Below, in pieces: positions 1 through 64,000 of a stretch of 64,000 nt of DNA. The position numbers were made by a program, and so were the translations under genes. The DNA is from Zygnema circumcarinatum SAG 698-1b. Lineage: Eukaryota > Plantae > Zygnematophyceae. Under the pieces are notes generated by a model. That model was not told the origin of the DNA. It did not search any database and saw only the letters and a program-made list of their open reading frames with translations. Position 1 is the stretch's first letter; every line of letters begins with the position of its first letter. The stretch spans positions 868,001 to 932,000 of the forward strand of contig CM074814.1 in assembly GCA_037447605.1 (NCBI GenBank). The letters are read 5' to 3'.

Positions 1-2886
<2,886 letters not shown>

Positions 2887-3698
2887 AAACTCATCAATTT
2901 TTATCGTCAATAGCGCCAATAGTCAATAGCTTTCTGACTCTTGTGTACAGCCTTTTTTTGTTCAAATTAGGATTATCAAATCTGGTGATTTCTTTCAAGT
3001 GTGCAACCTGTCATGTCGAATGTGACGTTTTTCCACCACTGTGGATGCCATCCTTGCGAATAACTTTGTCAATTCTGGAGCATTAATTGGATCTTTAAGT
3101 AGTTGGCTGGATACAGCTCACATCTGCAGGACCTCCTGGGGGTGTAACAGTACTTAAGAGCTGAAAGATGCAAACTTCGTGCCCCGCCCGCAGTAGTGCG
3201 TAACAGAAGCAGCAGAAGCAGCAAACCTGTAACGAACATTTTTTGGGATGCGCATTGTTAATGCGTCGAAGAGTCAATATGACAATCTTTCTTTTCGTCA
3301 CAGCTGGAGCTATCTCAGTACTGCCTGGCCTCTTAGCAGCGCTTCTAAAGAACAAAATCAAAAAGTGCACAACGTATGTGGCAAGCTTTCGAGAAGACGC
3401 GAGAAGCGTCGGATGCGAAACATCCCGAAATGCTCTCTTGAAAACCTTGTGACATTCATAACCCTCGTCTTTGCTTGCTTGGCATACAAACATAACTACT
3501 TGCGGAGAAGGTTTCGCTGAAAGAGAATATGTCTACGAGCACTCCGTTACAGAATTGATCCGGGGTCGTAGCTGTCAAAAGGAAAATGGGCCACTGTCCG
3601 CTCATGCTCCTCGGAGTGCGGTTGAAGAAGCAGAGGTTGTAGGGTGCAGAGGTAATGCGCTTGCTTGCATGCTGTCTCCTTTGCAGAACTTCTGTCAA

Positions 3699-4477
3699 TC
3701 AGAGTGCCATCTGTGAGTCTGCTTGAGCCAGAGAATCTATGATCCGGTAGCGTCTGCAATCTTCGATAGGGTTTTTCAAACGCATCATTGGTATTACATG
3801 AAGGTATGATTGAGGTAATTGAGACTGTCTCCTTTGTTTACTGGAAAGGTCCATGAAATTCATAGTGGCAAAACACGATCGAGGAGTGGACCCTCCGTGA
3901 GTGGTTTCCCTCTGATGAATGTTAAGGTCATCCAGAACTGTACCTGTCAATAGATCGAAACTCCTCCTTCTTCATCAGCTCCTCCACCTCTGCGGCGGCA
4001 TAGCTTTTCAAGGCATCTACATCTAATTCATTTGAAGAACAGCGTCCACTTCCGCCTTTCTTTGCTTTGTATGCCTGAATAAGCACGAGGGCTTGACACG
4101 CGTTACTGAAGTTTCAAATAAACAGATTTTCTGATTGAACTAACTACATGGTACCGCTCAACTTGCAGTCCAGAAACGCACCATCAAGAAGAGGGTATCA
4201 GAATCAGAAAAACAAACCTCTCCTCTCTGGAAGGTTTGGCAAAAGCCCGCAGTGCACAAGCATCCGTTTCCTATGTCTCAAGTACTGCAAGACAAAACGA
4301 CGTTACAGCTTGAATATCATTCACCACTTGAGAAAAAGGACTCACGAGATAGGCAGCGTATCCTGCAGCAACAGGAACCATTTCAGTTTTGGGATGTGCC
4401 AAGGGTCCAGCTCTGGGCTGCACGCCATGATATATTTGCTCAAAGCTGTCTCGGGCGGCCGCTATATCAGTTTCCAT
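3699..4477 (-). CDS. Divergent CipC/DUF3759-like small protein (copy A, about 105 aa, no acidic tail)
   Basis: Exons 4477-4346, 4074-3944, 3753-3699, both introns GT-AG. Protein METDIAAARDSFEQIYHG...VAAGYAAYL|AYKAKKGG...LKSYAAAEVEELMKKEEFRSIDR|RYRIIDSLAQADSQMAL. Same intron phases (0, 2) as copies B-D and the same 131-nt exon 2 as copies B and D. Confidence 0.6.
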
Positions 4478-5580
4478 GATGCAGATGCTGCAAAGGAGGC
4501 AGTTGCGGCTAAGAGGGAGGGCAGAAGGAGGAAGTTAAAACGAGGCTGAAAGCCAATTTTGAAGAGGAGAGAGAGAAGATGCAACGCAGAGGTTGAGAGG
4601 GACTCTGAAGCTGCCGGCGGACCCTTGCAAACTCGCGGCTCCATGTTTTGCTGCTTCCCCGTTCGAAACTAAATAGGGGGGTTCAAACTTCGACAAAATC
4701 CATATGGAATTAGACTAAACAAGAAGTAGTACTTTTGATTTCGCCTTTAGGACCCATTTTGCGGGAATGTGGGTGCTGGTTTTGAATTTCAAAAAGCAGT
4801 GCAGATGAGGACATTTGGGACCAGCCAACGAAGGCGAACAAATGCAAAACTGTCAAGGCGACAAGAATACGAACCGGATGGTTTTCAGGGTTTTTTTTGT
4901 ATGCCCGAAATGTGGCCGACTCGAACAGAGAACTTGAGCCCAAAGGACGAAGCTGGGGTCATGCACTCGAGGGAGGGCCACACACCATTTCATTGGACTC
5001 GGATTCTTAAGGTTCGACTGATAATTGCAATTTCAAATTTATTTGCCATTACTGCTACAGCATTGAGCGTTCTTAGTCGAGTTCTAGTTGTTTCTCATGA
5101 CTAAACATTCGACTTCGTTTTTTGCCCAGCTTGAAATTATTCCCTAACATGTTCACACAACCTGCAGAAGCTTTCAAGCACAATGCCATGTGTTCCAAAT
5201 ATGCAGAGGTGCAAGCAGAAGGACACCATCATCTGGGAATCTCAGCATATTTTCCCAGCAGGAAGGCCGTTAGCCAAAGCAAGTACATCAGAAGCTCCAG
5301 ACATCGAGTTTGCACTGAAAAAAAAAAAAAACCCCGAGAAAACGAAAGCCTCCATGCCAAAAATGGCGTGGTGCTTCCTGCTCGGCCTCAGCTCTCTGCC
5401 TTTTCAAAGTCTAGAAACTGGAAATCCCAAGCCACCCACCTGCCAACTACAGCCTAAGTAAATCTCACTCGCTATGCGTAAACATCGCTAAGTACAAACC
5501 CCCCCACTCATATGTACAAGTCTCTGCCATGATTTGAAGCTCCGATCCATTGAAAACACCGTCTGCGCTTGTTTTCTCTT

Positions 5581-6459
5581 TCAGAGAACATACTGCTGCT
5601 CATAGTTGGGAGGATAGTCTGCTGCAGGTCGGGACGCGCTCTGAGGGCGAAACTTGGACTCCTCGCGGTCTGCCGCGTACTGCTCCTCGTGGCCTGCACC
5701 GGCAGAGTGGGGCCTCGAGTAGCCTCCCTCCGTCTCTCCATACTCGGGTTCATCATCTTCTTCATCATCAAATTCTTCTCCCTCCTCCTTCAGCAAGTGG
5801 TATGCTTGCTCCTTAGCATCACGCTTTGCACGCTGCCTGTACAGTAGAAGGCGATAAGAGTATGATGAGGACAAATAAAAGCGTGTGAAAGAAAATATGT
5901 TTGATTGGTTTCAGTCTTCTACGAGCCCTTCACAAAGATCAATACACATGCCGTTTTACTTTCTGCTTAATCACAGACCATAACCTAATCTCTACTCGAT
6001 ACTTCTCAAGTCTGAAAGAGATCTCAACCACGTAGTGACTCTGCGGCTTTCTCTATGCGTAACAGGAGCCAAAATGCCTTTCCTGTCAAGCCAGCCGAGC
6101 CCCTTCGTCTCAGCGATTTTCTCCACTTTTGCAGCCGCCAGTGAAGCCAACATAGACTTTATCTTTTTATGCTTCACGCGTCCTCCTCCCTCCTCGCGTT
6201 CCTTCTGGAAAGCCTGCTTATACAGAAGACGCAATAACAGAAGTCAGTTATCCCGCTGTTACATCTGCCTTCCTCAAATACATCAGCACCTGCCAATATA
6301 GCATATTCCAGCTTTTTGTACCACCTGCATAGCAGCAAATCCAGCTGCAGCTGCGATCATCTCGTGCGTCAGACTTCCCTTCCTCTCCTCTCCACCCGTT
6401 TCATCCTCATTGTAAACATCCGCATAATACTTTTCCGCTTCCGACTTTGAAAACAACAT
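5581..6459 (-). CDS. CipC/DUF3759-like protein with acidic C-terminal tail (copy B)
   Basis: Exons 6459-6325, 6213-6083, 5836-5581. Protein MLFSKSEAEKYYADVYNED...KGSLTHEMIAAAAGFAAMQ|AFQKEREEGGGRVKHKKIKSMLASLAAAKVEKIAETKGLGWLDR|QRAKRDAKEQAYHLLKEEGEEFDDEEDDE. It matches the recalled fungal CipC pattern (HEL.AGAA.F.AMK..E......PV.H...KE.LAG.AGAEVDKL.ETKGLD..DRE.AK..A...A). Keeping the frame requires a GA donor at intron 2. Confidence 0.75.
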
Positions 6460-7609
6460 GGTTGATAGGCGCTGCTAGAGACTAGAAGAGATGCAGAAGA
6501 GAGTGGCAGACACAACAACGGTCGAATGGACTAAGAGAAGAAAGACGAGCTGAAGAAGCAGAAGGATGCAGACAGAGAACACAGAGAAGTAGAAGAAAAG
6601 CAGATAAACTGGTGAGGACAACGAAGTAGCAAAAAAAGAAAAGGAGAAGCAAAAGAAGCAGCAAAGTCGAAAATCTGAAAATCTCTTTCTTTTTCTTCCC
6701 CGCTCCCTCCCTCTACCTCTCCCTCTTTATCTCTTATATCCCTTCCCCCTTTACGTAGTAGCCTGTTCTTCTACGTCTTCCGCGGTCAAAAGAGCTCCCT
6801 GCCCGGAAGTTTAAAGAGCGGCAGCTGGCAGAGATCCGGCACCATGCAGCCCTCCGATAGAGCATCTGACGCCGCAAAGGGCCGCTCCACGTGCGCCGCG
6901 AGGACTGCATGGAGCTTCTCTGTGCTGTTCTTGCTTGTCCTTTTTGGTCATCACTGTCAAAAAAACAGGAAATCTACATGAAAGAGTTTTGCACATGGAT
7001 ACCCTGGCGTTTATTTTGCAAGCGAAGGCTAATAAAACGTCTACTCTTATGTTCGTTTGTTGGTTGCCTTCACGCTGGTTCTTCATATTGGCATTTGTTG
7101 CTATGCATATTTGGTACTTTGACGTCGTGGTCATCGTGAGAGCAATGCAAACTTGTCATATTTTGTACGATTTGAGGTAGTTTTACGAGGATTACAATGA
7201 CTCGTTGATATCTTCAATCATTCCCAAGCACAGACATATCACGATTGGAATAAGAATACAAAACATTCTTGACTGCCACCCCTTCACAAATTTACACGCC
7301 AATGTGGCTAACACACATGTGGGCAAGCAAACAGGTCAGCAAAGGGGTGCTTCCAAAAAACAAATCGCAAAAATGAAGTGTAAAGACCACTTATGGCAGT
7401 AATATGGCGCATACTCTAAATCACCTCTGTTTGCGCTGCTACTGCTTGGACTGCTCAGGAACTGTAAAAGACCATATACTACAGACCATATATGTACATA
7501 CAAAGGCGGCAGTAGGCTCGATATTGTCAAGCCAAAACGAGTTAGCTCACTATCAAACTTTCCGAGGACTTGGGTCATCAGCAAGACCTAATGAGAAACT
7601 AACACCTGC

Positions 7610-8553
7610 TCAGTCGTCAGTGTCATCGTCACCATAAGGAGGTCTCCGATGCAGCCCCCCCACTTCATTTTCTTCGTCTTCATCCCTATAGCCTGAGCCC
7701 TCGTCGTCTTCATCTCTGCGATCCTCTTCCTCCTCCTCCTCTTCATCATCATCATCATCATCATCCATGTCTTCTCCCTCTTCTTTGAGCATCTCAATTG
7801 CCTGTTCATTGGCTTCGCGCTTTGCGCGGTTCCTGAAGTTGCCATGATAAAGCAGAAATCGAATCAATAGAGGTAAGAGCCTAGGAGGTACTCCGCTAAT
7901 GCAAACACTCAGAACGCTATGAGAAGTTAACCCTATTCAGAAAAATTGCAATTCCGGACATCCCTTGTCCATGCGCAATCAATTTTAGCATAAGTAGTTA
8001 TAAACTGATACAGCACTAATTACTCGCTAAGCATTCTCTTGCAGTTCCATGTTCCAAATGTTACGAGAATTTCCTGCCAGCATATCCAGTTTATTATATA
8101 CGCAGCAGTCTGCATCATGATGTGATGAATGCCTTGCCTGTCAAGCCAGTCCAAGCCCTTCGTCTCCGCGAGCTGGTCCACCTTCGCTGCCGCAAGGCCC
8201 GCCAGAAGAGACTTTATTTTCTTATGCTTGACAGGCTCGTCGCCCTCCTCCTCCTTCCGCTTCTGGTACGCCTGCTCATGACAAAGTGGAAAAAAGAAAA
8301 AAAAAAAAAAAAAGGGCCCTTCATACGCATATTATGCTAAAATTCAGTCAGATAAAATCTGCAGCCCAGAATTCGAGAATTCCATCACCTGCATCGCTGC
8401 ATATCCAGCCGCAGCCGCGATGATTTCATGAGTGAGGCTCCCTTTCCTCTTTTCCTGACCCCCTTCATCCTCTCCGTCGCCTTCATCTCCTTCCTCCTCG
8501 TCGTTGTAAAGATCCGAATAATATTCCGCCGCCTCAGACCTTGAAAACAGCAT
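7610..8553 (-). CDS. CipC/DUF3759-like protein with acidic C-terminal tail (copy C)
   Basis: Exons 8553-8389, 8271-8138, 7832-7610. Motifs GSLTHEIIAAAAGYAAMQ|AYQKRKEEEGDEPVKHKKIKSLLAGLAAAKVDQLAETKGLDWLDR|NRAKREANEQA, then poly-D/E. Intron 2 has a GC-AG donor (CAG|GCAAGG). Confidence 0.8.
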
Positions 8554-9316
8554 GGTCCCGCAAACAGACTAAAAAGTAGACACAAATTACAAAAAATACG
8601 CACAGAGCGGAGGTTCAGCCTGCTACGACTTCTGCTTCCTGAAAATATTCTAACCTTCTTTCTCTCCTTTGGAGACCAACAAAAGTGGACCTCCACAGGC
8701 GAAGCCATCACTCCACTGCAGCATTTTGCCAGAATGCAGCCGTTCGATCGGCGGCATCCAGGGAGAACGGACGGCCACGATTGCTTTAGATTACGAGGTG
8801 CTTCTAGAGGCATGCATCGCCATGCCGATCGGCGACACCTGACTTGAGAGGCCCATTGCATGCTTGGTAATATTACCGCCGGCAATATGAGCATAGTCCA
8901 TCAAGCCGGATACCACGCATAATAAAATAATAATAAAAATGATAATTGCCGAGTAATAGGTAGTCCCTAATGGTGGATAGTTATTAGTCTATTCTAGAAT
9001 GCTTGACCCTTAATACGGTAATCAATTGGATTGAAGGGTCGAAGGCTGTATCATACTTTATTGTACCGTACCGTGAACAGGCCCTCAAGAGGGTTCGAAT
9101 TTGCGGCCGAAGTCGGAAAGCAGATGTGTGAGTGAGCATTTCAAGAATTTCAACTTCTCTTCATACGGTAATGTTCGATGTCTCGAACAAACAATTTCGA
9201 CTTCGAGTGTTGTAACTTTCAAACTTAACTAGTGAACAGTGTGAAATTACAGAAAGGGTTTCAGTGCACTCGCTGACTCTGACCCTCCATTCATTATTCG
9301 CTTGCATGGAATTGGG

Positions 9317-9715
9317 TGTAGAACTGGAGCCTTTGTCTCTCTCACTATCATCCATCTCATCTTTGTGGGCCTTCCCTTTCTTAGACATGTTCAACAATCT
9401 CAAGCATCCAAGGAGTAGAACATATATCCGCAAAAGCTTTATTCCAAAACTTAACAAGAGCTCAGCATCCTATGCTTTCCTCAAAGCTCAAGTTAGCAAA
9501 GACACACAAAACACGAGTCTTATATCTGTCCTTCCTAAAACCTCGCCGCCAAAATGCATAACATGATGAACAACACGAACCATACGATCAAAGGTCTTGG
9601 GATTCACACTACTTCCTAAGCACTCAACACGTGTTACTCAGCTCGTACAATTCCGTACACAATATCCGAACAAACATTCCGTACGACTCTATGTACGATT
9701 GTACGGATCTCAACA
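9317..9715 (-). repeat. Copia LTR (3' terminal copy)
   Basis: 399 bp, near-identical to 14126-14524 and 18938-19336; private SNP at 9321. Confidence 0.95.
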
Positions 9716-9739
9716 ATCCCCCTCTGATCCGTGCAATCG

Positions 9740-12700
9740 CTACATCATTCCTATCAGTTGAACACATGTGCGAAGAATTGCTCCAGATACTCCTTTTGTC
9801 ATCATATCTGCCGCCTGTTCGTTCGTCCGTACGAATTCCACTCTGATCTTCTTCTTCTTGACCTGCTCCCTTATAAAGTGATAATAGAGATCAATGTGTT
9901 TTGACCTCTTGTGGTTGACGGGATTCTCTGTGAGTGCAATCGCTGATTTATTGTCGATCAAAATCAAAATTGGATCTTGTGCATATCCACACTCCTGAAA
10001 AAACTTCTAAGCCATATCGCCTCCTTTGCCGCGTGACAAGCTGCCATGTACTCTGACTCAGTACTGGACAACGCAACTGTCTCCTGTAACTTCGAATTCC
10101 ATGTGATACATCCTCCTCCACACATGAACACATATCCTGACGTGGACCTACCAGTATCAATGTCTCCTCCCCAGTCGGCATCTGAATATCCGTACACTTG
10201 AATAGACTCACCAGTGCTGAACGATAGTCCGTACTCTGCCGTCCCCTTCACATAGCGAAAAATTCTCTTCACCGCCTCCCAATGTGCGACTCCAGGATTA
10301 TTCAGAAAACGACTCACATTGTTGACTGCTTTTGCAAGGTCGGGTCTGGTACCTGTGGTGAGGTACATTAGGCTCCCAATGGCCTGTCGATAAGGCACTC
10401 GCTGCATCTCCACCTCTTCTTCTTTGGTCTTAGGGCAATCAGCTGCTGATAGCTTTGCACTGGGATCCATCGGTGAGGAACACGGATGGGCATCCTGCAT
10501 TCGGAACTTCTCCAAGACATCTTTTGCATACTGCTCCTGGGTGAGTAAAATCTTGCCATTCTGCCCCCTCTTAATCTGAACTCCAAGTAAAAAGTTCGCT
10601 TCTCCAATGTCTGACATTTTGAAATTTCGTTGAAGCATCTCCTTCAGTGCTGCAATGCTTGTTGTAGACTTGCTGACAATAATAATGTCGTCTACATAAA
10701 TTCCAATGAAGATCCGTTCCTCTCCTTCTCCTTTGATGTAGACTGAAGGGTCTGTTTTGAATTGCCTGTATCCATTCTTCTGCATTACGTCATCCAACTT
10801 CTTATTCCAGGCTCGAGGTGCTTGCTTAAGTCCATAAATTGTCCGATGTAGCTTGCAGACTTTTCCTGGTACTTTCATCACTCCCTCTGGCATCTCCATG
10901 TAAATCTCCTCAGTTAATTCTCCATTTAAGAAGGCTGTCTTTACATCCATTTGATGAATATGCATCGATTCAGCTACTGCAATAGCCACTAACGATCTCA
11001 AAGAATTGAATTTCACAACTGGAGCAAAAGTCTCCTGGTAATCTATGCCTTCTGTCTGTGAATATCCTTTAGCTACCAGTCTTGCCTTGTACCTTTCAAT
11101 CGATCCATCTGCCTTGCGCTTGATTTTGAAAGTCCACTTGCATCCGATTGCATTTCTCCCACTTGGCAACTCCTCCAACGACCACGTGTCATTTTCCTTT
11201 AAGCTCTGCAACTCATCCTTGATAGCTTGCTTCCATTTCTCTTTATCTGGTCCTTCAATGGCCTCCTGAAATGATTGTGGCTCATCTGGTTTTGCTCGTG
11301 TGCAGGCTGCAACGTAGGCAAAATTATCTGTATCTCTAGGAATCCTTGTGAGCGCATCCAGTGATTCTGCTGCCCTTCGAAAGTTCCTTGGGCGATCATT
11401 TTCTGATGGTGTGAACGCCTCCCGCTCTGCTATGCGTGCACTTCGCCTCAAGGTAGGAATCTCCTCTCTTGACAATTCTTCAGGTGATTCTGATTCTTCC
11501 AACCTTGACTCCAAATCATCTCTTGGTTCAGCATCCCTTTTATGCAAAATTGTGGGGCTTGGGTCTTCCTTAGCGCTCTCCTCATCCTGCACTTCTTCAC
11601 TTAACCCCTCTACACTCCATGAGTCCATGTCATTTCTGGTGACTTCTCCTTTCTCCACGAATTGAACATCCCTGCTGCGCCTGACTGCATTATTCTGAGC
11701 ATCCCAAATCCTGTAGGTCAAACTCTCATGATCATATCCAACCAGCCATCCTGTCCATGCGGTAGGATTCATCTTCCCTCTCCTCTGAGCATGTGGAATA
11801 TTGACAAAGCATTTGGACCCCCACACACGTAAGTGAGAAATTGTGGGCTTGGACCCGGTCCAAAGCTCGTCTGGAACCTTGCCATCATTCAAGGCTGATG
11901 TGGGACATCGATTTCTCACATGAATCGCTGCATTGATGGCCTCTGCCCAAAAACTCAAATGCAGATTGGAACCATGAAGCATTGATCGTGCCATTTCCAC
12001 CAAAGTGCGATTCAATCTTTCTGCTGCACCATTGCTTTCAGGACAGTGAGGTGCAGTAAATTGCCTTTTTATCCCTGCGTCCTTACAATGCTGCATAAAT
12101 GCATTTGAGGTAAACTCTCCTCCATTATCTGTCCTCAAAGCTGCAATTTTCTCCCCTGTTTCTGTCTCCACCACTCGCTGCCAATGCTTAAAGCAATCTA
12201 GCGCTGCAGATTTCCTCTTAAGAAATGCTACCCAACACTTACGGGAATAATCATCCATGAAGGTGATGAAATATTCTGCACCGCTCTTGCTTGCAGGTGA
12301 AATTGGGCCACAAATGTCAGAGTGAACCAGCTCCAACTTCCTCGTTGCTCGGTACTTCCTTTCTCCATGGGTCTTGTGCGGTAGTTTGTGAGACTTGCAC
12401 TTCAAGCAGTCTTCACATGACATCTTGGGACTCCAGTCTCCTCTCATCTCCTCAATTCCAATCACTGAATTCTTCTCTACCATGCTTTTCATTCCCCAGT
12501 AGCTGAGATGTCCTAATCTCTTGTGCCACTTCTCCAGATTCTTCTCCACATCCACTTGATTTGCAGTCACTTGTAGGTATTTGGGTTTCTCCCACTTCAA
12601 GAATGCAGTCTGTCCTTGTCTGAATCCTTCTCCAACTAGATTCCATGTGCTCCTTTCTCTCATCTGAATCCCTCCTATGTCAAATAGTGTCACTACCCCT

Positions 12701-14197
12701 TGATCAAGCATATAGCAGACTGAGTAAAGATTGTGGATCATTTGTGGAGAGTACAGAACATCTGTGAGAACTGTTTCTACATTCCCTTCCTTTGTTTTTA
12801 GAATCAATCTCACTCTTCCACTCTCTGTCACACTGAACCTTTGTCCGCTTGCTGTCTGAACAGTGATAGGCACATTTAGAGTATGTATCTCTTCAAACAT
12901 CTCCTTCTCTGTACAAATATGAGCACTTGCTCCTGAATCTATAATCCAGTCTGATCTCTTGATGGAAAGGTGATTGACTGAAGAGACTCCAAAGCTTGTG
13001 GCATATCCTTCGGTCTGTTCAGTAGTTGCAGAATTTGCGGTACTTCTGCTCATACAATTCCTTGCTGAATGTCCAGGCTGGCCACAGGTATAGCAACTAC
13101 CTCTGAACGTTGTATTTCCTTGGCTGTTGCGATTTTGAGGGCCGCCTCCATATGCTGCAACTCCTCTGCCTCCGCCTGCACGACAGTCTCTTGATGTGTG
13201 GCCGTTTCCGCCACATGTATAGCAGGTGATTTCTGAAAACCTTCCACCGTTGTCAGACGAATTGAATCCTGTTCCTGCTCTTCCTCTGTAGCTGGGAAAG
13301 CTTCCTCCTTGAAAACCTCCACCTCTACCTCTGAATCCACCTCTGCTGTTGTGTCCACCTCTCGGTTCATATCCTCCTCTCGGTTCATATCCTCCTCTGC
13401 TACTCATGTATCCTCCTCTATTTGCATGGCCTCCTCTGCTTGACTGTCCTCCTCCCCGACCTCTATAATTTCCACAAGTCATGGTTGCAAATGCCGTCTC
13501 TTGCCTCCCTTTTCCCTCCTTTCTTATCCTCCTTAGCCTGCAATCATACTCGATAATCCTAGCCTTTACATCCTCTAATGACATCCCTGATTGATGCAAG
13601 AAATTTGTAAGGTTATCGGCCGTCATCTCGTATTTGGAGGACAAACTCTGAAGATACATATAGGCCTGATCGCTTACGATAGACCTTCCGCCAGCCAAGG
13701 TTTTCTTTAACGCCATCAACCGGGACATTGTAATTGTCTGACCCTTCTGCCTCCCATCCCGACATAGACGAAATCTCCGTATAATGCCTTTATCCCTTTG
13801 TGTCAAGTTTTCGCAGAAAGTAAATGTTTTGGAGCTTCGTCCACATTTCTGCTGCAGTTAGTCCTCTAAGTGCTAGTCCGTGAGGGGATTTCATGGAAGA
13901 GAGTATTAAGGCTTTTGCTTTACCGTTTCTTTTCTTCCAACTTGCAAACTCCTTGGGCTCTTTCTCCTTGTCTGGTGTGGCTTCAGTACCATCCACCAAT
14001 TCCATCAACTCCTTTGCTTCCAACACAGCTTCCAGATTTTGGCTCCAAGAAAGGTAGTTCGTCCCATCAAACAAAGTAACTAAGTATTTCCCTATATCAT
14101 CATCTCCTGACGCTCTGATACCACTTGTAAAACTGGAGCCTTTGTCTCTCTCACTATCATCCATCTCATCTTTGTGGGCCTTCCCTTTCTTAGACAT
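9740..14197 (-). pseudogene. Frameshifted copia gag-pol polyprotein (left unit)
   Basis: More than 99% identical by eye to the right unit. It has a 1-nt deletion near 10008 (RNase H) and a multi-indel patch at about 13670-13870 (gag), splitting the ORF into 13790..14266, 9964..13806 and 9740..9967. Confidence 0.9.
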
Positions 14198-14524
14198 GTT
14201 CAACAATCTCAAGCATCCAAGGAGTAGAACATATATCCGCAAAAGCTTTATTCCAAAACTTAACAAGAGCTCAGCATCCTATGCTTTCCTCAAAGCTCAA
14301 GTTAGCAAAGACACACAAAACACGAGTCTTATATCTGTCCTTCCTAAAACCTCGCCGCCAAAATGCATAACATGATGAACAACACGAACCATACGATCAA
14401 AGGTCTTGGGATTCACACTACTTCCTAAGCACTCAACACGTGTTACTCAGCTCGTACAATTCCGTACACAATATCCGAACAAACATTCCGTACGACTCTA
14501 TGTAGGATTGTACGGATCTCAACA
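14126..14524 (-). repeat. Copia LTR (shared central copy)
   Basis: 399 bp. On the minus strand the right unit's PPT precedes it and the left unit's PBS follows it. Private SNP at 14505. Confidence 0.95.
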
Positions 14525-14548
14525 ATCCCCCTCTGATCCGTGCAATCG

Positions 14549-17500
14549 CTACATCATTCCTATCAGTTGAACACATGTGCGAAGAATTGCTCCAGATACT
14601 CCTTTTGTCATCATATCTGCCGCCTGTTCGTTCGTCCGTACGAATTCCACTCTGATCTTCTTCTTCTTGACCTGCTCCCTTATAAAGTGATAATAAAGAT
14701 CAATGTGTTTTGACCTCTTGTGGTTGACGGGATTCTCTGTGAGTGCAATCGCTGATTTATTGTCGATCAAAATCAAAATTGGATCTTGTGCATATCCACA
14801 CTCCTGAAAAAACTTCTTAAGCCATATCGCCTCCTTTGCCGCGTGACAAGCTGCCATGTACTCTGACTCAGTACTGGACAACGCAACTGTCTCCTGTAAC
14901 TTCGAATTCCATGTGATACATCCTCCTCCACACATGAACACATATCCTGACGTGGACCTACCAGTATCAATGTCTCCTCCCCAGTCGGCATCTGAATATC
15001 CGTACACTTGAATAGACTCACCAGTGCTGAACGATAGTCCGTACTCTGCCGTCCCCTTCACATAGCGAAAAATTCTCTTCACTGCCTCCCAATGTGCGAC
15101 TCCAGGATTATTCAGAAAACGACTCACATTGCTGACTGCTTTTGCAAGGTCGGGTCTGGTACCTGTGGTGAGGTACATTAGGCTCCCAATGGCCTGTCGA
15201 TAAGGCACTCGCTGCATCTCCACCTCTTCTTCTTTGGTCTTAGGGCAATCAGCTGCTGATAGCTTTGCACTGGGATCCATCGGTGAGGAACACGGATGGG
15301 CATCCTGCATTCGGAACTTCTCCAAGACATCTTTTGCATACTGCTCCTGGGTGAGTAAAATCTTACCATTCTGCCCCCTCTTAATCTGAATTCCAAGTAA
15401 AAAGTTCGCTTCTCCAATGTCTGACATTTTGAAATTTCGTTGAAGCATCTCCTTCAGTGCTGCAATGCTTGTTGTAGACTTGCTGACAATAATAATGTCG
15501 TCTACATAAATTCCAATGAAGATCCGTTCCTCTCCTTCTCCTTTGATGTAGACTGAAGGGTCTGTTTTGAATTGCCTGTATCCATTCTTCTGCATTACGT
15601 CATCCAACTTCTTATTCCAGGCTCGAGGTGCTTGCTTAAGTCCATAAATTGTCCGATGTAGCTTGCAGACTTTTCCTGGTACTTTCATCACTCCCTCTGG
15701 CATCTCCATGTAAATCTCCTCAGTTAATTCTCCATTTAAGAAGGCTGTCTTTACATCCATTTGATGAATATGCATCGATTCAGCTGCTGCAATAGCCACT
15801 AACGATCTCAAAGAATTGAATTTCACAACTGGAGCAAAAGTCTCCTGGTAATCTATGCCTTCTGTCTGTGAATATCCTTTAGCTACCAGTCTTGCCTTGT
15901 ACCTTTCAATCGATCCATCTGCCTTGCGCTTGATTTTGAAAGTCCACTTGCATCCGATTGCATTTCTCCCACTTGGCAACTCCTCCAACGACCACGTGTC
16001 ATTTTCCTTTAAGCTCTGCAACTCATCCTTGATAGCTTGCTTCCATTTCTCTTTATCTGGTCCTTCAATGGCCTCCTGAAATGATTGTGGCTCATCTGGT
16101 TTTGCTCGTGTGCAGGCTGCAACGTAGGCAAAATTATCTGTATCTCTAGGAATCCTTGTGAGCGCATCCAGTGATTCTGCTGCCCTTCGAAAGTTCCTTG
16201 GGCGATCATTTTCTGATGGTGTGAACGCCTCCCGCTCTGCTATGCGTGCACTTCGCCTCAAGGTAGGAATCTCCTCTCTTGACAATTCTTCAGGTGATTC
16301 TGATTCTTCCAACCTTGACTCCAAATCATCTCTTGGTTCAGCATCCCTTTTATGCAAAATTGTGGGGCTTGGGTCTTCCTTAGCGCTCTCCTCATCCTGC
16401 ACTTCTTCACTTAACCCCTCTACACTCCATGAGTCCATGTCATTTCTGGTGACTTCTCCTTTCTCCACGAATTGAACATCCCTGCTGCGCCTGACTGCAT
16501 TATTCTGAGCATCCCAAATCCTGTAGGTCAAACTCTCATGATCATATCCAACCAGCCATCCTGTCCATGCGGTAGGATTCATCTTCCCTCTCCTCTGAGC
16601 ATGTGGAATATTGACAAAGCATTTGGACCCCCACACACGTAAGTGAGAAATTGTGGGCTTGGACCCGGTCCAAAGCTCGTCTGGAACCTTGCCATCATTC
16701 AAGGCTGATGTGGGACATCGATTTCTCACATGAATCGCTGCATTGATGGCCTCTGCCCAAAAACTCAAATGCAGATTGGAACCATGAAGCATTGATCGTG
16801 CCATTTCCACCAAAGTGCGATTCAATCTTTCTGCTGCACCATTGCTTTCAGGACAGTGAGGTGCAGTAAATTGCCTTTTTATCCCTGCGTCCTTACAATG
16901 CTGCATAAATGCATTTGAGGTAAACTCTCCTCCATTATCTGTCCTCAAAGCTGCAATTTTCTCCCCTGTTTCTGTCTCCACCACTCGCTGCCAATGCTTA
17001 AAGCAATCTAGCGCTGCAGATTTCCTCTTAAGAAATGCTACCCAACACTTACGGGAATAATCATCCATGAAGGTGATGAAATATTCTGCACCGCTCTTGC
17101 TTGCAGGTGAAATTGGGCCACAAATGTCAGAGTGAACCAGCTCCAACTTCCTCGTTGCTCGGTACTTCCTTTCTCCATGGGTCTTGTGCGGTAGTTTGTG
17201 AGACTTGCACTTCAAGCAGTCTTCACATGACATCTTGGGACTCCAGTCTCCTCTCATCTCCTCAATTCCAATCACTGAATTCTTCTCTACCATGCTTTTC
17301 ATTCCCCAGTAGCTGAGATGTCCTAATCTCTTGTGCCACTTCTCCAGATTCTTCTCCACATCCACTTGATTTGCAGTCACTTGTAGATATTTGGGTTTCT
17401 CCCACTTCAAGAATGCAGTCTGTCCTTGTCTGAAGCCTTCTCCAACTAGATTCCATGTGCTCCTTTCTCTTATCTGAATCCCTCCTATGTCAAATAGTGT

Positions 17501-19009
17501 CACTACCCCTTGATCAAGCATATAGCAGACTGAGTAAAGATTGTGGATCATTTGTGGAGAGTACAAAACATCTGTGAGAACTGTTTCTACATTCCCTTCC
17601 TTTGTTTTTAGAATCAATCTCACTCTTCCACTCTCTGTCACACTGAACCTTTGTCCGCTTGCTGTCTGAACAGTGATAGGCACATTTAGAGTATGTATCT
17701 CTTCAAACATCTCCTTCTCTGTACAAATATGAGCACTTGCTCCTGAATCTATAATCCAGTCTGATCTCTTGATGGAAAGGTGATTGACTGAAGAGACTCC
17801 AAAGCTTGTGGCATATCCTTCGGTCTGTTCAGTAGTTGCAGAATTTGCGGTACTTCTGCTCATACAATTCCTTGCTGAATGTCCAGGCTGGCCACAGGTA
17901 TAGCAACTACCTCTGAACGTTGTATTTCCTTGGCTGTTGCGATTTTGAGGGCCGCCTCCATATGCTGCAACTCCTCTGCCTCCGCCTGCACGACAGTCTC
18001 TTGATGTGTGGCCGTTTCCGCCACATGTATAGCAGGTGATTTCTGAAAACCTTCCACCGTTGTCAGACGAATTGAATCCTGTTCCTGCTCTTCCTCTGTA
18101 GCTGGGAAAGCTTCCTCCTTGAAAACCTCCACCTCTACCTCTGAATCCACCTCTGCTGTTGTGTCCACCTCTCGGTTCATATCCTCCTCTCGGTTCATAT
18201 CCTCCTCTGCTACTCATGTATCCTCCTCTATTTGCATGGCCTCCTCTGCTTGACTGTCCTCCTCCCCGACCTCTATAATTTCCACAAGTCATGGTTGCAA
18301 ATGCCGTCTCTTGCCTCCCTTTTCCCTCCTTTCTTATCCTCCTCAGCCTGCAATCATACTCGATAATCCTAGCCTTTACATCCTCTAATGACATCCCTGA
18401 TTGATGCAAGAAATTTGTAAGGTTATCGGCCGTCATCTCGTATTTGGAGGACAAACTCTGAAGATACATATAGGCCTGATCGTTTTCTACGATAGACCTT
18501 CCAGTTTCAGTCAGTGTTTTCAGAACGCTATCAAATCTGACATTGTAATTGTCTAGACTTTCTGTCTCCCCCATCCTGATAGACGTAAATTCTGCATACG
18601 CTTTTATCCCTTGTGCTGAAGTTTTCGCAGAGTAAATGTTTTGGAGCTTCTTCCACATTTCTGCTGCAGTTAGTCCTTTAAGTGCTAGTCCGTGAGGGGA
18701 TTTCATGGAAGAGAGTATTAAGGCTTTTGCTTTACCGTTTCTTTTCTTCCAACTTGCAAACTCCTTGGGCTCTTTCTCCTTGTCTGGTGTGGCTTCAGTA
18801 CCATCCACCAATTCCATCAACTCCTTTGCTTCCAACACAGCTTCCAGATTTTGGCTCCAAGAAAGGTAGTTCGTCCCATCAAACAAAGTAACTAAGTATT
18901 TCCCTATATCATCATCTCCTGACGCTCTGATACCACTTGTAAAACTGGAGCCTTTGTCTCTCTCACTATCATCCATCTCATCTTTGTGGGCCTTCCCTTT
19001 CTTAGACAT
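14549..19009 (-). CDS. Intact copia gag-PR-IN-RT-RNaseH polyprotein (right unit)
   Basis: Uninterrupted ORF with two CCHC knuckles, protease WIIDSGAS, integrase HKRLGH/CEDC/HSDICGP/RTDNGGEF, RT YVDD and RNase H YSDADW, in copia domain order. First ATG (MSKKGK) at 19009. Confidence 0.97.
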   Translation of the reverse strand: MSKKGKAHKDEMDDSERDKGSSFTSGIRASGDDDIGKYLVTLFDGTNYLSWSQNLEAVLEAKELMELVDGTEATPDKEKEPKEFASWKKRNGKAKALILSSMKSPHGLALKGLTAAEMWKKLQNIYSAKTSAQGIKAYAEFTSIRMGETESLDNYNVRFDSVLKTLTETGRSIVENDQAYMYLQSLSSKYEMTADNLTNFLHQSGMSLEDVKARIIEYDCRLRRIRKEGKGRQETAFATMTCGNYRGRGGGQSSRGGHANRGGYMSSRGGYEPRGGYEPRGGHNSRGGFRGRGGGFQGGSFPSYRGRAGTGFNSSDNGGRFSEITCYTCGGNGHTSRDCRAGGGRGVAAYGGGPQNRNSQGNTTFRGSCYTCGQPGHSARNCMSRSTANSATTEQTEGYATSFGVSSVNHLSIKRSDWIIDSGASAHICTEKEMFEEIHTLNVPITVQTASGQRFSVTESGRVRLILKTKEGNVETVLTDVLYSPQMIHNLYSVCYMLDQGVVTLFDIGGIQIRERSTWNLVGEGFRQGQTAFLKWEKPKYLQVTANQVDVEKNLEKWHKRLGHLSYWGMKSMVEKNSVIGIEEMRGDWSPKMSCEDCLKCKSHKLPHKTHGERKYRATRKLELVHSDICGPISPASKSGAEYFITFMDDYSRKCWVAFLKRKSAALDCFKHWQRVVETETGEKIAALRTDNGGEFTSNAFMQHCKDAGIKRQFTAPHCPESNGAAERLNRTLVEMARSMLHGSNLHLSFWAEAINAAIHVRNRCPTSALNDGKVPDELWTGSKPTISHLRVWGSKCFVNIPHAQRRGKMNPTAWTGWLVGYDHESLTYRIWDAQNNAVRRSRDVQFVEKGEVTRNDMDSWSVEGLSEEVQDEESAKEDPSPTILHKRDAEPRDDLESRLEESESPEELSREEIPTLRRSARIAEREAFTPSENDRPRNFRRAAESLDALTRIPRDTDNFAYVAACTRAKPDEPQSFQEAIEGPDKEKWKQAIKDELQSLKENDTWSLEELPSGRNAIGCKWTFKIKRKADGSIERYKARLVAKGYSQTEGIDYQETFAPVVKFNSLRSLVAIAAAESMHIHQMDVKTAFLNGELTEEIYMEMPEGVMKVPGKVCKLHRTIYGLKQAPRAWNKKLDDVMQKNGYRQFKTDPSVYIKGEGEERIFIGIYVDDIIIVSKSTTSIAALKEMLQRNFKMSDIGEANFLLGIQIKRGQNGKILLTQEQYAKDVLEKFRMQDAHPCSSPMDPSAKLSAADCPKTKEEEVEMQRVPYRQAIGSLMYLTTGTRPDLAKAVSNVSRFLNNPGVAHWEAVKRIFRYVKGTAEYGLSFSTGESIQVYGYSDADWGGDIDTGRSTSGYVFMCGGGCITWNSKLQETVALSSTESEYMAACHAAKEAIWLKKFFQECGYAQDPILILIDNKSAIALTENPVNHKRSKHIDLYYHFIREQVKKKKIRVEFVRTNEQAADMMTKGVSGAILRTCVQLIGMM

Positions 19010-19336
19010 GTTCAACAATCTCAAGCATCCAAGGAGTAGAACATATATCCGCAAAAGCTTTATTCCAAAACTTAACAAGAGCTCAGCATCCTATGCTTTC
19101 CTCAAAGCTCAAGTTAGCAAAGACACACAAAACACGAGTCTTATATCTGTCCTTCCTAAAACCTCGCCGCCAAAATGCATAACATGATGAACAACACGAA
19201 CCATACGATCAAAGGTCTTGGGATTCACACTACTTCCTAAGCACTCAACACGTGTTACTCAGCTCGTACAATTCCGTACACAATATCCGAACAAACATTC
19301 CGTACGACTCTATGTACGATTGTACGGATCTCAACA
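18938..19336 (-). repeat. Copia LTR (5' terminal copy)
   Basis: 399 bp, followed on the minus strand by the PBS; outer flank TTGGG matches the left TSD. Confidence 0.95.
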
Positions 19337-19922
19337 TTGGGCTGCAGAGCGGGCCTGCACTGCAGCCACATCAACAACGCGTGGGAAATTGAGATCGTTT
19401 TTTTTTGTCCACAATAAGCAGCCAGCGGTGGAACCCTCCTGGCGCAAGCCATTAAAACGAGGAAAATGCGATCAGACAGCCAATCATGTTGTTTGTATAC
19501 AACTGTATACAGTTTTTTCTTAAAAACAATCAAATTCATTTTCTTTTTCTTCTTCAAAAAACATAGAAAATGTCGTCCTCACTGACCACTCACAGGGCCC
19601 AAAGTCATTTCAAAGTGTATGCAAGTCATCGAGGAACATGTCTTAACAGAGAGTAATCATTATGGGCGGGCCCTAAAGGCAGCCCTGCAGAACTGATACT
19701 AGGACCCCTCCCTCCCCGCGCATGTGACTTGTCCTCCTACTGACAAGCCTTAAAACTACGCAAAAACGAAAACCTAATGCACTTCTGCAACAGAAGACGA
19801 AGACTGCAAAGAACTGCTGCACACAGCAGATTCCACTTTCACCCCAACGCTCTACCGTCCTCTGCCCCTCCCAAACTCAAATTCAATCTTGCCAAAAAAG
19901 TAAACACGCGGCGATGCACCTC

Positions 19923-20103
19923 CTAGCGGTAGTATGGAGGATATCCCGCCCCCCCTCGGGGCACATCTGGAGGGGGGTAACTTGGGGGGTAGCCGTAGCC
20001 GGGCCCTCCACGGTACGGATCATAGCCGGGCCTGCCATATGGAGGAGGGGGTCCCGGATAGCTCTCCGGATATGGAGGATATTGAAAAAGACGGAGTGGA
20101 CAT
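19923..20103 (-). other. Putative small Pro/Gly/Tyr-rich coding segment with an apparent 1-nt frameshift
   Basis: One frame reads QYPPYPESYPGPPPPYGRPGYDPYRGGPGYGYPPSYPPPDVPRGGAGYPPYYR*. The ATG at 20103 is one base out of frame across a T5 run. TATATAAA at 20190-20197. Confidence 0.4.
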
Positions 20104-20262
20104 TGTACGATCAAAGTGAGGACAGAGAGAGTTGACACAAAAGACAGATGTGTGATTAACGTGGTGAAAAGTACAATGTCCTAATCTGTTTTATATACAT
20201 TGCGGCTAGAGCTACACGACAAAAGAGTGTGGAACTAGCCTGAGTAAGGGCGNNNNNNNNNN

Positions 20263-22523
20263 TGAATTTGGCCACCGGGGCATACGTTTCGGTGAAGTCG
20301 ATGCCTTCAAGCTGAGAGAACCCCTTGGCTACAAAACGGGCTTTATAGCGGTCAACCGAGCCGTCGGATTTTTGTTTGATTTTAAATACCCATTTAGAGC
20401 CGATGGCGCGACGACCGGGTGGGAGGGGGACAAGGTCCCACGTGTTGTTTTTCTGAAGGGAGAGGAATTCAGCATCAGCGGCAGCTTTCCAAAGGGCGGC
20501 GTCAGGGGTGCGAAGGGCGGCAGCAAAAGTAGGGGGGGCAGACGAGGAGGCGATGAAGGCCATGGCGGAGGAAAGGAGGGCATGGGCGGCAGTGTCGATA
20601 ATTTTCCACGTGGGTCACGATGGCGAGCATGCGTGGCGGGGGGGGCAGGCAGAGGGAGCCGGAAGGAGAGTCCCAAGGAGGCGGGGTGGCGGGAGGCCGC
20701 CACGGGTGAAGGGGAAAGTCGCAGCCGAGAAGCGGCGAGGGGAAAAAGGGAGGGGGTTTGTATGAGGGAAGGGTCCGCCCCGCTCGGGTGGTGGAAAGCT
20801 CCCTCTGAACAGAAGAGGGAGGGTCGAGCAGAGAGGACGAGGGGGAGGGGGGGGGAGCGGGGGGAGGGGGGTCGACGGAGGGGGACGCAGGGACACCGAA
20901 GGGAGGGGAAGGGGGGGCGGCGACCGGGGGCGGGCCAAAAGGAATGTCGGCGGCCAATGGGGGAGCGGCCGCTGGGAGGGGAATGATATCCAACGGCCAC
21001 GAGGTGGGGAATCAGACGCAAGATTGGGATCTCGCGAGGAAGTCGGCGGGTGTACTGCGGGCGGTGGCGTAATGAAGTCACACGAGGAGCCTCATTAAAT
21101 GCGACGCCGCTACGAAGTACAATTCATTTGTCGCGACAACACCGTGATACCTATAGGCCTTGGACGAAGCTGCAGAAGCCAAGAAAATGCCGCTACACGG
21201 CCCGCTGGCCCCATTTGCCGACGACCGGACGAGATTCAGGTACCGTGCCCGCAAACCAAAGATACCTGAGGTGGGAGACTTAGGTTTGCCGCCCGCCGCC
21301 TCGTAGGAGTGCCGCGAAGGGCGTAGCGGGAAAGGTTCCGGGCGTACGTGGAGATGGCTTCCGCTTCAGAAGGCTATAGGGAGGTCGGCAAAATGAAGCA
21401 TAGAAGCGAGCCATGTAGAATGAATTAGAGTTAAGCATTCGTGACTCCCATTTCTTTGGGGGGTCAACAAGGGAGGCTGATGATGCGATGGGTGATCTTT
21501 GAAGTGAAAGCGAAGGTATTTAAAGGCGTTGGACTAAACTGGCGTTATGTCAGTCTGAGGTCTTGATCACGGCGGCCCAGAAGGGTCTGCCACGGGCTTT
21601 GAACTCTTGGAAGCGGGAGAAAACGTCAGACTTGTGAGCGATGGGAAAAACGTGGGAAAAATGAGTCGCTTGGTCAATGAAAGTGACAAAGTATGATGCG
21701 CCGCCGAGGCTAACATCACGCATAGGGCCACAGACATCAGAATGAATGAGTGCCAGAGGCTCAGAGACAAGGGTGGAGCTTGAGGGAAAAGGCAATCTGG
21801 TCATTTTTCCTTGAATACAGCCTGAACAAAAGTCTAACTTGTCGGTAGAGAAAGAGTCTAAACCTAACACTTAGCCCTGTCCGAGAGTTCTGTGGCTACT
21901 TTCAGCATGGTGGCCTAAGCGGAGGTGCCACCGAGCAAAGGTAAGGGGGGGGTCAGTGGTGTGAGCATGGGCGTGCCCAAGGAGGCTGCAAAAGATGTGA
22001 GGGAAAACAAGCGGCCGGTTTTGCGGCCGTGCCCAACTACAGCGTCTGGGGTGAAGAAAGTAACCCCGTCTGGCCTAAATAGAGCTGAAATGCCTAAAAT
22101 CAGGATGGAGGCTACTGAAAACAGATTCTTCGCGAGGCCATCCACCAGGTAGACGTCATCGATGATGAAGCGCTGGCCGTCAATTAGAGTGGAAACCTGG
22201 CCGACATGCGTGGCAGTCAAGGAGCGGTTATCCCCTAAGAAAATGGTCATGGGGAGAGGGAGGGGAGAGAGCCGAGAGAACCAGTCACGACGAAAAGTTA
22301 GATGATGGGAGGCACCCGAGTCAATAAGCCAAGTGGAGTCAGGGAGAGAAGGGTCATACCCAAAAGGGTCCGCGGCCAGAAAGGCGTGACCGAACTCGGG
22401 AGCACCATAGACGACACCCGGGGTGGGAGGCGGGCCGGCCGGGGGGGGGAAGCCGGGGTGAAGAGAGGGGTGTACGGCGGGCGGCGGCGGCGGGACCAAG
22501 GGAGCGGTAGGGAACGTGAGGGA
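20263..22523 (-). mobile_element. Degenerate internal fragment of a second, GC-rich Ty1/copia family, bounded by N gaps
   Basis: Protease WLIDSGASHH; integrase CSGCIQGK and HSDVCGP...FVTFIDQ; RT start WKAAADAEFLSLQKNNTWDLV...KARFVAKGFSQLEGIDFTETYAPV. Many frameshifts and stops, no LTR seen. Confidence 0.9.
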
Positions 22524-22616
22524 NNNNNNNNNNAGAGCTACACGACAAAAGAGTGTGGAACTAGCCTGAGTAAGGGCGGCTGGGTGTAAGCACAGAGCCG
22601 CAAAGGCACAACTAAA

Positions 22617-23975
22617 CTAACAGTGAAAGTACAAGCTAAAAGGACAGCCAGGTGTAAGTACACGTGGCTGGGAAAACGACAAAATAGTACGACAAAACTG
22701 AGAATGTCGGATTCTCAACAGAGGATAGGGCCCTCCATATCCGGAGTAGCGGCGAGGGTCACGGTCGCCCTCGTATGGGTCACTGCCCTCTTCTGCATAG
22801 TCCCTGCGTGGACCATAGTCTGAGGGTCTCCTTTTGGAGTATCTTCTCCCCCGTTTCCTGTCATCATCATCATCGTCAGACTCCGAGGAGTCTTCTTCTT
22901 CATCGGAGTCATCATCGTCATCATCCTCATCGTCATCAAATTCTTCGCCCTCCTCTTTCAACAAGTGGGCTGCCTGCTTCCTGGCGTCACGCTCAGCACG
23001 CTTCCTGAAGTTTTTAAAAGAAGAGATAAATGAAAACAACAACAAATCAGACATTTACTTGCAATAGCAGTGGCAGGAAAAATGTTGCCAAGTTTAGAAG
23101 GGAGAGCAGGGACGTTAGTTAAGCTGGACAAGAACGACCAGCATGCACACATAAACATAAAAATATGTGAGCAATTTCTAATAGCTTCGCAATCCGATGC
23201 TGGGTTGATTGCAGATATAACTACCATATGGTAAAGAAACCACCAGCCCAGAAAGCGCGCCAAGGGACTGCCCAGCACTCCAAACTCGTTGCTCTTGAAC
23301 AAAATACAGTTCAAAAATCTGCTGTGCCAGAAAAGACATAGCATGAGGAGTTCAAAAAATCACAACAGTAGCAATCTTTTCGAGTGCGTAGATGCCTTTC
23401 CTGTCAAGCCAGCTGAGGCCCTTTGTCTCTGCAAGGTTCGCCAACTTGGCTGACACGAGTGCCGCCAAAGCAGATTTGATCTTCTTATGCTTAACAGGTC
23501 CTCCGCTCTGCTCCTGCTGCTTCTGGAAAGCCTGTCAATTGCGCTCAGAATTTGAGTTCATAAGTTGCAGCACAGCAGTAAACCAATCCGCCAATTAAAC
23601 ACTATCAGAAGTCAGACATCCAATAATAGGATGACAGCAGATTCGCCCTCGGAAGGGTCTTGGCAGATTTATATACCAAGATGCTGCTGGTGCTTATAGT
23701 CTTATATCACAATTGATCTGCGAATTACCAATAGATGATCAAAATTGAGCAAGCTTTCACATTTGAAGCCGAATAACATGACTTTTCATTTTACAACTTC
23801 AAAGGAATCCGGTACATCCGATCACCTGCATGGCTGCAAATCCAGCTGCAGCTGCAATCATTTGATGAGTCCAACTCCCTTTTCTTTCCGGTGGAACCTC
23901 TTCATCATCCTCATATCCACCATCGTTGTAAACATCGTCATAATATTTTTTCGCTTCTGGCTTTGAAAACAACAT
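22617..23975 (-). CDS. CipC/DUF3759-like protein with acidic and R/G/Y-rich tail (copy D)
   Basis: Exons 23975-23826, 23531-23401, 23004-22617 (3' end uncertain). Protein MLFSKPEAKKYYDDVYND...KGSWTHQMIAAAAGFAAMQ|AFQKQQEQSGGPVKHKKIKSALAALVSAKLANLAETKGLSWLDR|KRAERDARKQAAHLL. Keeping the frame requires a GA donor at intron 2. Confidence 0.75.
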
Positions 23976-25606
23976 GACTGTCAGATGCTGTACTCAAACT
24001 CAAAACCGCCTAAAAAGCTTCAGTATACAGACGATGCAGGAACTTTGCTTACAGGGACGCTCCCTCTGTGCTTCAAAGCCTTTCCCCCAGAGGCCAGCCA
24101 ACATTGACAGAAGCTTTTTGCTGCAGCCCCTCCTTGGAACATTCAGTTCCCGAGGAGCGGTCAACGGTGTTCTAAAGGCAGCAAGCAGCCGTCCGATTGC
24201 TAATCGTCACGCGTCCCGAGCCGTCCGATGTGCATGGGGGGGGTCTGCAACGGCGGCTTCCCAAGGCCGCATGGCGCCGCTTCCCTTTGCAGCTTTGGCT
24301 GTGACAGTTCGCAGGCACAGTTTCCATGTGTTTACCACTCAAATTTCCATTCTTTTCGCAAGATTTGTTCGCGCAGTCCTCTATGGGTGTTCTGTCATTT
24401 TAGCAGTTCGGCTTCTTTGCCCGACTGCCTGAGGCAGTACATGAAAAGGATGAGGCGATTCCCACAAGAAAAGGTCGGTGGCTAATTCATTAACCACACA
24501 CGGCATCCTCTCGTGTAGGGCCAATTACAGCAACACAAAGACGAATCGCTCGTATAGAGGATATTTCTTCCCAAAAACGTTCATAAATGATGTTCAAGCT
24601 TCCCCGGTAAAACCTTGATAAAGTCGAAACGTCAAGGCACTACGAATCTCATTTTAACCATGATGGTGTCGGAAGGATCACTCAAGCTCGAATGGGTCTA
24701 TTATGCTCCTAACAATTCATGTAACTTCTGCTTTCTTCGACAACATTTTGCTTTGCAGTCTTTGCGCGTACTTTCAACTGAAATGGCAGATGGCATCCCC
24801 AACGCACCGCCAGCTGCCCTCGAAGCCAAAGGTGGCTTAGAGCTGTGCGAGTGTCACATGACGACATTCTTCTGATTATAAAAACTACTGGGAGCTCTTG
24901 TGCTTCAGCGTAGTCTTTACGGCTGCTGTTGTCAGCAAAAGCAAAGACTCGTGCACAGTATAAGCATGCCTAACAATAGGGAGTTTCCAGACAGTTTCAC
25001 ACTTTTGAAATTCGATTTCATTACAAGCTTTCGTACGAGATATAACAGTAACAGTAGGGCGAGTAAATGTTTGGCATTTCCTGAAACAGATGGATTCGAA
25101 GCCAGTACACGTTTTCCTGCGAAATAGGATGTAAAGACTAAGCAAACTTGCAAAATTCAACACTTCAATTTTGTGAATATGAATCATGTGAATCTTTTGA
25201 AATATGTGTTCAAGCTTAGCGCCCCTAACTGCGTGCTGCATGCTACTTAGAAAGAAATGGCAATGTAAGCTCTGAATGTGTGAAGAATGAGAGAAAGGAA
25301 ACGAACTGTGGAACTACTCTAGTTGGGTCCGCTTTTGGAGGACTCCTGCACAATACCGATGTAGCTTTACGTTCATTACATGACTTAGTCAACAAAAAGT
25401 TGGGTGAATAGCACGCCTGCTCAAAGGGGCATTGTGAAGGAAAAGCTTACCGATAAAAACCCGACGACTGGCCAAGAACCCCATTCTCACCTCCTTCAGA
25501 GAAACGAGCGGGCCAAATGTTCGCCTTTCTTGTCCTAAGTTTCCCAAAGTAAAAAACGCCACGGCCGCAGGTCTGAATGCGCTCAGAACCCCTCTTCTAG
25601 CAGGAT

Positions 25607-26476
25607 CTACGTATGTTCTTCCATTCCGACCCTGAAGGAGTTCACAATCTGCCTTCCTGTAACCAGCCCATTGTCGTACCACCACTTCTCTGTGCCTTGC
25701 ATGCGGCACACATAAAGAGCATCTGCATGAATGGAGATCGACAGCAAAATATGGCGAATGTGCGCCTTCTTCAAGCCGAGGTCCTCGGGATGTAACACGA
25801 CCTCATAGTGGTAGTATGTTCGACCAGTATCATCCCCAAAACTCTCAGCCCACATTACAAAGGCGGGTATTTGCAGTCCAGGAAACATTCGACGCGCACT
25901 CTTTGGGAGGCTGTTGGATTTAAGCTGCGAAGGATCTGGCTGATTTGGAGAGTTGTCCAGCTTCTCGAGGGCACTAATGAATGCTGGAGATGGAGTATAG
26001 TTCATGCCTGCAGGATCAATGCTGCCCAACTTCGGCATGCTGTCCATCCGGGGCAAAGATCCCCAGGATTGTTTCTCAATTCTACCTGACTTCACTTGCG
26101 TTACCCTGGACTGCACAACGTGTTCTTGGTCACTGCTGGACTCAGAAGGAAACCTTGGGAATTCTAAACCTCTCACAGTTCTCGTAGTTTTCTGCAGAAT
26201 GGCGTCTTCACCACCCAGATCGTACTCCCTCCACTTGTGGGTAAGAAAGTCCATTGGCTCGCCATACTCTTCCATGCGGCTGTTGTCAGTTTGATGCAGA
26301 ATCACCTCCACCACAGCTGCCGGCTCCCCTTCTCCCTCTGCCTCCTCGGGGCAGACAAGAGTCGTCAAAACTCGATCATCCAAATACATATCGAAACTCT
26401 CTTCCCAATCCGAAGGGGCGTGGAGACTGAAGCGCAAGCCACGATGCTCCACCCATACAGTAACCGCAGCCTGGGC
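25607..26476 (-). CDS. PsbP (OEE2)/Mog1-fold domain, terminal exon of NHX copy 1
   Basis: RFSLHAPSDW, QTDNSRMEEYGEPMDFL and RTYYHYEV...RHILLSISIHADALYVCRMQGTEKWW...IVNSFRV match the recalled PsbP pattern (GF...P..W; TDKKSITDYGSPEEFL; YY....; KHQLI.A.V..GKLYICKAQAGDKRW...SF.V). No transit peptide and no ATG ahead of the domain. Confidence 0.8.
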   Translation of the reverse strand, partial: AQAAVTVWVEHRGLRFSLHAPSDWEESFDMYLDDRVLTTLVCPEEAEGEGEPAAVVEVILHQTDNSRMEEYGEPMDFLTHKWREYDLGGEDAILQKTTRTVRGLEFPRFPSESSSDQEHVVQSRVTQVKSGRIEKQSWGSLPRMDSMPKLGSIDPAGMNYTPSPAFISALEKLDNSPNQPDPSQLKSNSLPKSARRMFPGLQIPAFVMWAESFGDDTGRTYYHYEVVLHPEDLGLKKAHIRHILLSISIHADALYVCRMQGTEKWWYDNGLVTGRQIVNSFRVGMEEHT

Positions 26477-29400
26477 CTAAGAAACAAGAGGAAAAACAGT
26501 CATTTCTTCTGCATTTTCCTAGTTGAGACAGGCAAGTGCGATTGATCTCCAATAATCCTTTCAGAAGTCCGGTATTGCCAGATGCCCAAACAACACATTA
26601 GAAGTGATGTAGTAGATTGCACAAAACTGTTGGCACTCCAAATTCTCAGGCCAATTGCATAATGGCTCACAAACCGGCCTGGTTTGAAGTCAACCAGCAA
26701 ACACTCATGGCTCACACTCAAGAGAAATTAAATTCTAAGCGGAAAAAGGTGATTTGAAAAACATGCAAGGAAGCACCTTCCCCCACTCAAGGAAATGAAA
26801 CCCCATAGAAAAAAATCACTGGGCCTTCCCCACCCTGGCGGGGTCTTAAGAGCTGCCCACCTCCACCTTATCGTCAAAGCTGCCAACCTCCAAAGTCCGA
26901 TCCATCTGCCCCCCAAAAATTGGCTTCATGTATGTCTGATCAAACCACTTGAACCCGCGGTGGACCCCGGATGGAGGGCCCTGTTCCTGGCGATCCACCA
27001 AGTCAGTGAGATTCTGTCCGGCGATGAGAGGCATGTCGAGGGCCGAATCATTTCGTGCCGAGTGAAGGTCGATCGGAGTGAGACCAAGGAGTTGGAGAGC
27101 AGGAGCAGTGCCTCCTCCAAAGATTACAGTGGTAAAGACCACGACAAACAGTGTTGTGGTTTCCATGGCGCGGTTATTAGTGGGCATGTTTACAGCCAAA
27201 GCATACGCAATGGCACCCCTCAAGCCACTCAGCCACATCATAATCTTCATATTTGTTGTGATTGGCTTACTCCTGTAACACCAACCACCCGTTCCTACGT
27301 TATCAGTTTTAAGTGAATGTATTGAAGGAGCCTCCATCCTCTGCACTGACTAAGATGCATTGAGCCATCAACAGTGCAGTGCAGTATAAAGCTGATTCGA
27401 AAGCTGCAGTGTCGAAACAGTTGCTGTATGCCCGAGCTACCAGTAAAGGATTTGTGGAACAGTGTTAAAGCGTTGATGAGACTGAATCGGCACTTTCGAC
27501 AAAAATACCACAATTGATAATGTAGAAAGCCACGGGCAACGTCTGCAACATTCTGACGTTACATGTTACCACCCATCCCAGCTCCTAGCTCAGTTATACT
27601 CTCCTGAAGCCTTAAGACAATGGATTCAAAATAGAAGCCGTACCTTCCCATATTTGCCAACCATGATAAAGGAAATATGTTCACTGCACGTGAAAGAAGA
27701 CAGAAGGGAATCGCGCTTAATATCAGGCCATAGTCCACAAGGTGGTGAAGAATGACCACTTGCATTCCCAAATACGCGAAGACAAATAGTTCCGAAAGAA
27801 AGGATAGAGCCTCGAATGCGTATTTAGAACCAATTTTTGACGCATGAGAAGTATTGTAGTATCCATAGTGCGCATTGCAGATGCCGCAAAAGAAAAGCGA
27901 CATGATTCCCGAGAGTCCCATGATTTCAGCGACTGAATAAGAGATGTATGCAGAGAGGAGAATGAATGCGAGCTCAAACTTCGCGAATTCGCTTCGAATG
28001 TCAATGTACTTGAGTATAAGGGCACAGCCGAGTGAAACGGCGATGCCGAGAACAATAGAGCCCACGCTGATGGCACAAAACCATACTGCGCAGGAAAAAA
28101 CAGTGAAAGGTTTTGAGAAATAGAGGAAGTAGCAAACTGTAATTCAGACAAAAGGTCTCATGCACATAAAGCCAGAACTGGACAGTTTAAACAAATGCTT
28201 TGTCTTCCACTGCCATAGAAAATCAATTGCAGAGTTCAACCTAAACAAAAGCACAACCTGAGCTGCCATCAGTCTCCAAATTACTCAAGCCCGACATGCT
28301 CAGGCTGTGAAGATATCCCCTCACTCGTTCTTCAGCCTTCCACTCCAAAAACATTATTCAAGTGGATATTCTGACGTAGGTTTTGCTGACCCACATATGG
28401 CAACACCAATTGTTGACAGCGAGAACTCTGCATCAAGGAATGATGCCTGCCAACCAACAGAAATTTAGTCAGCGGCTACGGTTAAGCATCTTGTCAGAAT
28501 CAAATTCAGGCAGGCTCCAAACCTGCCACAGCCATAGCAGTACGCGTAACTGACTAAAGGATGGAGATGACTGACACTAACCAAGCAATCTGGATCATAT
28601 GCAATCTTCAGTAACCATAGTTTAGTAGCTCTGTGAGAGAAAACAAAGGATTCAGAGAAACAAGCTTCCCGATTTTAGAGGACAGATGATGCAAAAACTT
28701 ACAAAGGTGCGAAAGAGGACAATGGAACTAGCATCATTGACGAGGCTCTCTCCGAACACAAGATTGTAGAGCATGCTCGGTGCATGTACATCTGAAGTGC
28801 CATGGATAGAAAGCACATCAGGAAAACAGAGTAATACACATACATCTGATACCCAATTCTTAAATCACCAACAAGCCCTTTAAGATGTCCATGCCTTTCA
28901 TGCAGCACCATTGCGTCAGCAGCAATTCCATCTCATCTCATGTGTAAGGAATGCCCAACGAAATGCTGCGTGGTGTTTTTTTTTCTTTTTGGACCAAAAT
29001 AATACTAAATGGACCACCCCAGTTGCGAAATGGAAAGACCTGGAATCAGCGACGCAGGAATGGCAGGTTCGCAAAGGTATCGTGTCTATGTGTAGCAAAG
29101 AACTGAATCATGAGAACCCTGAAAAAATGAAATACAATTGTTCGAGAATAGTAGGCCGGCGGCATACCTTGAAAGATGGAGAGCGTTGCGACGGGGTCGA
29201 TGGCGGAGATGAGAGAGCCGAACATGAGGCACTCGAGCAGGGGCGAGGTACTGCTGACGTGGGTGATGACGCCCACCAGGTACAGTCCGTACGTGGCGAG
29301 GCCGTACACCAGAGCTGAGATTATGGTTCCAACCACCGCAAAAAGGATAATCGTGCTGAAATTGCGAAAAAAGTCCTGCAAAATTACAAGAGGCAGCACT

Positions 29401-29786
29401 GACCGAATGGTGAGAGAAATTTTGAACCACGTTCTATGAAGAAATATGGTGCATATCCTCGTAAATAGTGCAAGCCACAACCGAAGTGAATGGTCTTGTT
29501 CACTTCTGATGATCGTCTCACATACAGTTTTGAGTGTGAATACTTATTATGCTGCAGTGCCGGAGAAGATGAATAGAAAGTACCTGCCTGCACAAATGAG
29601 GCAGCTATAAATTACAAACCACAAGTATCATCTTCCTCACCTTCTTTCGAAGAGCGTAACCTGCGTTGAAAATGATAATCGGGAGTAAGCCGTAGAAGAA
29701 AATCTCTGGGCTGAAAGTGAGGTCGAGGTCCAGCTTCAGAGCTCGAGTAAGTCCGCCAAATAACATTCCCAAAATCGTCGCTGAAG
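25607..29786 (-). CDS. NHX: Na+/H+ antiporter (CPA1, NHX5/6-NHE8-like) fused to a PsbP-like domain, copy 1; exon 1 not seen, probably in the N gap
   Basis: Exons 29786-29641, 29375-29168, 28791-28703, 28446-28395, 28085-27644, 27272-26867, 26476-25607, all phase-compatible GT-AG. Motifs FFYGLLPIIIFNAGY, ISAIDPVA, VFGESLVNDAS, LSRAVNIFPL, SGLRGA. Confidence 0.85.
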
Positions 29787-30022
29787 CTGTTTTCAAAGAA
29801 GTGATTGACGAATGAAGCAAAGCAAACTCAGCCATTATCTGCCAATTGCTCAGCTCTCTTAATACAAGAGAAGCTCATTCACTAATCAGGAAGTCTTAAT
29901 TCAGGTGCAGGAACAGACATATATTGGAAAATACCAGTTTTTAAAAAGTGAACAGAGTCATATCTCGACTCCCAAAAAACAAGTGAAGACAGTCATGGCA
30001 GGGTATTAACTGACCACTGACA

Positions 30023-30122
30023 NNNNNNNNNNNNNNNNNNNNNNNNNNNNNNNNNNNNNNNNNNNNNNNNNNNNNNNNNNNNNNNNNNNNNNNNNNNNNN
30101 NNNNNNNNNNNNNNNNNNNNNN
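30023..30122. other. Assembly gap (100 N) between the two NHX-PsbP copies
   Basis: Seen directly; it falls inside the intron 1 homolog of copy 1. Confidence 0.99.
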
Positions 30123-30638
30123 GCATACGCCATGAATTAGACACGTTGGCTACAACATATCTCTTCCATCACATTACGTAAAGAAAGTGGCCGAGCCTTT
30201 CAAAACAAATTCCCGGCAGGAACGAGATTGTGGTCAATGCAGAGTACACACTGCACCTGCACACTGCATCTGCACTGTGTCTTGAATTATCGACTTATTT
30301 TAGAAAGCTTTCATCGTCTACAAGCCGGGGGTGGATGCCCCGCCTGCTAAAGGTGATCATGAAAGGCAAGACTAACCCTGCTTCACTAGTGTTGAATCTA
30401 TCTAAGCGCTTACGATTAAAATTGCATTCATCATGCAACCCTGTTTTATTCTTACTAATAAATACCTGCCAATCTAAACTCTGCCTTTGCTAGTCGACCA
30501 TCCAGAACAGAAACAACCCCCCTCCTTCTGGAGATACGAGGTGTCCCAATCTTCTCCTTTCCTGTATTCCCTTCTCCTTTCCCCTAAGCACAAGGGCCGG
30601 AGGTTTGAATGAGCTCAGAACCCCTCTACTCAAATGTT

Positions 30639-31544
30639 CTACTTATGTTCCTCCATTCCGACCCTGAAGGAGTCCACAATCTGCCTGCCTGTAACCAGCC
30701 CATTGTCGTACCACCACTTCTCTGTGCCTTGCATGCGGCACACATAAAGGGCATCTGCATGAATGGAAACCGACAGCAAGATATGACGAATGTGCGCCTT
30801 CTTCAAGCCGAGGTCCTCGGGATGTAACACAACCTCATAGCGGTAGTAGGTCTGAGCCTTTTGATCTTGGTAACTGTCAGCCCACATCACAAAGGCGGGT
30901 ACATGGACTCCAGGAGTACTCAGACGCGCACTCCTTGACACGCTATTGGATGTAAGACGAGAACCTGCAGTGAGCTTTCCTTCCTCAGGGCCCCTTGAAA
31001 GTGTAGAATTTGGCTGATCTGGCGTGTTCTCCTGCTCCTTAATGGTAGCAATTAGGGTTGAAGATGGAGTAAAATTCACGCCTGCAGGATCGACAATGGA
31101 AACATTCGGTAGGCTGTCCAGCCGCTTGAAAGATCCCAAGATTCTCTTCTCAGTTTTCTCCGACTTCATGTCCTCCTTCATTGTTTTGGGCTGCACAAGG
31201 CGCCCCCGGCCCCCGCTGGGCTCCGAAAGTTGGCTTGGGAAGTCTTTCACAGCTTTCTCAATTTTCTCCGCAAGGGCACCTTCACCACCCAAGTCATACT
31301 TCTTCCACTTGTGGCTAAGAAAGTCCATTGGCTCGCCATACTCTTCCATGCGGCTCTTGTCAGTTTGATGCAGAATCACCTCCACTACAGCTGCTGGCTC
31401 TCCTTCTCCCTCTCCCTCCTCCGGGCAGACAAGAGTCGTCAAAACTCGATCATCCAAATACATATCAAAACTCTCTTCCCACTCCGAAGGAGCATGCAGA
31501 CTGAAGCCCGTGCCATAATGCTCCACCCACACAATATCCGGCAC
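30639..31544 (-). CDS. PsbP (OEE2)/Mog1-fold domain, terminal exon of NHX copy 2
   Basis: GTGFSLHAPSEW, QTDKSRMEEYGEPMDFLS, QTYYRYEV...RHILLSVSIHADALYVCRMQGTEKWW...IVDSFRV. An in-frame stop at 31584-31586 and no ATG before the acceptor mean the start of the domain can only be reached by splicing. Confidence 0.82.
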   Translation of the reverse strand: MPDIVWVEHYGTGFSLHAPSEWEESFDMYLDDRVLTTLVCPEEGEGEGEPAAVVEVILHQTDKSRMEEYGEPMDFLSHKWKKYDLGGEGALAEKIEKAVKDFPSQLSEPSGGRGRLVQPKTMKEDMKSEKTEKRILGSFKRLDSLPNVSIVDPAGVNFTPSSTLIATIKEQENTPDQPNSTLSRGPEEGKLTAGSRLTSNSVSRSARLSTPGVHVPAFVMWADSYQDQKAQTYYRYEVVLHPEDLGLKKAHIRHILLSVSIHADALYVCRMQGTEKWWYDNGLVTGRQIVDSFRVGMEEHK

Positions 31545-34500
31545 CTTAGCACAAGAAATAAGAGGGAAAACATCAGTGTCAGTCTAAAAACAATTCTCGC
31601 GAGCTCAAGTCTCGGCAAAACACGCATGAGGGCACCTTCCCACACTGAAAGGGAACCTCAGCGGGAGAAAATCAATGAAACCCTCCCAATCCTGTCTGAC
31701 TGAACGGCTGCTCACCTCATTGAATTGCTCTTCCTCATCTCTAAAGCTGCCGATCTCCAAACTCCGATCAATCTGCCCACCAAAAATGGGCTTCATGTAT
31801 GTCTGATCAAACCACTGGAATGATCGCTGAAACCCTGACGGTGCATTCGGATCATGGCGATCCATCAGATCAAAGAGGCTCTGCCCGGCGATCAGAGGCA
31901 TGTCCAACACTGATTCGTTGCCCGGTGCGAAACCATCGACTGGAGTGAGACCAAGGAGTTGGAGTGAGGGAGCAGTGCCTCCTCCAAAGATCACAGTCGT
32001 AAAGACCACTATGAACAGCGTTGTAGTTTCAATGGCACGGTTGTTGGTGGGCATGTTTGCGGCCAACGCGAAGGCAATGGCACCTCTCAAGCCACTCAGC
32101 CACATCATAATCATCATGTTCTTTGTGATCGGCTTACTCCTGTGAAACACCGGCACCCATCCTACATGATCAGTTCCAACGATTCTACAAGAAAGCCAAC
32201 ACTATCAGCACTGTGCAATTTCCTCTTTGAAGACTGGCATTCAATTGAATTTCTTCACACTGCAAGCGCAAAATCTTTGACAGTGAAATGAGTACCACTC
32301 TCACTAATGACCAAATCATCTGTAAGCCTAAGCCTAAGCCTTGTAGATATTTCTTCGAGCAAAGACATGCAAGTTTGTGGAAATTGACAATGGCCCAAAG
32401 AGTTCGAAGTTATCACAGATCTGAATTACTGGTAATGCGAATGCAGCCTGATGGAAACCAGAAGTTACACTCTCATTAGTCGTTCCAAATAACGGGTTCA
32501 GACCAGGAATCGTACCTTCCCAAATTCGCCAGCCACGCTAGAGGAAACACATTTACTGCTCGTGATAGGAGACAGAGTGGTATAGCAGTTAGTATCAGGC
32601 CGTAGTCCACAACGTGATCAAGTACTACTACTTGCATTCCGAGATATGCGAAGACAAACAGCTCCGAAAGGAAGGCTAGGGCCTCGAATGCATATTTGGA
32701 ACCAATTTTTGTCGCGTGAGAAGTACTGTAGTATCCATAGTGCGCATTGAAGATACCGCAGAAGAAGAGCGACATGATTCCCGAGAGTCCCATCATTTCA
32801 GCAACAGCGTAAGAGAGGTATGCAGAAAGAAGAATGAACGATAACTCAAATTTCGCAAATTCACTGTTGATGTCAATGTACTTAAGAACTAGGGCACAGC
32901 CAAGTGAAAAAGCGACGCCAAGGACGATCGACCCCACGCTGATGACGCAAAACCATGCTGCACAGAACAGCGAGAACGTTTGTTAGTAGTAGAGAAAAAG
33001 TTGCAAACTGCAATTCAAACATGCAGACACACGCTAAAAGTGACCAGGATTGGCCCCTTGCCGCACATGCTTTACCAACCCCTGCCCTGGAAACCAGCAC
33101 GAGCTGACATGTCCTGAAGAATCTCCAAAATTTATTCCAAATGCCTGACATGCTCAGAATGCGAAAATATAGACCAATTTATCCCCTAAACTTGCATTTC
33201 TCAAAACAATCGACTACATGGAATAGTCTGATATAGGTATTGCTGACCCACATATCGCAACGCCGATTGTTGGCAGCGAGAACTCTGTATCAAGGAATGA
33301 TTCCTGCCACTCAATTCAAGTTTAAGTTAGCGGTTGCACTTGAATCATGTTGACGGAATTGCACGAGTCGGGCCGGAATCAGAAAAACCAGTCACGGACC
33401 TAGCAGTGCGGCTATTGACGAAAGCAAAAGAAAGCGGATGGAAAACAAGAAGGTATAAAAGAAAGTGGACCTGACAGGGCAATCAGGATCACAAACAGTG
33501 TACCGTAAAACATCCCGTAGCTCTGGCGAGGAAACAATGAAAAGAACACATTTCGACGGCAGTTGGATGCAACAACTTACAAATGTACGAAAGAGGACAA
33601 TAGAACTCGCATCGTTAACAAGGCTCTCTCCGAACACAAGATTGTAGAGCATGCTTGGTGCGTGTACATCTGAAATTCCATGAGGAGAGAGCTCTATCAG
33701 GCAAACAGAGAAATGCACATACATGAAACATGCCTGAGATACAAGTCAAAAACTCTTCTGCCGCCATGCTCGGTAAGTTGCACTTCTCGTTTGGAAAGTC
33801 AGTAAGGAAACAAGTCCAATGGAAAGCTGCTTTTAGAATTCAAGTCCTGCATTATTTGCATGTGAGCTTTTATGAACACACATACTAAATCAGCTTCACC
33901 AAGTACAAAACTAGATGACTTGAAATCATGTGACACAGGGAAGGCAGGTTCGCAAAGTTTTGAAATGTCCTGTTTGAGTGCACAAAGAACCGTAATCATG
34001 AGAACCCTGAAGGATTGAAATGCAATTCTTCGAGAATAGAAGGCCGGCGGCATACCTTGAAAGATGGAGAGCGTTGCGACGGGGTCGATGGCGGAGATGA
34101 GAGACCCGAACATGAGGCACTCGAGCAGGGGCGAGGTGCTGCTGACGTGGGTGATGACGCCCACCAGGTACAGTCCGTACGTGGCAAGGCCGTACACCAG
34201 AGCTGAGATTATGGTTCCAACCACCGCAAAAAGGATAATCGTGTTGAAATTGCGAAAAAAGTCCTGCAAAATTACAAGAGGCGGCACTGGCCGAATGGTG
34301 AGAGAAATTTTGAATGGATTTTATACCTTTACTCTCCTTCTTCACCAGATAATGCAATAATTGTAGGGATCACTTGAAACCGATAAGCCAAACTGGCTGA
34401 TTTTCAGTACAGACCGAGAAAATAATTTTAAGTCTCAGTTTAAAGTTGGATGAATAGAAGTTATATGTCTGTCACAATGGACGAGCCAGGCAGCCATACC

Positions 34501-35211
34501 TAAGGTTACAAGAACTTGAACCTCACCTTCTTTCGAAGAGCGTAACCTGCATTGAAAATGATGATTGGGAGTAAACCGTAGAAGAAAATCTCTGGGCTGA
34601 AAGTGAGGTCGAGGTCCAGCTTCAGAGCTAGAGTAATTCCGCCAAATAACATTCCCAAAAACATCGCCGAAGCTGTTCCCAAATACAAAGCCAAAGCAAA
34701 ATCAGCCATTATTGGCCAATGCTGCTCAGCTTTCTTAATACAAGAGAAGCGCTTTCACTAATAATAAAAGCCTTAATTCAGAGGGACAGGAACAGAGACA
34801 TCCTAAAAATGGCCAACCTGATCAGCGTCATATCTCGACTTTACAAATAAAAATTGAAGCACGATGCGACCAGATAATGTGATCATTCGTGCAGTTCAAC
34901 GGAGCTATGGAAGGTCAAAAGGCAAAAGAAGCGTCTGACGTTTTCTGAATCAAAATACTTACAATGGAATGTCAAGTAGCATTTAAGTCTCTTAGAGTCA
35001 AAATAAGAACAGTACATCACCACGTGCAGAACGGCCTTCTACTTGCATTAAAAATCAAGCAAACCAAGCAGCCATCAACCGACCCTTCGTCCTTACCTGA
35101 CTCGGGAAAATAGTTGAACTTGAGTTGCTTCGTTATATACGCGGCCATCAAAGCTATGACCATCAAAAACGAGCAGACGATCACACTTGTTGAAACAGTC
35201 TTAATAGCCAT
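30639..35211 (-). CDS. NHX: Na+/H+ antiporter (CPA1, NHX5/6-NHE8-like) fused to a PsbP-like domain, copy 2 (complete)
   Basis: Exons 35211-35097, 34672-34527, 34263-34056, 33669-33581, 33303-33252, 32957-32516, 32139-31716, 31544-30639. Internal exon sizes 146/208/89/52/442 are identical to copy 1, and all phases join. Confidence 0.88.
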
Positions 35212-35247
35212 TGCTGCTGTCGCTCTTCCGACACCTCAAAAACTCGC

Positions 35248-35292
35248 CCTCTCCCTCTCCCTCTCCCTCTCCCTCTCCCTCTCCCTCTCCGT
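35248..35292. repeat. (CTCTCC)n hexanucleotide repeat just upstream of the NHX copy 2 start codon
   Basis: Seen directly. Confidence 0.85.
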
Positions 35293-35469
35293 CTCCCCTT
35301 CCCTGGCCAGCCCTCCCTCTCTTCCTCCCTCACTCCCTTCCGTACAGGCAGCCCGCCGTACTGCCATGGCCGCAAGGCATCAATCACCTTCTTTTGGCGC
35401 CGCAGAGATGCCTTCCCCCCGCCGGCCTCGGCGCCCTTCTACAAGTGGCTGACCAACCACTCACATTCT

Positions 35470-35608
35470 GCCACGTGTACACGAGGCCTACGTGTCATGC
35501 CGTGGTTGGAGGTGGATGGGTCCAGCTGGCACTGGGAACGGAGCGGTCGCCTTCGCGGCGGCTCCAAGATTCCGCATCCGACGAGGAACTTTTATCTGGG
35601 CCACGTGG
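35470..35608. promoter_or_regulatory. G-box/ABRE cluster upstream of NHX copy 2
   Basis: CACGTG at 35472-35477, ACGTGTC at 35490-35496 and palindromic GCCACGTGGC at 35599-35608, 260-400 bp upstream of the ATG. Motif match only. Confidence 0.4.
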
Positions 35609-37224
35609 CGGCCCCTCCGCGTTTGGCGGGTGGCCAATTCTTGGTCCGTACAGAGGAGCGGACAAACCTGGCCGCGGTCGAGGCGCGGACTATGTGATGT
35701 AACGGACTGTAGGAATTGCTGAAGGTAGTAATTTGATTGCTTATAAGAGGAACCAAAAAGATCTACTTGAGTTGCAGTCATTGAAGAATTGAAAAATTAA
35801 ATGATTGCATGGTCTACCTAAGTGTCGATTGATTCCCGTGTCGTTGTTATTGTCATTTACCAACATGTATTTGCCATTGACTTGTTTGAATGCTGTGACG
35901 AGAAGAGTGACATGGCTTTGTTCGATAGAATCGGGTATCGTGAAGAATGACGAATTGTCCTAGTTATCTCTTTGCCTCAAGGATTTGGTAATTAGAAGTC
36001 ATAAGGAAGCGGTTAGTAGGGCGAGGGTTTGAAAGTTATACACTTCAAGAGTGTCGCGTCACGTCACCGTCACCGTCACGCGGCCATATGGAATCTTCCA
36101 ACGGATAGCGTTCCACGTTAGCATTGTTGTCGCTTATGGTTGGCGAATACAATAACGGGGAAATTCGAGGCTTGGGATACAAATAAAGTAATTACTTTTG
36201 GAATATTTTTACTGACCAGGGTCAAACGAAACCAAAGTTTTGAGCTTGCTTTCTATTGGCTGATGGGCAGATAGAAAGCCGTCTGCGGCTCCTGATTGGC
36301 TGATGTGAGAATGGATGTAATTTTTTTAAAGATACAAATTGGAAAATTTAAAATTAACCACAACATTCTATTTCGGATAGGGAAGGCAAAAATATCTTCA
36401 CTTTCGTGCTCGGTATAGTAACCGTCAATTCTATGTCATCTAGTTTCGACGCGTCGTTTTCTTCCTGAACAAATAACGAACTTCATAACAACCAAGTTCA
36501 ACCACTAGGACGAGCGGCACTCCAAGTGCCTCTGTACAGGGAGTTGCCGTATAGTACGGTCCGTACAAGTGGAGAGATGGATTCCTTTGCTGCGCAGTTC
36601 CGTTGAGCGCGAACGGTTATCTATGTGCTGCAGTTTGAGAAACGGTGGAACTGAGGAGCATGGAGCTTCCGTCAATCCCAGCTTGAGAAGCACTCTCTAC
36701 ACTTCAAGAGTGTTTTAAGTGAGAAGGACTTCGCCATTTATTCTGTAGAAAAGCTGAGAGGGTCCGGACAAGCTGGCCATGGAGCTATTTGAGCACCAAG
36801 CTGGAACCAAAACATGGTGTTTCAAGCCGCAATGGGAATTCAGATCATCTCCTAGAAACCCATTTTTCGTCAACGAAAGCAAACAGAGTGTTTACAAAAG
36901 TCGATACCATCTCAGCCAAGATTGGTCCAAAACGACGCAAGTAGAACTGAAACCTGCCGCGAATTTATAAGTCGAGAGCAGAGACTTTTTCTTCCACATT
37001 GAAACCACGTACAGTACATAGCCCTCGCACTTTCCGGCCAAAACAAATTCCACGTCTAGCCCTCAACAAGTCACCCCCCCGTGCTCATACCACCCTCCAA
37101 TTCTCTGCTAACTACACCTGACATACCCCTTTCATGGGGAGAGACGCAGCCTACCTCTGCCCGTTTTCCTACTATTGCTTGCTAGAAATATTAAAAAAAA
37201 AAAAAGAGAGAGGAATCAAACATT

Positions 37225-37755
37225 TCAGCTTTCTGCCCCACCCACAGGAAAAGGAAAGAGCTTTCTATGCGCCGGATTAGAACTGCTCCCAAAGTCCAAG
37301 ATCTGCTCCACCCCAAGGAACCCCACTACTGCCAAAGCCTCGTCATCCTCTGCAAAGGAGTCTTTGAGCGGTCCGTGGAAGGAGCCCCTCTGCTTCGCTT
37401 CCACCACAGACAGAATCTCTACCCTCCTCGATATCAAGATATCTGTTGCTTGGGAAACTAAGGCATTACAAGGGATGGAGGGAGGGAGCGGCTGCATTAT
37501 GTCACCGAGACGCTCCTCCAGCTGCATGCAGGCAGGGGTCGAGACACACAAAGTATATGAGAAAGATCTTCTGATGGCTTTGATGTACGGGTGACTATTG
37601 TAAGGGCACATATTATATTGTAATATCAAAATAGTAGCATTACAGTATTGCATAGTTTGAGAAAGACGGTAGAAAATGATCATGAAAACGGAACTTAGCA
37701 AATGCTGAAGTTGCGGTGTTTTGTGGCAAATTTTAATGAGATACGTGTGCGTGGG

Positions 37756-37792
<37 letters not shown>

Positions 37793-40700
37793 CGGGAGAG
37801 AGAGAGGAGTACCCTTTTGCAGTTGGATGCATAAACCACTCCTACACACTGGTGCCTGTTGTCCAATATTGGCAATATGTCCACATGAAGGAATAGCCGA
37901 GCTACGTCAGCCACCGTCTGATCAAGTCGACCGACTCGATCGGCGGCAATTGGCACCATTACTGCCTCCACAAGAGAACGGGGTGACACCTGGCACAAGC
38001 AGAATCACCATAAGGCATTCAAAAGAAAACCCCTTCACCAGCTGCTTACGGACATATACGCCATTGGACACCCCATTATAATGTTTGGGTCTGCCTCTCG
38101 GGATGCAATCCCTCAGTTTCTCAAGTCAAACTGAACGTCAGCTGAAAGCCTTCCTCGGTCTAAGCAATATTCGATTCTCCGACCTAAACGAGATAATTCA
38201 TGATGGTATCTCGGAGTCAACAGTACTCCGAGGTTTAGGAAAAGAGTGGAGAGTTGTGACATAGGAGACCTACATGAGCAAGAAACGGAACAGGCTGAAA
38301 CGCTGCCAATGAGAAGTTCTCGACCGCCATGAGCCGTATGAATGCCTGCAGCAAAAGACATAGAAGATAGCACAATAAGCTCACACTCTGCAGAAAAATT
38401 CCAAATCCTATAGTCAGTTTTCATAGCGTATTAACTTAAAACTGCAACCCTTATATCTTCAACCTCATAAGTCAAGGGATAAGACAAAAATGCAATGCCC
38501 TGGGTTCATCGGTTATCCGTTGATCCATGCCTTGCATCCATCTCATGGTCACTTTGCAGATTTTGTAAGCAACAATAAGTTCAGAAAATGCACAATCCAA
38601 CCCAAATTGTTTCCCACCAAAGCAGTTGCATACTCTAGGAATTAGCGCGTCTTTGAATTGGCCGACCTTGTTCCCCCTTGGAGTAAAGCTCGGGTGGCCA
38701 TTCTGCGCTTTCACCAGAGCACTCAAAGTTTTTTTGGCAACCTTCAACTGTTACAGCAACCCATCCCACAAAAAGAAATAGTCGTAGTCATGATTCAGCT
38801 ACTTCTCATCCACAGCACCTTCCAATGCATGAATCTCACATGGCAGATAATGTCAGAGCACTGGGAATTCAATAACAGCGTGCAAAAAAACCCAGAATAA
38901 TTGAATCTCACATGTCCGCAATTTACTGCAGCCTCCATGACAAGCTCATCTGCCTCCAACCTATCCTCCTGCCACACTTGGCCCGAAGCATGAGTGAGGA
39001 GACGTGCTGCAAGGTCCTTAGTGCGAGACAAGTCTCCTCTTTCTGCTAAAGCTCGCATGAGGGCAAGAAACACGTGAGCCCGAGGGCGAAGTTGGGGTTC
39101 CACTTTTGACTTCTCCTCCATTTCAGTCATAAAGCGCATGCCATCTGTGAGACTCATCCGTCCCCATCCCGGGTGCTCATAAGAGATTGTAAACAGCTTG
39201 CCAAAATCGACTTCAGTAAGTAAAAGCATATGAAGGAGTTTCTCCAAATGACAACACGTTTTAAGTTTGTCAAGTGAACTCTGCAGATCTTGGGATGCAA
39301 GATGGTGAGAGTCAATGTTCCATTTGGAGACTTGTAAGTGCAAATCTCTCCCACCAGAAATACATCTTAGTCTTCAGAAAATCCCCAAATTAAGGACAGC
39401 TAGAGCCAATAGCAACTGCAGACACGTGACAAACCATTAACTTTGCTGTATAGTAGATTGGTTCAAGAAACTGGCAGTTGGCCATTGAGATTGTTTTGCA
39501 CGAAGTCCTCCAAGTCAAACACTCTTGACCCAATGTAGAAGTCCAGAAAATAACATTCTAAGTCCCAACAAAATGTCCCTACGCAAAAGTTTGTATCCAA
39601 AAAGTCCTGTACAAGATGATGGAGGAGGGAGAGGTGGAGAGGGAGATGGGAGATGTGGAGGGTCTCACCTTCAGCCCCTCCTGCTTGGATGCACGCATCA
39701 ATGACGGCTGTGTACGCCACTCTATCGATCGTACATGTTTCTGATCTCTTCATTTCCTCAACTAGACTGTGGACTCCTTCCAAGTCGCCATCTTCTGCCA
39801 GACCCTGTGATCGAACAAGGAGAAGGAAATAGACGAAAGTAGAGTTCAGTTGCCTCACTTGCAAAAGAAAAGGCTAACTTTGACAGCTATGCTTTCTTGA
39901 GCAACCGATCAGGAGCCACATACACAATAGACGAAAGCATACAACAGTCACCAGAATGCCATTGAAGGATCAGGTTTGCAAAGAGCTCTATTCGAAAGGA
40001 GAAACAGAAAAGAAATGAGAAGCTTTACCAGCGTTCATAACAAAAATCGCGGCCAAATGCTGTTCCCTCCTATCATCGGAAGAAACAGTTTTCCACCAAG
40101 AACTAAGAAAAGCCTTTTATTTCGGATCGTGAGACCGCATCATGAACACTCCACGTCAAAAACATGTGCCTTTCCAATATCACCAATCTTGAGAAGGATG
40201 AGCTCAACAGACCTTGAGCAAGGTGGTGTAGGTCACCACATCAGGGAGAAGCTCAGACGTTTTCAGTCGCCGAGCCTCCGACTGCAACAAACAATTGCGA
40301 CCACATTCAATGTATTTCAGTCACCACCCGCCCATTCCACCCAAATGCCAAAATATTTTGTCGCCAACGATCATCTCAGCAAAAGTTCAGAACTAACACA
40401 CACTTGGTATATCTCCTGGCAGCACCCAAACTGGGTATATGACGGATAGAAAACGCTCCGTAAGTGCACATCACTCTAAGCAGGATGAATAACTGATCTG
40501 ACATGGCAGATACCTTCATCTCTTCGAGCAAATCGAGAGCAGTCTCAAGATCACGGCCCCGGACAGATGCAAGGATGAGGGAGTTATATGACAGTCTCTG
40601 CAAAGGAAGGCCGAGCAATCGCATCTCCTCCATAACTTTCAATGCCTCAAGCGGATTATCTGACCTTGCATAGCCCTGCATAAAAAACATGACAATTTAG

Positions 40701-42777
40701 CAGCTACGTTACTATATGTCTCGCATATCTTCTTCACACAGCTCAAAGAAAGCCCACGCAGTTGCGCATGTGAATTGCAGGAGCTCGTTAACTGCAAGCA
40801 GATTAGCTCGTCACTTAATAATCCTACATCGACCGGCATGCACTACCTTAATGAGAAGGTTGTAGGTGAAGGTAGATGGACGTGCTCCTTGTCCAAACTT
40901 CCGGTATCTGGACAGAATGCCACGTGCTCGCAATGCATCACCTGCTTCGGCGCATGCATTAATGAGCATGTTTAGATGCACTTCAGTCAGCTGCGGCTTG
41001 CCAGGGGCTCGACCCGTCTCCATGGACTCCAAGAGCTCAAACGCATCATCGAGCCTCTTGTCTTGCCCCAGTCCCTAAATTGCAAAAGGAACAAAACAAG
41101 CATAGATGATGTCCAATTAATCCACAAACAAGGAAAACACAGAAACAAAAGCAGGCTGTCATAATTCTTAGCAATCCAGTCTGCATTAGTAGACCTCGCT
41201 GTGAGCACGGTCCATCAATTCTTTGTAAACATCAATTTAATGTCCTTCCTTTGGATTAACTATAAACCATGCCCATTAATTTTCGTCAAGAATTGTACAG
41301 TGCCTTCTAGCTTGCGTAAACCATTGGTGGACAGGATGACACAGAATATACAGATGTAATTGAACAGATGGAATCCAGCCACTGCTACAAACTAGTGTAA
41401 GTACAGTTCAAAGTGCTTATCTCCTTTCTTGACGCTACCTTGTGAACTGATCCCAATGATGATGCTAGTGAAAATTTTCGAGTTAAAGAAGAACCCAATG
41501 AAAATGCATGCAACTTTGTCAGGGCCTCTGGCTCTTCTTTGAAGTTAGAGGTTTAAGTCTAAACTTAGCATTGAGAATTGAGTTTGAATATTAACTCAAT
41601 AGACTGGTACATTAACATTGAAAATGAAAGGCGGCGAAGCAGGTGGAAAAGAGGAGGAGGAGGAGGAGTCTCTTCACCCACCGTTAAACAACCCAGTGTC
41701 CAGGACAGCATCTTCAAATGCAGCTATCAACAAAAGAAGTATAAGTGGTCTGCATTTCCGAGGTCGCTGCAGGATTCTAATAAGCAGAGGATCAAGCGCA
41801 CACTTACTCACCTTCAGCAATGTTCCATAGGTAATGCCGTCAGCTCCAACACCTCCCGGAGCGATCATTCCATTGAATACCTGGAGTGCTTTATCGACTT
41901 GCCCACAGTTGACGCATGCAGCAAGCACTGCATTCATTGTAATAAGATTAATCTTCGAACCATTTTCCTTGGCAGAGACAAGGACCTCAAATATCTGCAC
42001 CCAACACAACGACTTGGCCTATGTATGAGCTTCATCATTCAGAACGAGGAGAGCAGCAGCAGGTATTGAAAAAGCGATTAGATAAAACCGGCAAGCTTAC
42101 ACACAGCATACCTGATCTAGCTGTCTCATCTTGCCAAGACCGACTATGATCCTTGTCAATTGACGTGCCTCAAGCTCAGCGGCATTCCGCCTCTTCCTCC
42201 AAAAAGGGACAGCTGTTCCACCCTCGGTGACTTCGAATTCCGACTCTTTTTCTCTTCGCAGTCGATCAAATTCACGTCTCTTCCTCACCTGAGCTAGCAG
42301 CTCTCTCGGAGCAGAATCTTTGCTTGACTGCGAAAGGATTTTCCCAGATTCCTGGGCCGCCACAATTGGTTTGCCCGCTGGAAGCTCCCCTGTTGCAGCT
42401 ACTGCAACTGACACTTTCCTCCTTCCAGGGACATCTCGACAATGGTACATAAAACTTCTCTGCAGTTTTAAGTGAATCTGAGAATGAGAAAGAGAAGACT
42501 GATTGCGCAAATTTGCTTCCGTCAAGCCATGCAAAGCATAGTATACAAGAGTGACAATGCTGCCGCGCCTATTGCCCTTTCTTCTGTAAAAATTATCGCT
42601 GCAGCATCCATCATTGTCTCTTTCCTCAGTGGCAGAACTGGAAGGAGAGTAGCCCCAGATTTCGGAACCGCTGAAATTCAGGCAGACAGCAGCCTCTGGG
42701 CTTGAGCTGAGTCGGGACCGCGCAGTGAAGGACAAGACACATGCAGAATGGGAAGGGGAGCAAGCGATTGAAGCCAT
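37225..42777 (-). CDS. CBSPPR1: Pentatricopeptide repeat protein with C-terminal CBS domains (At5g10690-like)
   Basis: Exons 42777-42112, 41994-41812, 41074-40847, 40675-40514, 40281-40213, 39804-39669, 39144-38912, 38747-38667, 38345-38274, 37989-37813, 37521-37225. Motifs NLITMNAVLAACVNCG, GADGITYGTLLK|GLG, PDVVTYTTLLK, LRPRAHVFLALMRALA and CBS-like LPILDNRHQCVGVV. Exon 1 may hide an extra intron. Confidence 0.88.
37756..37806. repeat. (GA)n microsatellite, intronic
   Basis: Seen directly. Confidence 0.85.
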
Positions 42778-43830
42778 AGCCTGTCCCTGCAAGGAAAGCA
42801 AAGCACAGCCCCTCAGCATAATCACAATCCCGCTCCACCATTCCAATAAAAGCCACAGAATGCGCACAATTTACCGACAGGTGTTGCAGAGAAGTAGAAC
42901 AAAGTGCTTATTTCGACACACCACCCAAGCAGAAGCCCAAGAAGCGAGAAGACCAAACCCTAATTATCCCAAGCTCGTCGAGTGGAAGCAAACCTTCAAG
43001 ATGGCCGCAGCAGCATCCAGCCCTAACGACTAACCGCCTCCTCCAACGTCTCGGCTATGGCGGCCGAGACGCACCACAGCCTGACACGTGGCAATGAAGC
43101 GGGGTTTCGATTTGGAGAAGGAGACGAGGCCTAAAACTGAAAACTGTTACGAGGATGAAACGTATCTGCCCGTGAGCAAAAAAATCAATACGCGCGTTCC
43201 TATTGGAGGATACATTGCACTTTCGCCGACGTGGCGCTCAAATCACAGTTTGGATTGAATATGGAAAACTTCGTTAAATTTCGGAAAATTACTTTGGAAA
43301 GCATGAACCTGTTAGAAGGCATGCACATGTGAGTAGATCGGGAAAGTTCGAGGTTGATCCGCTGGTTGATCCTTGTCGGTGGCTGTGTTGAACCTTTGTT
43401 GATTTTTTAGATCAATCCAGTATGATGGTTAGCATGGTGCGAGTTTGTAACACTTGTACCATGCAAGTGTGTAAGCTGAAGCTCCCGTGCTCTTCCCCCT
43501 GTTTCATGCCCAACATGCGCTAGGAACCACGGTCATGCCCAAAACTTGACCCAACTTGATCCACGCCACGAGGTCACGAAAAGCTGTACAGTACTCCGCT
43601 GTCGCCAACATAGCACTCTGATGCTCCTTCTCCTTCGCTTCTTCACGTTGGGGAGGGACTCGCTAGCTCTAACCTAAATAAATTAGCGGAGATAGACGTT
43701 TGCTATACCTTTCTTGCGCTCTCTACCGTACTACTACTACCCACCCGTACTAGAACTGCTTGCAATGTTCTACTGAGAAAAAACACGATGAGAGTCTTTT
43801 GTATCATATGAACTGAACCGCCGTCCAGGG

Positions 43831-46810
43831 CTATGGCATGGCTATGTGTCGCACGTGTTCAGATATTGAATCCAACTCTTCCTCCTCAAGGAGTGCCTGC
43901 ACGCGAGTTGTAAGGTCTGTCACATGCTCGTCGAACGCACCTGCAGCCCTCACATTGTTCCACTCAGTCCAACTCCCACTCACTCATCAATATCCTGGCA
44001 GATGATCAGGACAGGGACCCTGCCCACTGCATTGACGCCATGAAAAATTGAACGCGCGATGGGAACCACCCCCCCAATAAATCTGTGCTTCATCTTCCTT
44101 GCATTCGCTCACCTATCTCTTGCAGTGAAGTTTCCAAGCGAAACAAATACTCCGCGTTTGTTCCGGATGGCCCCTTTGACCGTGCTATTTGTCTGCAGCA
44201 CATACATCTCCACTTGTTCAAACTTTCCCCTTCAACTCGTTCCAGACTACTGAACAGCAGAGTTCGATCCCTCAAATGACTGGGAGCCTCACTCAGTACC
44301 GTATTCAATCCATGCTTTGAGGTCGTTACAGAAGTATCGCAAAAGGCGATCAAACCGGTTTCCTTTGATGCATAAGAAACTTCAATGCAACTAGAATGAA
44401 AATGACGAGTCCGCTGTACCTGGCTATGGATTCCAGAGAAGCAGGGCCCAAGTAGTTAGGGTTTTTCTTCACGTCGGGTGAGCCCACAAATCTGAATCAA
44501 GGGAGTCGGAAATAAGAGAGCAGAATTAGAATGGAGGATAAGAATGCAGTAAAGACTAGGGCAGCATCAGCTTCAAACTCATCTCCAGAGATATATATAT
44601 TAAATGCAGGAACAAATGCGAATGGCAACTCTTTGCGGCCTCAACAAAGCGTATATAAGGTGTTTGCCAAATGAAGTCCGGGAGTCGAAAAAGCTCAGTA
44701 TCTTACACAAGGACACCTCTGATTTCAGGTTCCGCTCCTGATTCATCCTGCATTCCCAGAAATGTAATGATCAAGGTAACTCAAACTGTGAGAAGGACAG
44801 CCTTGCCATCCACTTTCAGAAGCCAGAAACAATCTGCCATTCTCTGTCTGTATCGGTCAACAAAAACTCAGCATTTTTCATCGATCAGTTCTCCAGCTGA
44901 GCACTATTCCAAAGCAACGGGCTGAGCAGATACATCGTTGCATTTGTAACACCTGAAGATGTACGTTCGCTATCTATTTTCAACAAGAAAGGTGGCAGGA
45001 AAAGGAAGGAAAATACACTGAAAACATTCCTTATGGAAACTGTCTGGAGCACAATACCGTATAGAAGTCTGCGTAGAGACGCTCGTCATACTGCTTTTCA
45101 CGTACTTGTAAATACTGCCCGGAAAATCGACCCTCAAAGGAAGAAAAATGAGTGCCCCCCAGACCAATAAATCGAACTAAATAAATTTGGCGGATTGAAA
45201 AACGAGATATGACTTCAAACCTAACAGCAGAGCCCAATTGATCGCATAAAAGGACGAGAGCCACTGCGCATGGAACACCTTGCAGCCTGACTGTTATTTT
45301 GGGAAAACGGAGCGCACTGAGATGGCGGTCTGCTCGGCATCAACTCCTCCCTCTATGCAGTAGGCCGCTCCCCACTGCACATTCCAGTAATCCAACGCAG
45401 AACTTACGCTATAAAAATGTGGATTCCTCGATAGAAAGAAATACAAGACAAGTCATTCTCACAGTTCATAAAATCGCTCACTACATTCCAAACGTGAGAA
45501 CATACGGGAAGACAAGGTTTATTTGGATTGGGAAAGGAGCAACCGGAGCTCCTCGGTAAAATTCTCTCTGCAGCTAAAGTCTGATGGAGCCTTTACAGTC
45601 AGCTAACCAGCCATCCTTTGGTAGGAGCGTTTGAAGGGGTACACTCTCTCAGAATACTGTGGCGCAAGATAATGATTGAAAAAATATAGTTTAATGACTA
45701 AATTTGAAACATGCCATGAATTGTTTAAGCTCTTTGACATGGCAAGCCTTCAACAACACAAGGCAGGTACGCTGCTGTGTTCTCATGAGTTGCCTCGCCC
45801 TCTATTCCTCAAAAGCAGGCTGTCCTCGTAGGTTCATTAGAAGAAGAAAATGGAATAGCGAAGCCAAAGTCCTTTTCGAACAAAAAATTACCAAGCTTTC
45901 GACTCCGTTTCAGGGCAAATGAGGGCAAAAACAGACTCACAGTCACTGCATGAGGAGAGTACTCAAGAGTAACTGTACGACCAGGTGCCTCTGGAGTCCC
46001 GCGATGGTCGGTGCTTCCTGTGGATGAAAAGCCACATTCGTATTGACAGAGAATAATACACTAGTGAACAACCTAAAGTGAATTTATACATAAGGTTCTG
46101 CCAGACTATAGATGCCACGGCATAAGTGTTTGCTTGAGAATGTTTGCAGGTATTCTCAATTGCAGCGAGCAGGTGGAAGGGACATTGGATGAATTGCTCG
46201 TCTAGTTTTCATCATCGTTCTCCAACGAGGAAGCTTGTGCAAAATACAGATGACATCCAGAAAGCGCTAGTCAACAAAGAATGCTCGGAATCTTATGCCT
46301 TATAATTAACATTGTGAGCGAAATAGTGCAGATAAACGCTTGTGAGTTGCGAATCCCCGTGACAGCTCTTTGCCCTCGCTCTTTAACTGCGTTTCAAGAG
46401 TCCTTAGGGCTTGCCAGAGGGAATACTTGGAGTAAATCAGTCTGATCGCATGAGGAGCATCGCTCTCTCTTGCAAACGTGGAAGCTTCATTTTCTTGAAG
46501 TGCCCGCATTGGGAGGTACCAATGTAGTGCTAGTTCCTTATGGGTCTCCCATCAGCTTAAAACAGATGATGCATTTCCAAAGTAGCAGCTGTAATGTACT
46601 ATTGAGACGAACTGGATCACATCGAGCGAATGTGGATTTTGGGGCAGGCCGATTTCTCATCTACTCTAGACAATTAAAAATACCGCTGGTTATTCAAATA
46701 CCTTGATAAAAGACTCGCCGGTAATCGCGAATGTAGCCGATAACGCGGCGATCATGCTCGAAGCCCGCCTTCCAAATGAGGGAGCCATAGCCAAAAATCC
46801 AAAGCACCAT
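43831..46810 (-). CDS. GGCT2: ChaC-family gamma-glutamylcyclotransferase (glutathione-degrading, GGCT2-like)
   Basis: Eight small exons: 46810-46702, 46017-45941, 45374-45318, 45114-45058, 44747-44707, 44491-44420, 44192-44113, 43940-43831. They give MVLWIFGYGSLIWKAGF...FYQGSTDHRGTPEAPGRTVTLE...WGAAY...YLQVREKQYD...NPNYLGPA...GPSGTNAEYLF. Mostly invisible in the ORF track. Confidence 0.92.
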
Positions 46811-47929
46811 GGCGACAGTCTTCCTAAACAAAAAAACTCCTCTTCTAACTCTGCAGAAGGACGCAGAGGGAGGGGAAAGAATTTTCGGAAAATTCTTCTA
46901 GGTGGAAAATCCTCAGCAACCTAAAAATTTCAAAGTCTCTGCTGTGGATGGGCTGCTAGCTGCAGAGAACGCTAGAACAAGTGATGTGGCATTGATCTCA
47001 CGATGGCGATGCCATCAAATGTCCATGGACAAAATCATCATGGGGAACCACGAAGAACTGGTCACAAAGGACCTAAGCACAAACGAAAAAAGCTAGGAGC
47101 TGAAAGCTACGCCTAGGCTCAACAACGCAGCCCCCTCCCTCGAAGCAGCCGCGAAGGTCGCAGATGTGTGGCACATCACACCGCGCGGAGGGAGGGAGGG
47201 AGCGGCAGAAGGCCACCGCCACACTCTGTTACCAACAACTACAGCTTCTCGTCGAAGGAGAAAAGAGTAGAACAGAACAGGTCAGCACTGAAGGGGATTT
47301 CAGCTCCTGCATCGGAAATGCTCGTGGTTCTGAATGGCACAGTATCGTATTTCAATATTGCGATGCGATACATTACGATACGGTATAACCGTTCATGTGA
47401 ATGTATCCGTCCGCATCGGCGATACAGGGCATGAATACGCAGTACAGTATCGTTTGGAATTGCGGATGCATTGAAGGGCCATGGAGAGTTGGTTCCGGCG
47501 ATGTGCAATCGCTTCATGTGGAGGTGGCACATGCCATCCATGGCGGAGGCTATGGCCGCCAGGGAGCAAGGGAAGGAGACGGTGGGACTTGGGAGCCTTC
47601 TGGGAAGCTTGAGGGGAATTTGCTGGCCAATGGTTGGCTGGGTAATGTCTTACAACCATTGGCAATTCTTGATTGGATCCGCCAAGAAATGATTGCAACT
47701 AGTTCTATTGACAAATAGTTGTCAGCCACCGATCCACTAGGTGCAACCATGCCATTATCATTGGGCGATGGTTCGACCTGTGCATCTTCGTTCCTAGCCC
47801 ATTTGTTTGTTGTCTTTCTCCATGTGCATTTCATGCCATCGCCATCCAAATGTCAATGCCAATTCCGACAAATCTCCCTCGATAACGACTATTGATCTGT
47901 CCTGAAGCCCCTTGTCCTGTGATGACCTG

Positions 47930-48626
47930 GCACCCGATGATTGGCTGGGTCCCAACCGCCAAATACCGCGATTGGCTCCGTGGAACCCGGAGCCAATCGG
48001 GGGGTCCCTCGCTTGCCGGTCGTTACTCGCCGGCCGCAGCCCGGCCGCCGCGTGGCGCCCATCTTGACGCTTGGCGCAGGGGAGTCCGCCACGTGGCCGC
48101 ACAGGGAGGCGAGGTTGCTGCTGCTGCCAAGTGTTGATTTTTTCCTTCTGCCGACATTCCCACGTGCGAGGAACGACGGCGATGACCGTCTGCTTTTGGT
48201 CGCGCTTTTGCTTTCCACGGGCAGGAACCGGAATGTTTTCAGATCTACCCGGATATAATTAAATTCATTTCGAAAGCTGCCCGAGACAACCGCTTGTTTC
48301 TGCCCCAAACGGGCCGTCCCCCAACCGACGACACCTAGAGCAATTTTTTCCGAATTTGCATCTTTTCGGATCAGGAGATGTAAAATCTTTCCGCGGACCG
48401 AAAAAGACGTTCAACGGTCGGTCGGTGGAAGATATTTGCCATTGTCTATGTCTCGACGATGCTCGTACAATTATCGTACGAAAATCCGTACACGTACGTA
48501 CGGAGTGTGGGGGAAGGCTTGCCCCTTATATGGGGCAGAGGGAGCCCCATCGTGATCGTCCGTCTTCAGTCAGTCTCTCTCCTGCAGGGCCTCCAGAGAG
48601 GTCCGCTGCGCCTGCATTTAGGGTTT
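47930..48626 (+). promoter_or_regulatory. Putative GWD promoter/5' region, in the divergent ChaC-GWD intergenic segment
   Basis: CCAAT/ATTGG boxes near 47940-47997, palindromic G-box GCCACGTGGC at 48088-48097, TATA-like TTATAT near 48526-48531, telo-box TAGGGTTT at 48619-48626. Motif matches only. Confidence 0.4.
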
Positions 48627-48747
48627 CAGGGCTGAATTTGGGGTCTGTTGGTTGTAGTATTAGCAGGACAGAGTGCTGCACAAACGTGTCTGTTTCTGGT
48701 GGCTGAAAAGGCGGAGCTTTATCTGTTGTTGAGGGCTTGATTCAGTT

Positions 48748-51700
48748 ATGGTGGCCATCGCGGGAGCTTCTCCTGCATTAGCAAGCCAGCTGGTGTCTGC
48801 AGGCACTTGCGCTGCCTCTGAGAATGGAAATCTGGCGTGCAACGTCGAAGTAAAATGCAGCGGCGTCTCGTCAGGGATCAGCAGGTCTGGGGAAAAGTCG
48901 AGATCTGTTAGTAGGCCAAAGTTTGTCACTGGGCAGCCTCTCTTGCTCGCTCGCAAGGGAAGAAAAGCCGCGGCGGGAGCAGCGGCTGGGCTGCAGGATA
49001 TGGCACCTCGAGCAGCTATTGCCACCGACGCTCCGTCGAAGGTGCTGGACACGTAACTCATTACGGGGTCAAGGCTGGTTTGTTCTTGTTGGAATTGGTG
49101 CTTGAATAATTTTGTTGAGCAGAGGTAGGGTTATTCCTAAAGCACTACTTGACGGTGCAAGTGATCTGAGTACTAGTAAAAGAACTGCAGGTTTTCTGCA
49201 CCCTATTGGGAATCGTAAGAAGATTTTTGGACCGATCTGACTCATTTTGAGATAGATTTGTTTTACATTGTCTTTAAGCGCAGGATTTCAACGACTGTAG
49301 TCCCTCATGCTCTCCTCTATTGGCCGATGTGGATTCATTCTGCATTGTTTCTCTTTCTGTTCAATTGGAAGGCCGTTGTAACTTTCGGCTGGAGCCATCC
49401 TACCCTGGATACATTAGCTGTGGATGACCAAACTATAGGGCCGAAATGATATGACAAAAGACATTCATGACTGTCTGACAATTCTGCTGACTTTGACTTG
49501 TGATGTTGCAGACTAACCTCTCTATATCGATCGACGGCAACCAGTTGGAGGTGAGTCGTATGGCCCCTTGTTGTTACGACGTTGCTTTCCACTTTCACCG
49601 CGGAAAAATGTTGGATGTGTTGAATTATCATTGTGAAGAGAAGGGTCTTTCTGCTTTTGTTTGAATAGGTATCAGCATCACATCTATAGATTCAACTCAG
49701 TTGCTGTGAATGAAACCCAACAATGGGCGTCGTTGACATTGTCTAGAGCTATGTTAAAGTCTGCTCTGAGTTCAAGAGATATAGCCTTTTGGAATAAAAA
49801 AGTGCAGTGCCTCGTTAACTTACAGTGGAACAACCGAATGCTACAATCTTGGCTTTTAGACAGGAAATTTGGGCCCCTTCTTTTTTCCCTCATTCTCAAA
49901 ATTAAGCTTTCAGAGCAGTGCTCTTTTGTGTCAGTTATGGTTGCGTGCCTTTCCTACAAAAGTGGCAAACGATGGGACTTGCAGTTTCAAGGGGGGCTTA
50001 AGCAACTGTCTAAAATTTATGCTCCGCTGCATTTTCCGAGCAGGTGTATGCGTCTGGCCAAACTGACGAGGAGAGAGCAAACATTTTGATACGAGTGAAG
50101 GATGGAGCTTTGGTTAACGCTCAGCTAATTGCTCATTGGGGTGCCACAAAACCGGGTGAAAAGTATGTGGATGATCTAGTTTCTGGAATAATGTAACTAT
50201 TGAGACATAGTTTCTGTATCCCTTCTGAATTTTGTTGTGGTCGGTGATAACTTATATCACGAGTGTGTTGCTCAGTCGGCACCTTGGATTTGGTTGCTAC
50301 TCTTTGGACTTGAAATTGCTCAACTAGTTTTGCAAGGTGGGTCTGACGATATTGGAACTCTGTTGTTATAGGAGCCGGGACTGAGTTGGAAAACAGTTAA
50401 AAACGTGTGTTTCTTACCAATGCGTGCAGGGGTTGGACACTTCCAGGACTCATTCCTGATGGTAGCAAGAACTACAAGAATCGTGCCCTACAATCTCCTT
50501 TTCGTAAGGTATGTTCGAGGACATGCCTCAGCTACCTTTTTGTTGGATCACATATGGTTGGGAAACGTCTCATGGGGTCGATAGATTGCAGCTGGAAGGT
50601 TTGATTGAGCCTTTCTCCAGTAGGTGTCTCAGTATAAAGGTTGGAAATGGAGGATTTTCTTGCCATTCTTAAAGTAAACAGGACATAGAACAAAGGCATC
50701 CACTAGCAGCTGAGAACTTTCCATTGAATGTTTGAAAACAAATTATGATCGCCAGTACAACAGCAGTGTGTAAATTCAGTTTGCAGTTTTTCAATCGGAG
50801 ATGTTGGAAGGCTGAACAATTGAGATAAATATTGTGATTTGGGGGCTGGCAGGAAGGTAATGCACTGGTTTTGAAGATAGAGGTGGAACCCAAATACGAT
50901 GCAATCGAGTTTACCCTCAAAGACGAAGCCACCAATAGCTGGTGAGCATTCATGCGCATTCTTGGTGTGTCCAGATAAGCTGTGACATATGCGTTATGGA
51001 CAGTTTTTAGTGGTTTTCCCTGATGACTCGTCAAAATTGGCAGCTGATCTGTGGTGAATTTTGCTACGTGCTCTCTCTCTTCTGAAAGGGTAATCAGAGT
51101 TTTAGTTTCCTTTGCGCATGTGGATGTCCATGTTCTTGTTCAGCAAGCTTTTATTTGCTGTCCATTTGATTCGTCTTGGCTACCAAGGCTTACTGAATTT
51201 TGGTTTCCTTTCAACATTGGACCGATGCTCATTCCCGCTTTCATTTCCTGCTTAACCGCAGGTTTAAGAACAAGGATGGCAACTTTCGAGTTGAGATTCC
51301 ACCTTCAACTGCCAAGTTGGATCCGACCAAGGTGGTCATTCCGACGGACCTCCTGAATATTCAAGCGTACTTGAACTGGGAAAGGAATGGGAAGCAGAAC
51401 TATTCACCAGAGCAGGAGAAGGTAGTATTCTCCCATTTGATATCGCACCCTTTGTAGAGAGGAAAAGATTGGGAGAATGCACGTCTCTCACTATTGCTGA
51501 TTCCTACCATTATGGTGACTGCGAATAGCTTGGAAGCCCTGAAGGTCCTTGTGGCTATTCTTGAAAGAAGAATAATCTTGAAAGAAGAATAAGCCCTTCA
51601 TGTTTCCATTCTTTAATTTCTGGAAATAATGCACTGTAACGAGGACTAATCCGAGATGGTATTCAACGTGCAGGAGGAATATGAGAAGTGCCGAGTGGAG

Positions 51701-54700
51701 CTTCAAACCATGGTTGCCTCGGGGCAGGCGACAATTGAGGAGCTTCGGCGGAAGTTGCTTGGGGGTGGTGGGGTAGAGGAGCCTGTCGAGGTGAATGGAA
51801 ATGCAGTCGTCGATACTACTCCAATTCCGGAGGATTTATTAGCAATCCAGTCATACATTCGATGGGAAAGGAACGGAAAGAAGAACTATTCCCCTGCAGA
51901 ACAGGAGGTAAATTCTCCCTCTGTTGCCAATAGTTGAAAGAAGCGCATATTCAAGCAAAGATAAAGGACAATTCCTGAAATTGGAGTTTTCACTTGAAAC
52001 TTCTAATTTGTCACACGCACGGATATCAGAAGCATTCCGGCAGATACAACATTGAGAAGGGCTTTTCTCGGGCAATTCCTGTCGATCTGTATGATAAAGT
52101 CTGAAGTACGAAAGCAGCATTGAACAAGATTTGGGCAGTTATCCTCAGGGAAAGCATCAAAACGTTCTATTGTAAAAGGGAAAAGGAGAAAATAGGGAAT
52201 CGTCGAAGGTATAATGGGCATAGCTCCCTAGCTTTCCATGAAATTAAACCTTGTTACAACCGTTTTCATAATCTATGAAATTATTGTTAAAAACAAAAGG
52301 TGGGCGCTTTGCTTCTATTGGTTCCCTTTTCGTGCCCGTTTTTTGTACCTTGCTTGCTTGCGAGACTCGATTTTTTCTGGTTTCACAGATCACTGGAGCT
52401 TTGTCTCAAAGTGTCTTTCGGTTGTTTCTCCTGCAGAATGAATATCAGGAGGCTAAGAAAGAACTTCAGAATGAGCTAAAGGATGGAACAACGATTGAAC
52501 AGCTGAGGAAGCGTTTAACGGGAGGAACTGGAGCTACAGCCCCTCCTCCTCCTCCACCCAGACAGGAAACGTCCTTCAAACCTGTTGGCCGCCAAGGTCG
52601 AGACTTGGATGCCCTTGTGAACAAGTTTGGCAAGGCAGCAGATGTTGAGGTACAGATGTCCTCACCTCGGGAACCTTCAGCACTTGAGGCTGCGACAGAC
52701 GCTTTGGAGCTTGCGGAGGAGGTTATTTCAAAGAAGTTCTATAAATTTGGTGAAAGCCAAGTACTTGTAAGTTTGCAACCTTTTAGACATATCCGTATTC
52801 TGATTTTCGTCTGTGTTAGGGAAGTCGAACTCCAAACAAAAAATGGAATACAGAACTTGGAAGCGAAGCTTGACAATGCATGGGGATACCCATGCATTTG
52901 CCCTTCGGAGCTAGAATGAATTGGCGGAAAAAAAGCAGCTTATTCTCGAACAGGCCCAAGATGAATAACGGATCATACTCTATTGCTTTTGAGAGCTCTA
53001 GGACAAGAATCAACCCCTTTCAGCTTTTTCTTGCGGCTTTACAGCTGTCCTTCACACAGCAGCTGTGTCAATGAGAATCACTAGCAAAAGTACTTGTCGC
53101 TTTGTCTCGTGACAAAGAACCCTCAAACGTACTCTCGGATTGAACAAATCACTGATCACTCACAGCTGTGTTGAACTCCTTACATGTCACTCGTTTGTTT
53201 CAGGTGCTGGTAACCCAAGCTGATGGACTCCCGAAGGTGTGCCTGGCAAGCTCAATCAAAGGCGACCTAACTGTCCATTGGGGTTTGGCGAAAGGCAAGG
53301 GTCAAGCATGGGAGGTTAGTCTTTCTACCAAGTCCCTTTGTAGGCATGACATACTATTTGCCATTTATGTTTTTACAGGCAGCTGTTGTGGTGCTGACGA
53401 AGCAACTCTCCCTGCATTCCAGCTCCTTTCATGTGCCTTAAATTTTAGGCAATTCCTGTTAACAGCGTGAAAAACTTTGAGGTGTAGAATAGACTGTATA
53501 GTTCGGCCAAGTTAGTCTGGAGCTTAGGGTTGAGGTGCTCCACGGAGCCCTGCGTAATCAGGTATAGCTGGTTTGTCTTTTATACCACGTATTGCTGCTG
53601 TAACGATAGATAGAGTTCGAGTGTTCCCTTGCGAGTGTTTATCGCAAGCCTTGAGGGGACAAAGTTAATGAACCCCCCTGCCTCCTGGTTTAGATGGTGC
53701 TAGATGGATACGTACGCAGTCTATTGAGATGTCAGTGAAGCTAGAGGAAACCCGTCTCTGATCCATGGGCGCAGCACATTTTCTCCATGACGAAGTTCCA
53801 AATCTGAGCGGTTGTGGGTTCGTTGGTGGCCAGAAAGTGCAACAAACTCCACTTGCGAGAGGATTTGGTGGCGATGACACTCTGCAGGTCCGTGAGGGTT
53901 GCTCAATGCCCATACTGCTTACCAAGTTGCCAGCAAGTTGTTGATATATAGAAGCCTAGGTTCCACTGGTATGGTTGTTTTTAAGTCTGACTTGATCGGG
54001 CAATGGCTGCTGAAATGCAGTTTTTGGAGTTACCTCTTGGTGAAGACGCGAAGAGCTACAAGGGCGTTTCATTTGTACTGAATTCAGGGGGTGACTGGTA
54101 TAAGGATATGGGAACGGACTTTTGGGCTGAAATACAGAAAGCTGAGTCAAAACCTACAAAGGTATCTTTCGACTCCATTCCTTTTGAGGTTTCCTATTTG
54201 GCTGCCAAATTTGTGAATGTTTTTTCATTGGGCAACTGGGTTGCTTTATTTACTGGTCTTCAATACTCTGAACCAGAGCAAGGCATGGTAGAAATACTGA
54301 GCAGTTGTTGTACATGTTTGGCTCAACTGAATGTTGAATTATGGGCTCCATCTTGATGACTTATAAAGAATTTGTACAGTAGTTTTCGTTTGCTGTTGGC
54401 TTTCTGCTTTTGCGTTTTTATCTTAGCAAAACGTGCGTGAGCCTACTGTGCTATTTGTTCACAGTCGTGTTCCAAAGCGGTGCTGCTGTTAGTACTGCCT
54501 TAAGTGAAATGTGCCTCCAGAACCAACTCTTTCAAAGACTTCTTAAAGTGCCGCATGCTATTACAAAGCTTTGTAAGTCAAAAACTTGTGTCAATTGCAG
54601 CTATTCGTGCTTGTTTGTGCGAGAGACGTCTACTTAAAAGGACTGAAGTCTCTTGTGCACAGTTGAGAATGGCGGCCCTGCAGTTCTGAGTTGTTTGTGA

Positions 54701-57700
54701 AACGGTGGTTACAGGACGTCGGCGATGGGTCAGGCACTGCAAAGGCGCTGCTGGATGAGATAGCAGATCAGGAGACAGAGGCTCAGCGCTCCCTAATGCA
54801 CAGGTATGTGGATAAAATGGAGAGGCAACTTGTCTGCTTCTGAAAATGTATGCGGTGTTACTTTTCTATGAACACTGGGCGTATCCCGTTTCTGTCGTTT
54901 CGGCTCTCTTTTCACATTGGGGTTTGGCCCCAACCTTCTCTGAAAGGGTCGTAGCTGTTGGATATGTGAGGACTACTTTTCAATCTGCAGCCCTTCAACC
55001 CATTGTCCTAGTTTTGGAGAGAGGTCTCCCTATTTCGCTCTTGCAGGGCAGGATGCAGCATTGTAAGCCTGGTACACTGTAAGGCTGTAAGGATGAATTG
55101 TGAAGTAGGAATCTTGATTTCATTCTAGCTATAGTCAGAACGTTTTTTTTTTGAAAGCTTGCATTTATGCTCAATCGATGCTTCATCCGGCATGAGTATC
55201 TCTAGATGTACGGGTAAACGCAAAGCTGTTCTTTGTTGATCAGCTACGCAGTTGGAAGTTGGAATCTAAAGCACTATTAGGGTGAGCTGATTCGATTTGT
55301 TTGAATGCATGCAGATTCAATATTGGTGCAGGCATTGTGGAATCTGCTGCCCGGCAGGGTGAATTGGGCATGGCTGCTGTACTTGTTTGGTTCCGTTACA
55401 TGGCTACAAGACAGCTTATTTGGAACAAGAATTACAATGTTAAGCCGCGGTATGTCTGCTGCCTTAAAAATTATCTCCACTAGTATTTATGCCAAAATGT
55501 TTGCAACGCCTTACGCTGAGAGCCCACGCTCATGTTCTGGTTTCCCGTACTTTAAAACATGCGAAGGAATGGAAATCTAAGCATCTCTACTGCAGGCGAT
55601 AATGTTGCCAACTTGCGATAACTTGCTCGAATTCGTTTAACGTTTGTTGATTGCGTCATTGAGGCTGCAGTGAAATCAGCGCCGCCCAGGACAGGATGAC
55701 AGATAACTTGAAACGTGTCTATCAAGAGCAACCAGAACTTAGGGAGTTGGTACGCATGGTTATGATGACTGTTGGCCGCGGAGGAGAAGGCGATGTCGGA
55801 CAAAGAATTCGTGATGAGATTCTTGTTATCCAGGTAGCGTTGCTGCTCACTTTCTTAGTCAATTTTGTCACACCCACTCGTTTGTGACAAGGAGGCCTCG
55901 CGTAAGGAACATAGCTGGATGGACTCAAGTTTACGAGAACACAAAGATGATTGAAATTAAGCTCACGTTGGATTTTCAGAAAATGTGCTACTGAGTTGTG
56001 CAAAACAAGAGTAGGGCATATGATGACAACTCTGCTGACACGAGATGTATGCCTTAACTTTTCACTGGGGAATTCTTGGTTGATGCAGAGAGCAAACGAT
56101 TGCAAAGGTGGCATGATGGAGGAATGGCATCAAAAGTTGCACAATAATACAAGTCCTGATGACGTTGTCATTTGCCAGGTGCTCTTTCAATCACCGAAAC
56201 TTTGTTTGCATACAATACCTCATTGCGAAGATAGTGAATTGCTCAGATTGTTGCATGTAACACAAACTTCCCCAGAAGTAGCTCTGAATGAGAGAAGGGT
56301 TGCCAGGCAGTTGAAACGAGTTTATCCTAGGTTGCTTACTTGGTTTATGTAATTCTCAAAAGCACCATTGTACGTAGGCCTCTGAGATGTAATGACTCCT
56401 GCAGAAGTCTAATCTTGGATATTACTCTGCAGGCATTATTAGACCACATTAGCTCCAACTTTGACATGGATGTCTACTGGAAGACGTTGAATTCAAACGG
56501 TGTGTCTCGTGAACGGCTAAGAAGTTACGACAGGCCAATTGTGTCAGAACCAAAGTTCAGGGCAGACCAGAAGGACGGCTTGCTCAGAGACCTCCGCAAT
56601 TATATGAAGTCCCTCAAAGTGAGTGATGTATTCGCTGAGCACGTTTTGTAGATAAATTCTCTAAGAAGGAACTAACGCTCATGCCTAAGTCTCAAAGAGG
56701 GAACTCCCTACGTGAAATATCACCTGTAGTTTTCTAAACGAAGTTGCGGCCTGTGTCAGGCAGTTTCCTGAAAAACTCATTAAGATAAGTTTGACGATAA
56801 GACATTCACTAGGCCGGCACAGCCTTTCGACAGAAAAGGTTTGATTGTTTAGTGTTTTTGCTCTTAGTATGTACTCTTAATCACTGAGTGAAAAGTGGTC
56901 ACTATTGCCAGCCTATCAACATATTGCCTTTCTGTTCTGCAGGCTGTGCATTCCGGAGCTGATTTAGAGTCAGCAATTTCCACATGCATGGGCTATCAGC
57001 AGGGCGCGACAGAGGTGGGCTCTCTATTCAGTAATCGCTTTTTCTCTGAGATTACGCATCCTCCAACTTTTGTAGCCTCTGGGCCGATGTCTGGTTGCTG
57101 AGCATCTGCAGTGGTGATTGCACAGTTGAACCACTCAACATCATTTAATATTGGCAGGGGCTGAAGCCAGCAAATAGAAAGTCCTGAGTTTGAAGAATTT
57201 AATGCTGTCAGGATCATTTCATATCCGAAATCCCGGTATCCCTGTACCTATCATGTTTTTCCGGGATGCAATTCCTTCCAACTGTTTCAACAGAGAAAGT
57301 TTGATGCACACGCTTGTTAAGTCATTGCCATGCAGTTCTTCAAGACATGGCTAGCTAACAAGACTAACGCGCTCAACTGTTCATGCTGCCCATTCCCAAA
57401 CAGAGCTTTATGAAGGCTGTGAATATCCATCCTATTGGAGGTCTTTCCAATAACTTGCCTGTAAGTGGTCTCATCTAAAAAAAAAATCATCAATGCCTGG
57501 ATGATCATTTGGATTGCGGCGATTTTGTCCTCGGTTTGCCAACTGTTCAGCTATGAGGCTATTTTACGGTGTACTTGTACTGAAGAGGGAGGCAGTTTAG
57601 AAGCTTATCACGTTTTCCTTCCGAGTAGACCCATCCAGTCTAATGATTGTCCTCCTGGTGTGCAGGGCTTACTGCAATTCGTTTTGGAACATGTGGAGGA

Positions 57701-60700
57701 CAGGAGAGTGATTCCGCTGGTGGAGGTGAGTTTATTGACAGAATGCTTCCCCAATTCTCAACCTCTCGCGTGTGCTTACAGACCAATTTCCGATCCTATT
57801 TCTGCAATTTCTTGCTGATTGACTCACTTCGCTGCTCCAATTCATTCTCCTCTAGAATTAATCTACTGTTTTCAGAGGACCTTCTGGACCTTCTGATGTG
57901 CTCGTAACGGACGCTTTCTCCAGTACGTTTGATTGCGGTCCTTCGTAATTGTTGCTGTGTCTTATGGCCAAGTCTATCCACCCACATTCAAGAATTGATC
58001 CTATCATATTCAAGAGTTGATCCTCCATTGCATTGGAACATTCTATGGGCAGGGCTTACTGGAAGCTCGCCATGAAGTGCGACCAACTCTGCTAAGACCG
58101 CATGACCGCTTGAAGGACATCATCTTTTTGGATTTGGCTTTAGACAGCACTGTGCGCACTGCTGTTGAGCGAGGAATGGAGTATCTCGACGGAAATAACC
58201 CAGCGGTAAGTTTCATATTTTCATTATAATGGGGACTACGAGGGTGTATTTTTAGGAGCCGATGCACTAACGTTCACTGGGTTCACAACTGATGGTGTAA
58301 GGCCGTAGTAACTGAAGTACTATTTATCTGTAAAGCTTTTTTGTAGAAAGTGATCTGTGCCCAGCAGAAGTAAGTGGCCTACCGAGTGATTGTTGTGAAC
58401 TTCGCATGGATAATTACCAGTGTACATGCTCCTAGTTGATCGCCACTGTTATCCAGTTTCACCTTATTGATTTTTGCTGCAAGTATGGGAAAACAGGAAA
58501 TTATGTACTTGGTGAGCCTTGTTACGGAGAATCTCTGCCTGTCCAGTGACATCAATGAGGAGTTGGTATACTGTTTGAAGGTACGTAACGTTGCCATTAA
58601 AAAAGCAGAAAAGGCTGATGAAGTGATGATATACTCGTTATGTTGGAATTTTGTTGAAGTGTTAGCTTCTGATGGTTCTTGTGTCCTGTTCTTCGTTCTG
58701 TCCTTAAAAATGTACCCATGGACAGAGGAGTGGCTGAAGTTTGAATACCTGTTTAAGGACAATTTTCCTGTCCATCCATTGTTTGGTTGTCTGCCATGAA
58801 AACATGAAACCAGGGTTTGACTTTATTTTGGGTATTGCAGGGATGGCGGAATGTAACAGAGGCGTGCCGTAAGGGGGAGCCTAATTGGGCACTGCGAGCG
58901 AAATCTGTTGCAGATCGGACATATTTGGCGCTGGCTGATAAGGCTGAGCATTGGCAGAACGTCTTGCAGCCCTCTGCCAGATACTTGGGTGGCAAACTTA
59001 ATGTGGATGAGTGGGCTGTAAGTGTCTTCCTATAGCATTTCCTCCTGTTTGCTTAAGTCTGCAGCTTATTGCAGTATATCCACAGGATGATCTGTCCTTC
59101 CGGATCTGGTAATCCTGCCTTTTTTCTCCGAAAAATAGGAGGAATAAAGTCCTTGAGATGCTGTGTTGCTTACAATTGGTGCTGAAGCTCAAAACAAGTT
59201 AATTTGTCAGCATTCTTGAGTGTTCCTCCTTGAAACGGGCCACTAGGAATTCATGTTGGTATAGACACATGAGTGCAGACGAATCTCCATTTTGAAAATA
59301 TCTTCTGTGTTTGTGCTGAAGGTGATAGAACCTGGCCTTGCCCTGGTTGGTAGGCCTTACAAAGGAAGGGCTTGTGTGCATTGCAGGTCGAGATTTTCAC
59401 AGAGGAGATGATCCGGGCAGGTTCTGCTGCCTCCCTTTCCCTCCTCCTCAATCGCTTGGATCCAGTTCTCAGAAAAGCAGCGGATATGGGAAGGTAACTT
59501 GGCACAAATCCCATGCTTTTACCACATTTTTAATGGCTGTTGAAAGATATTCCACTCACGAGGTGACAGTTGAATAATTACATCTGAGTGATCAACATCG
59601 TCACGGTATTGACAGAGCTATATCATGACGAGGTTCTCAGACTCTTGCCCGGGCAAAAAAACTGAAGTTCTTCTTCGGGTGCATTGTTAATATGGTGTAA
59701 CTTACATGCTTTGGAAAGAGGACAGCCTCTAAGGCATAATCTGCCACTGGCTCTCAACTTCAAGCGCTAACGGGGTGCCGATTCCGCAGTGTAAATGCAC
59801 CGGCGTTTATCGCATAGCATGCTTTCCTTAGCATGCAAGTGCGTACATTTGTTTCCGATTTTGATATCTCACTTGAAGACTTTGGTACTTTGTCTCAAAA
59901 AAACATAGCATGTAATTAGAGGAACTAACTTCTCACACCTGTGCCTGGTGTGCAGCTGGCAAGTGATCAGTCCTGTCGATGTGAAGGGCTTCGTGGAAGT
60001 TGTGGATGACTTAGGACCCGTGCAAGACAAGGTCTATTCCCGCCCCACCATCTTGGTGGCTGGACGAGTTAGGGGTGAGGAGGAGATTCCTGATGGAGCA
60101 GTGGCTGTGCTTACACCGGACATGCCGGACATATTGTCACATGTGTCAGTGCGTGCTCGCAACAGCAAGGTGAAATCAGTACTTCACTTGGGATCCTGTA
60201 ATTGTGAGAATGACTGGTCTTGCCCAGCAGACAGACTTAAAAACATACCAGTTGAGAGTTAGCATGAACTTAGAAGGTGAGCAAAACCACGTTTTATAAG
60301 GTGAGCATGGCCACATTGTTGGAGCCTCCAGAGCTTTGAGGGCGTGTATACGTCAACAGCCTCTGTCTAACTCTTCGGGCAGTATTGGCCATAATTTTGT
60401 TGAGGTCATCCACGTTTCTAACGAATAGAGGCATGATGTTAGCAGACACTTAAAAACCCAAGCAGTAGGTGTGTTAGTTGTAGTCTAAATTTGACGAAGT
60501 TGTTGATGTTGATTCAATATCTCTTGCAGATTTGTTTCGCGACATGCTTCGACAGTAAGGTGTTGGATGACCTTCGTTCGAAGGATAAAATGGCCTTGTC
60601 TCTGACTCATTCCCTAAATGAGCTCAAATACACGTAAGACATCACACTTTTTAAATGACATGCCATAATTGATGATGCCATTCTTTTAACCATAGAGCAT

Positions 60701-63700
60701 GATGATTTCTGAGTTCTGCATGAAAGTTGGATTTATACCGCTTAGTATTTGCACGAATGATCATATATCATAAAGCCGCAGGGCTATTATGTTTTCACGA
60801 TTTTAGTCTCCGGATTTTAGTGGAGATTGGGGGTGCTTGTTTGGTACTCTGGGTCCTGATTGAATGCTTTCTTAGTGGCAAGGCTCTGCTGAGAAATGTA
60901 AGGGCGCATCTACCTGTTCGGAGGGTCCTTCCTTTTAGTTCCTTTTAGAAACTGCACGTACGAATGATGCGAGGAGATTGGTTAACCGCACTTCTAGATG
61001 CTAGTGAACATCGCCTAATTAGCGCCCCTGCTATGGCTTGATTATTATAATGTTGTGGACAGTTAATTTCAAGCCTGGCTGTAAAGAACGTGAACTTAAT
61101 AATGAGGTTATTTGTTCTCTGCTTATGGGGCTCTTGAACCATGGAATTTTCTTGGCTATACAGTGAGATTTCCGAAAGTCAAGTTTCAAGTGCGGCATCC
61201 GGGGAAGAGGAATTTGTACCTGAAGGAATGAAAATTGCGAAGAAGCAGTTTGCGGGCAGGTTTGCAATTCGAGCCGATGAATTCACTCCGGAGTTGGTGA
61301 GTTCACTTATCTGCACCTTGGACAGCCCGCCACCCAAATATGTTTTAATTAATTCGGTACTTGGAAGATTTGTCGTCTAAAAGACCTGCCGTCGACCGCA
61401 AATCATATTCTCCAGGTCAAGGAAATCACACATAATTGGCTTTTCTTTTTCATTAAAATACAATCGTATGTGAGGATTTTGTGTGGGGTTCGCACTGATT
61501 CTGATCTTTGCTTTCCACTTCTAGGTGGGAGCCAAATCACGAAACATTGCTGGGTTAAGAGGCAAATTGCCTGCGTGGGTCAACCTGCCAACTTCCGTGG
61601 CCCTTCCCTTTGGTTCATTTGAGAAAGTCCTAGAAGACCCATTGAACAAGGTACGCATGCTGCTCGAATGCATTTCCTTATCTTAAACTCAAATTGACCC
61701 TCATCGGCCCAGGGTATCCTTCTTAACTACCAATAAACCTTTCTATTCAGATTATATTCCCGTTTCTGACTCCAGAGTGTGGCTGCTCTGTTCATTTTTG
61801 GTTTTGGGACGGATCAGGATGTGGCAAGTGAAGTGAATGCTTTAAGTGAATCTCTGGCAAAGGGAGAATTCAACTTGCTTCCCCAGATCAGGGAAGCTGT
61901 TATGAAGCTTCAGCCACCACCCAAATTGGTAAGAACATTCGCTGCGCAAAAAGAATCCCAAACCCGGTGTGTAGATTGATCAAAGACAAGATGTTTATGA
62001 ACAGTTCTTCCTCACATTCTTGGTTTTGGACTGCCCGAAAGCAGGTGACGTCGTCGTCCTCGTCTATTATCCTTGTCTTTCACTCAGTTGTATATGGTCT
62101 ACCATTTCACTTTGCTTTAAATGCTTCACAAGACCTTGTATGTATAGATCATAGAGAGAGAACATTATTTATCGAGTTTCAAGTTGCCATCAAGCGAATC
62201 CTATTTTTAGTGCTGGGCCTCTCCCATGACTAAGTCGAGACGAAATCGAAAAGTAAGGAAATGCGCGCTAGAAGTGCACAGGATATGGTTTTCAGAACGA
62301 TATGTATAAAGCCTTCATTGATTGGCGAGCCTGATAATTCTCCGCTTTTGTTGTTTGCTCAGTTTTGTCGATCAGAATCGTTATCCTCTCCCTCGTTTCC
62401 CTCCGTTCAATCGTCTTTTTCTCTGTGTACAGGAAAAGGATCACCTGGTACATGCCATCAGCAACTCTGGCAATCAAACACTGATCTGAAAACTTCTCTT
62501 TCTGTACATGTGCAGATAGAGGAGCTGAAATCAGCCATGAAGGACTCAAATATGCCCTGGCCTGGCGATGAGAGTGAGGAGCGATGGCAGCAGGCCTGGA
62601 AAGCAATTACAAAGGTAAGGCCAACCCTTGCAGAACCTTGTTCATGCGGTATGTAAAGGCGAGCATTCAGACTCCAAGCTCAGCTTGTTACTAGTGCTGT
62701 TCCTGGCTGAGCCTACCTCAAAGAGCAGATCAAGCTTGCTGGTTTTTGGTTTTGCTCTTTTGGAGAGACAAGAAATTTAGCAATCAGCGGTCAGTGACGG
62801 TATTGCATTGTTTTTTTCTTCTTCGTCCTGCTGCAGAAAGTTTTGTCGCTCGTGCTTGTTACTGGTACAATTGTCACGTGTTGTTTTCAGCTGCTTTAGT
62901 CCATTGGATATGCTCTGTTTACCTGCAGGCATACTTTTTTTGTCTTTCTATCGATAACCAGTTCTGAGTTCTGTTTGCTGGCGGTTGTGCAGGTCTGGGC
63001 ATCGAAATGGAATGAACGAGCCTATTTCAGCACACGTAAGGTCAAGTTGAACCATGCAGATCTATGCATGGCCGTATTGGTTCAGGAGGTTATCCAAGCT
63101 GACTACGCCTTTGTCATCCACACTACCAACCCGTCAACAGAAGACAGCACTGAGATCTATGCTGAGGTAAGTGGTGGTGATGTTGCTACAGCATTCTTGT
63201 AAAGTACAAGATGTTTAAATGGAAAAAGAGGCTTGGCATCTGGCTGGTAGACAAAGCCCCAGATCAGTGCGTGTTATAATCTGAATGTCTTTTTCTGCAT
63301 TTGCAGGCGGTTAAAGGGCTTGGTGAGACTTTAGTGGGCGCATTTTCTGGTCGAGCCCTCAGCTTCAGCGCTAAGAAGAACGCCCTTGACTCTCCGAAGG
63401 TGTGCATTGGTCTCGGCCCTTGAAACTTCTTCTTTGGTTGTAGACTGCCACCTTGGTGGCTCTGCAATGAGACAAGACATCAAGATGCAGTGTGTGTGCA
63501 AAGTGCCGCATAGTCTTGAAATGACGAACGCAGGTTGACGCTTGGACTTTCAGTTCTAATAAAGAGCACGTTTTGCAGGTCTTGGGCTTCCCCAGCAAAC
63601 GCATTGGACTCTTCATCAAGCAGTCTATTATTTTCCGTTCAGATTCGAATGGAGAAGACTTGGAAGGCTATGCCGGAGCTGGACTGTATGACAGGTCAGT

Positions 63701-64000
63701 TCTCATTCCCTTGTCCGTGAAAGCTACTTCTGAATGCTAACTATTAGAAGCTCGAGATTTCTGGCTAAACCAGGCTACGTACTGTTGAACGCTCAACCAA
63801 ACTGAGCACATCCCTTCAAGTCCATGATGCATGCGTCATTCTCTGCACTATCCCTCACTAAGCAATTGTCTGTGTCTGTGTACACTAAATGCAGTGTACC
63901 CATGGACAAGGAGGAGGAAGTGATCGTGGACTACTCTACCGACCAACTTGTCACAGACCTCAAGTTCCAAAACGACATTTTGACGAAGATTGCCAAGGCC
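48748..64000 (+). CDS. GWD1: Alpha-glucan water dikinase GWD1 (SEX1/R1), multi-exon, 3'-truncated by the window edge
   Basis: Transit-peptide-like N-terminus; CBM45-type HWG motifs; two IP.DL..IQ.Y..WERNGK.NY repeats; RYMATRQLIWNKNYNVKPR; catalytic PDMPDILSHVSVRARNSK (His codon 60140-60142); redox motif CFATC (60533-60547); WASKWNERAYFSTRK; DSNGEDLEGYAGAGLYD. Confidence 0.97.

Follow-up and report, generated by a model that had tools for sequence, protein, structure and literature searches.

The 64-kb window analysed here (the whole stretch of DNA under study) holds a tandem array of DUF3759 (CipC-like) genes that, on the sequence evidence, are real, native to the genome and old. The explanation that we regard as probable, taken as a whole, is that of a native and old array whose ancestor was probably gained horizontally from a fungus and whose products would act as stress-protective proteins. 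The green-lineage setting given in the initial annotation of this DNA holds, but the "plant genome" of which it spoke is that of a streptophyte alga and not of a land plant.

Gene structures and family membership

All four genes of the array, g1 to g4, lie co-oriented on the minus strand, and frame and splice reading resolves each of them into three exons (Table 1). Exons were searched singly, and joined models built from the coordinates served to check frames, to score against HMMs, to build trees and to estimate dN/dS. Intron 1 is in phase 0 in every copy and falls directly after ...AAMQ (AAYL in g1), while intron 2, in phase 2, splits the Arg codon of (W)LDR; in each of g1-g4 the two introns occupy match states 40 and 83 of the family HMM. 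The common three-exon plan of co-oriented genes proposed at the outset is thus confirmed, and g1-g4 agree in the position and phase of both introns, whereas the span of 3699-4477 then given for g1 needs correction, since the gene ends at 3547 and position 3699 merely adjoins the acceptor of exon 3. No further DUF3759 copy was found within the 64-kb window.

Spliceosomal introns are present as initially stated, but not throughout in canonical form: with GA or GC as the donor of intron 2 in g2, g3 and g4, this intron is non-canonical in three of the four copies. Other donors were considered. In g4, no phase-2 GT or GC leaves exon 3 in frame, and in g2 a GT nine codons downstream is workable only with a second acceptor; the homologous GA position is the sole intron 2 solution common to all copies. 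On reading of the 3' end, the final ~35 codons of the g4 model are doubtful.

Table 1. Coordinates of the array genes and of the elements that separate g3 from g4
Feature	Position	Strand	Details
g1, divergent DUF3759-like paralog, 135 aa	3547..4477	-	exons 4477-4346, 4074-3944, 3691-3547; both introns GT-AG
g2, DUF3759/CipC-like gene, 173 aa	5581..6459	-	exons 6459-6325, 6213-6083, 5836-5581; intron 2 donor GA
g3, DUF3759/CipC-like gene, 173 aa, very acidic tail	7610..8553	-	exons 8553-8389, 8271-8138, 7832-7610; intron 2 donor GC
g4, DUF3759/CipC-like gene, 222 aa as modelled	22617..23975	-	exons 23975-23826, 23531-23401, 23004-22617; intron 2 donor GA
Tandem Ty1/copia retrotransposon (LTR-internal-LTR-internal-LTR), between g3 and g4	9317..19336	-	from repeats and self-BLAST
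Copia LTRs	9317-9715, 14126-14524, 18938-19336		
Copia polyprotein ORF	14549-19078		gag, integrase and RVT_2 domains
Two N gaps around a GC-rich copia fragment	20253..22533	.	gaps 20253-20262 and 22524-22533; fragment 20263-22523; Pol_BBD domain in ORF 21915-22499

The assignment to DUF3759, for which a profile search had been proposed, is borne out by exon 2 of g2, g3 and g4, which scores 41.7, 52.3 and 42.2 bits against PF12585 (DUF3759, CipC-like), with exons scored one by one and a gathering cut-off of 25 bits; the corresponding values for exon 1 are 25.9, 24.9 and 21.1 bits. The full models reach 110.6 (g2), 111.5 (g3) and 98.0 (g4) bits against the family HMM, and the window genes align colinearly with chytrid and Apatococcus proteins. 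The near-invariant family residues H, E, A, G, K, A, E, K, G, D, A are retained in g2-g4, as are THE/THQ, AAAAGF, VKHKKIK, AETKGL and WLD...A, and the D of VDKL is E in g2, D in g3 and A in g4. By these scores and residues g2-g4 are clear DUF3759/CipC members.

The fourth gene stands apart. Taken singly, the exons of g1 find no match in Pfam, even at E<=10, and its identity to g2 is 26-37%; the full model, scored against a family HMM built from 12 sequences, reaches 42.7 bits and aligns colinearly with match states 6-100. Its paralogy is indicated by its position and by the introns common to g2-g4. Judged in this way, g1 is a divergent paralog with the exon plan of g2-g4, beyond Pfam recognition and not a clean family member, and it was omitted from later trees because of its terminal branch of 3.1 and its deviant composition. 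The "four copies" of the initial annotation are therefore three conserved genes and one highly divergent one, and the core motif that it described is present in g2-g4; g1 has lost ETKG.

Age and genomic setting of the array

Among g2-g4, dS ranges from 1.28 to 1.89 and dN/dS from 0.18 to 0.26, whereas dS comparisons involving g1 are saturated. Exon DNA identity between copies is 67-82%, and a repeat and self-BLAST scan detected no repeats between their introns. As far as these ratios tell, g2, g3 and g4 are under purifying selection. Local amplification, part of the original proposal, agrees with what is found, a tandem array of four paralogs diverged in place. The array probably had a period of ~2 kb originally, and a young tandem copia element later parted g3 from g4.

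Both N gaps lie inside the spacer between g3 and g4 and outside coding sequences. The second, which is the nearer to g4, follows the stop of that gene at a distance of 84 nt on the 3' side, so that no reading frame is interrupted by a gap. The 45 nt ahead of the first gap (20208-20252) recur unchanged as the 45 nt behind the second (22534-22578), and with such brackets the enclosed copia fragment has the look of a contig patched into the spacer. Given this patch-like insert and the scaffold joins, it is plausible, though not proven, that g4 is linked to g1-g3. The same two gaps and insert are what speaks for an artefact, that is, a contig from a contaminating fungus or a chimeric scaffold fused to algal sequence, an explanation to which we give very little credence. 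The GT92 gene shares gap-free sequence with g1-g3 and the NHX-PsbP gene shares gap-free sequence with g4; GC3 of the array genes (0.46-0.57) matches that of neighbouring genes (0.49-0.56); the four paralogs diverged in place, with a host-type copia element between them; and with a best database identity of only ~50%, the array is matched by no known fungus. The initial annotation had held the neighbouring genes against contamination, and this argument is supported, as the flanking GT92, NHX-PsbP and GWD1 genes are confirmed and the composition matches. Host genes on contiguous sequence, introns and host-like composition amount to the physical integration looked for in a horizontally gained gene.

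Distribution and probable origin

Relatives were sought among 5.8 billion proteins in two profile searches and among 1.84 billion with HMMER; in the word-based searches, the 8000 candidates sharing most words were scored and the best 100-120 matches listed. The exon-2 profile gave 88 matches among 1.84 billion representatives, the best at 52 bits and none of them a near-identical streptophyte protein, and the best 100 and best 120 matches of the two profile searches all belong to PF12585. The named matches listed come from fungi of all major phyla, which dominate, and from Trebouxiophyceae (three genera), bdelloid rotifers, tardigrades, Nocardia and EukProt protists. No land-plant or other streptophyte relative occurs among the 88, the best 100 or the best 120 matches, a result that depends on the representation of streptophyte algae in the databases. 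A word search with the g2 exon 2 ORF, its candidates limited to proteins of 44-140 aa, gave no match.

Among the matches listed, and within the limits set by database coverage of streptophyte algae, the family is common in the proposed donor group and absent from relatives of the proposed recipient, and this patchy distribution favours horizontal gain. The patchy, mainly fungal distribution suspected at the outset holds up, no land plant or other streptophyte being among the matches listed by three large searches, but to call the family "described mainly in fungi", correct as regards the dominance of fungi, understates the Trebouxiophyceae, bdelloids, tardigrades, Nocardia and protists. Vertical spread across green plants, which had been named as a refutation, is not what the matches listed contain, with no land-plant or other streptophyte homolog among them.

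Phylogenetic trees are less informative as to the donor. They are unrooted and built from 107-108 alignment columns, a long stem of 0.6-0.8 substitutions per site leads to the window clade, and no supported sister of this clade was found in the 95-row tree; with so short an alignment, such a stem and no supported sister, no donor can be named, and the window genes are not nested with support inside any donor clade. A donor in Rhizopus/Mucoromycota was considered, with Rhizopus appearing as sister at 95/91 in a 74-row tree, and was rejected: the relation was lost after 20 Mucoromycota rows had been added, and in the enlarged tree Rhizopus falls among the Mucorales, in a clade supported at 100/100 and well removed from the window genes. 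By this behaviour, the sister relation is a long-branch or sampling artefact.

Intron positions (match state/phase) were mapped in seven relatives, and in none of them are those of the window, 40/0 and 83/2, matched. Apatococcus and Coccomyxa have 31/1 and 69/0 in common, Synchytrium, Aspergillus, Sanghuangporus and Cryptococcus each have positions of their own, and Rhizopus is intronless. A comparison with fungal cipC had been suggested in the initial annotation; its outcome, no position shared with the fungi mapped, applies equally to the trebouxiophytes. Since intron positions differ even among fungi, unshared introns are weak evidence.

These results also bear on ancient vertical inheritance, in which an early eukaryote or green-plant ancestor would have had DUF3759 and many lineages, land plants included, would have lost it. 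In favour of this history, a topology that unites window and trebouxiophyte genes in one clade is not rejected by testing (p-AU 0.27 and 0.19). Identities of 42-54% put fungal, bacterial, tardigrade and algal members at much the same distance from the window clade, the family occurs in several unrelated eukaryote groups, and the array genes combine great age with a composition wholly like that of the host. We nevertheless consider this history unlikely. It needs very many independent losses, as land plants, other named streptophytes and chlorophytes outside Trebouxiophyceae do not occur among the matches listed, though very well sampled in NCBI/UniRef; the free trees put the window and trebouxiophyte genes apart; two distant trebouxiophytes share two intron positions with each other and none with the window; and bdelloids, tardigrades and Nocardia, which also hold the family, are classic recipients of transferred genes.

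More improbable still is a horizontal gain from a non-fungal carrier, be it a trebouxiophyte alga, a protist or an actinobacterium. Trebouxiophytes and EukProt protists do hold the family, and g2 and g3 find some of their best pairwise matches in Nocardia proteins (49-50% identity), whose genes are intronless as those of a bacterial donor would be. These identities, however, are no higher than those to fungi, Nocardia is placed elsewhere in the 95-row tree, and with only two Nocardia entries against hundreds of fungal ones among the matches listed, Nocardia is more likely a recipient itself.

A fungal origin of the array genes is accordingly the likely one by distribution, although the tree cannot prove it. 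The initial proposal of a gain from fungi thus keeps its support from the patchy, fungus-heavy distribution, while the tree supplies no fungal donor and does not reject a green clade. We infer that a horizontal transfer, probably of fungal source, most likely brought the ancestral gene into the algal lineage, and that the time since entry has been enough for it to take on host composition, to acquire two introns of its own and to duplicate, with synonymous divergence now nearly saturated.

Predicted proteins and comparison with known systems

The proteins of g2-g4 have neither a signal peptide nor a membrane segment, and no hydrophobic 19-mer above 0.96 occurs in the array proteins. Hydrophilins, as reportedly defined by Garay-Arroyo et al. 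in 2000, combine Gly above 6% with high hydrophilicity. By these criteria the compositions of g2-g4 qualify, with GRAVY and Gly values of -1.15 and 8.7% (g2), -1.56 and 9.2% (g3) and -1.25 and 7.2% (g4), whereas g1 (-0.49 and 5.2%) fails; in g3, Asp and Glu together make up 35.8%.

Fold prediction was made on the Apatococcus member, from a family alignment that included window exons as rows. The model comprises helices at 21-52, 59-81 and 85-110, with a mean pLDDT of 78 and ~90 over residues 40-105; comparison with solved structures gave no Foldseek match at E<=0.001 and no PDB sequence match at E<=1. On this model, the g2-g4 proteins are predicted to consist of an all-helical DUF3759 domain of ~100 residues followed by a disordered, very acidic tail.

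Fungal CipC is associated with stress and with concanamycin, its function being unknown (PMC3424117). By analogy, the products of g2-g4 might be abundant cytosolic stress-response proteins, which is the weakest step of the explanation proposed here. The hydrophilin-like make-up, together with the occurrence of the family in desiccation-tolerant animals and aeroterrestrial algae, suggests a protective, non-enzymatic role under water-deficit or related stress; the link to desiccation is correlative, and many family members fail the hydrophilin criteria.

It is tempting to go further and to regard DUF3759/CipC as a horizontally mobile gene for "life out of water", spread from fungi to drying-tolerant organisms and those of exposed surfaces, where it would have been kept, multiplied in copy number and used as a protectant, either in the cytoplasm or after secretion; the algal array would then be an independent gain that aided subaerial stress tolerance in the lineage next to land plants. 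This generalization is speculative and doubtful; its holders would be bdelloid rotifers, tardigrades, aeroterrestrial trebouxiophytes, soil Nocardia and a streptophyte alga near the origin of land plants. For the algal relatives of land plants, there is active discussion of microbial gene gains as a help towards terrestrial life. To the cases reported, most of them bacterial, the array would add a candidate of fungal source, its value limited by donor resolution and by knowledge of the distribution in streptophyte algae. No description of CipC/DUF3759 in algae, rotifers or tardigrades was found in the literature. Occurrence in several desiccation-tolerant or aeroterrestrial lineages also gives a clue, open to testing, as to what this protein, widespread in fungi and without an assigned function for more than 20 years, may do.

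Among known systems, fungal CipC (PF12585; Aspergillus nidulans CipC, A. fumigatus AFUA_5G09330) shares the same domain over its full length and is likewise small, hydrophilic and predicted to be all-helical, with near-invariant residues that recur in g2-g4. The window genes differ in their streptophyte-algal host, their four-gene tandem arrangement, an identity of only ~42-54% to any database protein and intron positions of their own, and their tails are long and strongly acidic, whereas fungal tails are short or rich in Gly/Gln/Tyr. The trebouxiophyte DUF3759 genes (Apatococcus lobatus, A. fuscideae, Coccomyxa elongata, Symbiochloris irregularis) are also green-algal, nuclear and intron-bearing, lie on megabase contigs with ordinary algal neighbours and form a tandem pair in Coccomyxa, but they encode short proteins (104-111 aa) without an acidic tail, and their introns lie elsewhere. 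Bdelloid rotifers and tardigrades provide non-fungal, lineage-specific expansions with tandem pairs and tailed forms of 160-250 aa, several of the tardigrade forms having an N-terminal signal peptide with one intron directly after it; their tails are non-acidic, and they form separate, well-supported clades. Hydrophilins and LEA-like proteins resemble g2-g4 in composition only, there being no sequence relation to LEA families: the DUF3759 core is predicted to fold into helices and not to be fully disordered, and only part of the family has a hydrophilin composition.

Structure and family membership of the CipC-type genes

Gene models for g1-g4, the four CipC-type genes, start from ORFs listed in six frames and sequence read in three, refined by examining the splice junctions. 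The initial annotation's four co-oriented three-exon genes are borne out, all on the minus strand; its end for the first gene, at 3699, was wrong, as g1 stops at 3547 and 3699 adjoins the exon 3 acceptor. No fifth copy was found in the window with the family HMM on all six frames and tblastn with the exons.

Coordinates of the CipC-type genes and of features in the g3-g4 spacer
Feature	Positions	Strand	Basis or remark
g1 exons	4477-4346, 4074-3944, 3691-3547	minus	ORF lists, three-frame reads, junction inspection
g2 exons	6459-6325, 6213-6083, 5836-5581	minus	ORF lists, three-frame reads, junction inspection
g3 exons	8553-8389, 8271-8138, 7832-7610	minus	ORF lists, three-frame reads, junction inspection
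g4 exons	23975-23826, 23531-23401, 23004-22617	minus	ORF lists, three-frame reads, junction inspection
Intron 2 first base	3943 (g1), 6082 (g2), 8137 (g3), 23400 (g4)	minus	homologous position
N runs	20253-20262 and 22524-22533		both in g3-g4 spacer
Tandem Ty1/copia element, LTR-internal-LTR-internal-LTR	9317-19336		fills remaining g3-g4 spacer

Membership in DUF3759 (Pfam PF12585) was confirmed for g2-g4, whose second exons all exceed the cut-off of 25 bits (41.7, 52.3 and 42.2, respectively) and whose first exons give 21-26 bits more. Pfam and database searches took single exons, joined models being built from coordinates for frame checks, HMM scoring, trees and dN/dS; in alignment, the window exons are colinear with full-length chytrid and Apatococcus proteins. 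The exons of g1, searched one by one, had no Pfam match, and a 12-member family HMM scores this gene at 42.7 bits along the whole domain versus 98-111.5 for g2-g4. By sequence, g1 is probably a divergent paralog: conserved positions H...E, AAG, K and D...A persist, whereas the ETKG loop is gone. The core motif ascribed to all four genes is present in g2-g4. In the g4 model the final ~35 codons (22617-22720, minus strand; LLRIRHSQFCRTILSFSQPRVLTPGCPFSLYFHC) are hydrophobic and Cys-containing, in contrast to the acidic C-termini of g2 and g3; a lost stop, or an intron that escaped notice, may mean that the gene really ends elsewhere.

On the family HMM, g1-g4 agree in having their two introns at match states 40 and 83; these introns are AT-richer than the exons, as real introns should be. 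Intron 1 is phase 0 and GT-AG throughout, whereas intron 2 is phase 2, splits the Arg codon of (W)LDR and varies in its donor at one homologous site: GT in g1 (AG/GTACAG), GA in g2 and g4 (AG/GAAAGG in each) and GC in g3 (AG/GCAAGG), with the preceding AG kept in all four and A/A/G at +3 to +5 in g2-g4. Since exon 3, which starts with the family's conserved (Q/N/K)RA(K/E)R(D/E)A..QA helix, is in frame only with these sites, the GA and GC donors are taken as used, and intron 2 of g2-g4 is predicted to be spliced from non-GT donors; no canonical replacement was found for g4.

Genomic setting of the array

Genes g1-g3 share one gap-free stretch with a GT92 gene and g4 shares another with an NHX-PsbP gene, beyond which lie GWD1 and PPR genes; GC3 is 0.46-0.57 in g1-g4 against 0.49-0.56 in the neighbours. 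Pairs among g2-g4 show near-saturated dS (1.28-1.89) with dN/dS of 0.18-0.26, and synonymous comparisons with g1 are saturated. Contamination or recent assembly duplication was set aside because of this dS, the host flanks and the matching composition, and an artefact origin appears highly improbable. The earlier argument from spliceosomal introns and plant neighbours thus holds, as does the proposed local amplification. Among these neighbours, the upstream GT92 gene has a GAT microsatellite of ~45 in-frame Asp codons in its initial coding exon (1440-1580, plus strand), and at 35150-35400 and 37700-37800 there are long CT/GA dinucleotide runs that translate as (SL)n in ORFs near the PPR gene region.

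Both assembly gaps fall between g3 and g4; with 84 nt separating the second from the g4 stop, on its downstream side, neither interrupts a reading frame. An identical 45-nt sequence precedes the first gap and follows the second (outer limits 20208-22578); the GC-rich 2.26 kb enclosed by the gaps (56% GC) is part of a different copia element and has the opposite GC skew. This fragment has the look of a patched-in contig interrupting sequence that is otherwise continuous; that g4 is linked to g1-g3 is therefore likely but dependent on the scaffold joins. The tandem Ty1/copia array, with three 399-nt LTRs 99.6-99.7% identical, an intact polyprotein ORF (14549-19078, 1509 aa) and a shorter second copy (9964-13806), is a young insertion or a product of unequal recombination. 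With spacer insertions subtracted, the gene array would have a regular period of ~2 kb.

Relatives and origin

With an exon 2 profile, HMMER matched 88 of 1.84 billion representatives, the best at only 52 bits; a close relative is therefore absent from that set. Among 5.8 billion proteins, two profile searches combining window exons as separate rows with one or a few full-length relatives returned PF12585 throughout the best 100 and best 120 matches listed. Named holders are fungi (Ascomycota, Basidiomycota, Mucoromycota, Zoopagomycota, Chytridiomycota and Blastocladiomycota), trebouxiophytes (Apatococcus lobatus, A. fuscideae, Coccomyxa elongata and Symbiochloris irregularis), bdelloid rotifers (Adineta, Rotaria and Didymodactylos), tardigrades (Hypsibius and Paramacrobiotus, some forms with a signal peptide), two Nocardia species and four EukProt transcripts of unstated organism. 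Land plants and other streptophytes are absent from the named matches listed, a result that hinges on the representation of streptophyte algae in databases. Identity of the window genes to named relatives peaks at 42-54%; the DUF3759 proteins of Nocardia aurantia (P0206) and Nocardia sp. alder85J (P0212) show 49-50% to g2/g3, the domain having presumably entered actinobacteria by transfer. A literature search found no report of CipC/DUF3759 from algae, rotifers or tardigrades, and none that treats it as horizontally transferred.

In unrooted trees of the domain (107-108 columns only), g2-g4 are monophyletic every time, with support of up to 100/100 and a long stem (0.6-0.8). A careful 74-row tree made them sister to a lone Rhizopus sequence (95/91); this placement vanished when sampling grew by 20 Mucoromycota and other rows: Rhizopus moved to a 100/100 Mucorales clade elsewhere, and the window clade stood loosely amid Agaricomycetes without a supported sister. 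Old vertical descent with many losses would unite the window and trebouxiophyte genes, and a tree constrained to such a clade is only 12-16 log-likelihood units worse and survives the AU test (p-AU 0.27 and 0.19), yet trebouxiophyte genes stand apart in all free trees. The tree thus names no donor and stays compatible with a single green origin; being unrooted, it cannot demonstrate nesting within fungi. A non-fungal horizontal donor is quite improbable.

Exon structures mapped exactly from genomic loci in seven relatives place the window positions (40/0 and 83/2, match state/phase) in none of them, fungal cipC included. Apatococcus and Coccomyxa have two positions in common (31/1 and 69/0), and the gene is therefore old within Trebouxiophyceae; Synchytrium, Cryptococcus, Sanghuangporus and Aspergillus have seven, five, three and two introns, all elsewhere, Rhizopus has none, and tardigrade genes have a single intron right behind the signal peptide. 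The unshared positions speak mildly against common descent of both algal groups' genes and fit a copy that arrived intron-free or otherwise spliced and gained its introns later, although this evidence is of modest weight because positions differ even among fungi. Old vertical descent is judged unlikely. The cluster is a real, native, amplified one in a lineage from which the CipC family was not known. Of the fungal acquisition and amplification first proposed, the native amplification stands, while the phylogeny recovers no fungal donor; horizontal gain from a fungus is the reading we moderately favour.

Putative role and comparable tandem arrangements

Protein property computation found no signal peptide or hydrophobic segment in g2-g4, which are strongly hydrophilic (GRAVY -1.15 to -1.56) and acidic (Asp+Glu 22-36%), with Gly at 7-9%. 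Three long helices are predicted for the family core (mean pLDDT 78, about 90 at residues 40-105), for which neither sequence nor fold retrieved a relative of solved structure. Fungal CipC is abundant and linked to stress and to concanamycin, an antibiotic, its function not being established (PMC3424117), and hydrophilin criteria apply to part of the family only. Given that stress link and the family's occurrence in drying-tolerant or surface-dwelling organisms, our best guess would be a non-enzymatic protective or stress-adaptor protein. Tandem arrangement recurs elsewhere: Coccomyxa elongata carries a DUF3759 pair (L002, 3001-5953), and Paramacrobiotus metropolitanus another (L004, 567-3629), there in signal peptide forms with a phase-0 intron directly behind the peptide.

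What the first reader, a model, noticed from the sequence alone, without database searches (positions are those of the whole stretch)
25607..35211. Tandem pair of Na+/H+ antiporters spliced in frame to a C-terminal PsbP-like domain (NHX-PsbP fusion)
Seen: in both paralogs the last NHX exon has a phase-0 donor followed by a phase-0 acceptor that opens a long PsbP-like exon. Copy 2 uses AAT GAG|GTGAGC at 31716 and CTAAG|GTG at 31544 (171-bp intron). Copy 1 uses GAT AAG|GTGGAG at 26867 and CTTAG|GCC at 26476 (390-bp intron). The PsbP exon has no start codon or transit peptide ahead of the fold, and copy 2 leaves no room for a promoter. Both halves are intact in both copies. Known: PsbP (OEE2) is a thylakoid-lumen extrinsic subunit of photosystem II involved in Ca2+/Cl- retention, while NHX5/6/NHE8-type exchangers are endomembrane proteins with a regulatory soluble C-tail. 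Inference: a photosynthesis-derived domain was recruited as a regulatory, ion-sensing or interaction module on an endomembrane antiporter. I know of no described protein with this architecture.
Basis: partly seen in the sequence, partly recalled or inferred. Interest (0 to 1): 0.88.

Follow-up and report, generated by a model that had tools for sequence, protein, structure and literature searches.

The report
Antiporter gene fused to PsbP-like domain
Two neighbouring genes in this alga (a close relative of land plants) each join a sodium/proton exchanger of internal membranes to a domain related to a photosystem II subunit; related algae share the fusion, I found no paper on it, and its function is untested.

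Summary
On the minus strand lie two tandem NHE8-type (CPA1) Na+/H+ exchanger genes. Each is followed, across a short phase-0/phase-0 GT..AG intron, by a roughly 300-codon exon. That exon passes Pfam's PsbP threshold and folds as PsbP, split by a disordered insert of about 115-130 residues.

I found no RNA from this genome, so the fusion rests on comparative evidence:
- In four Closterium assemblies, the last exchanger helices, the tail and the PsbP-like domain lie in one stop-free stretch of 662-665 codons.
- Four related loci keep an in-frame intron at the same place.
- No locus offers a start codon for the PsbP exon.
- The two fold halves are under purifying selection.

Exchanger sequences with the fusion group with Closterium and Spirogloea (conjugating green algae), sister to land-plant NHE8-like genes. 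The Chara, liverwort and Selaginella genes show no such exon.

One transcript-like contig from a relative keeps the intron. Its read-through encodes the ancestral acidic tail seen in those three plants, which points to alternative splicing there. Both window copies have lost that tail.

The assembly gap lies outside the junctions but probably hides exon 1 of copy 1.

GenBank holds the architecture only as unnamed or hypothetical Closterium proteins. A cytosolic regulatory role for the domain is inference.

The parts
30639..35211 (-). Copy 2: complete NHE8-like / PsbP-like fusion gene model of 8 exons and 793 aa
   Evidence: The spliced model reads open from the ATG at 35211 to the stop at 30641-30639, with GT..AG at every intron. 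PF00999 matches exons 3, 6 and 7.
31716..32139 (-). Copy 2 exon 7: the last transmembrane helices plus the cytosolic tail, ending in phase 0 at the donor GAG|GTGAGC
   Evidence: The tail motif F(K/Q)WFDQTYMKPIFGG aligns to the solved NHE9 tail (via L003).
31545..31715 (-). Copy 2 junction intron, 171 bp, phase 0 on both sides
   Evidence: Read-through gives 36 unconserved codons and then TGA at 31607-31605.
30639..31544 (-). Copy 2 exon 8: PsbP-like domain of 301 aa plus the stop. The N half of the fold is about 31544-31245, the low-confidence insert about 31244-30906, and the C half about 30905-30642.
   Evidence: Pfam PsbP at 34.5 bits. Both halves match PsbP chains in the PDB. AlphaFold2 model. 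The 17 best Foldseek matches are all PsbP-family proteins.
25607..29786 (-). Copy 1: exons 2-8 of the paralogous fusion gene, 736 aa readable; exon 1 not visible
   Evidence: Open spliced model. It is 87% identical to copy 2 in the exchanger part, and 64-65% identical over the whole of exon 8 (84-85% within the two fold halves).
26477..26866 (-).
   Evidence: Read-through gives 6 codons and then TAA at 26848-26846.
25607..26476 (-). Copy 1 exon 8: PsbP-like domain of 289 aa plus the stop
   Evidence: Pfam PsbP at 31.9 bits.
30023..30122 (.). Assembly gap between the 3' flank of copy 2 and intron 1 of copy 1; it probably hides exon 1 of copy 1
   Evidence: Similarity to intron 1 of copy 2 covers 29818-29988, on the copy 1 side of the gap. 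No exon-1-like sequence lies at 30123-30700. An ATG GCG TAT GC abuts the gap at 30133-30123; as a start codon it is only a possibility.

Best explanation
These are two old tandem paralogs of a real fusion gene. An NHE8/SLC9A8-type electroneutral cation/H+ exchanger of the endomembrane system carries a diverged PsbP-family domain at the end of its C-terminal tail, about 20-25 residues after the conserved juxtamembrane helix. In this genome the two parts are joined by splicing a short phase-0 intron.

Shown here:
- Both parts are intact and in frame.
- The domain is a member of the PsbP family by sequence and by predicted fold.
- The same architecture occurs in a group of related algal sequences. 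In Closterium it lies in a single stop-free stretch, so there it needs no splicing assumption.
- The fold halves evolve under constraint, while the insert inside the fold evolves almost neutrally.

Inferred:
- The fusion arose in the lineage of the conjugating green algae (Zygnematophyceae). A donor site inside the tail-coding exon captured a downstream PsbP-like exon, which replaced the ancestral acidic tail (GLSDDEEF..PE..L..L).
- By homology with solved NHE9 and NHE1 structures, the C-terminus is cytosolic. The PsbP-like domain therefore works outside the thylakoid lumen, most likely as a protein-interaction or regulatory module acting on exchanger activity or sorting. Its long, serine-rich, basic, disordered loop is a plausible phosphorylation target.
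For: Gene models:
- Both copies give open spliced models.
- The transmembrane exons match PF00999. The CPA1 motifs AIDPVA, GESLVNDA and GLRGAIA are present and align to NHE9.

PsbP identity of the last exon:
- Both copies exceed the PF01789 gathering score.
- phmmer matches both halves of algal and plant PsbP.
- In the AlphaFold2 model the fold halves have pLDDT of about 85-93. All 17 Foldseek matches with E <= 0.001 are PsbP, CyanoP or PsbP-like proteins, with target TM-scores of 0.64-0.83.

The fusion elsewhere:
- In Closterium NIES-64, NIES-53 and two assemblies that carry the NIES-68 protein CLOM_g1576, one stop-free stretch of 662-665 codons holds WLSGLRGA, KPLFGG and HPEDLG.
- Annotated Closterium proteins show PF00999 plus a sub-threshold PsbP match.
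- L003, L005 and L006 have a phase-0/phase-0 GT..AG intron at the same tail position. L004, which holds only the end of an upstream exon, has an in-frame GT..AG intron just ahead of its PsbP-like exon.
- No locus has an in-frame ATG ahead of the PsbP exon, and the first Met is not conserved.

Selection:
- dN/dS between copy 1 and copy 2 is 0.11 in the transmembrane part, 0.31 and 0.29 in the two PsbP halves, and 0.94 in the insert.
- Exons are 80-98% identical between the copies; introns are about 70%.

Origin:
- The tree puts all exchangers with the fusion, plus a partial Spirogloea sequence, in one clade (support 96/99), sister to the liverwort and Selaginella genes.
- The Chara, Calypogeia and Selaginella loci have no PsbP-like exon within the flanks fetched. 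Their tails end in the LSDDEEF-type motif.
Against: - No transcript or protein of this genome's own gene was found, so splicing in the window is inferred.
- The only transcript-like contig of a relative (L003) has every other intron removed but keeps this one. It encodes an exchanger-only protein with the ancestral tail.
- Exon 1 of copy 1 is not readable.
- The cytosolic location rests on homology alone. No targeting prediction could be run.
- No data bear on a regulatory role.
Confidence: 0.8

Rival explanations
1. The PsbP exon is an alternative 3' exon, not a constitutive one. The gene makes both an exchanger-only isoform (the donor is read through) and an exchanger/PsbP isoform, and the choice switches the C-terminal module.
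For: L003 is a fully spliced exchanger mRNA that keeps the 924-nt junction intron. Its read-through encodes GEGEGGLSDDEEFLRVPEATMFELSEP, which is homologous to the conserved tail end of the Chara, Calypogeia and Selaginella proteins. L003's PsbP exon is nonetheless intact and constrained.
Against: In the window the read-through tails are 6 and 36 unconserved codons without the acidic motif. In L005 and L006 they are 19 and 9 codons. An exchanger-only isoform there would lack the ancestral tail. In Closterium, by the gene models and the stop-free stretch, the junction has no intron at all.
Confidence: 0.3
2. The exchanger and the PsbP-like exon are two separate genes in the window. The in-frame GT..AG pair is coincidental, and the PsbP-like protein is made from its own transcript.
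For: No junction reads are available. L003 shows an unspliced arrangement.
Against: - No in-frame ATG lies before residue 28 or 30, and none is conserved across loci.
- Only 171 bp separate the two parts in copy 2.
- Frame compatibility is kept in every locus examined, although the PsbP domains have diverged to about 27-46% identity.
- Closterium encodes both parts in one stop-free stretch.
- No free-standing homolog was identified: of 8 hits among 1.84 billion representatives, those whose surroundings could be read lie downstream of an exchanger.
Confidence: 0.04
3. The fusion protein sits in a plastid or thylakoid membrane, with the PsbP-like domain in the lumen, so the domain keeps a photosynthesis-related role.
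For: As far as I know, every characterised member of the PsbP family is lumenal or periplasmic. The His/acid pair typical of the family is retained.
Against: - The protein starts directly with a helix homologous to TM1 of NHE9 (residues 9-51), with no presequence.
- Its relatives are NHE8-type endomembrane exchangers.
- The score on the PSII PsbP equivalog model is 15 bits against a cut-off of 60.
- Solved NHE structures place the tail in the cytosol (established knowledge, not tested here).
Confidence: 0.05
4. The PsbP-like exon is a decaying relic that is no longer translated in this lineage.
For: None beyond the lack of RNA data.
Against: Both copies keep open frames of 289-301 codons. Between the copies dN/dS is about 0.3 in the fold halves and 0.94 in the insert. 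Against L003, dN/dS in the fold halves is about 0.13-0.16. Fourteen columns are invariant across 10 sequences.
Confidence: 0.02

Closest known systems
Closterium hypothetical or unnamed proteins: CLOM_g1576 of NIES-68 (978 aa), CAI5972212.1 of NIES-64, CAI7849760.1 of NIES-53
   Same: Same architecture: an NHE8-like PF00999 core, the KP(L/I)FGG tail, and a PsbP-like domain with a long insert. They fall in the same clade in the exchanger tree.
   Different: - In the gene models and the stop-free stretch, the junction has no intron.
- The insert is much longer and alanine/serine-rich.
- The PsbP match is below Pfam's threshold (17.6-20.6 bits), so automatic annotation misses it.
- Identity to the window is about 27-32% in the domain and about 65% in the exchanger.
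PsbP family (PsbP/OEE2, PsbP-like PPL, PsbP-domain PPD, cyanobacterial CyanoP; PF01789)
   Same: The sequence match exceeds the gathering score and the predicted fold is the same. The conserved His and downstream acidic residue align: RH...(D/E)K(R/W)W.
   Different: - The domain is internal to a membrane transporter and has no lumen-targeting presequence.
- It is split by an insert of about 115-130 residues.
- It scores far below the PSII PsbP equivalog cut-off.
- Its predicted compartment is the cytosol.
Animal NHE8 (SLC9A8) and the streptophyte NHE8-like genes of Chara braunii, Calypogeia fissa and Selaginella moellendorffii
   Same: These are the best named relatives of the exchanger part, at 60-64% identity for the streptophyte genes (measured with L003 as the query). 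Motifs and tail helix are shared.
   Different: Their proteins (506-558 aa) end in a short acidic tail (LSDDEEF..PE..) and have no PsbP-like exon in the flanks fetched.
CPA1 exchangers with large C-terminal regulatory modules: plant SOS1/NHX7, sperm SLC9C1, and the NHE1 tail that binds CHP and calmodulin
   Same: This comparison concerns how the protein may work. In each case a cytosolic C-terminal module appended to the same transporter core tunes its activity (established knowledge).
   Different: The appended folds are unrelated (cyclic-nucleotide-binding-like domains, voltage-sensor domains, helical binding sites). None is a PsbP fold.
Mog1p (Ran-binding protein) and other members of the Mog1/PsbP-like fold superfamily
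   Same: They share the fold superfamily, and Mog1p shows that this fold can serve as a cytosolic or nuclear protein-binding platform. Foldseek matches it at E = 4e-3.
   Different: The match is far weaker than to PsbP proper. Sequence similarity points to PsbP, not to Mog1.

Membership tests
PsbP family (Pfam PF01789) | Score at or above Pfam's gathering threshold (23.5 bits) | tested here: met
   34.5 bits for copy 2 and 31.9 bits for copy 1.
PsbP family (Pfam PF01789) | PsbP alpha/beta sandwich fold | tested here: met
   In the AlphaFold2 model the fold halves have pLDDT of about 85-93. The 17 best Foldseek PDB matches are PsbP, CyanoP or PsbP-like proteins, with probability 1.00 and target TM-scores of 0.64-0.83.
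PsbP family (Pfam PF01789) | Conserved His and downstream acidic residue (His144/Asp165 of spinach PsbP; that numbering is from memory) | tested here: met
   RH and (T)EKW of the query align to RH and (G)DKRW of Dunaliella PsbP. H254 and E275 are invariant in all 10 fusion-domain sequences.
PsbP family (Pfam PF01789) | One contiguous domain of about 155-190 residues | tested here: not met
   Query residues 7-78 and 221-294 match PsbP 19-83 and 115-185. About 30 PsbP residues are replaced by some 140, which are mostly low-confidence in the model.
PsbP family (Pfam PF01789) | Thylakoid-lumen targeting (N-terminal bipartite transit peptide) | tested here: not met
   The domain is C-terminal in a polytopic protein whose N-terminus starts with TM1. 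No targeting predictor was available.
Photosystem II PsbP proper (NCBIfam NF040946, equivalog) | Score at or above the cut-off of 60 bits | tested here: not met
   15.4 and 13.1 bits.
CPA1 Na+(K+)/H+ exchanger, NHE8/SLC9A8-like | PF00999 transmembrane domain | tested here: met
   Exons 3, 6 and 7 score 38.5, 66.7 and 23.3 bits as single exons. The Closterium ortholog scores 226.6 bits on PF00999 and 338.8 bits on TIGR00840, whose cut-off is 251.
CPA1 Na+(K+)/H+ exchanger, NHE8/SLC9A8-like | Ion-binding and transport motifs: TM4 DPVA, TM5 ES..NDA, TM11 GLRGA | tested here: met
   SAIDPVA, FGESLVNDA and SGLRGAIA are present in both copies. The identical motifs in L003 align to NHE9.
CPA1 Na+(K+)/H+ exchanger, NHE8/SLC9A8-like | Closest relatives are NHE8-type | tested here: met
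   The named best hits are NHE8 or SLC9A8 proteins and streptophyte NHE8-like proteins. The tree follows the species tree within this clade.
CPA1 Na+(K+)/H+ exchanger, NHE8/SLC9A8-like | Cation/H+ exchange activity and endomembrane location | not testable with these tools
   Needs yeast complementation, transport assays and localisation.
   No NHX5/6 or flowering-plant protein appears among the 120 best of 1500 hits. No explicit tree with NHX5/6 was built.

The most novel reading that the evidence does not exclude
This would be the first PsbP-family domain that works outside the thylakoid lumen. [quoted passage not shown] In at least one species, alternative splicing would swap it against the ancestral acidic tail, whose sequence looks like a sorting signal, so that one gene makes two exchangers with different regulation or destination.
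Probability: 0.45. Interest if true: 0.72.

Novelty: new variant of a known kind. Interest (0 to 1): 0.6.

Why it matters
As far as I know, PsbP and all its characterised relatives are accessory proteins of the thylakoid lumen or the cyanobacterial periplasm. A conserved copy under selection, fixed to the cytosolic tail of an endomembrane Na+/H+ exchanger, would show this fold used in a new compartment for a new purpose. It would also add a new kind of regulatory appendage to the CPA1 exchangers.

The fusion appears confined to the algae closest to land plants. Their land-plant sister genes keep a different, acidic tail. The family therefore offers a dated, testable case of how pH and ion homeostasis of the endomembrane system was rewired near the origin of land plants.

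L003 shows a form in which the ancestral tail and the captured exon coexist in one transcript. That may be an intermediate stage of the exon capture.

Tried and rejected
- **RNA or protein of this genome's own gene.** The word-index searches with the exchanger part (query L003) and with the PsbP exon returned no hit from the window itself. The nearest is L003/P0001, from another species or an old paralog, with saturated dS. The index also failed to return L003's own 550-aa product, so a blank here is weak evidence.
- **A PsbP-like exon downstream of NHE8-like genes in Chara, Calypogeia and Selaginella.** tblastn found nothing in up to 10 kb of flank. In Selaginella a tetraspanin gene starts about 120 bp downstream. 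Chara has very long introns, so absence there is less certain.
- **Exon 1 of copy 1.** It is not found on either side of the gap.
- **Literature.** Six full-text searches and two papers read gave no description of an exchanger/PsbP fusion.
- **Orthology to PSII PsbP.** Rejected, at 15 bits against a cut-off of 60.
- **An independent start for the PsbP exon.** Rejected.
- **My first model of exon 5.** It used the wrong donor and broke the frame. The donor GTGGGT at 33251 restores it.
- The spliced 793-aa protein could not be handed to the structure or family tools as one sequence, because it has no reference. Domains were therefore tested exon by exon, and the full-length dimer was not folded.


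Full report
**What is in the sequence**

Bases 25607-35211 of the minus strand hold two paralogous, intron-rich eukaryotic genes in tandem.

For copy 2 I built an eight-exon model (35211-35097, 34672-34527, 34263-34056, 33669-33581, 33303-33252, 32957-32516, 32139-31716, 31544-30639). Every intron is GT..AG, and the model reads as one 793-aa ORF. My first attempt used a wrong donor for exon 5 and broke the frame.

Copy 1 gives the same structure for exons 2-8 (29786-29641 through 26476-25607) and reads open for 736 aa.

- Copy 2: exon 7 ends in phase 0 at 31716 (AAT GAG|GTGAGC) and exon 8 starts in phase 0 at 31544, so the intron is 171 bp.
- Copy 1: GAT AAG|GTGGAG at 26867 and CTTAG|GCC at 26476, so the intron is 390 bp.
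- Copy 1 also has a second in-frame donor 6 nt further on (GAG|GTGGGC, exon end 26861). It is the positional homolog of the donor in copy 2 and in the relative L003. Either donor keeps the frame.
- Read-through would stop after 36 codons (TGA at 31607-31605) in copy 2 and after 6 codons (TAA at 26848-26846) in copy 1.

**The assembly gap**

The run of N at 30023-30122 lies between the stop codon of copy 2 and exon 2 of copy 1. It interrupts no exon in either model and touches neither exchanger/PsbP junction.

On the copy 1 side of the gap, 29818-29988 is homologous to intron 1 of copy 2. The sequence on the other side of the gap is the 3' flank of copy 2. No sequence like exon 1 is readable on either side. 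Exon 1 of copy 1 is therefore most likely inside the gap. An ATG GCG TAT GC abuts the gap at 30133-30123, but that is too short to judge.

Two things cannot be verified: that copy 1 is complete at its 5' end, and the exact spacing of the tandem pair.

**Identity of the two halves**

The transmembrane exons match PF00999. They carry the CPA1 motifs SAIDPVA, FGESLVNDA and SGLRGAIA.

L003 is a transcript-like contig from a relative, 84-86% identical to the window copies in the transmembrane part. Its exchanger part aligns over nearly its full length with solved NHE9, NHE6, NHE1 and NHE3 structures, including the tail helix FDxxY(L/M)KP(I/L).

The best named relatives are NHE8/SLC9A8-type proteins, followed by the NHE8-like genes of Chara braunii, the liverwort Calypogeia fissa, Closterium and Selaginella at 60-65% identity. 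No NHX5/6 or flowering-plant protein appears among the best 120 hits. The exchanger is NHE8-like, not NHX5/6-like.

The last exon scores 34.5 bits (copy 2) and 31.9 bits (copy 1) on Pfam PsbP, against a gathering score of 23.5. phmmer against the PDB matches green-algal and plant PsbP in two blocks: residues 7-78 to PsbP 19-83, and residues 221-294 to PsbP 115-185. The fold is thus complete but split by a long insert.

An AlphaFold2 model built from ten family members has pLDDT of about 85-93 in the two halves and below 50 over residues 103-128 and 141-213. All 17 Foldseek matches in the PDB with E <= 0.001 are PsbP, CyanoP or PsbP-like subunits, with target TM-scores of 0.64-0.83. Mog1p follows far behind.

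The conserved His and the downstream acidic residue of the PsbP family align. They are invariant in all ten fusion-domain sequences, as H254 and E275.

The domain is not an ortholog of PSII PsbP. It scores 15 bits against a cut-off of 60 on the equivalog model.

**Is the fusion real?**

I found no RNA or protein of this genome's own gene, so the case is comparative. It is nevertheless strong.

1. An exhaustive HMMER search of 1.84 billion representative proteins found only eight relatives of the PsbP-like exon. Two of them are annotated Closterium proteins with PF00999 in front and this domain at the end. A further search added the full-length 978-aa CLOM_g1576 of Closterium NIES-68.
2. In four Closterium assemblies, one stop-free stretch of 662-665 codons contains the TM11 motif WLSGLRGA, the tail motif KPLFGG and the domain motif HPEDLG. 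There the fusion needs no splicing assumption.
3. Three further contigs carry exchanger exons followed on the same strand by the PsbP-like exon, across a phase-0/phase-0 GT..AG intron at the same tail position: L003 (1523-2446), L005 (1133-1223) and L006 (2465-2646). A fourth, L004, holds only the last 38 nt of an upstream exon but has an in-frame GT..AG intron (39-137) just ahead of its PsbP-like exon.
4. No locus has an in-frame ATG ahead of the acceptor. The first Met lies at residue 23-81 and is not conserved.
5. Between the two window copies, dN/dS is 0.11 in the transmembrane part, 0.29 in the tail, 0.31 and 0.29 in the two PsbP halves, and 0.94 in the insert. Exons are 80-98% identical in nucleotides; introns are about 70%. 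The duplication is old, and the fold halves of the PsbP exon are under purifying selection.

**A complication that adds to the story**

L003 (run SRR8128906) looks like mRNA. Its exchanger part is one 536-codon ORF with none of the upstream introns, yet the 924-nt junction intron is still there.

The read-through it encodes is VGSFSMGRREGEGEGGLSDDEEFLRVPEATMFELSEPVQDSRV. It is homologous to the conserved C-terminal end of the Chara, Calypogeia and Selaginella proteins, which is of the form GLSDDEEFxxSPE..L..L. The L003 contig is therefore the ancestral, exchanger-only message, and the splice donor lies inside what used to be tail-coding sequence.

L003's PsbP exon is intact, starts after a good pyrimidine tract and acceptor in phase 0, and is constrained (dN/dS of about 0.13-0.16 against the window). 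Alternative splicing is the most economical reading for that species.

In the window, and in L005 and L006, the read-through tails are short and unconserved. The ancestral tail has been lost there, and the PsbP exon is probably constitutive.

**Where and when**

A maximum-likelihood tree of the exchanger cores follows the species tree. Chlorophyte sequences branch first, then Chara. The liverwort and Selaginella genes form a clade with support 98/98. Its sister clade (support 96/99) contains the window copies, L003, L005, L006, Closterium and a partial Spirogloea sequence.

This agrees with earlier notes of this scan that the genome is probably a conjugating green alga.

No PsbP-like exon was found within the fetched flanks of the Chara, Calypogeia or Selaginella genes. 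In Selaginella another gene starts about 120 bp downstream.

The simplest history is a single capture of a PsbP-like exon in the Zygnematophyceae lineage. Loss in land plants cannot be excluded.

**How it probably works (inference)**

Solved NHE1 and NHE9 structures place the C-terminal tail in the cytosol (established knowledge). Neither the tail nor the insert contains a hydrophobic segment that could flip the topology. The protein starts directly with TM1 and has no presequence.

The PsbP-like domain should therefore sit in the cytosol, about 20-25 residues after the juxtamembrane helix. In other NHEs that helix carries regulatory interactions.

I therefore favour a role as a protein-interaction or regulatory module that replaces the ancestral acidic tail. 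That tail, with its S-D-D-E-E acidic cluster, looks like a sorting signal. This resemblance is from memory and was not tested.

The insert is disordered, fast-evolving and rich in serine and basic residues. It has small conserved patches: DPAG(V/M/I)N(F/Y) in the window copies and L003, and an R-S-x-S-like motif just before the C-terminal half in most members. That makes it a plausible phosphorylation loop. None of this was tested.

**Comparison with what is known, and novelty**

The two parts belong to well-known families. The combination exists in GenBank only as 'hypothetical' or 'unnamed' Closterium proteins. In those proteins the PsbP match falls below Pfam's threshold (17.6-20.6 bits), so domain pipelines would not flag it.

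Six full-text searches and two papers read turned up no description of the architecture.

I class it as a new variant of a known kind: an NHE8-type exchanger with a new C-terminal module, and a PsbP-family domain in a new context.

Its interest is moderate to high for people who work on the PsbP family, on plant ion transport or on streptophyte evolution. It is limited by the lack of any functional data and of direct RNA evidence in this genome.

Noticed in passing
L003:1523-1654: The retained 'intron' of this transcript-like contig encodes the ancestral acidic C-terminal tail (GLSDDEEFLRVPEATMFEL) shared with the NHE8-like proteins of Chara, Calypogeia and Selaginella. The splice donor that leads to the PsbP exon therefore lies inside former coding sequence, and that species may make two isoforms.
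   Followed up: partly
window 26861-26867 (minus strand): Copy 1 has two in-frame GT donors 6 nt apart: AAG|GTGGAG and GAG|GTGGGC. The second is the positional homolog of the donor in copy 2 and in L003. The two choices differ by two residues (Val-Glu).
   Followed up: partly
window 35235-35335 (minus strand): A (GAGAGG)n-type purine microsatellite lies about 25-125 bp upstream of the ATG of copy 2. Nothing similar is readable upstream of copy 1.
   Followed up: no
window 34056-34263 and 29168-29375: Exon 3 is 98% identical in nucleotides between the copies and exon 2 is 94%, against 80-82% for exons 6-8 and about 70% for introns. dS is also lower in the PsbP halves (about 0.26) than in the transmembrane part (0.46). 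This patchiness may reflect local gene conversion between the paralogs.
   Followed up: partly
window 30906-31244 (insert in exon 8 of copy 2) and alignment A1: Inside the otherwise unconserved insert, a short DPAG(V/M/I)N(F/Y) patch is shared by the window copies and L003. A basic, serine-rich R-S-x-S-like patch just before the C-terminal half of the fold recurs in most family members. These may be phosphorylation or docking sites.
   Followed up: no
L001:8001-9900 (Closterium NIES-64): The annotated protein P0003 repeats short exchanger segments (for example ANKIP(A/T)NMILMM four times). The locus holds several near-identical copies of the exons around TM8-TM11, so this is either local exon duplication or a gene model confused by repeats.
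   Followed up: no
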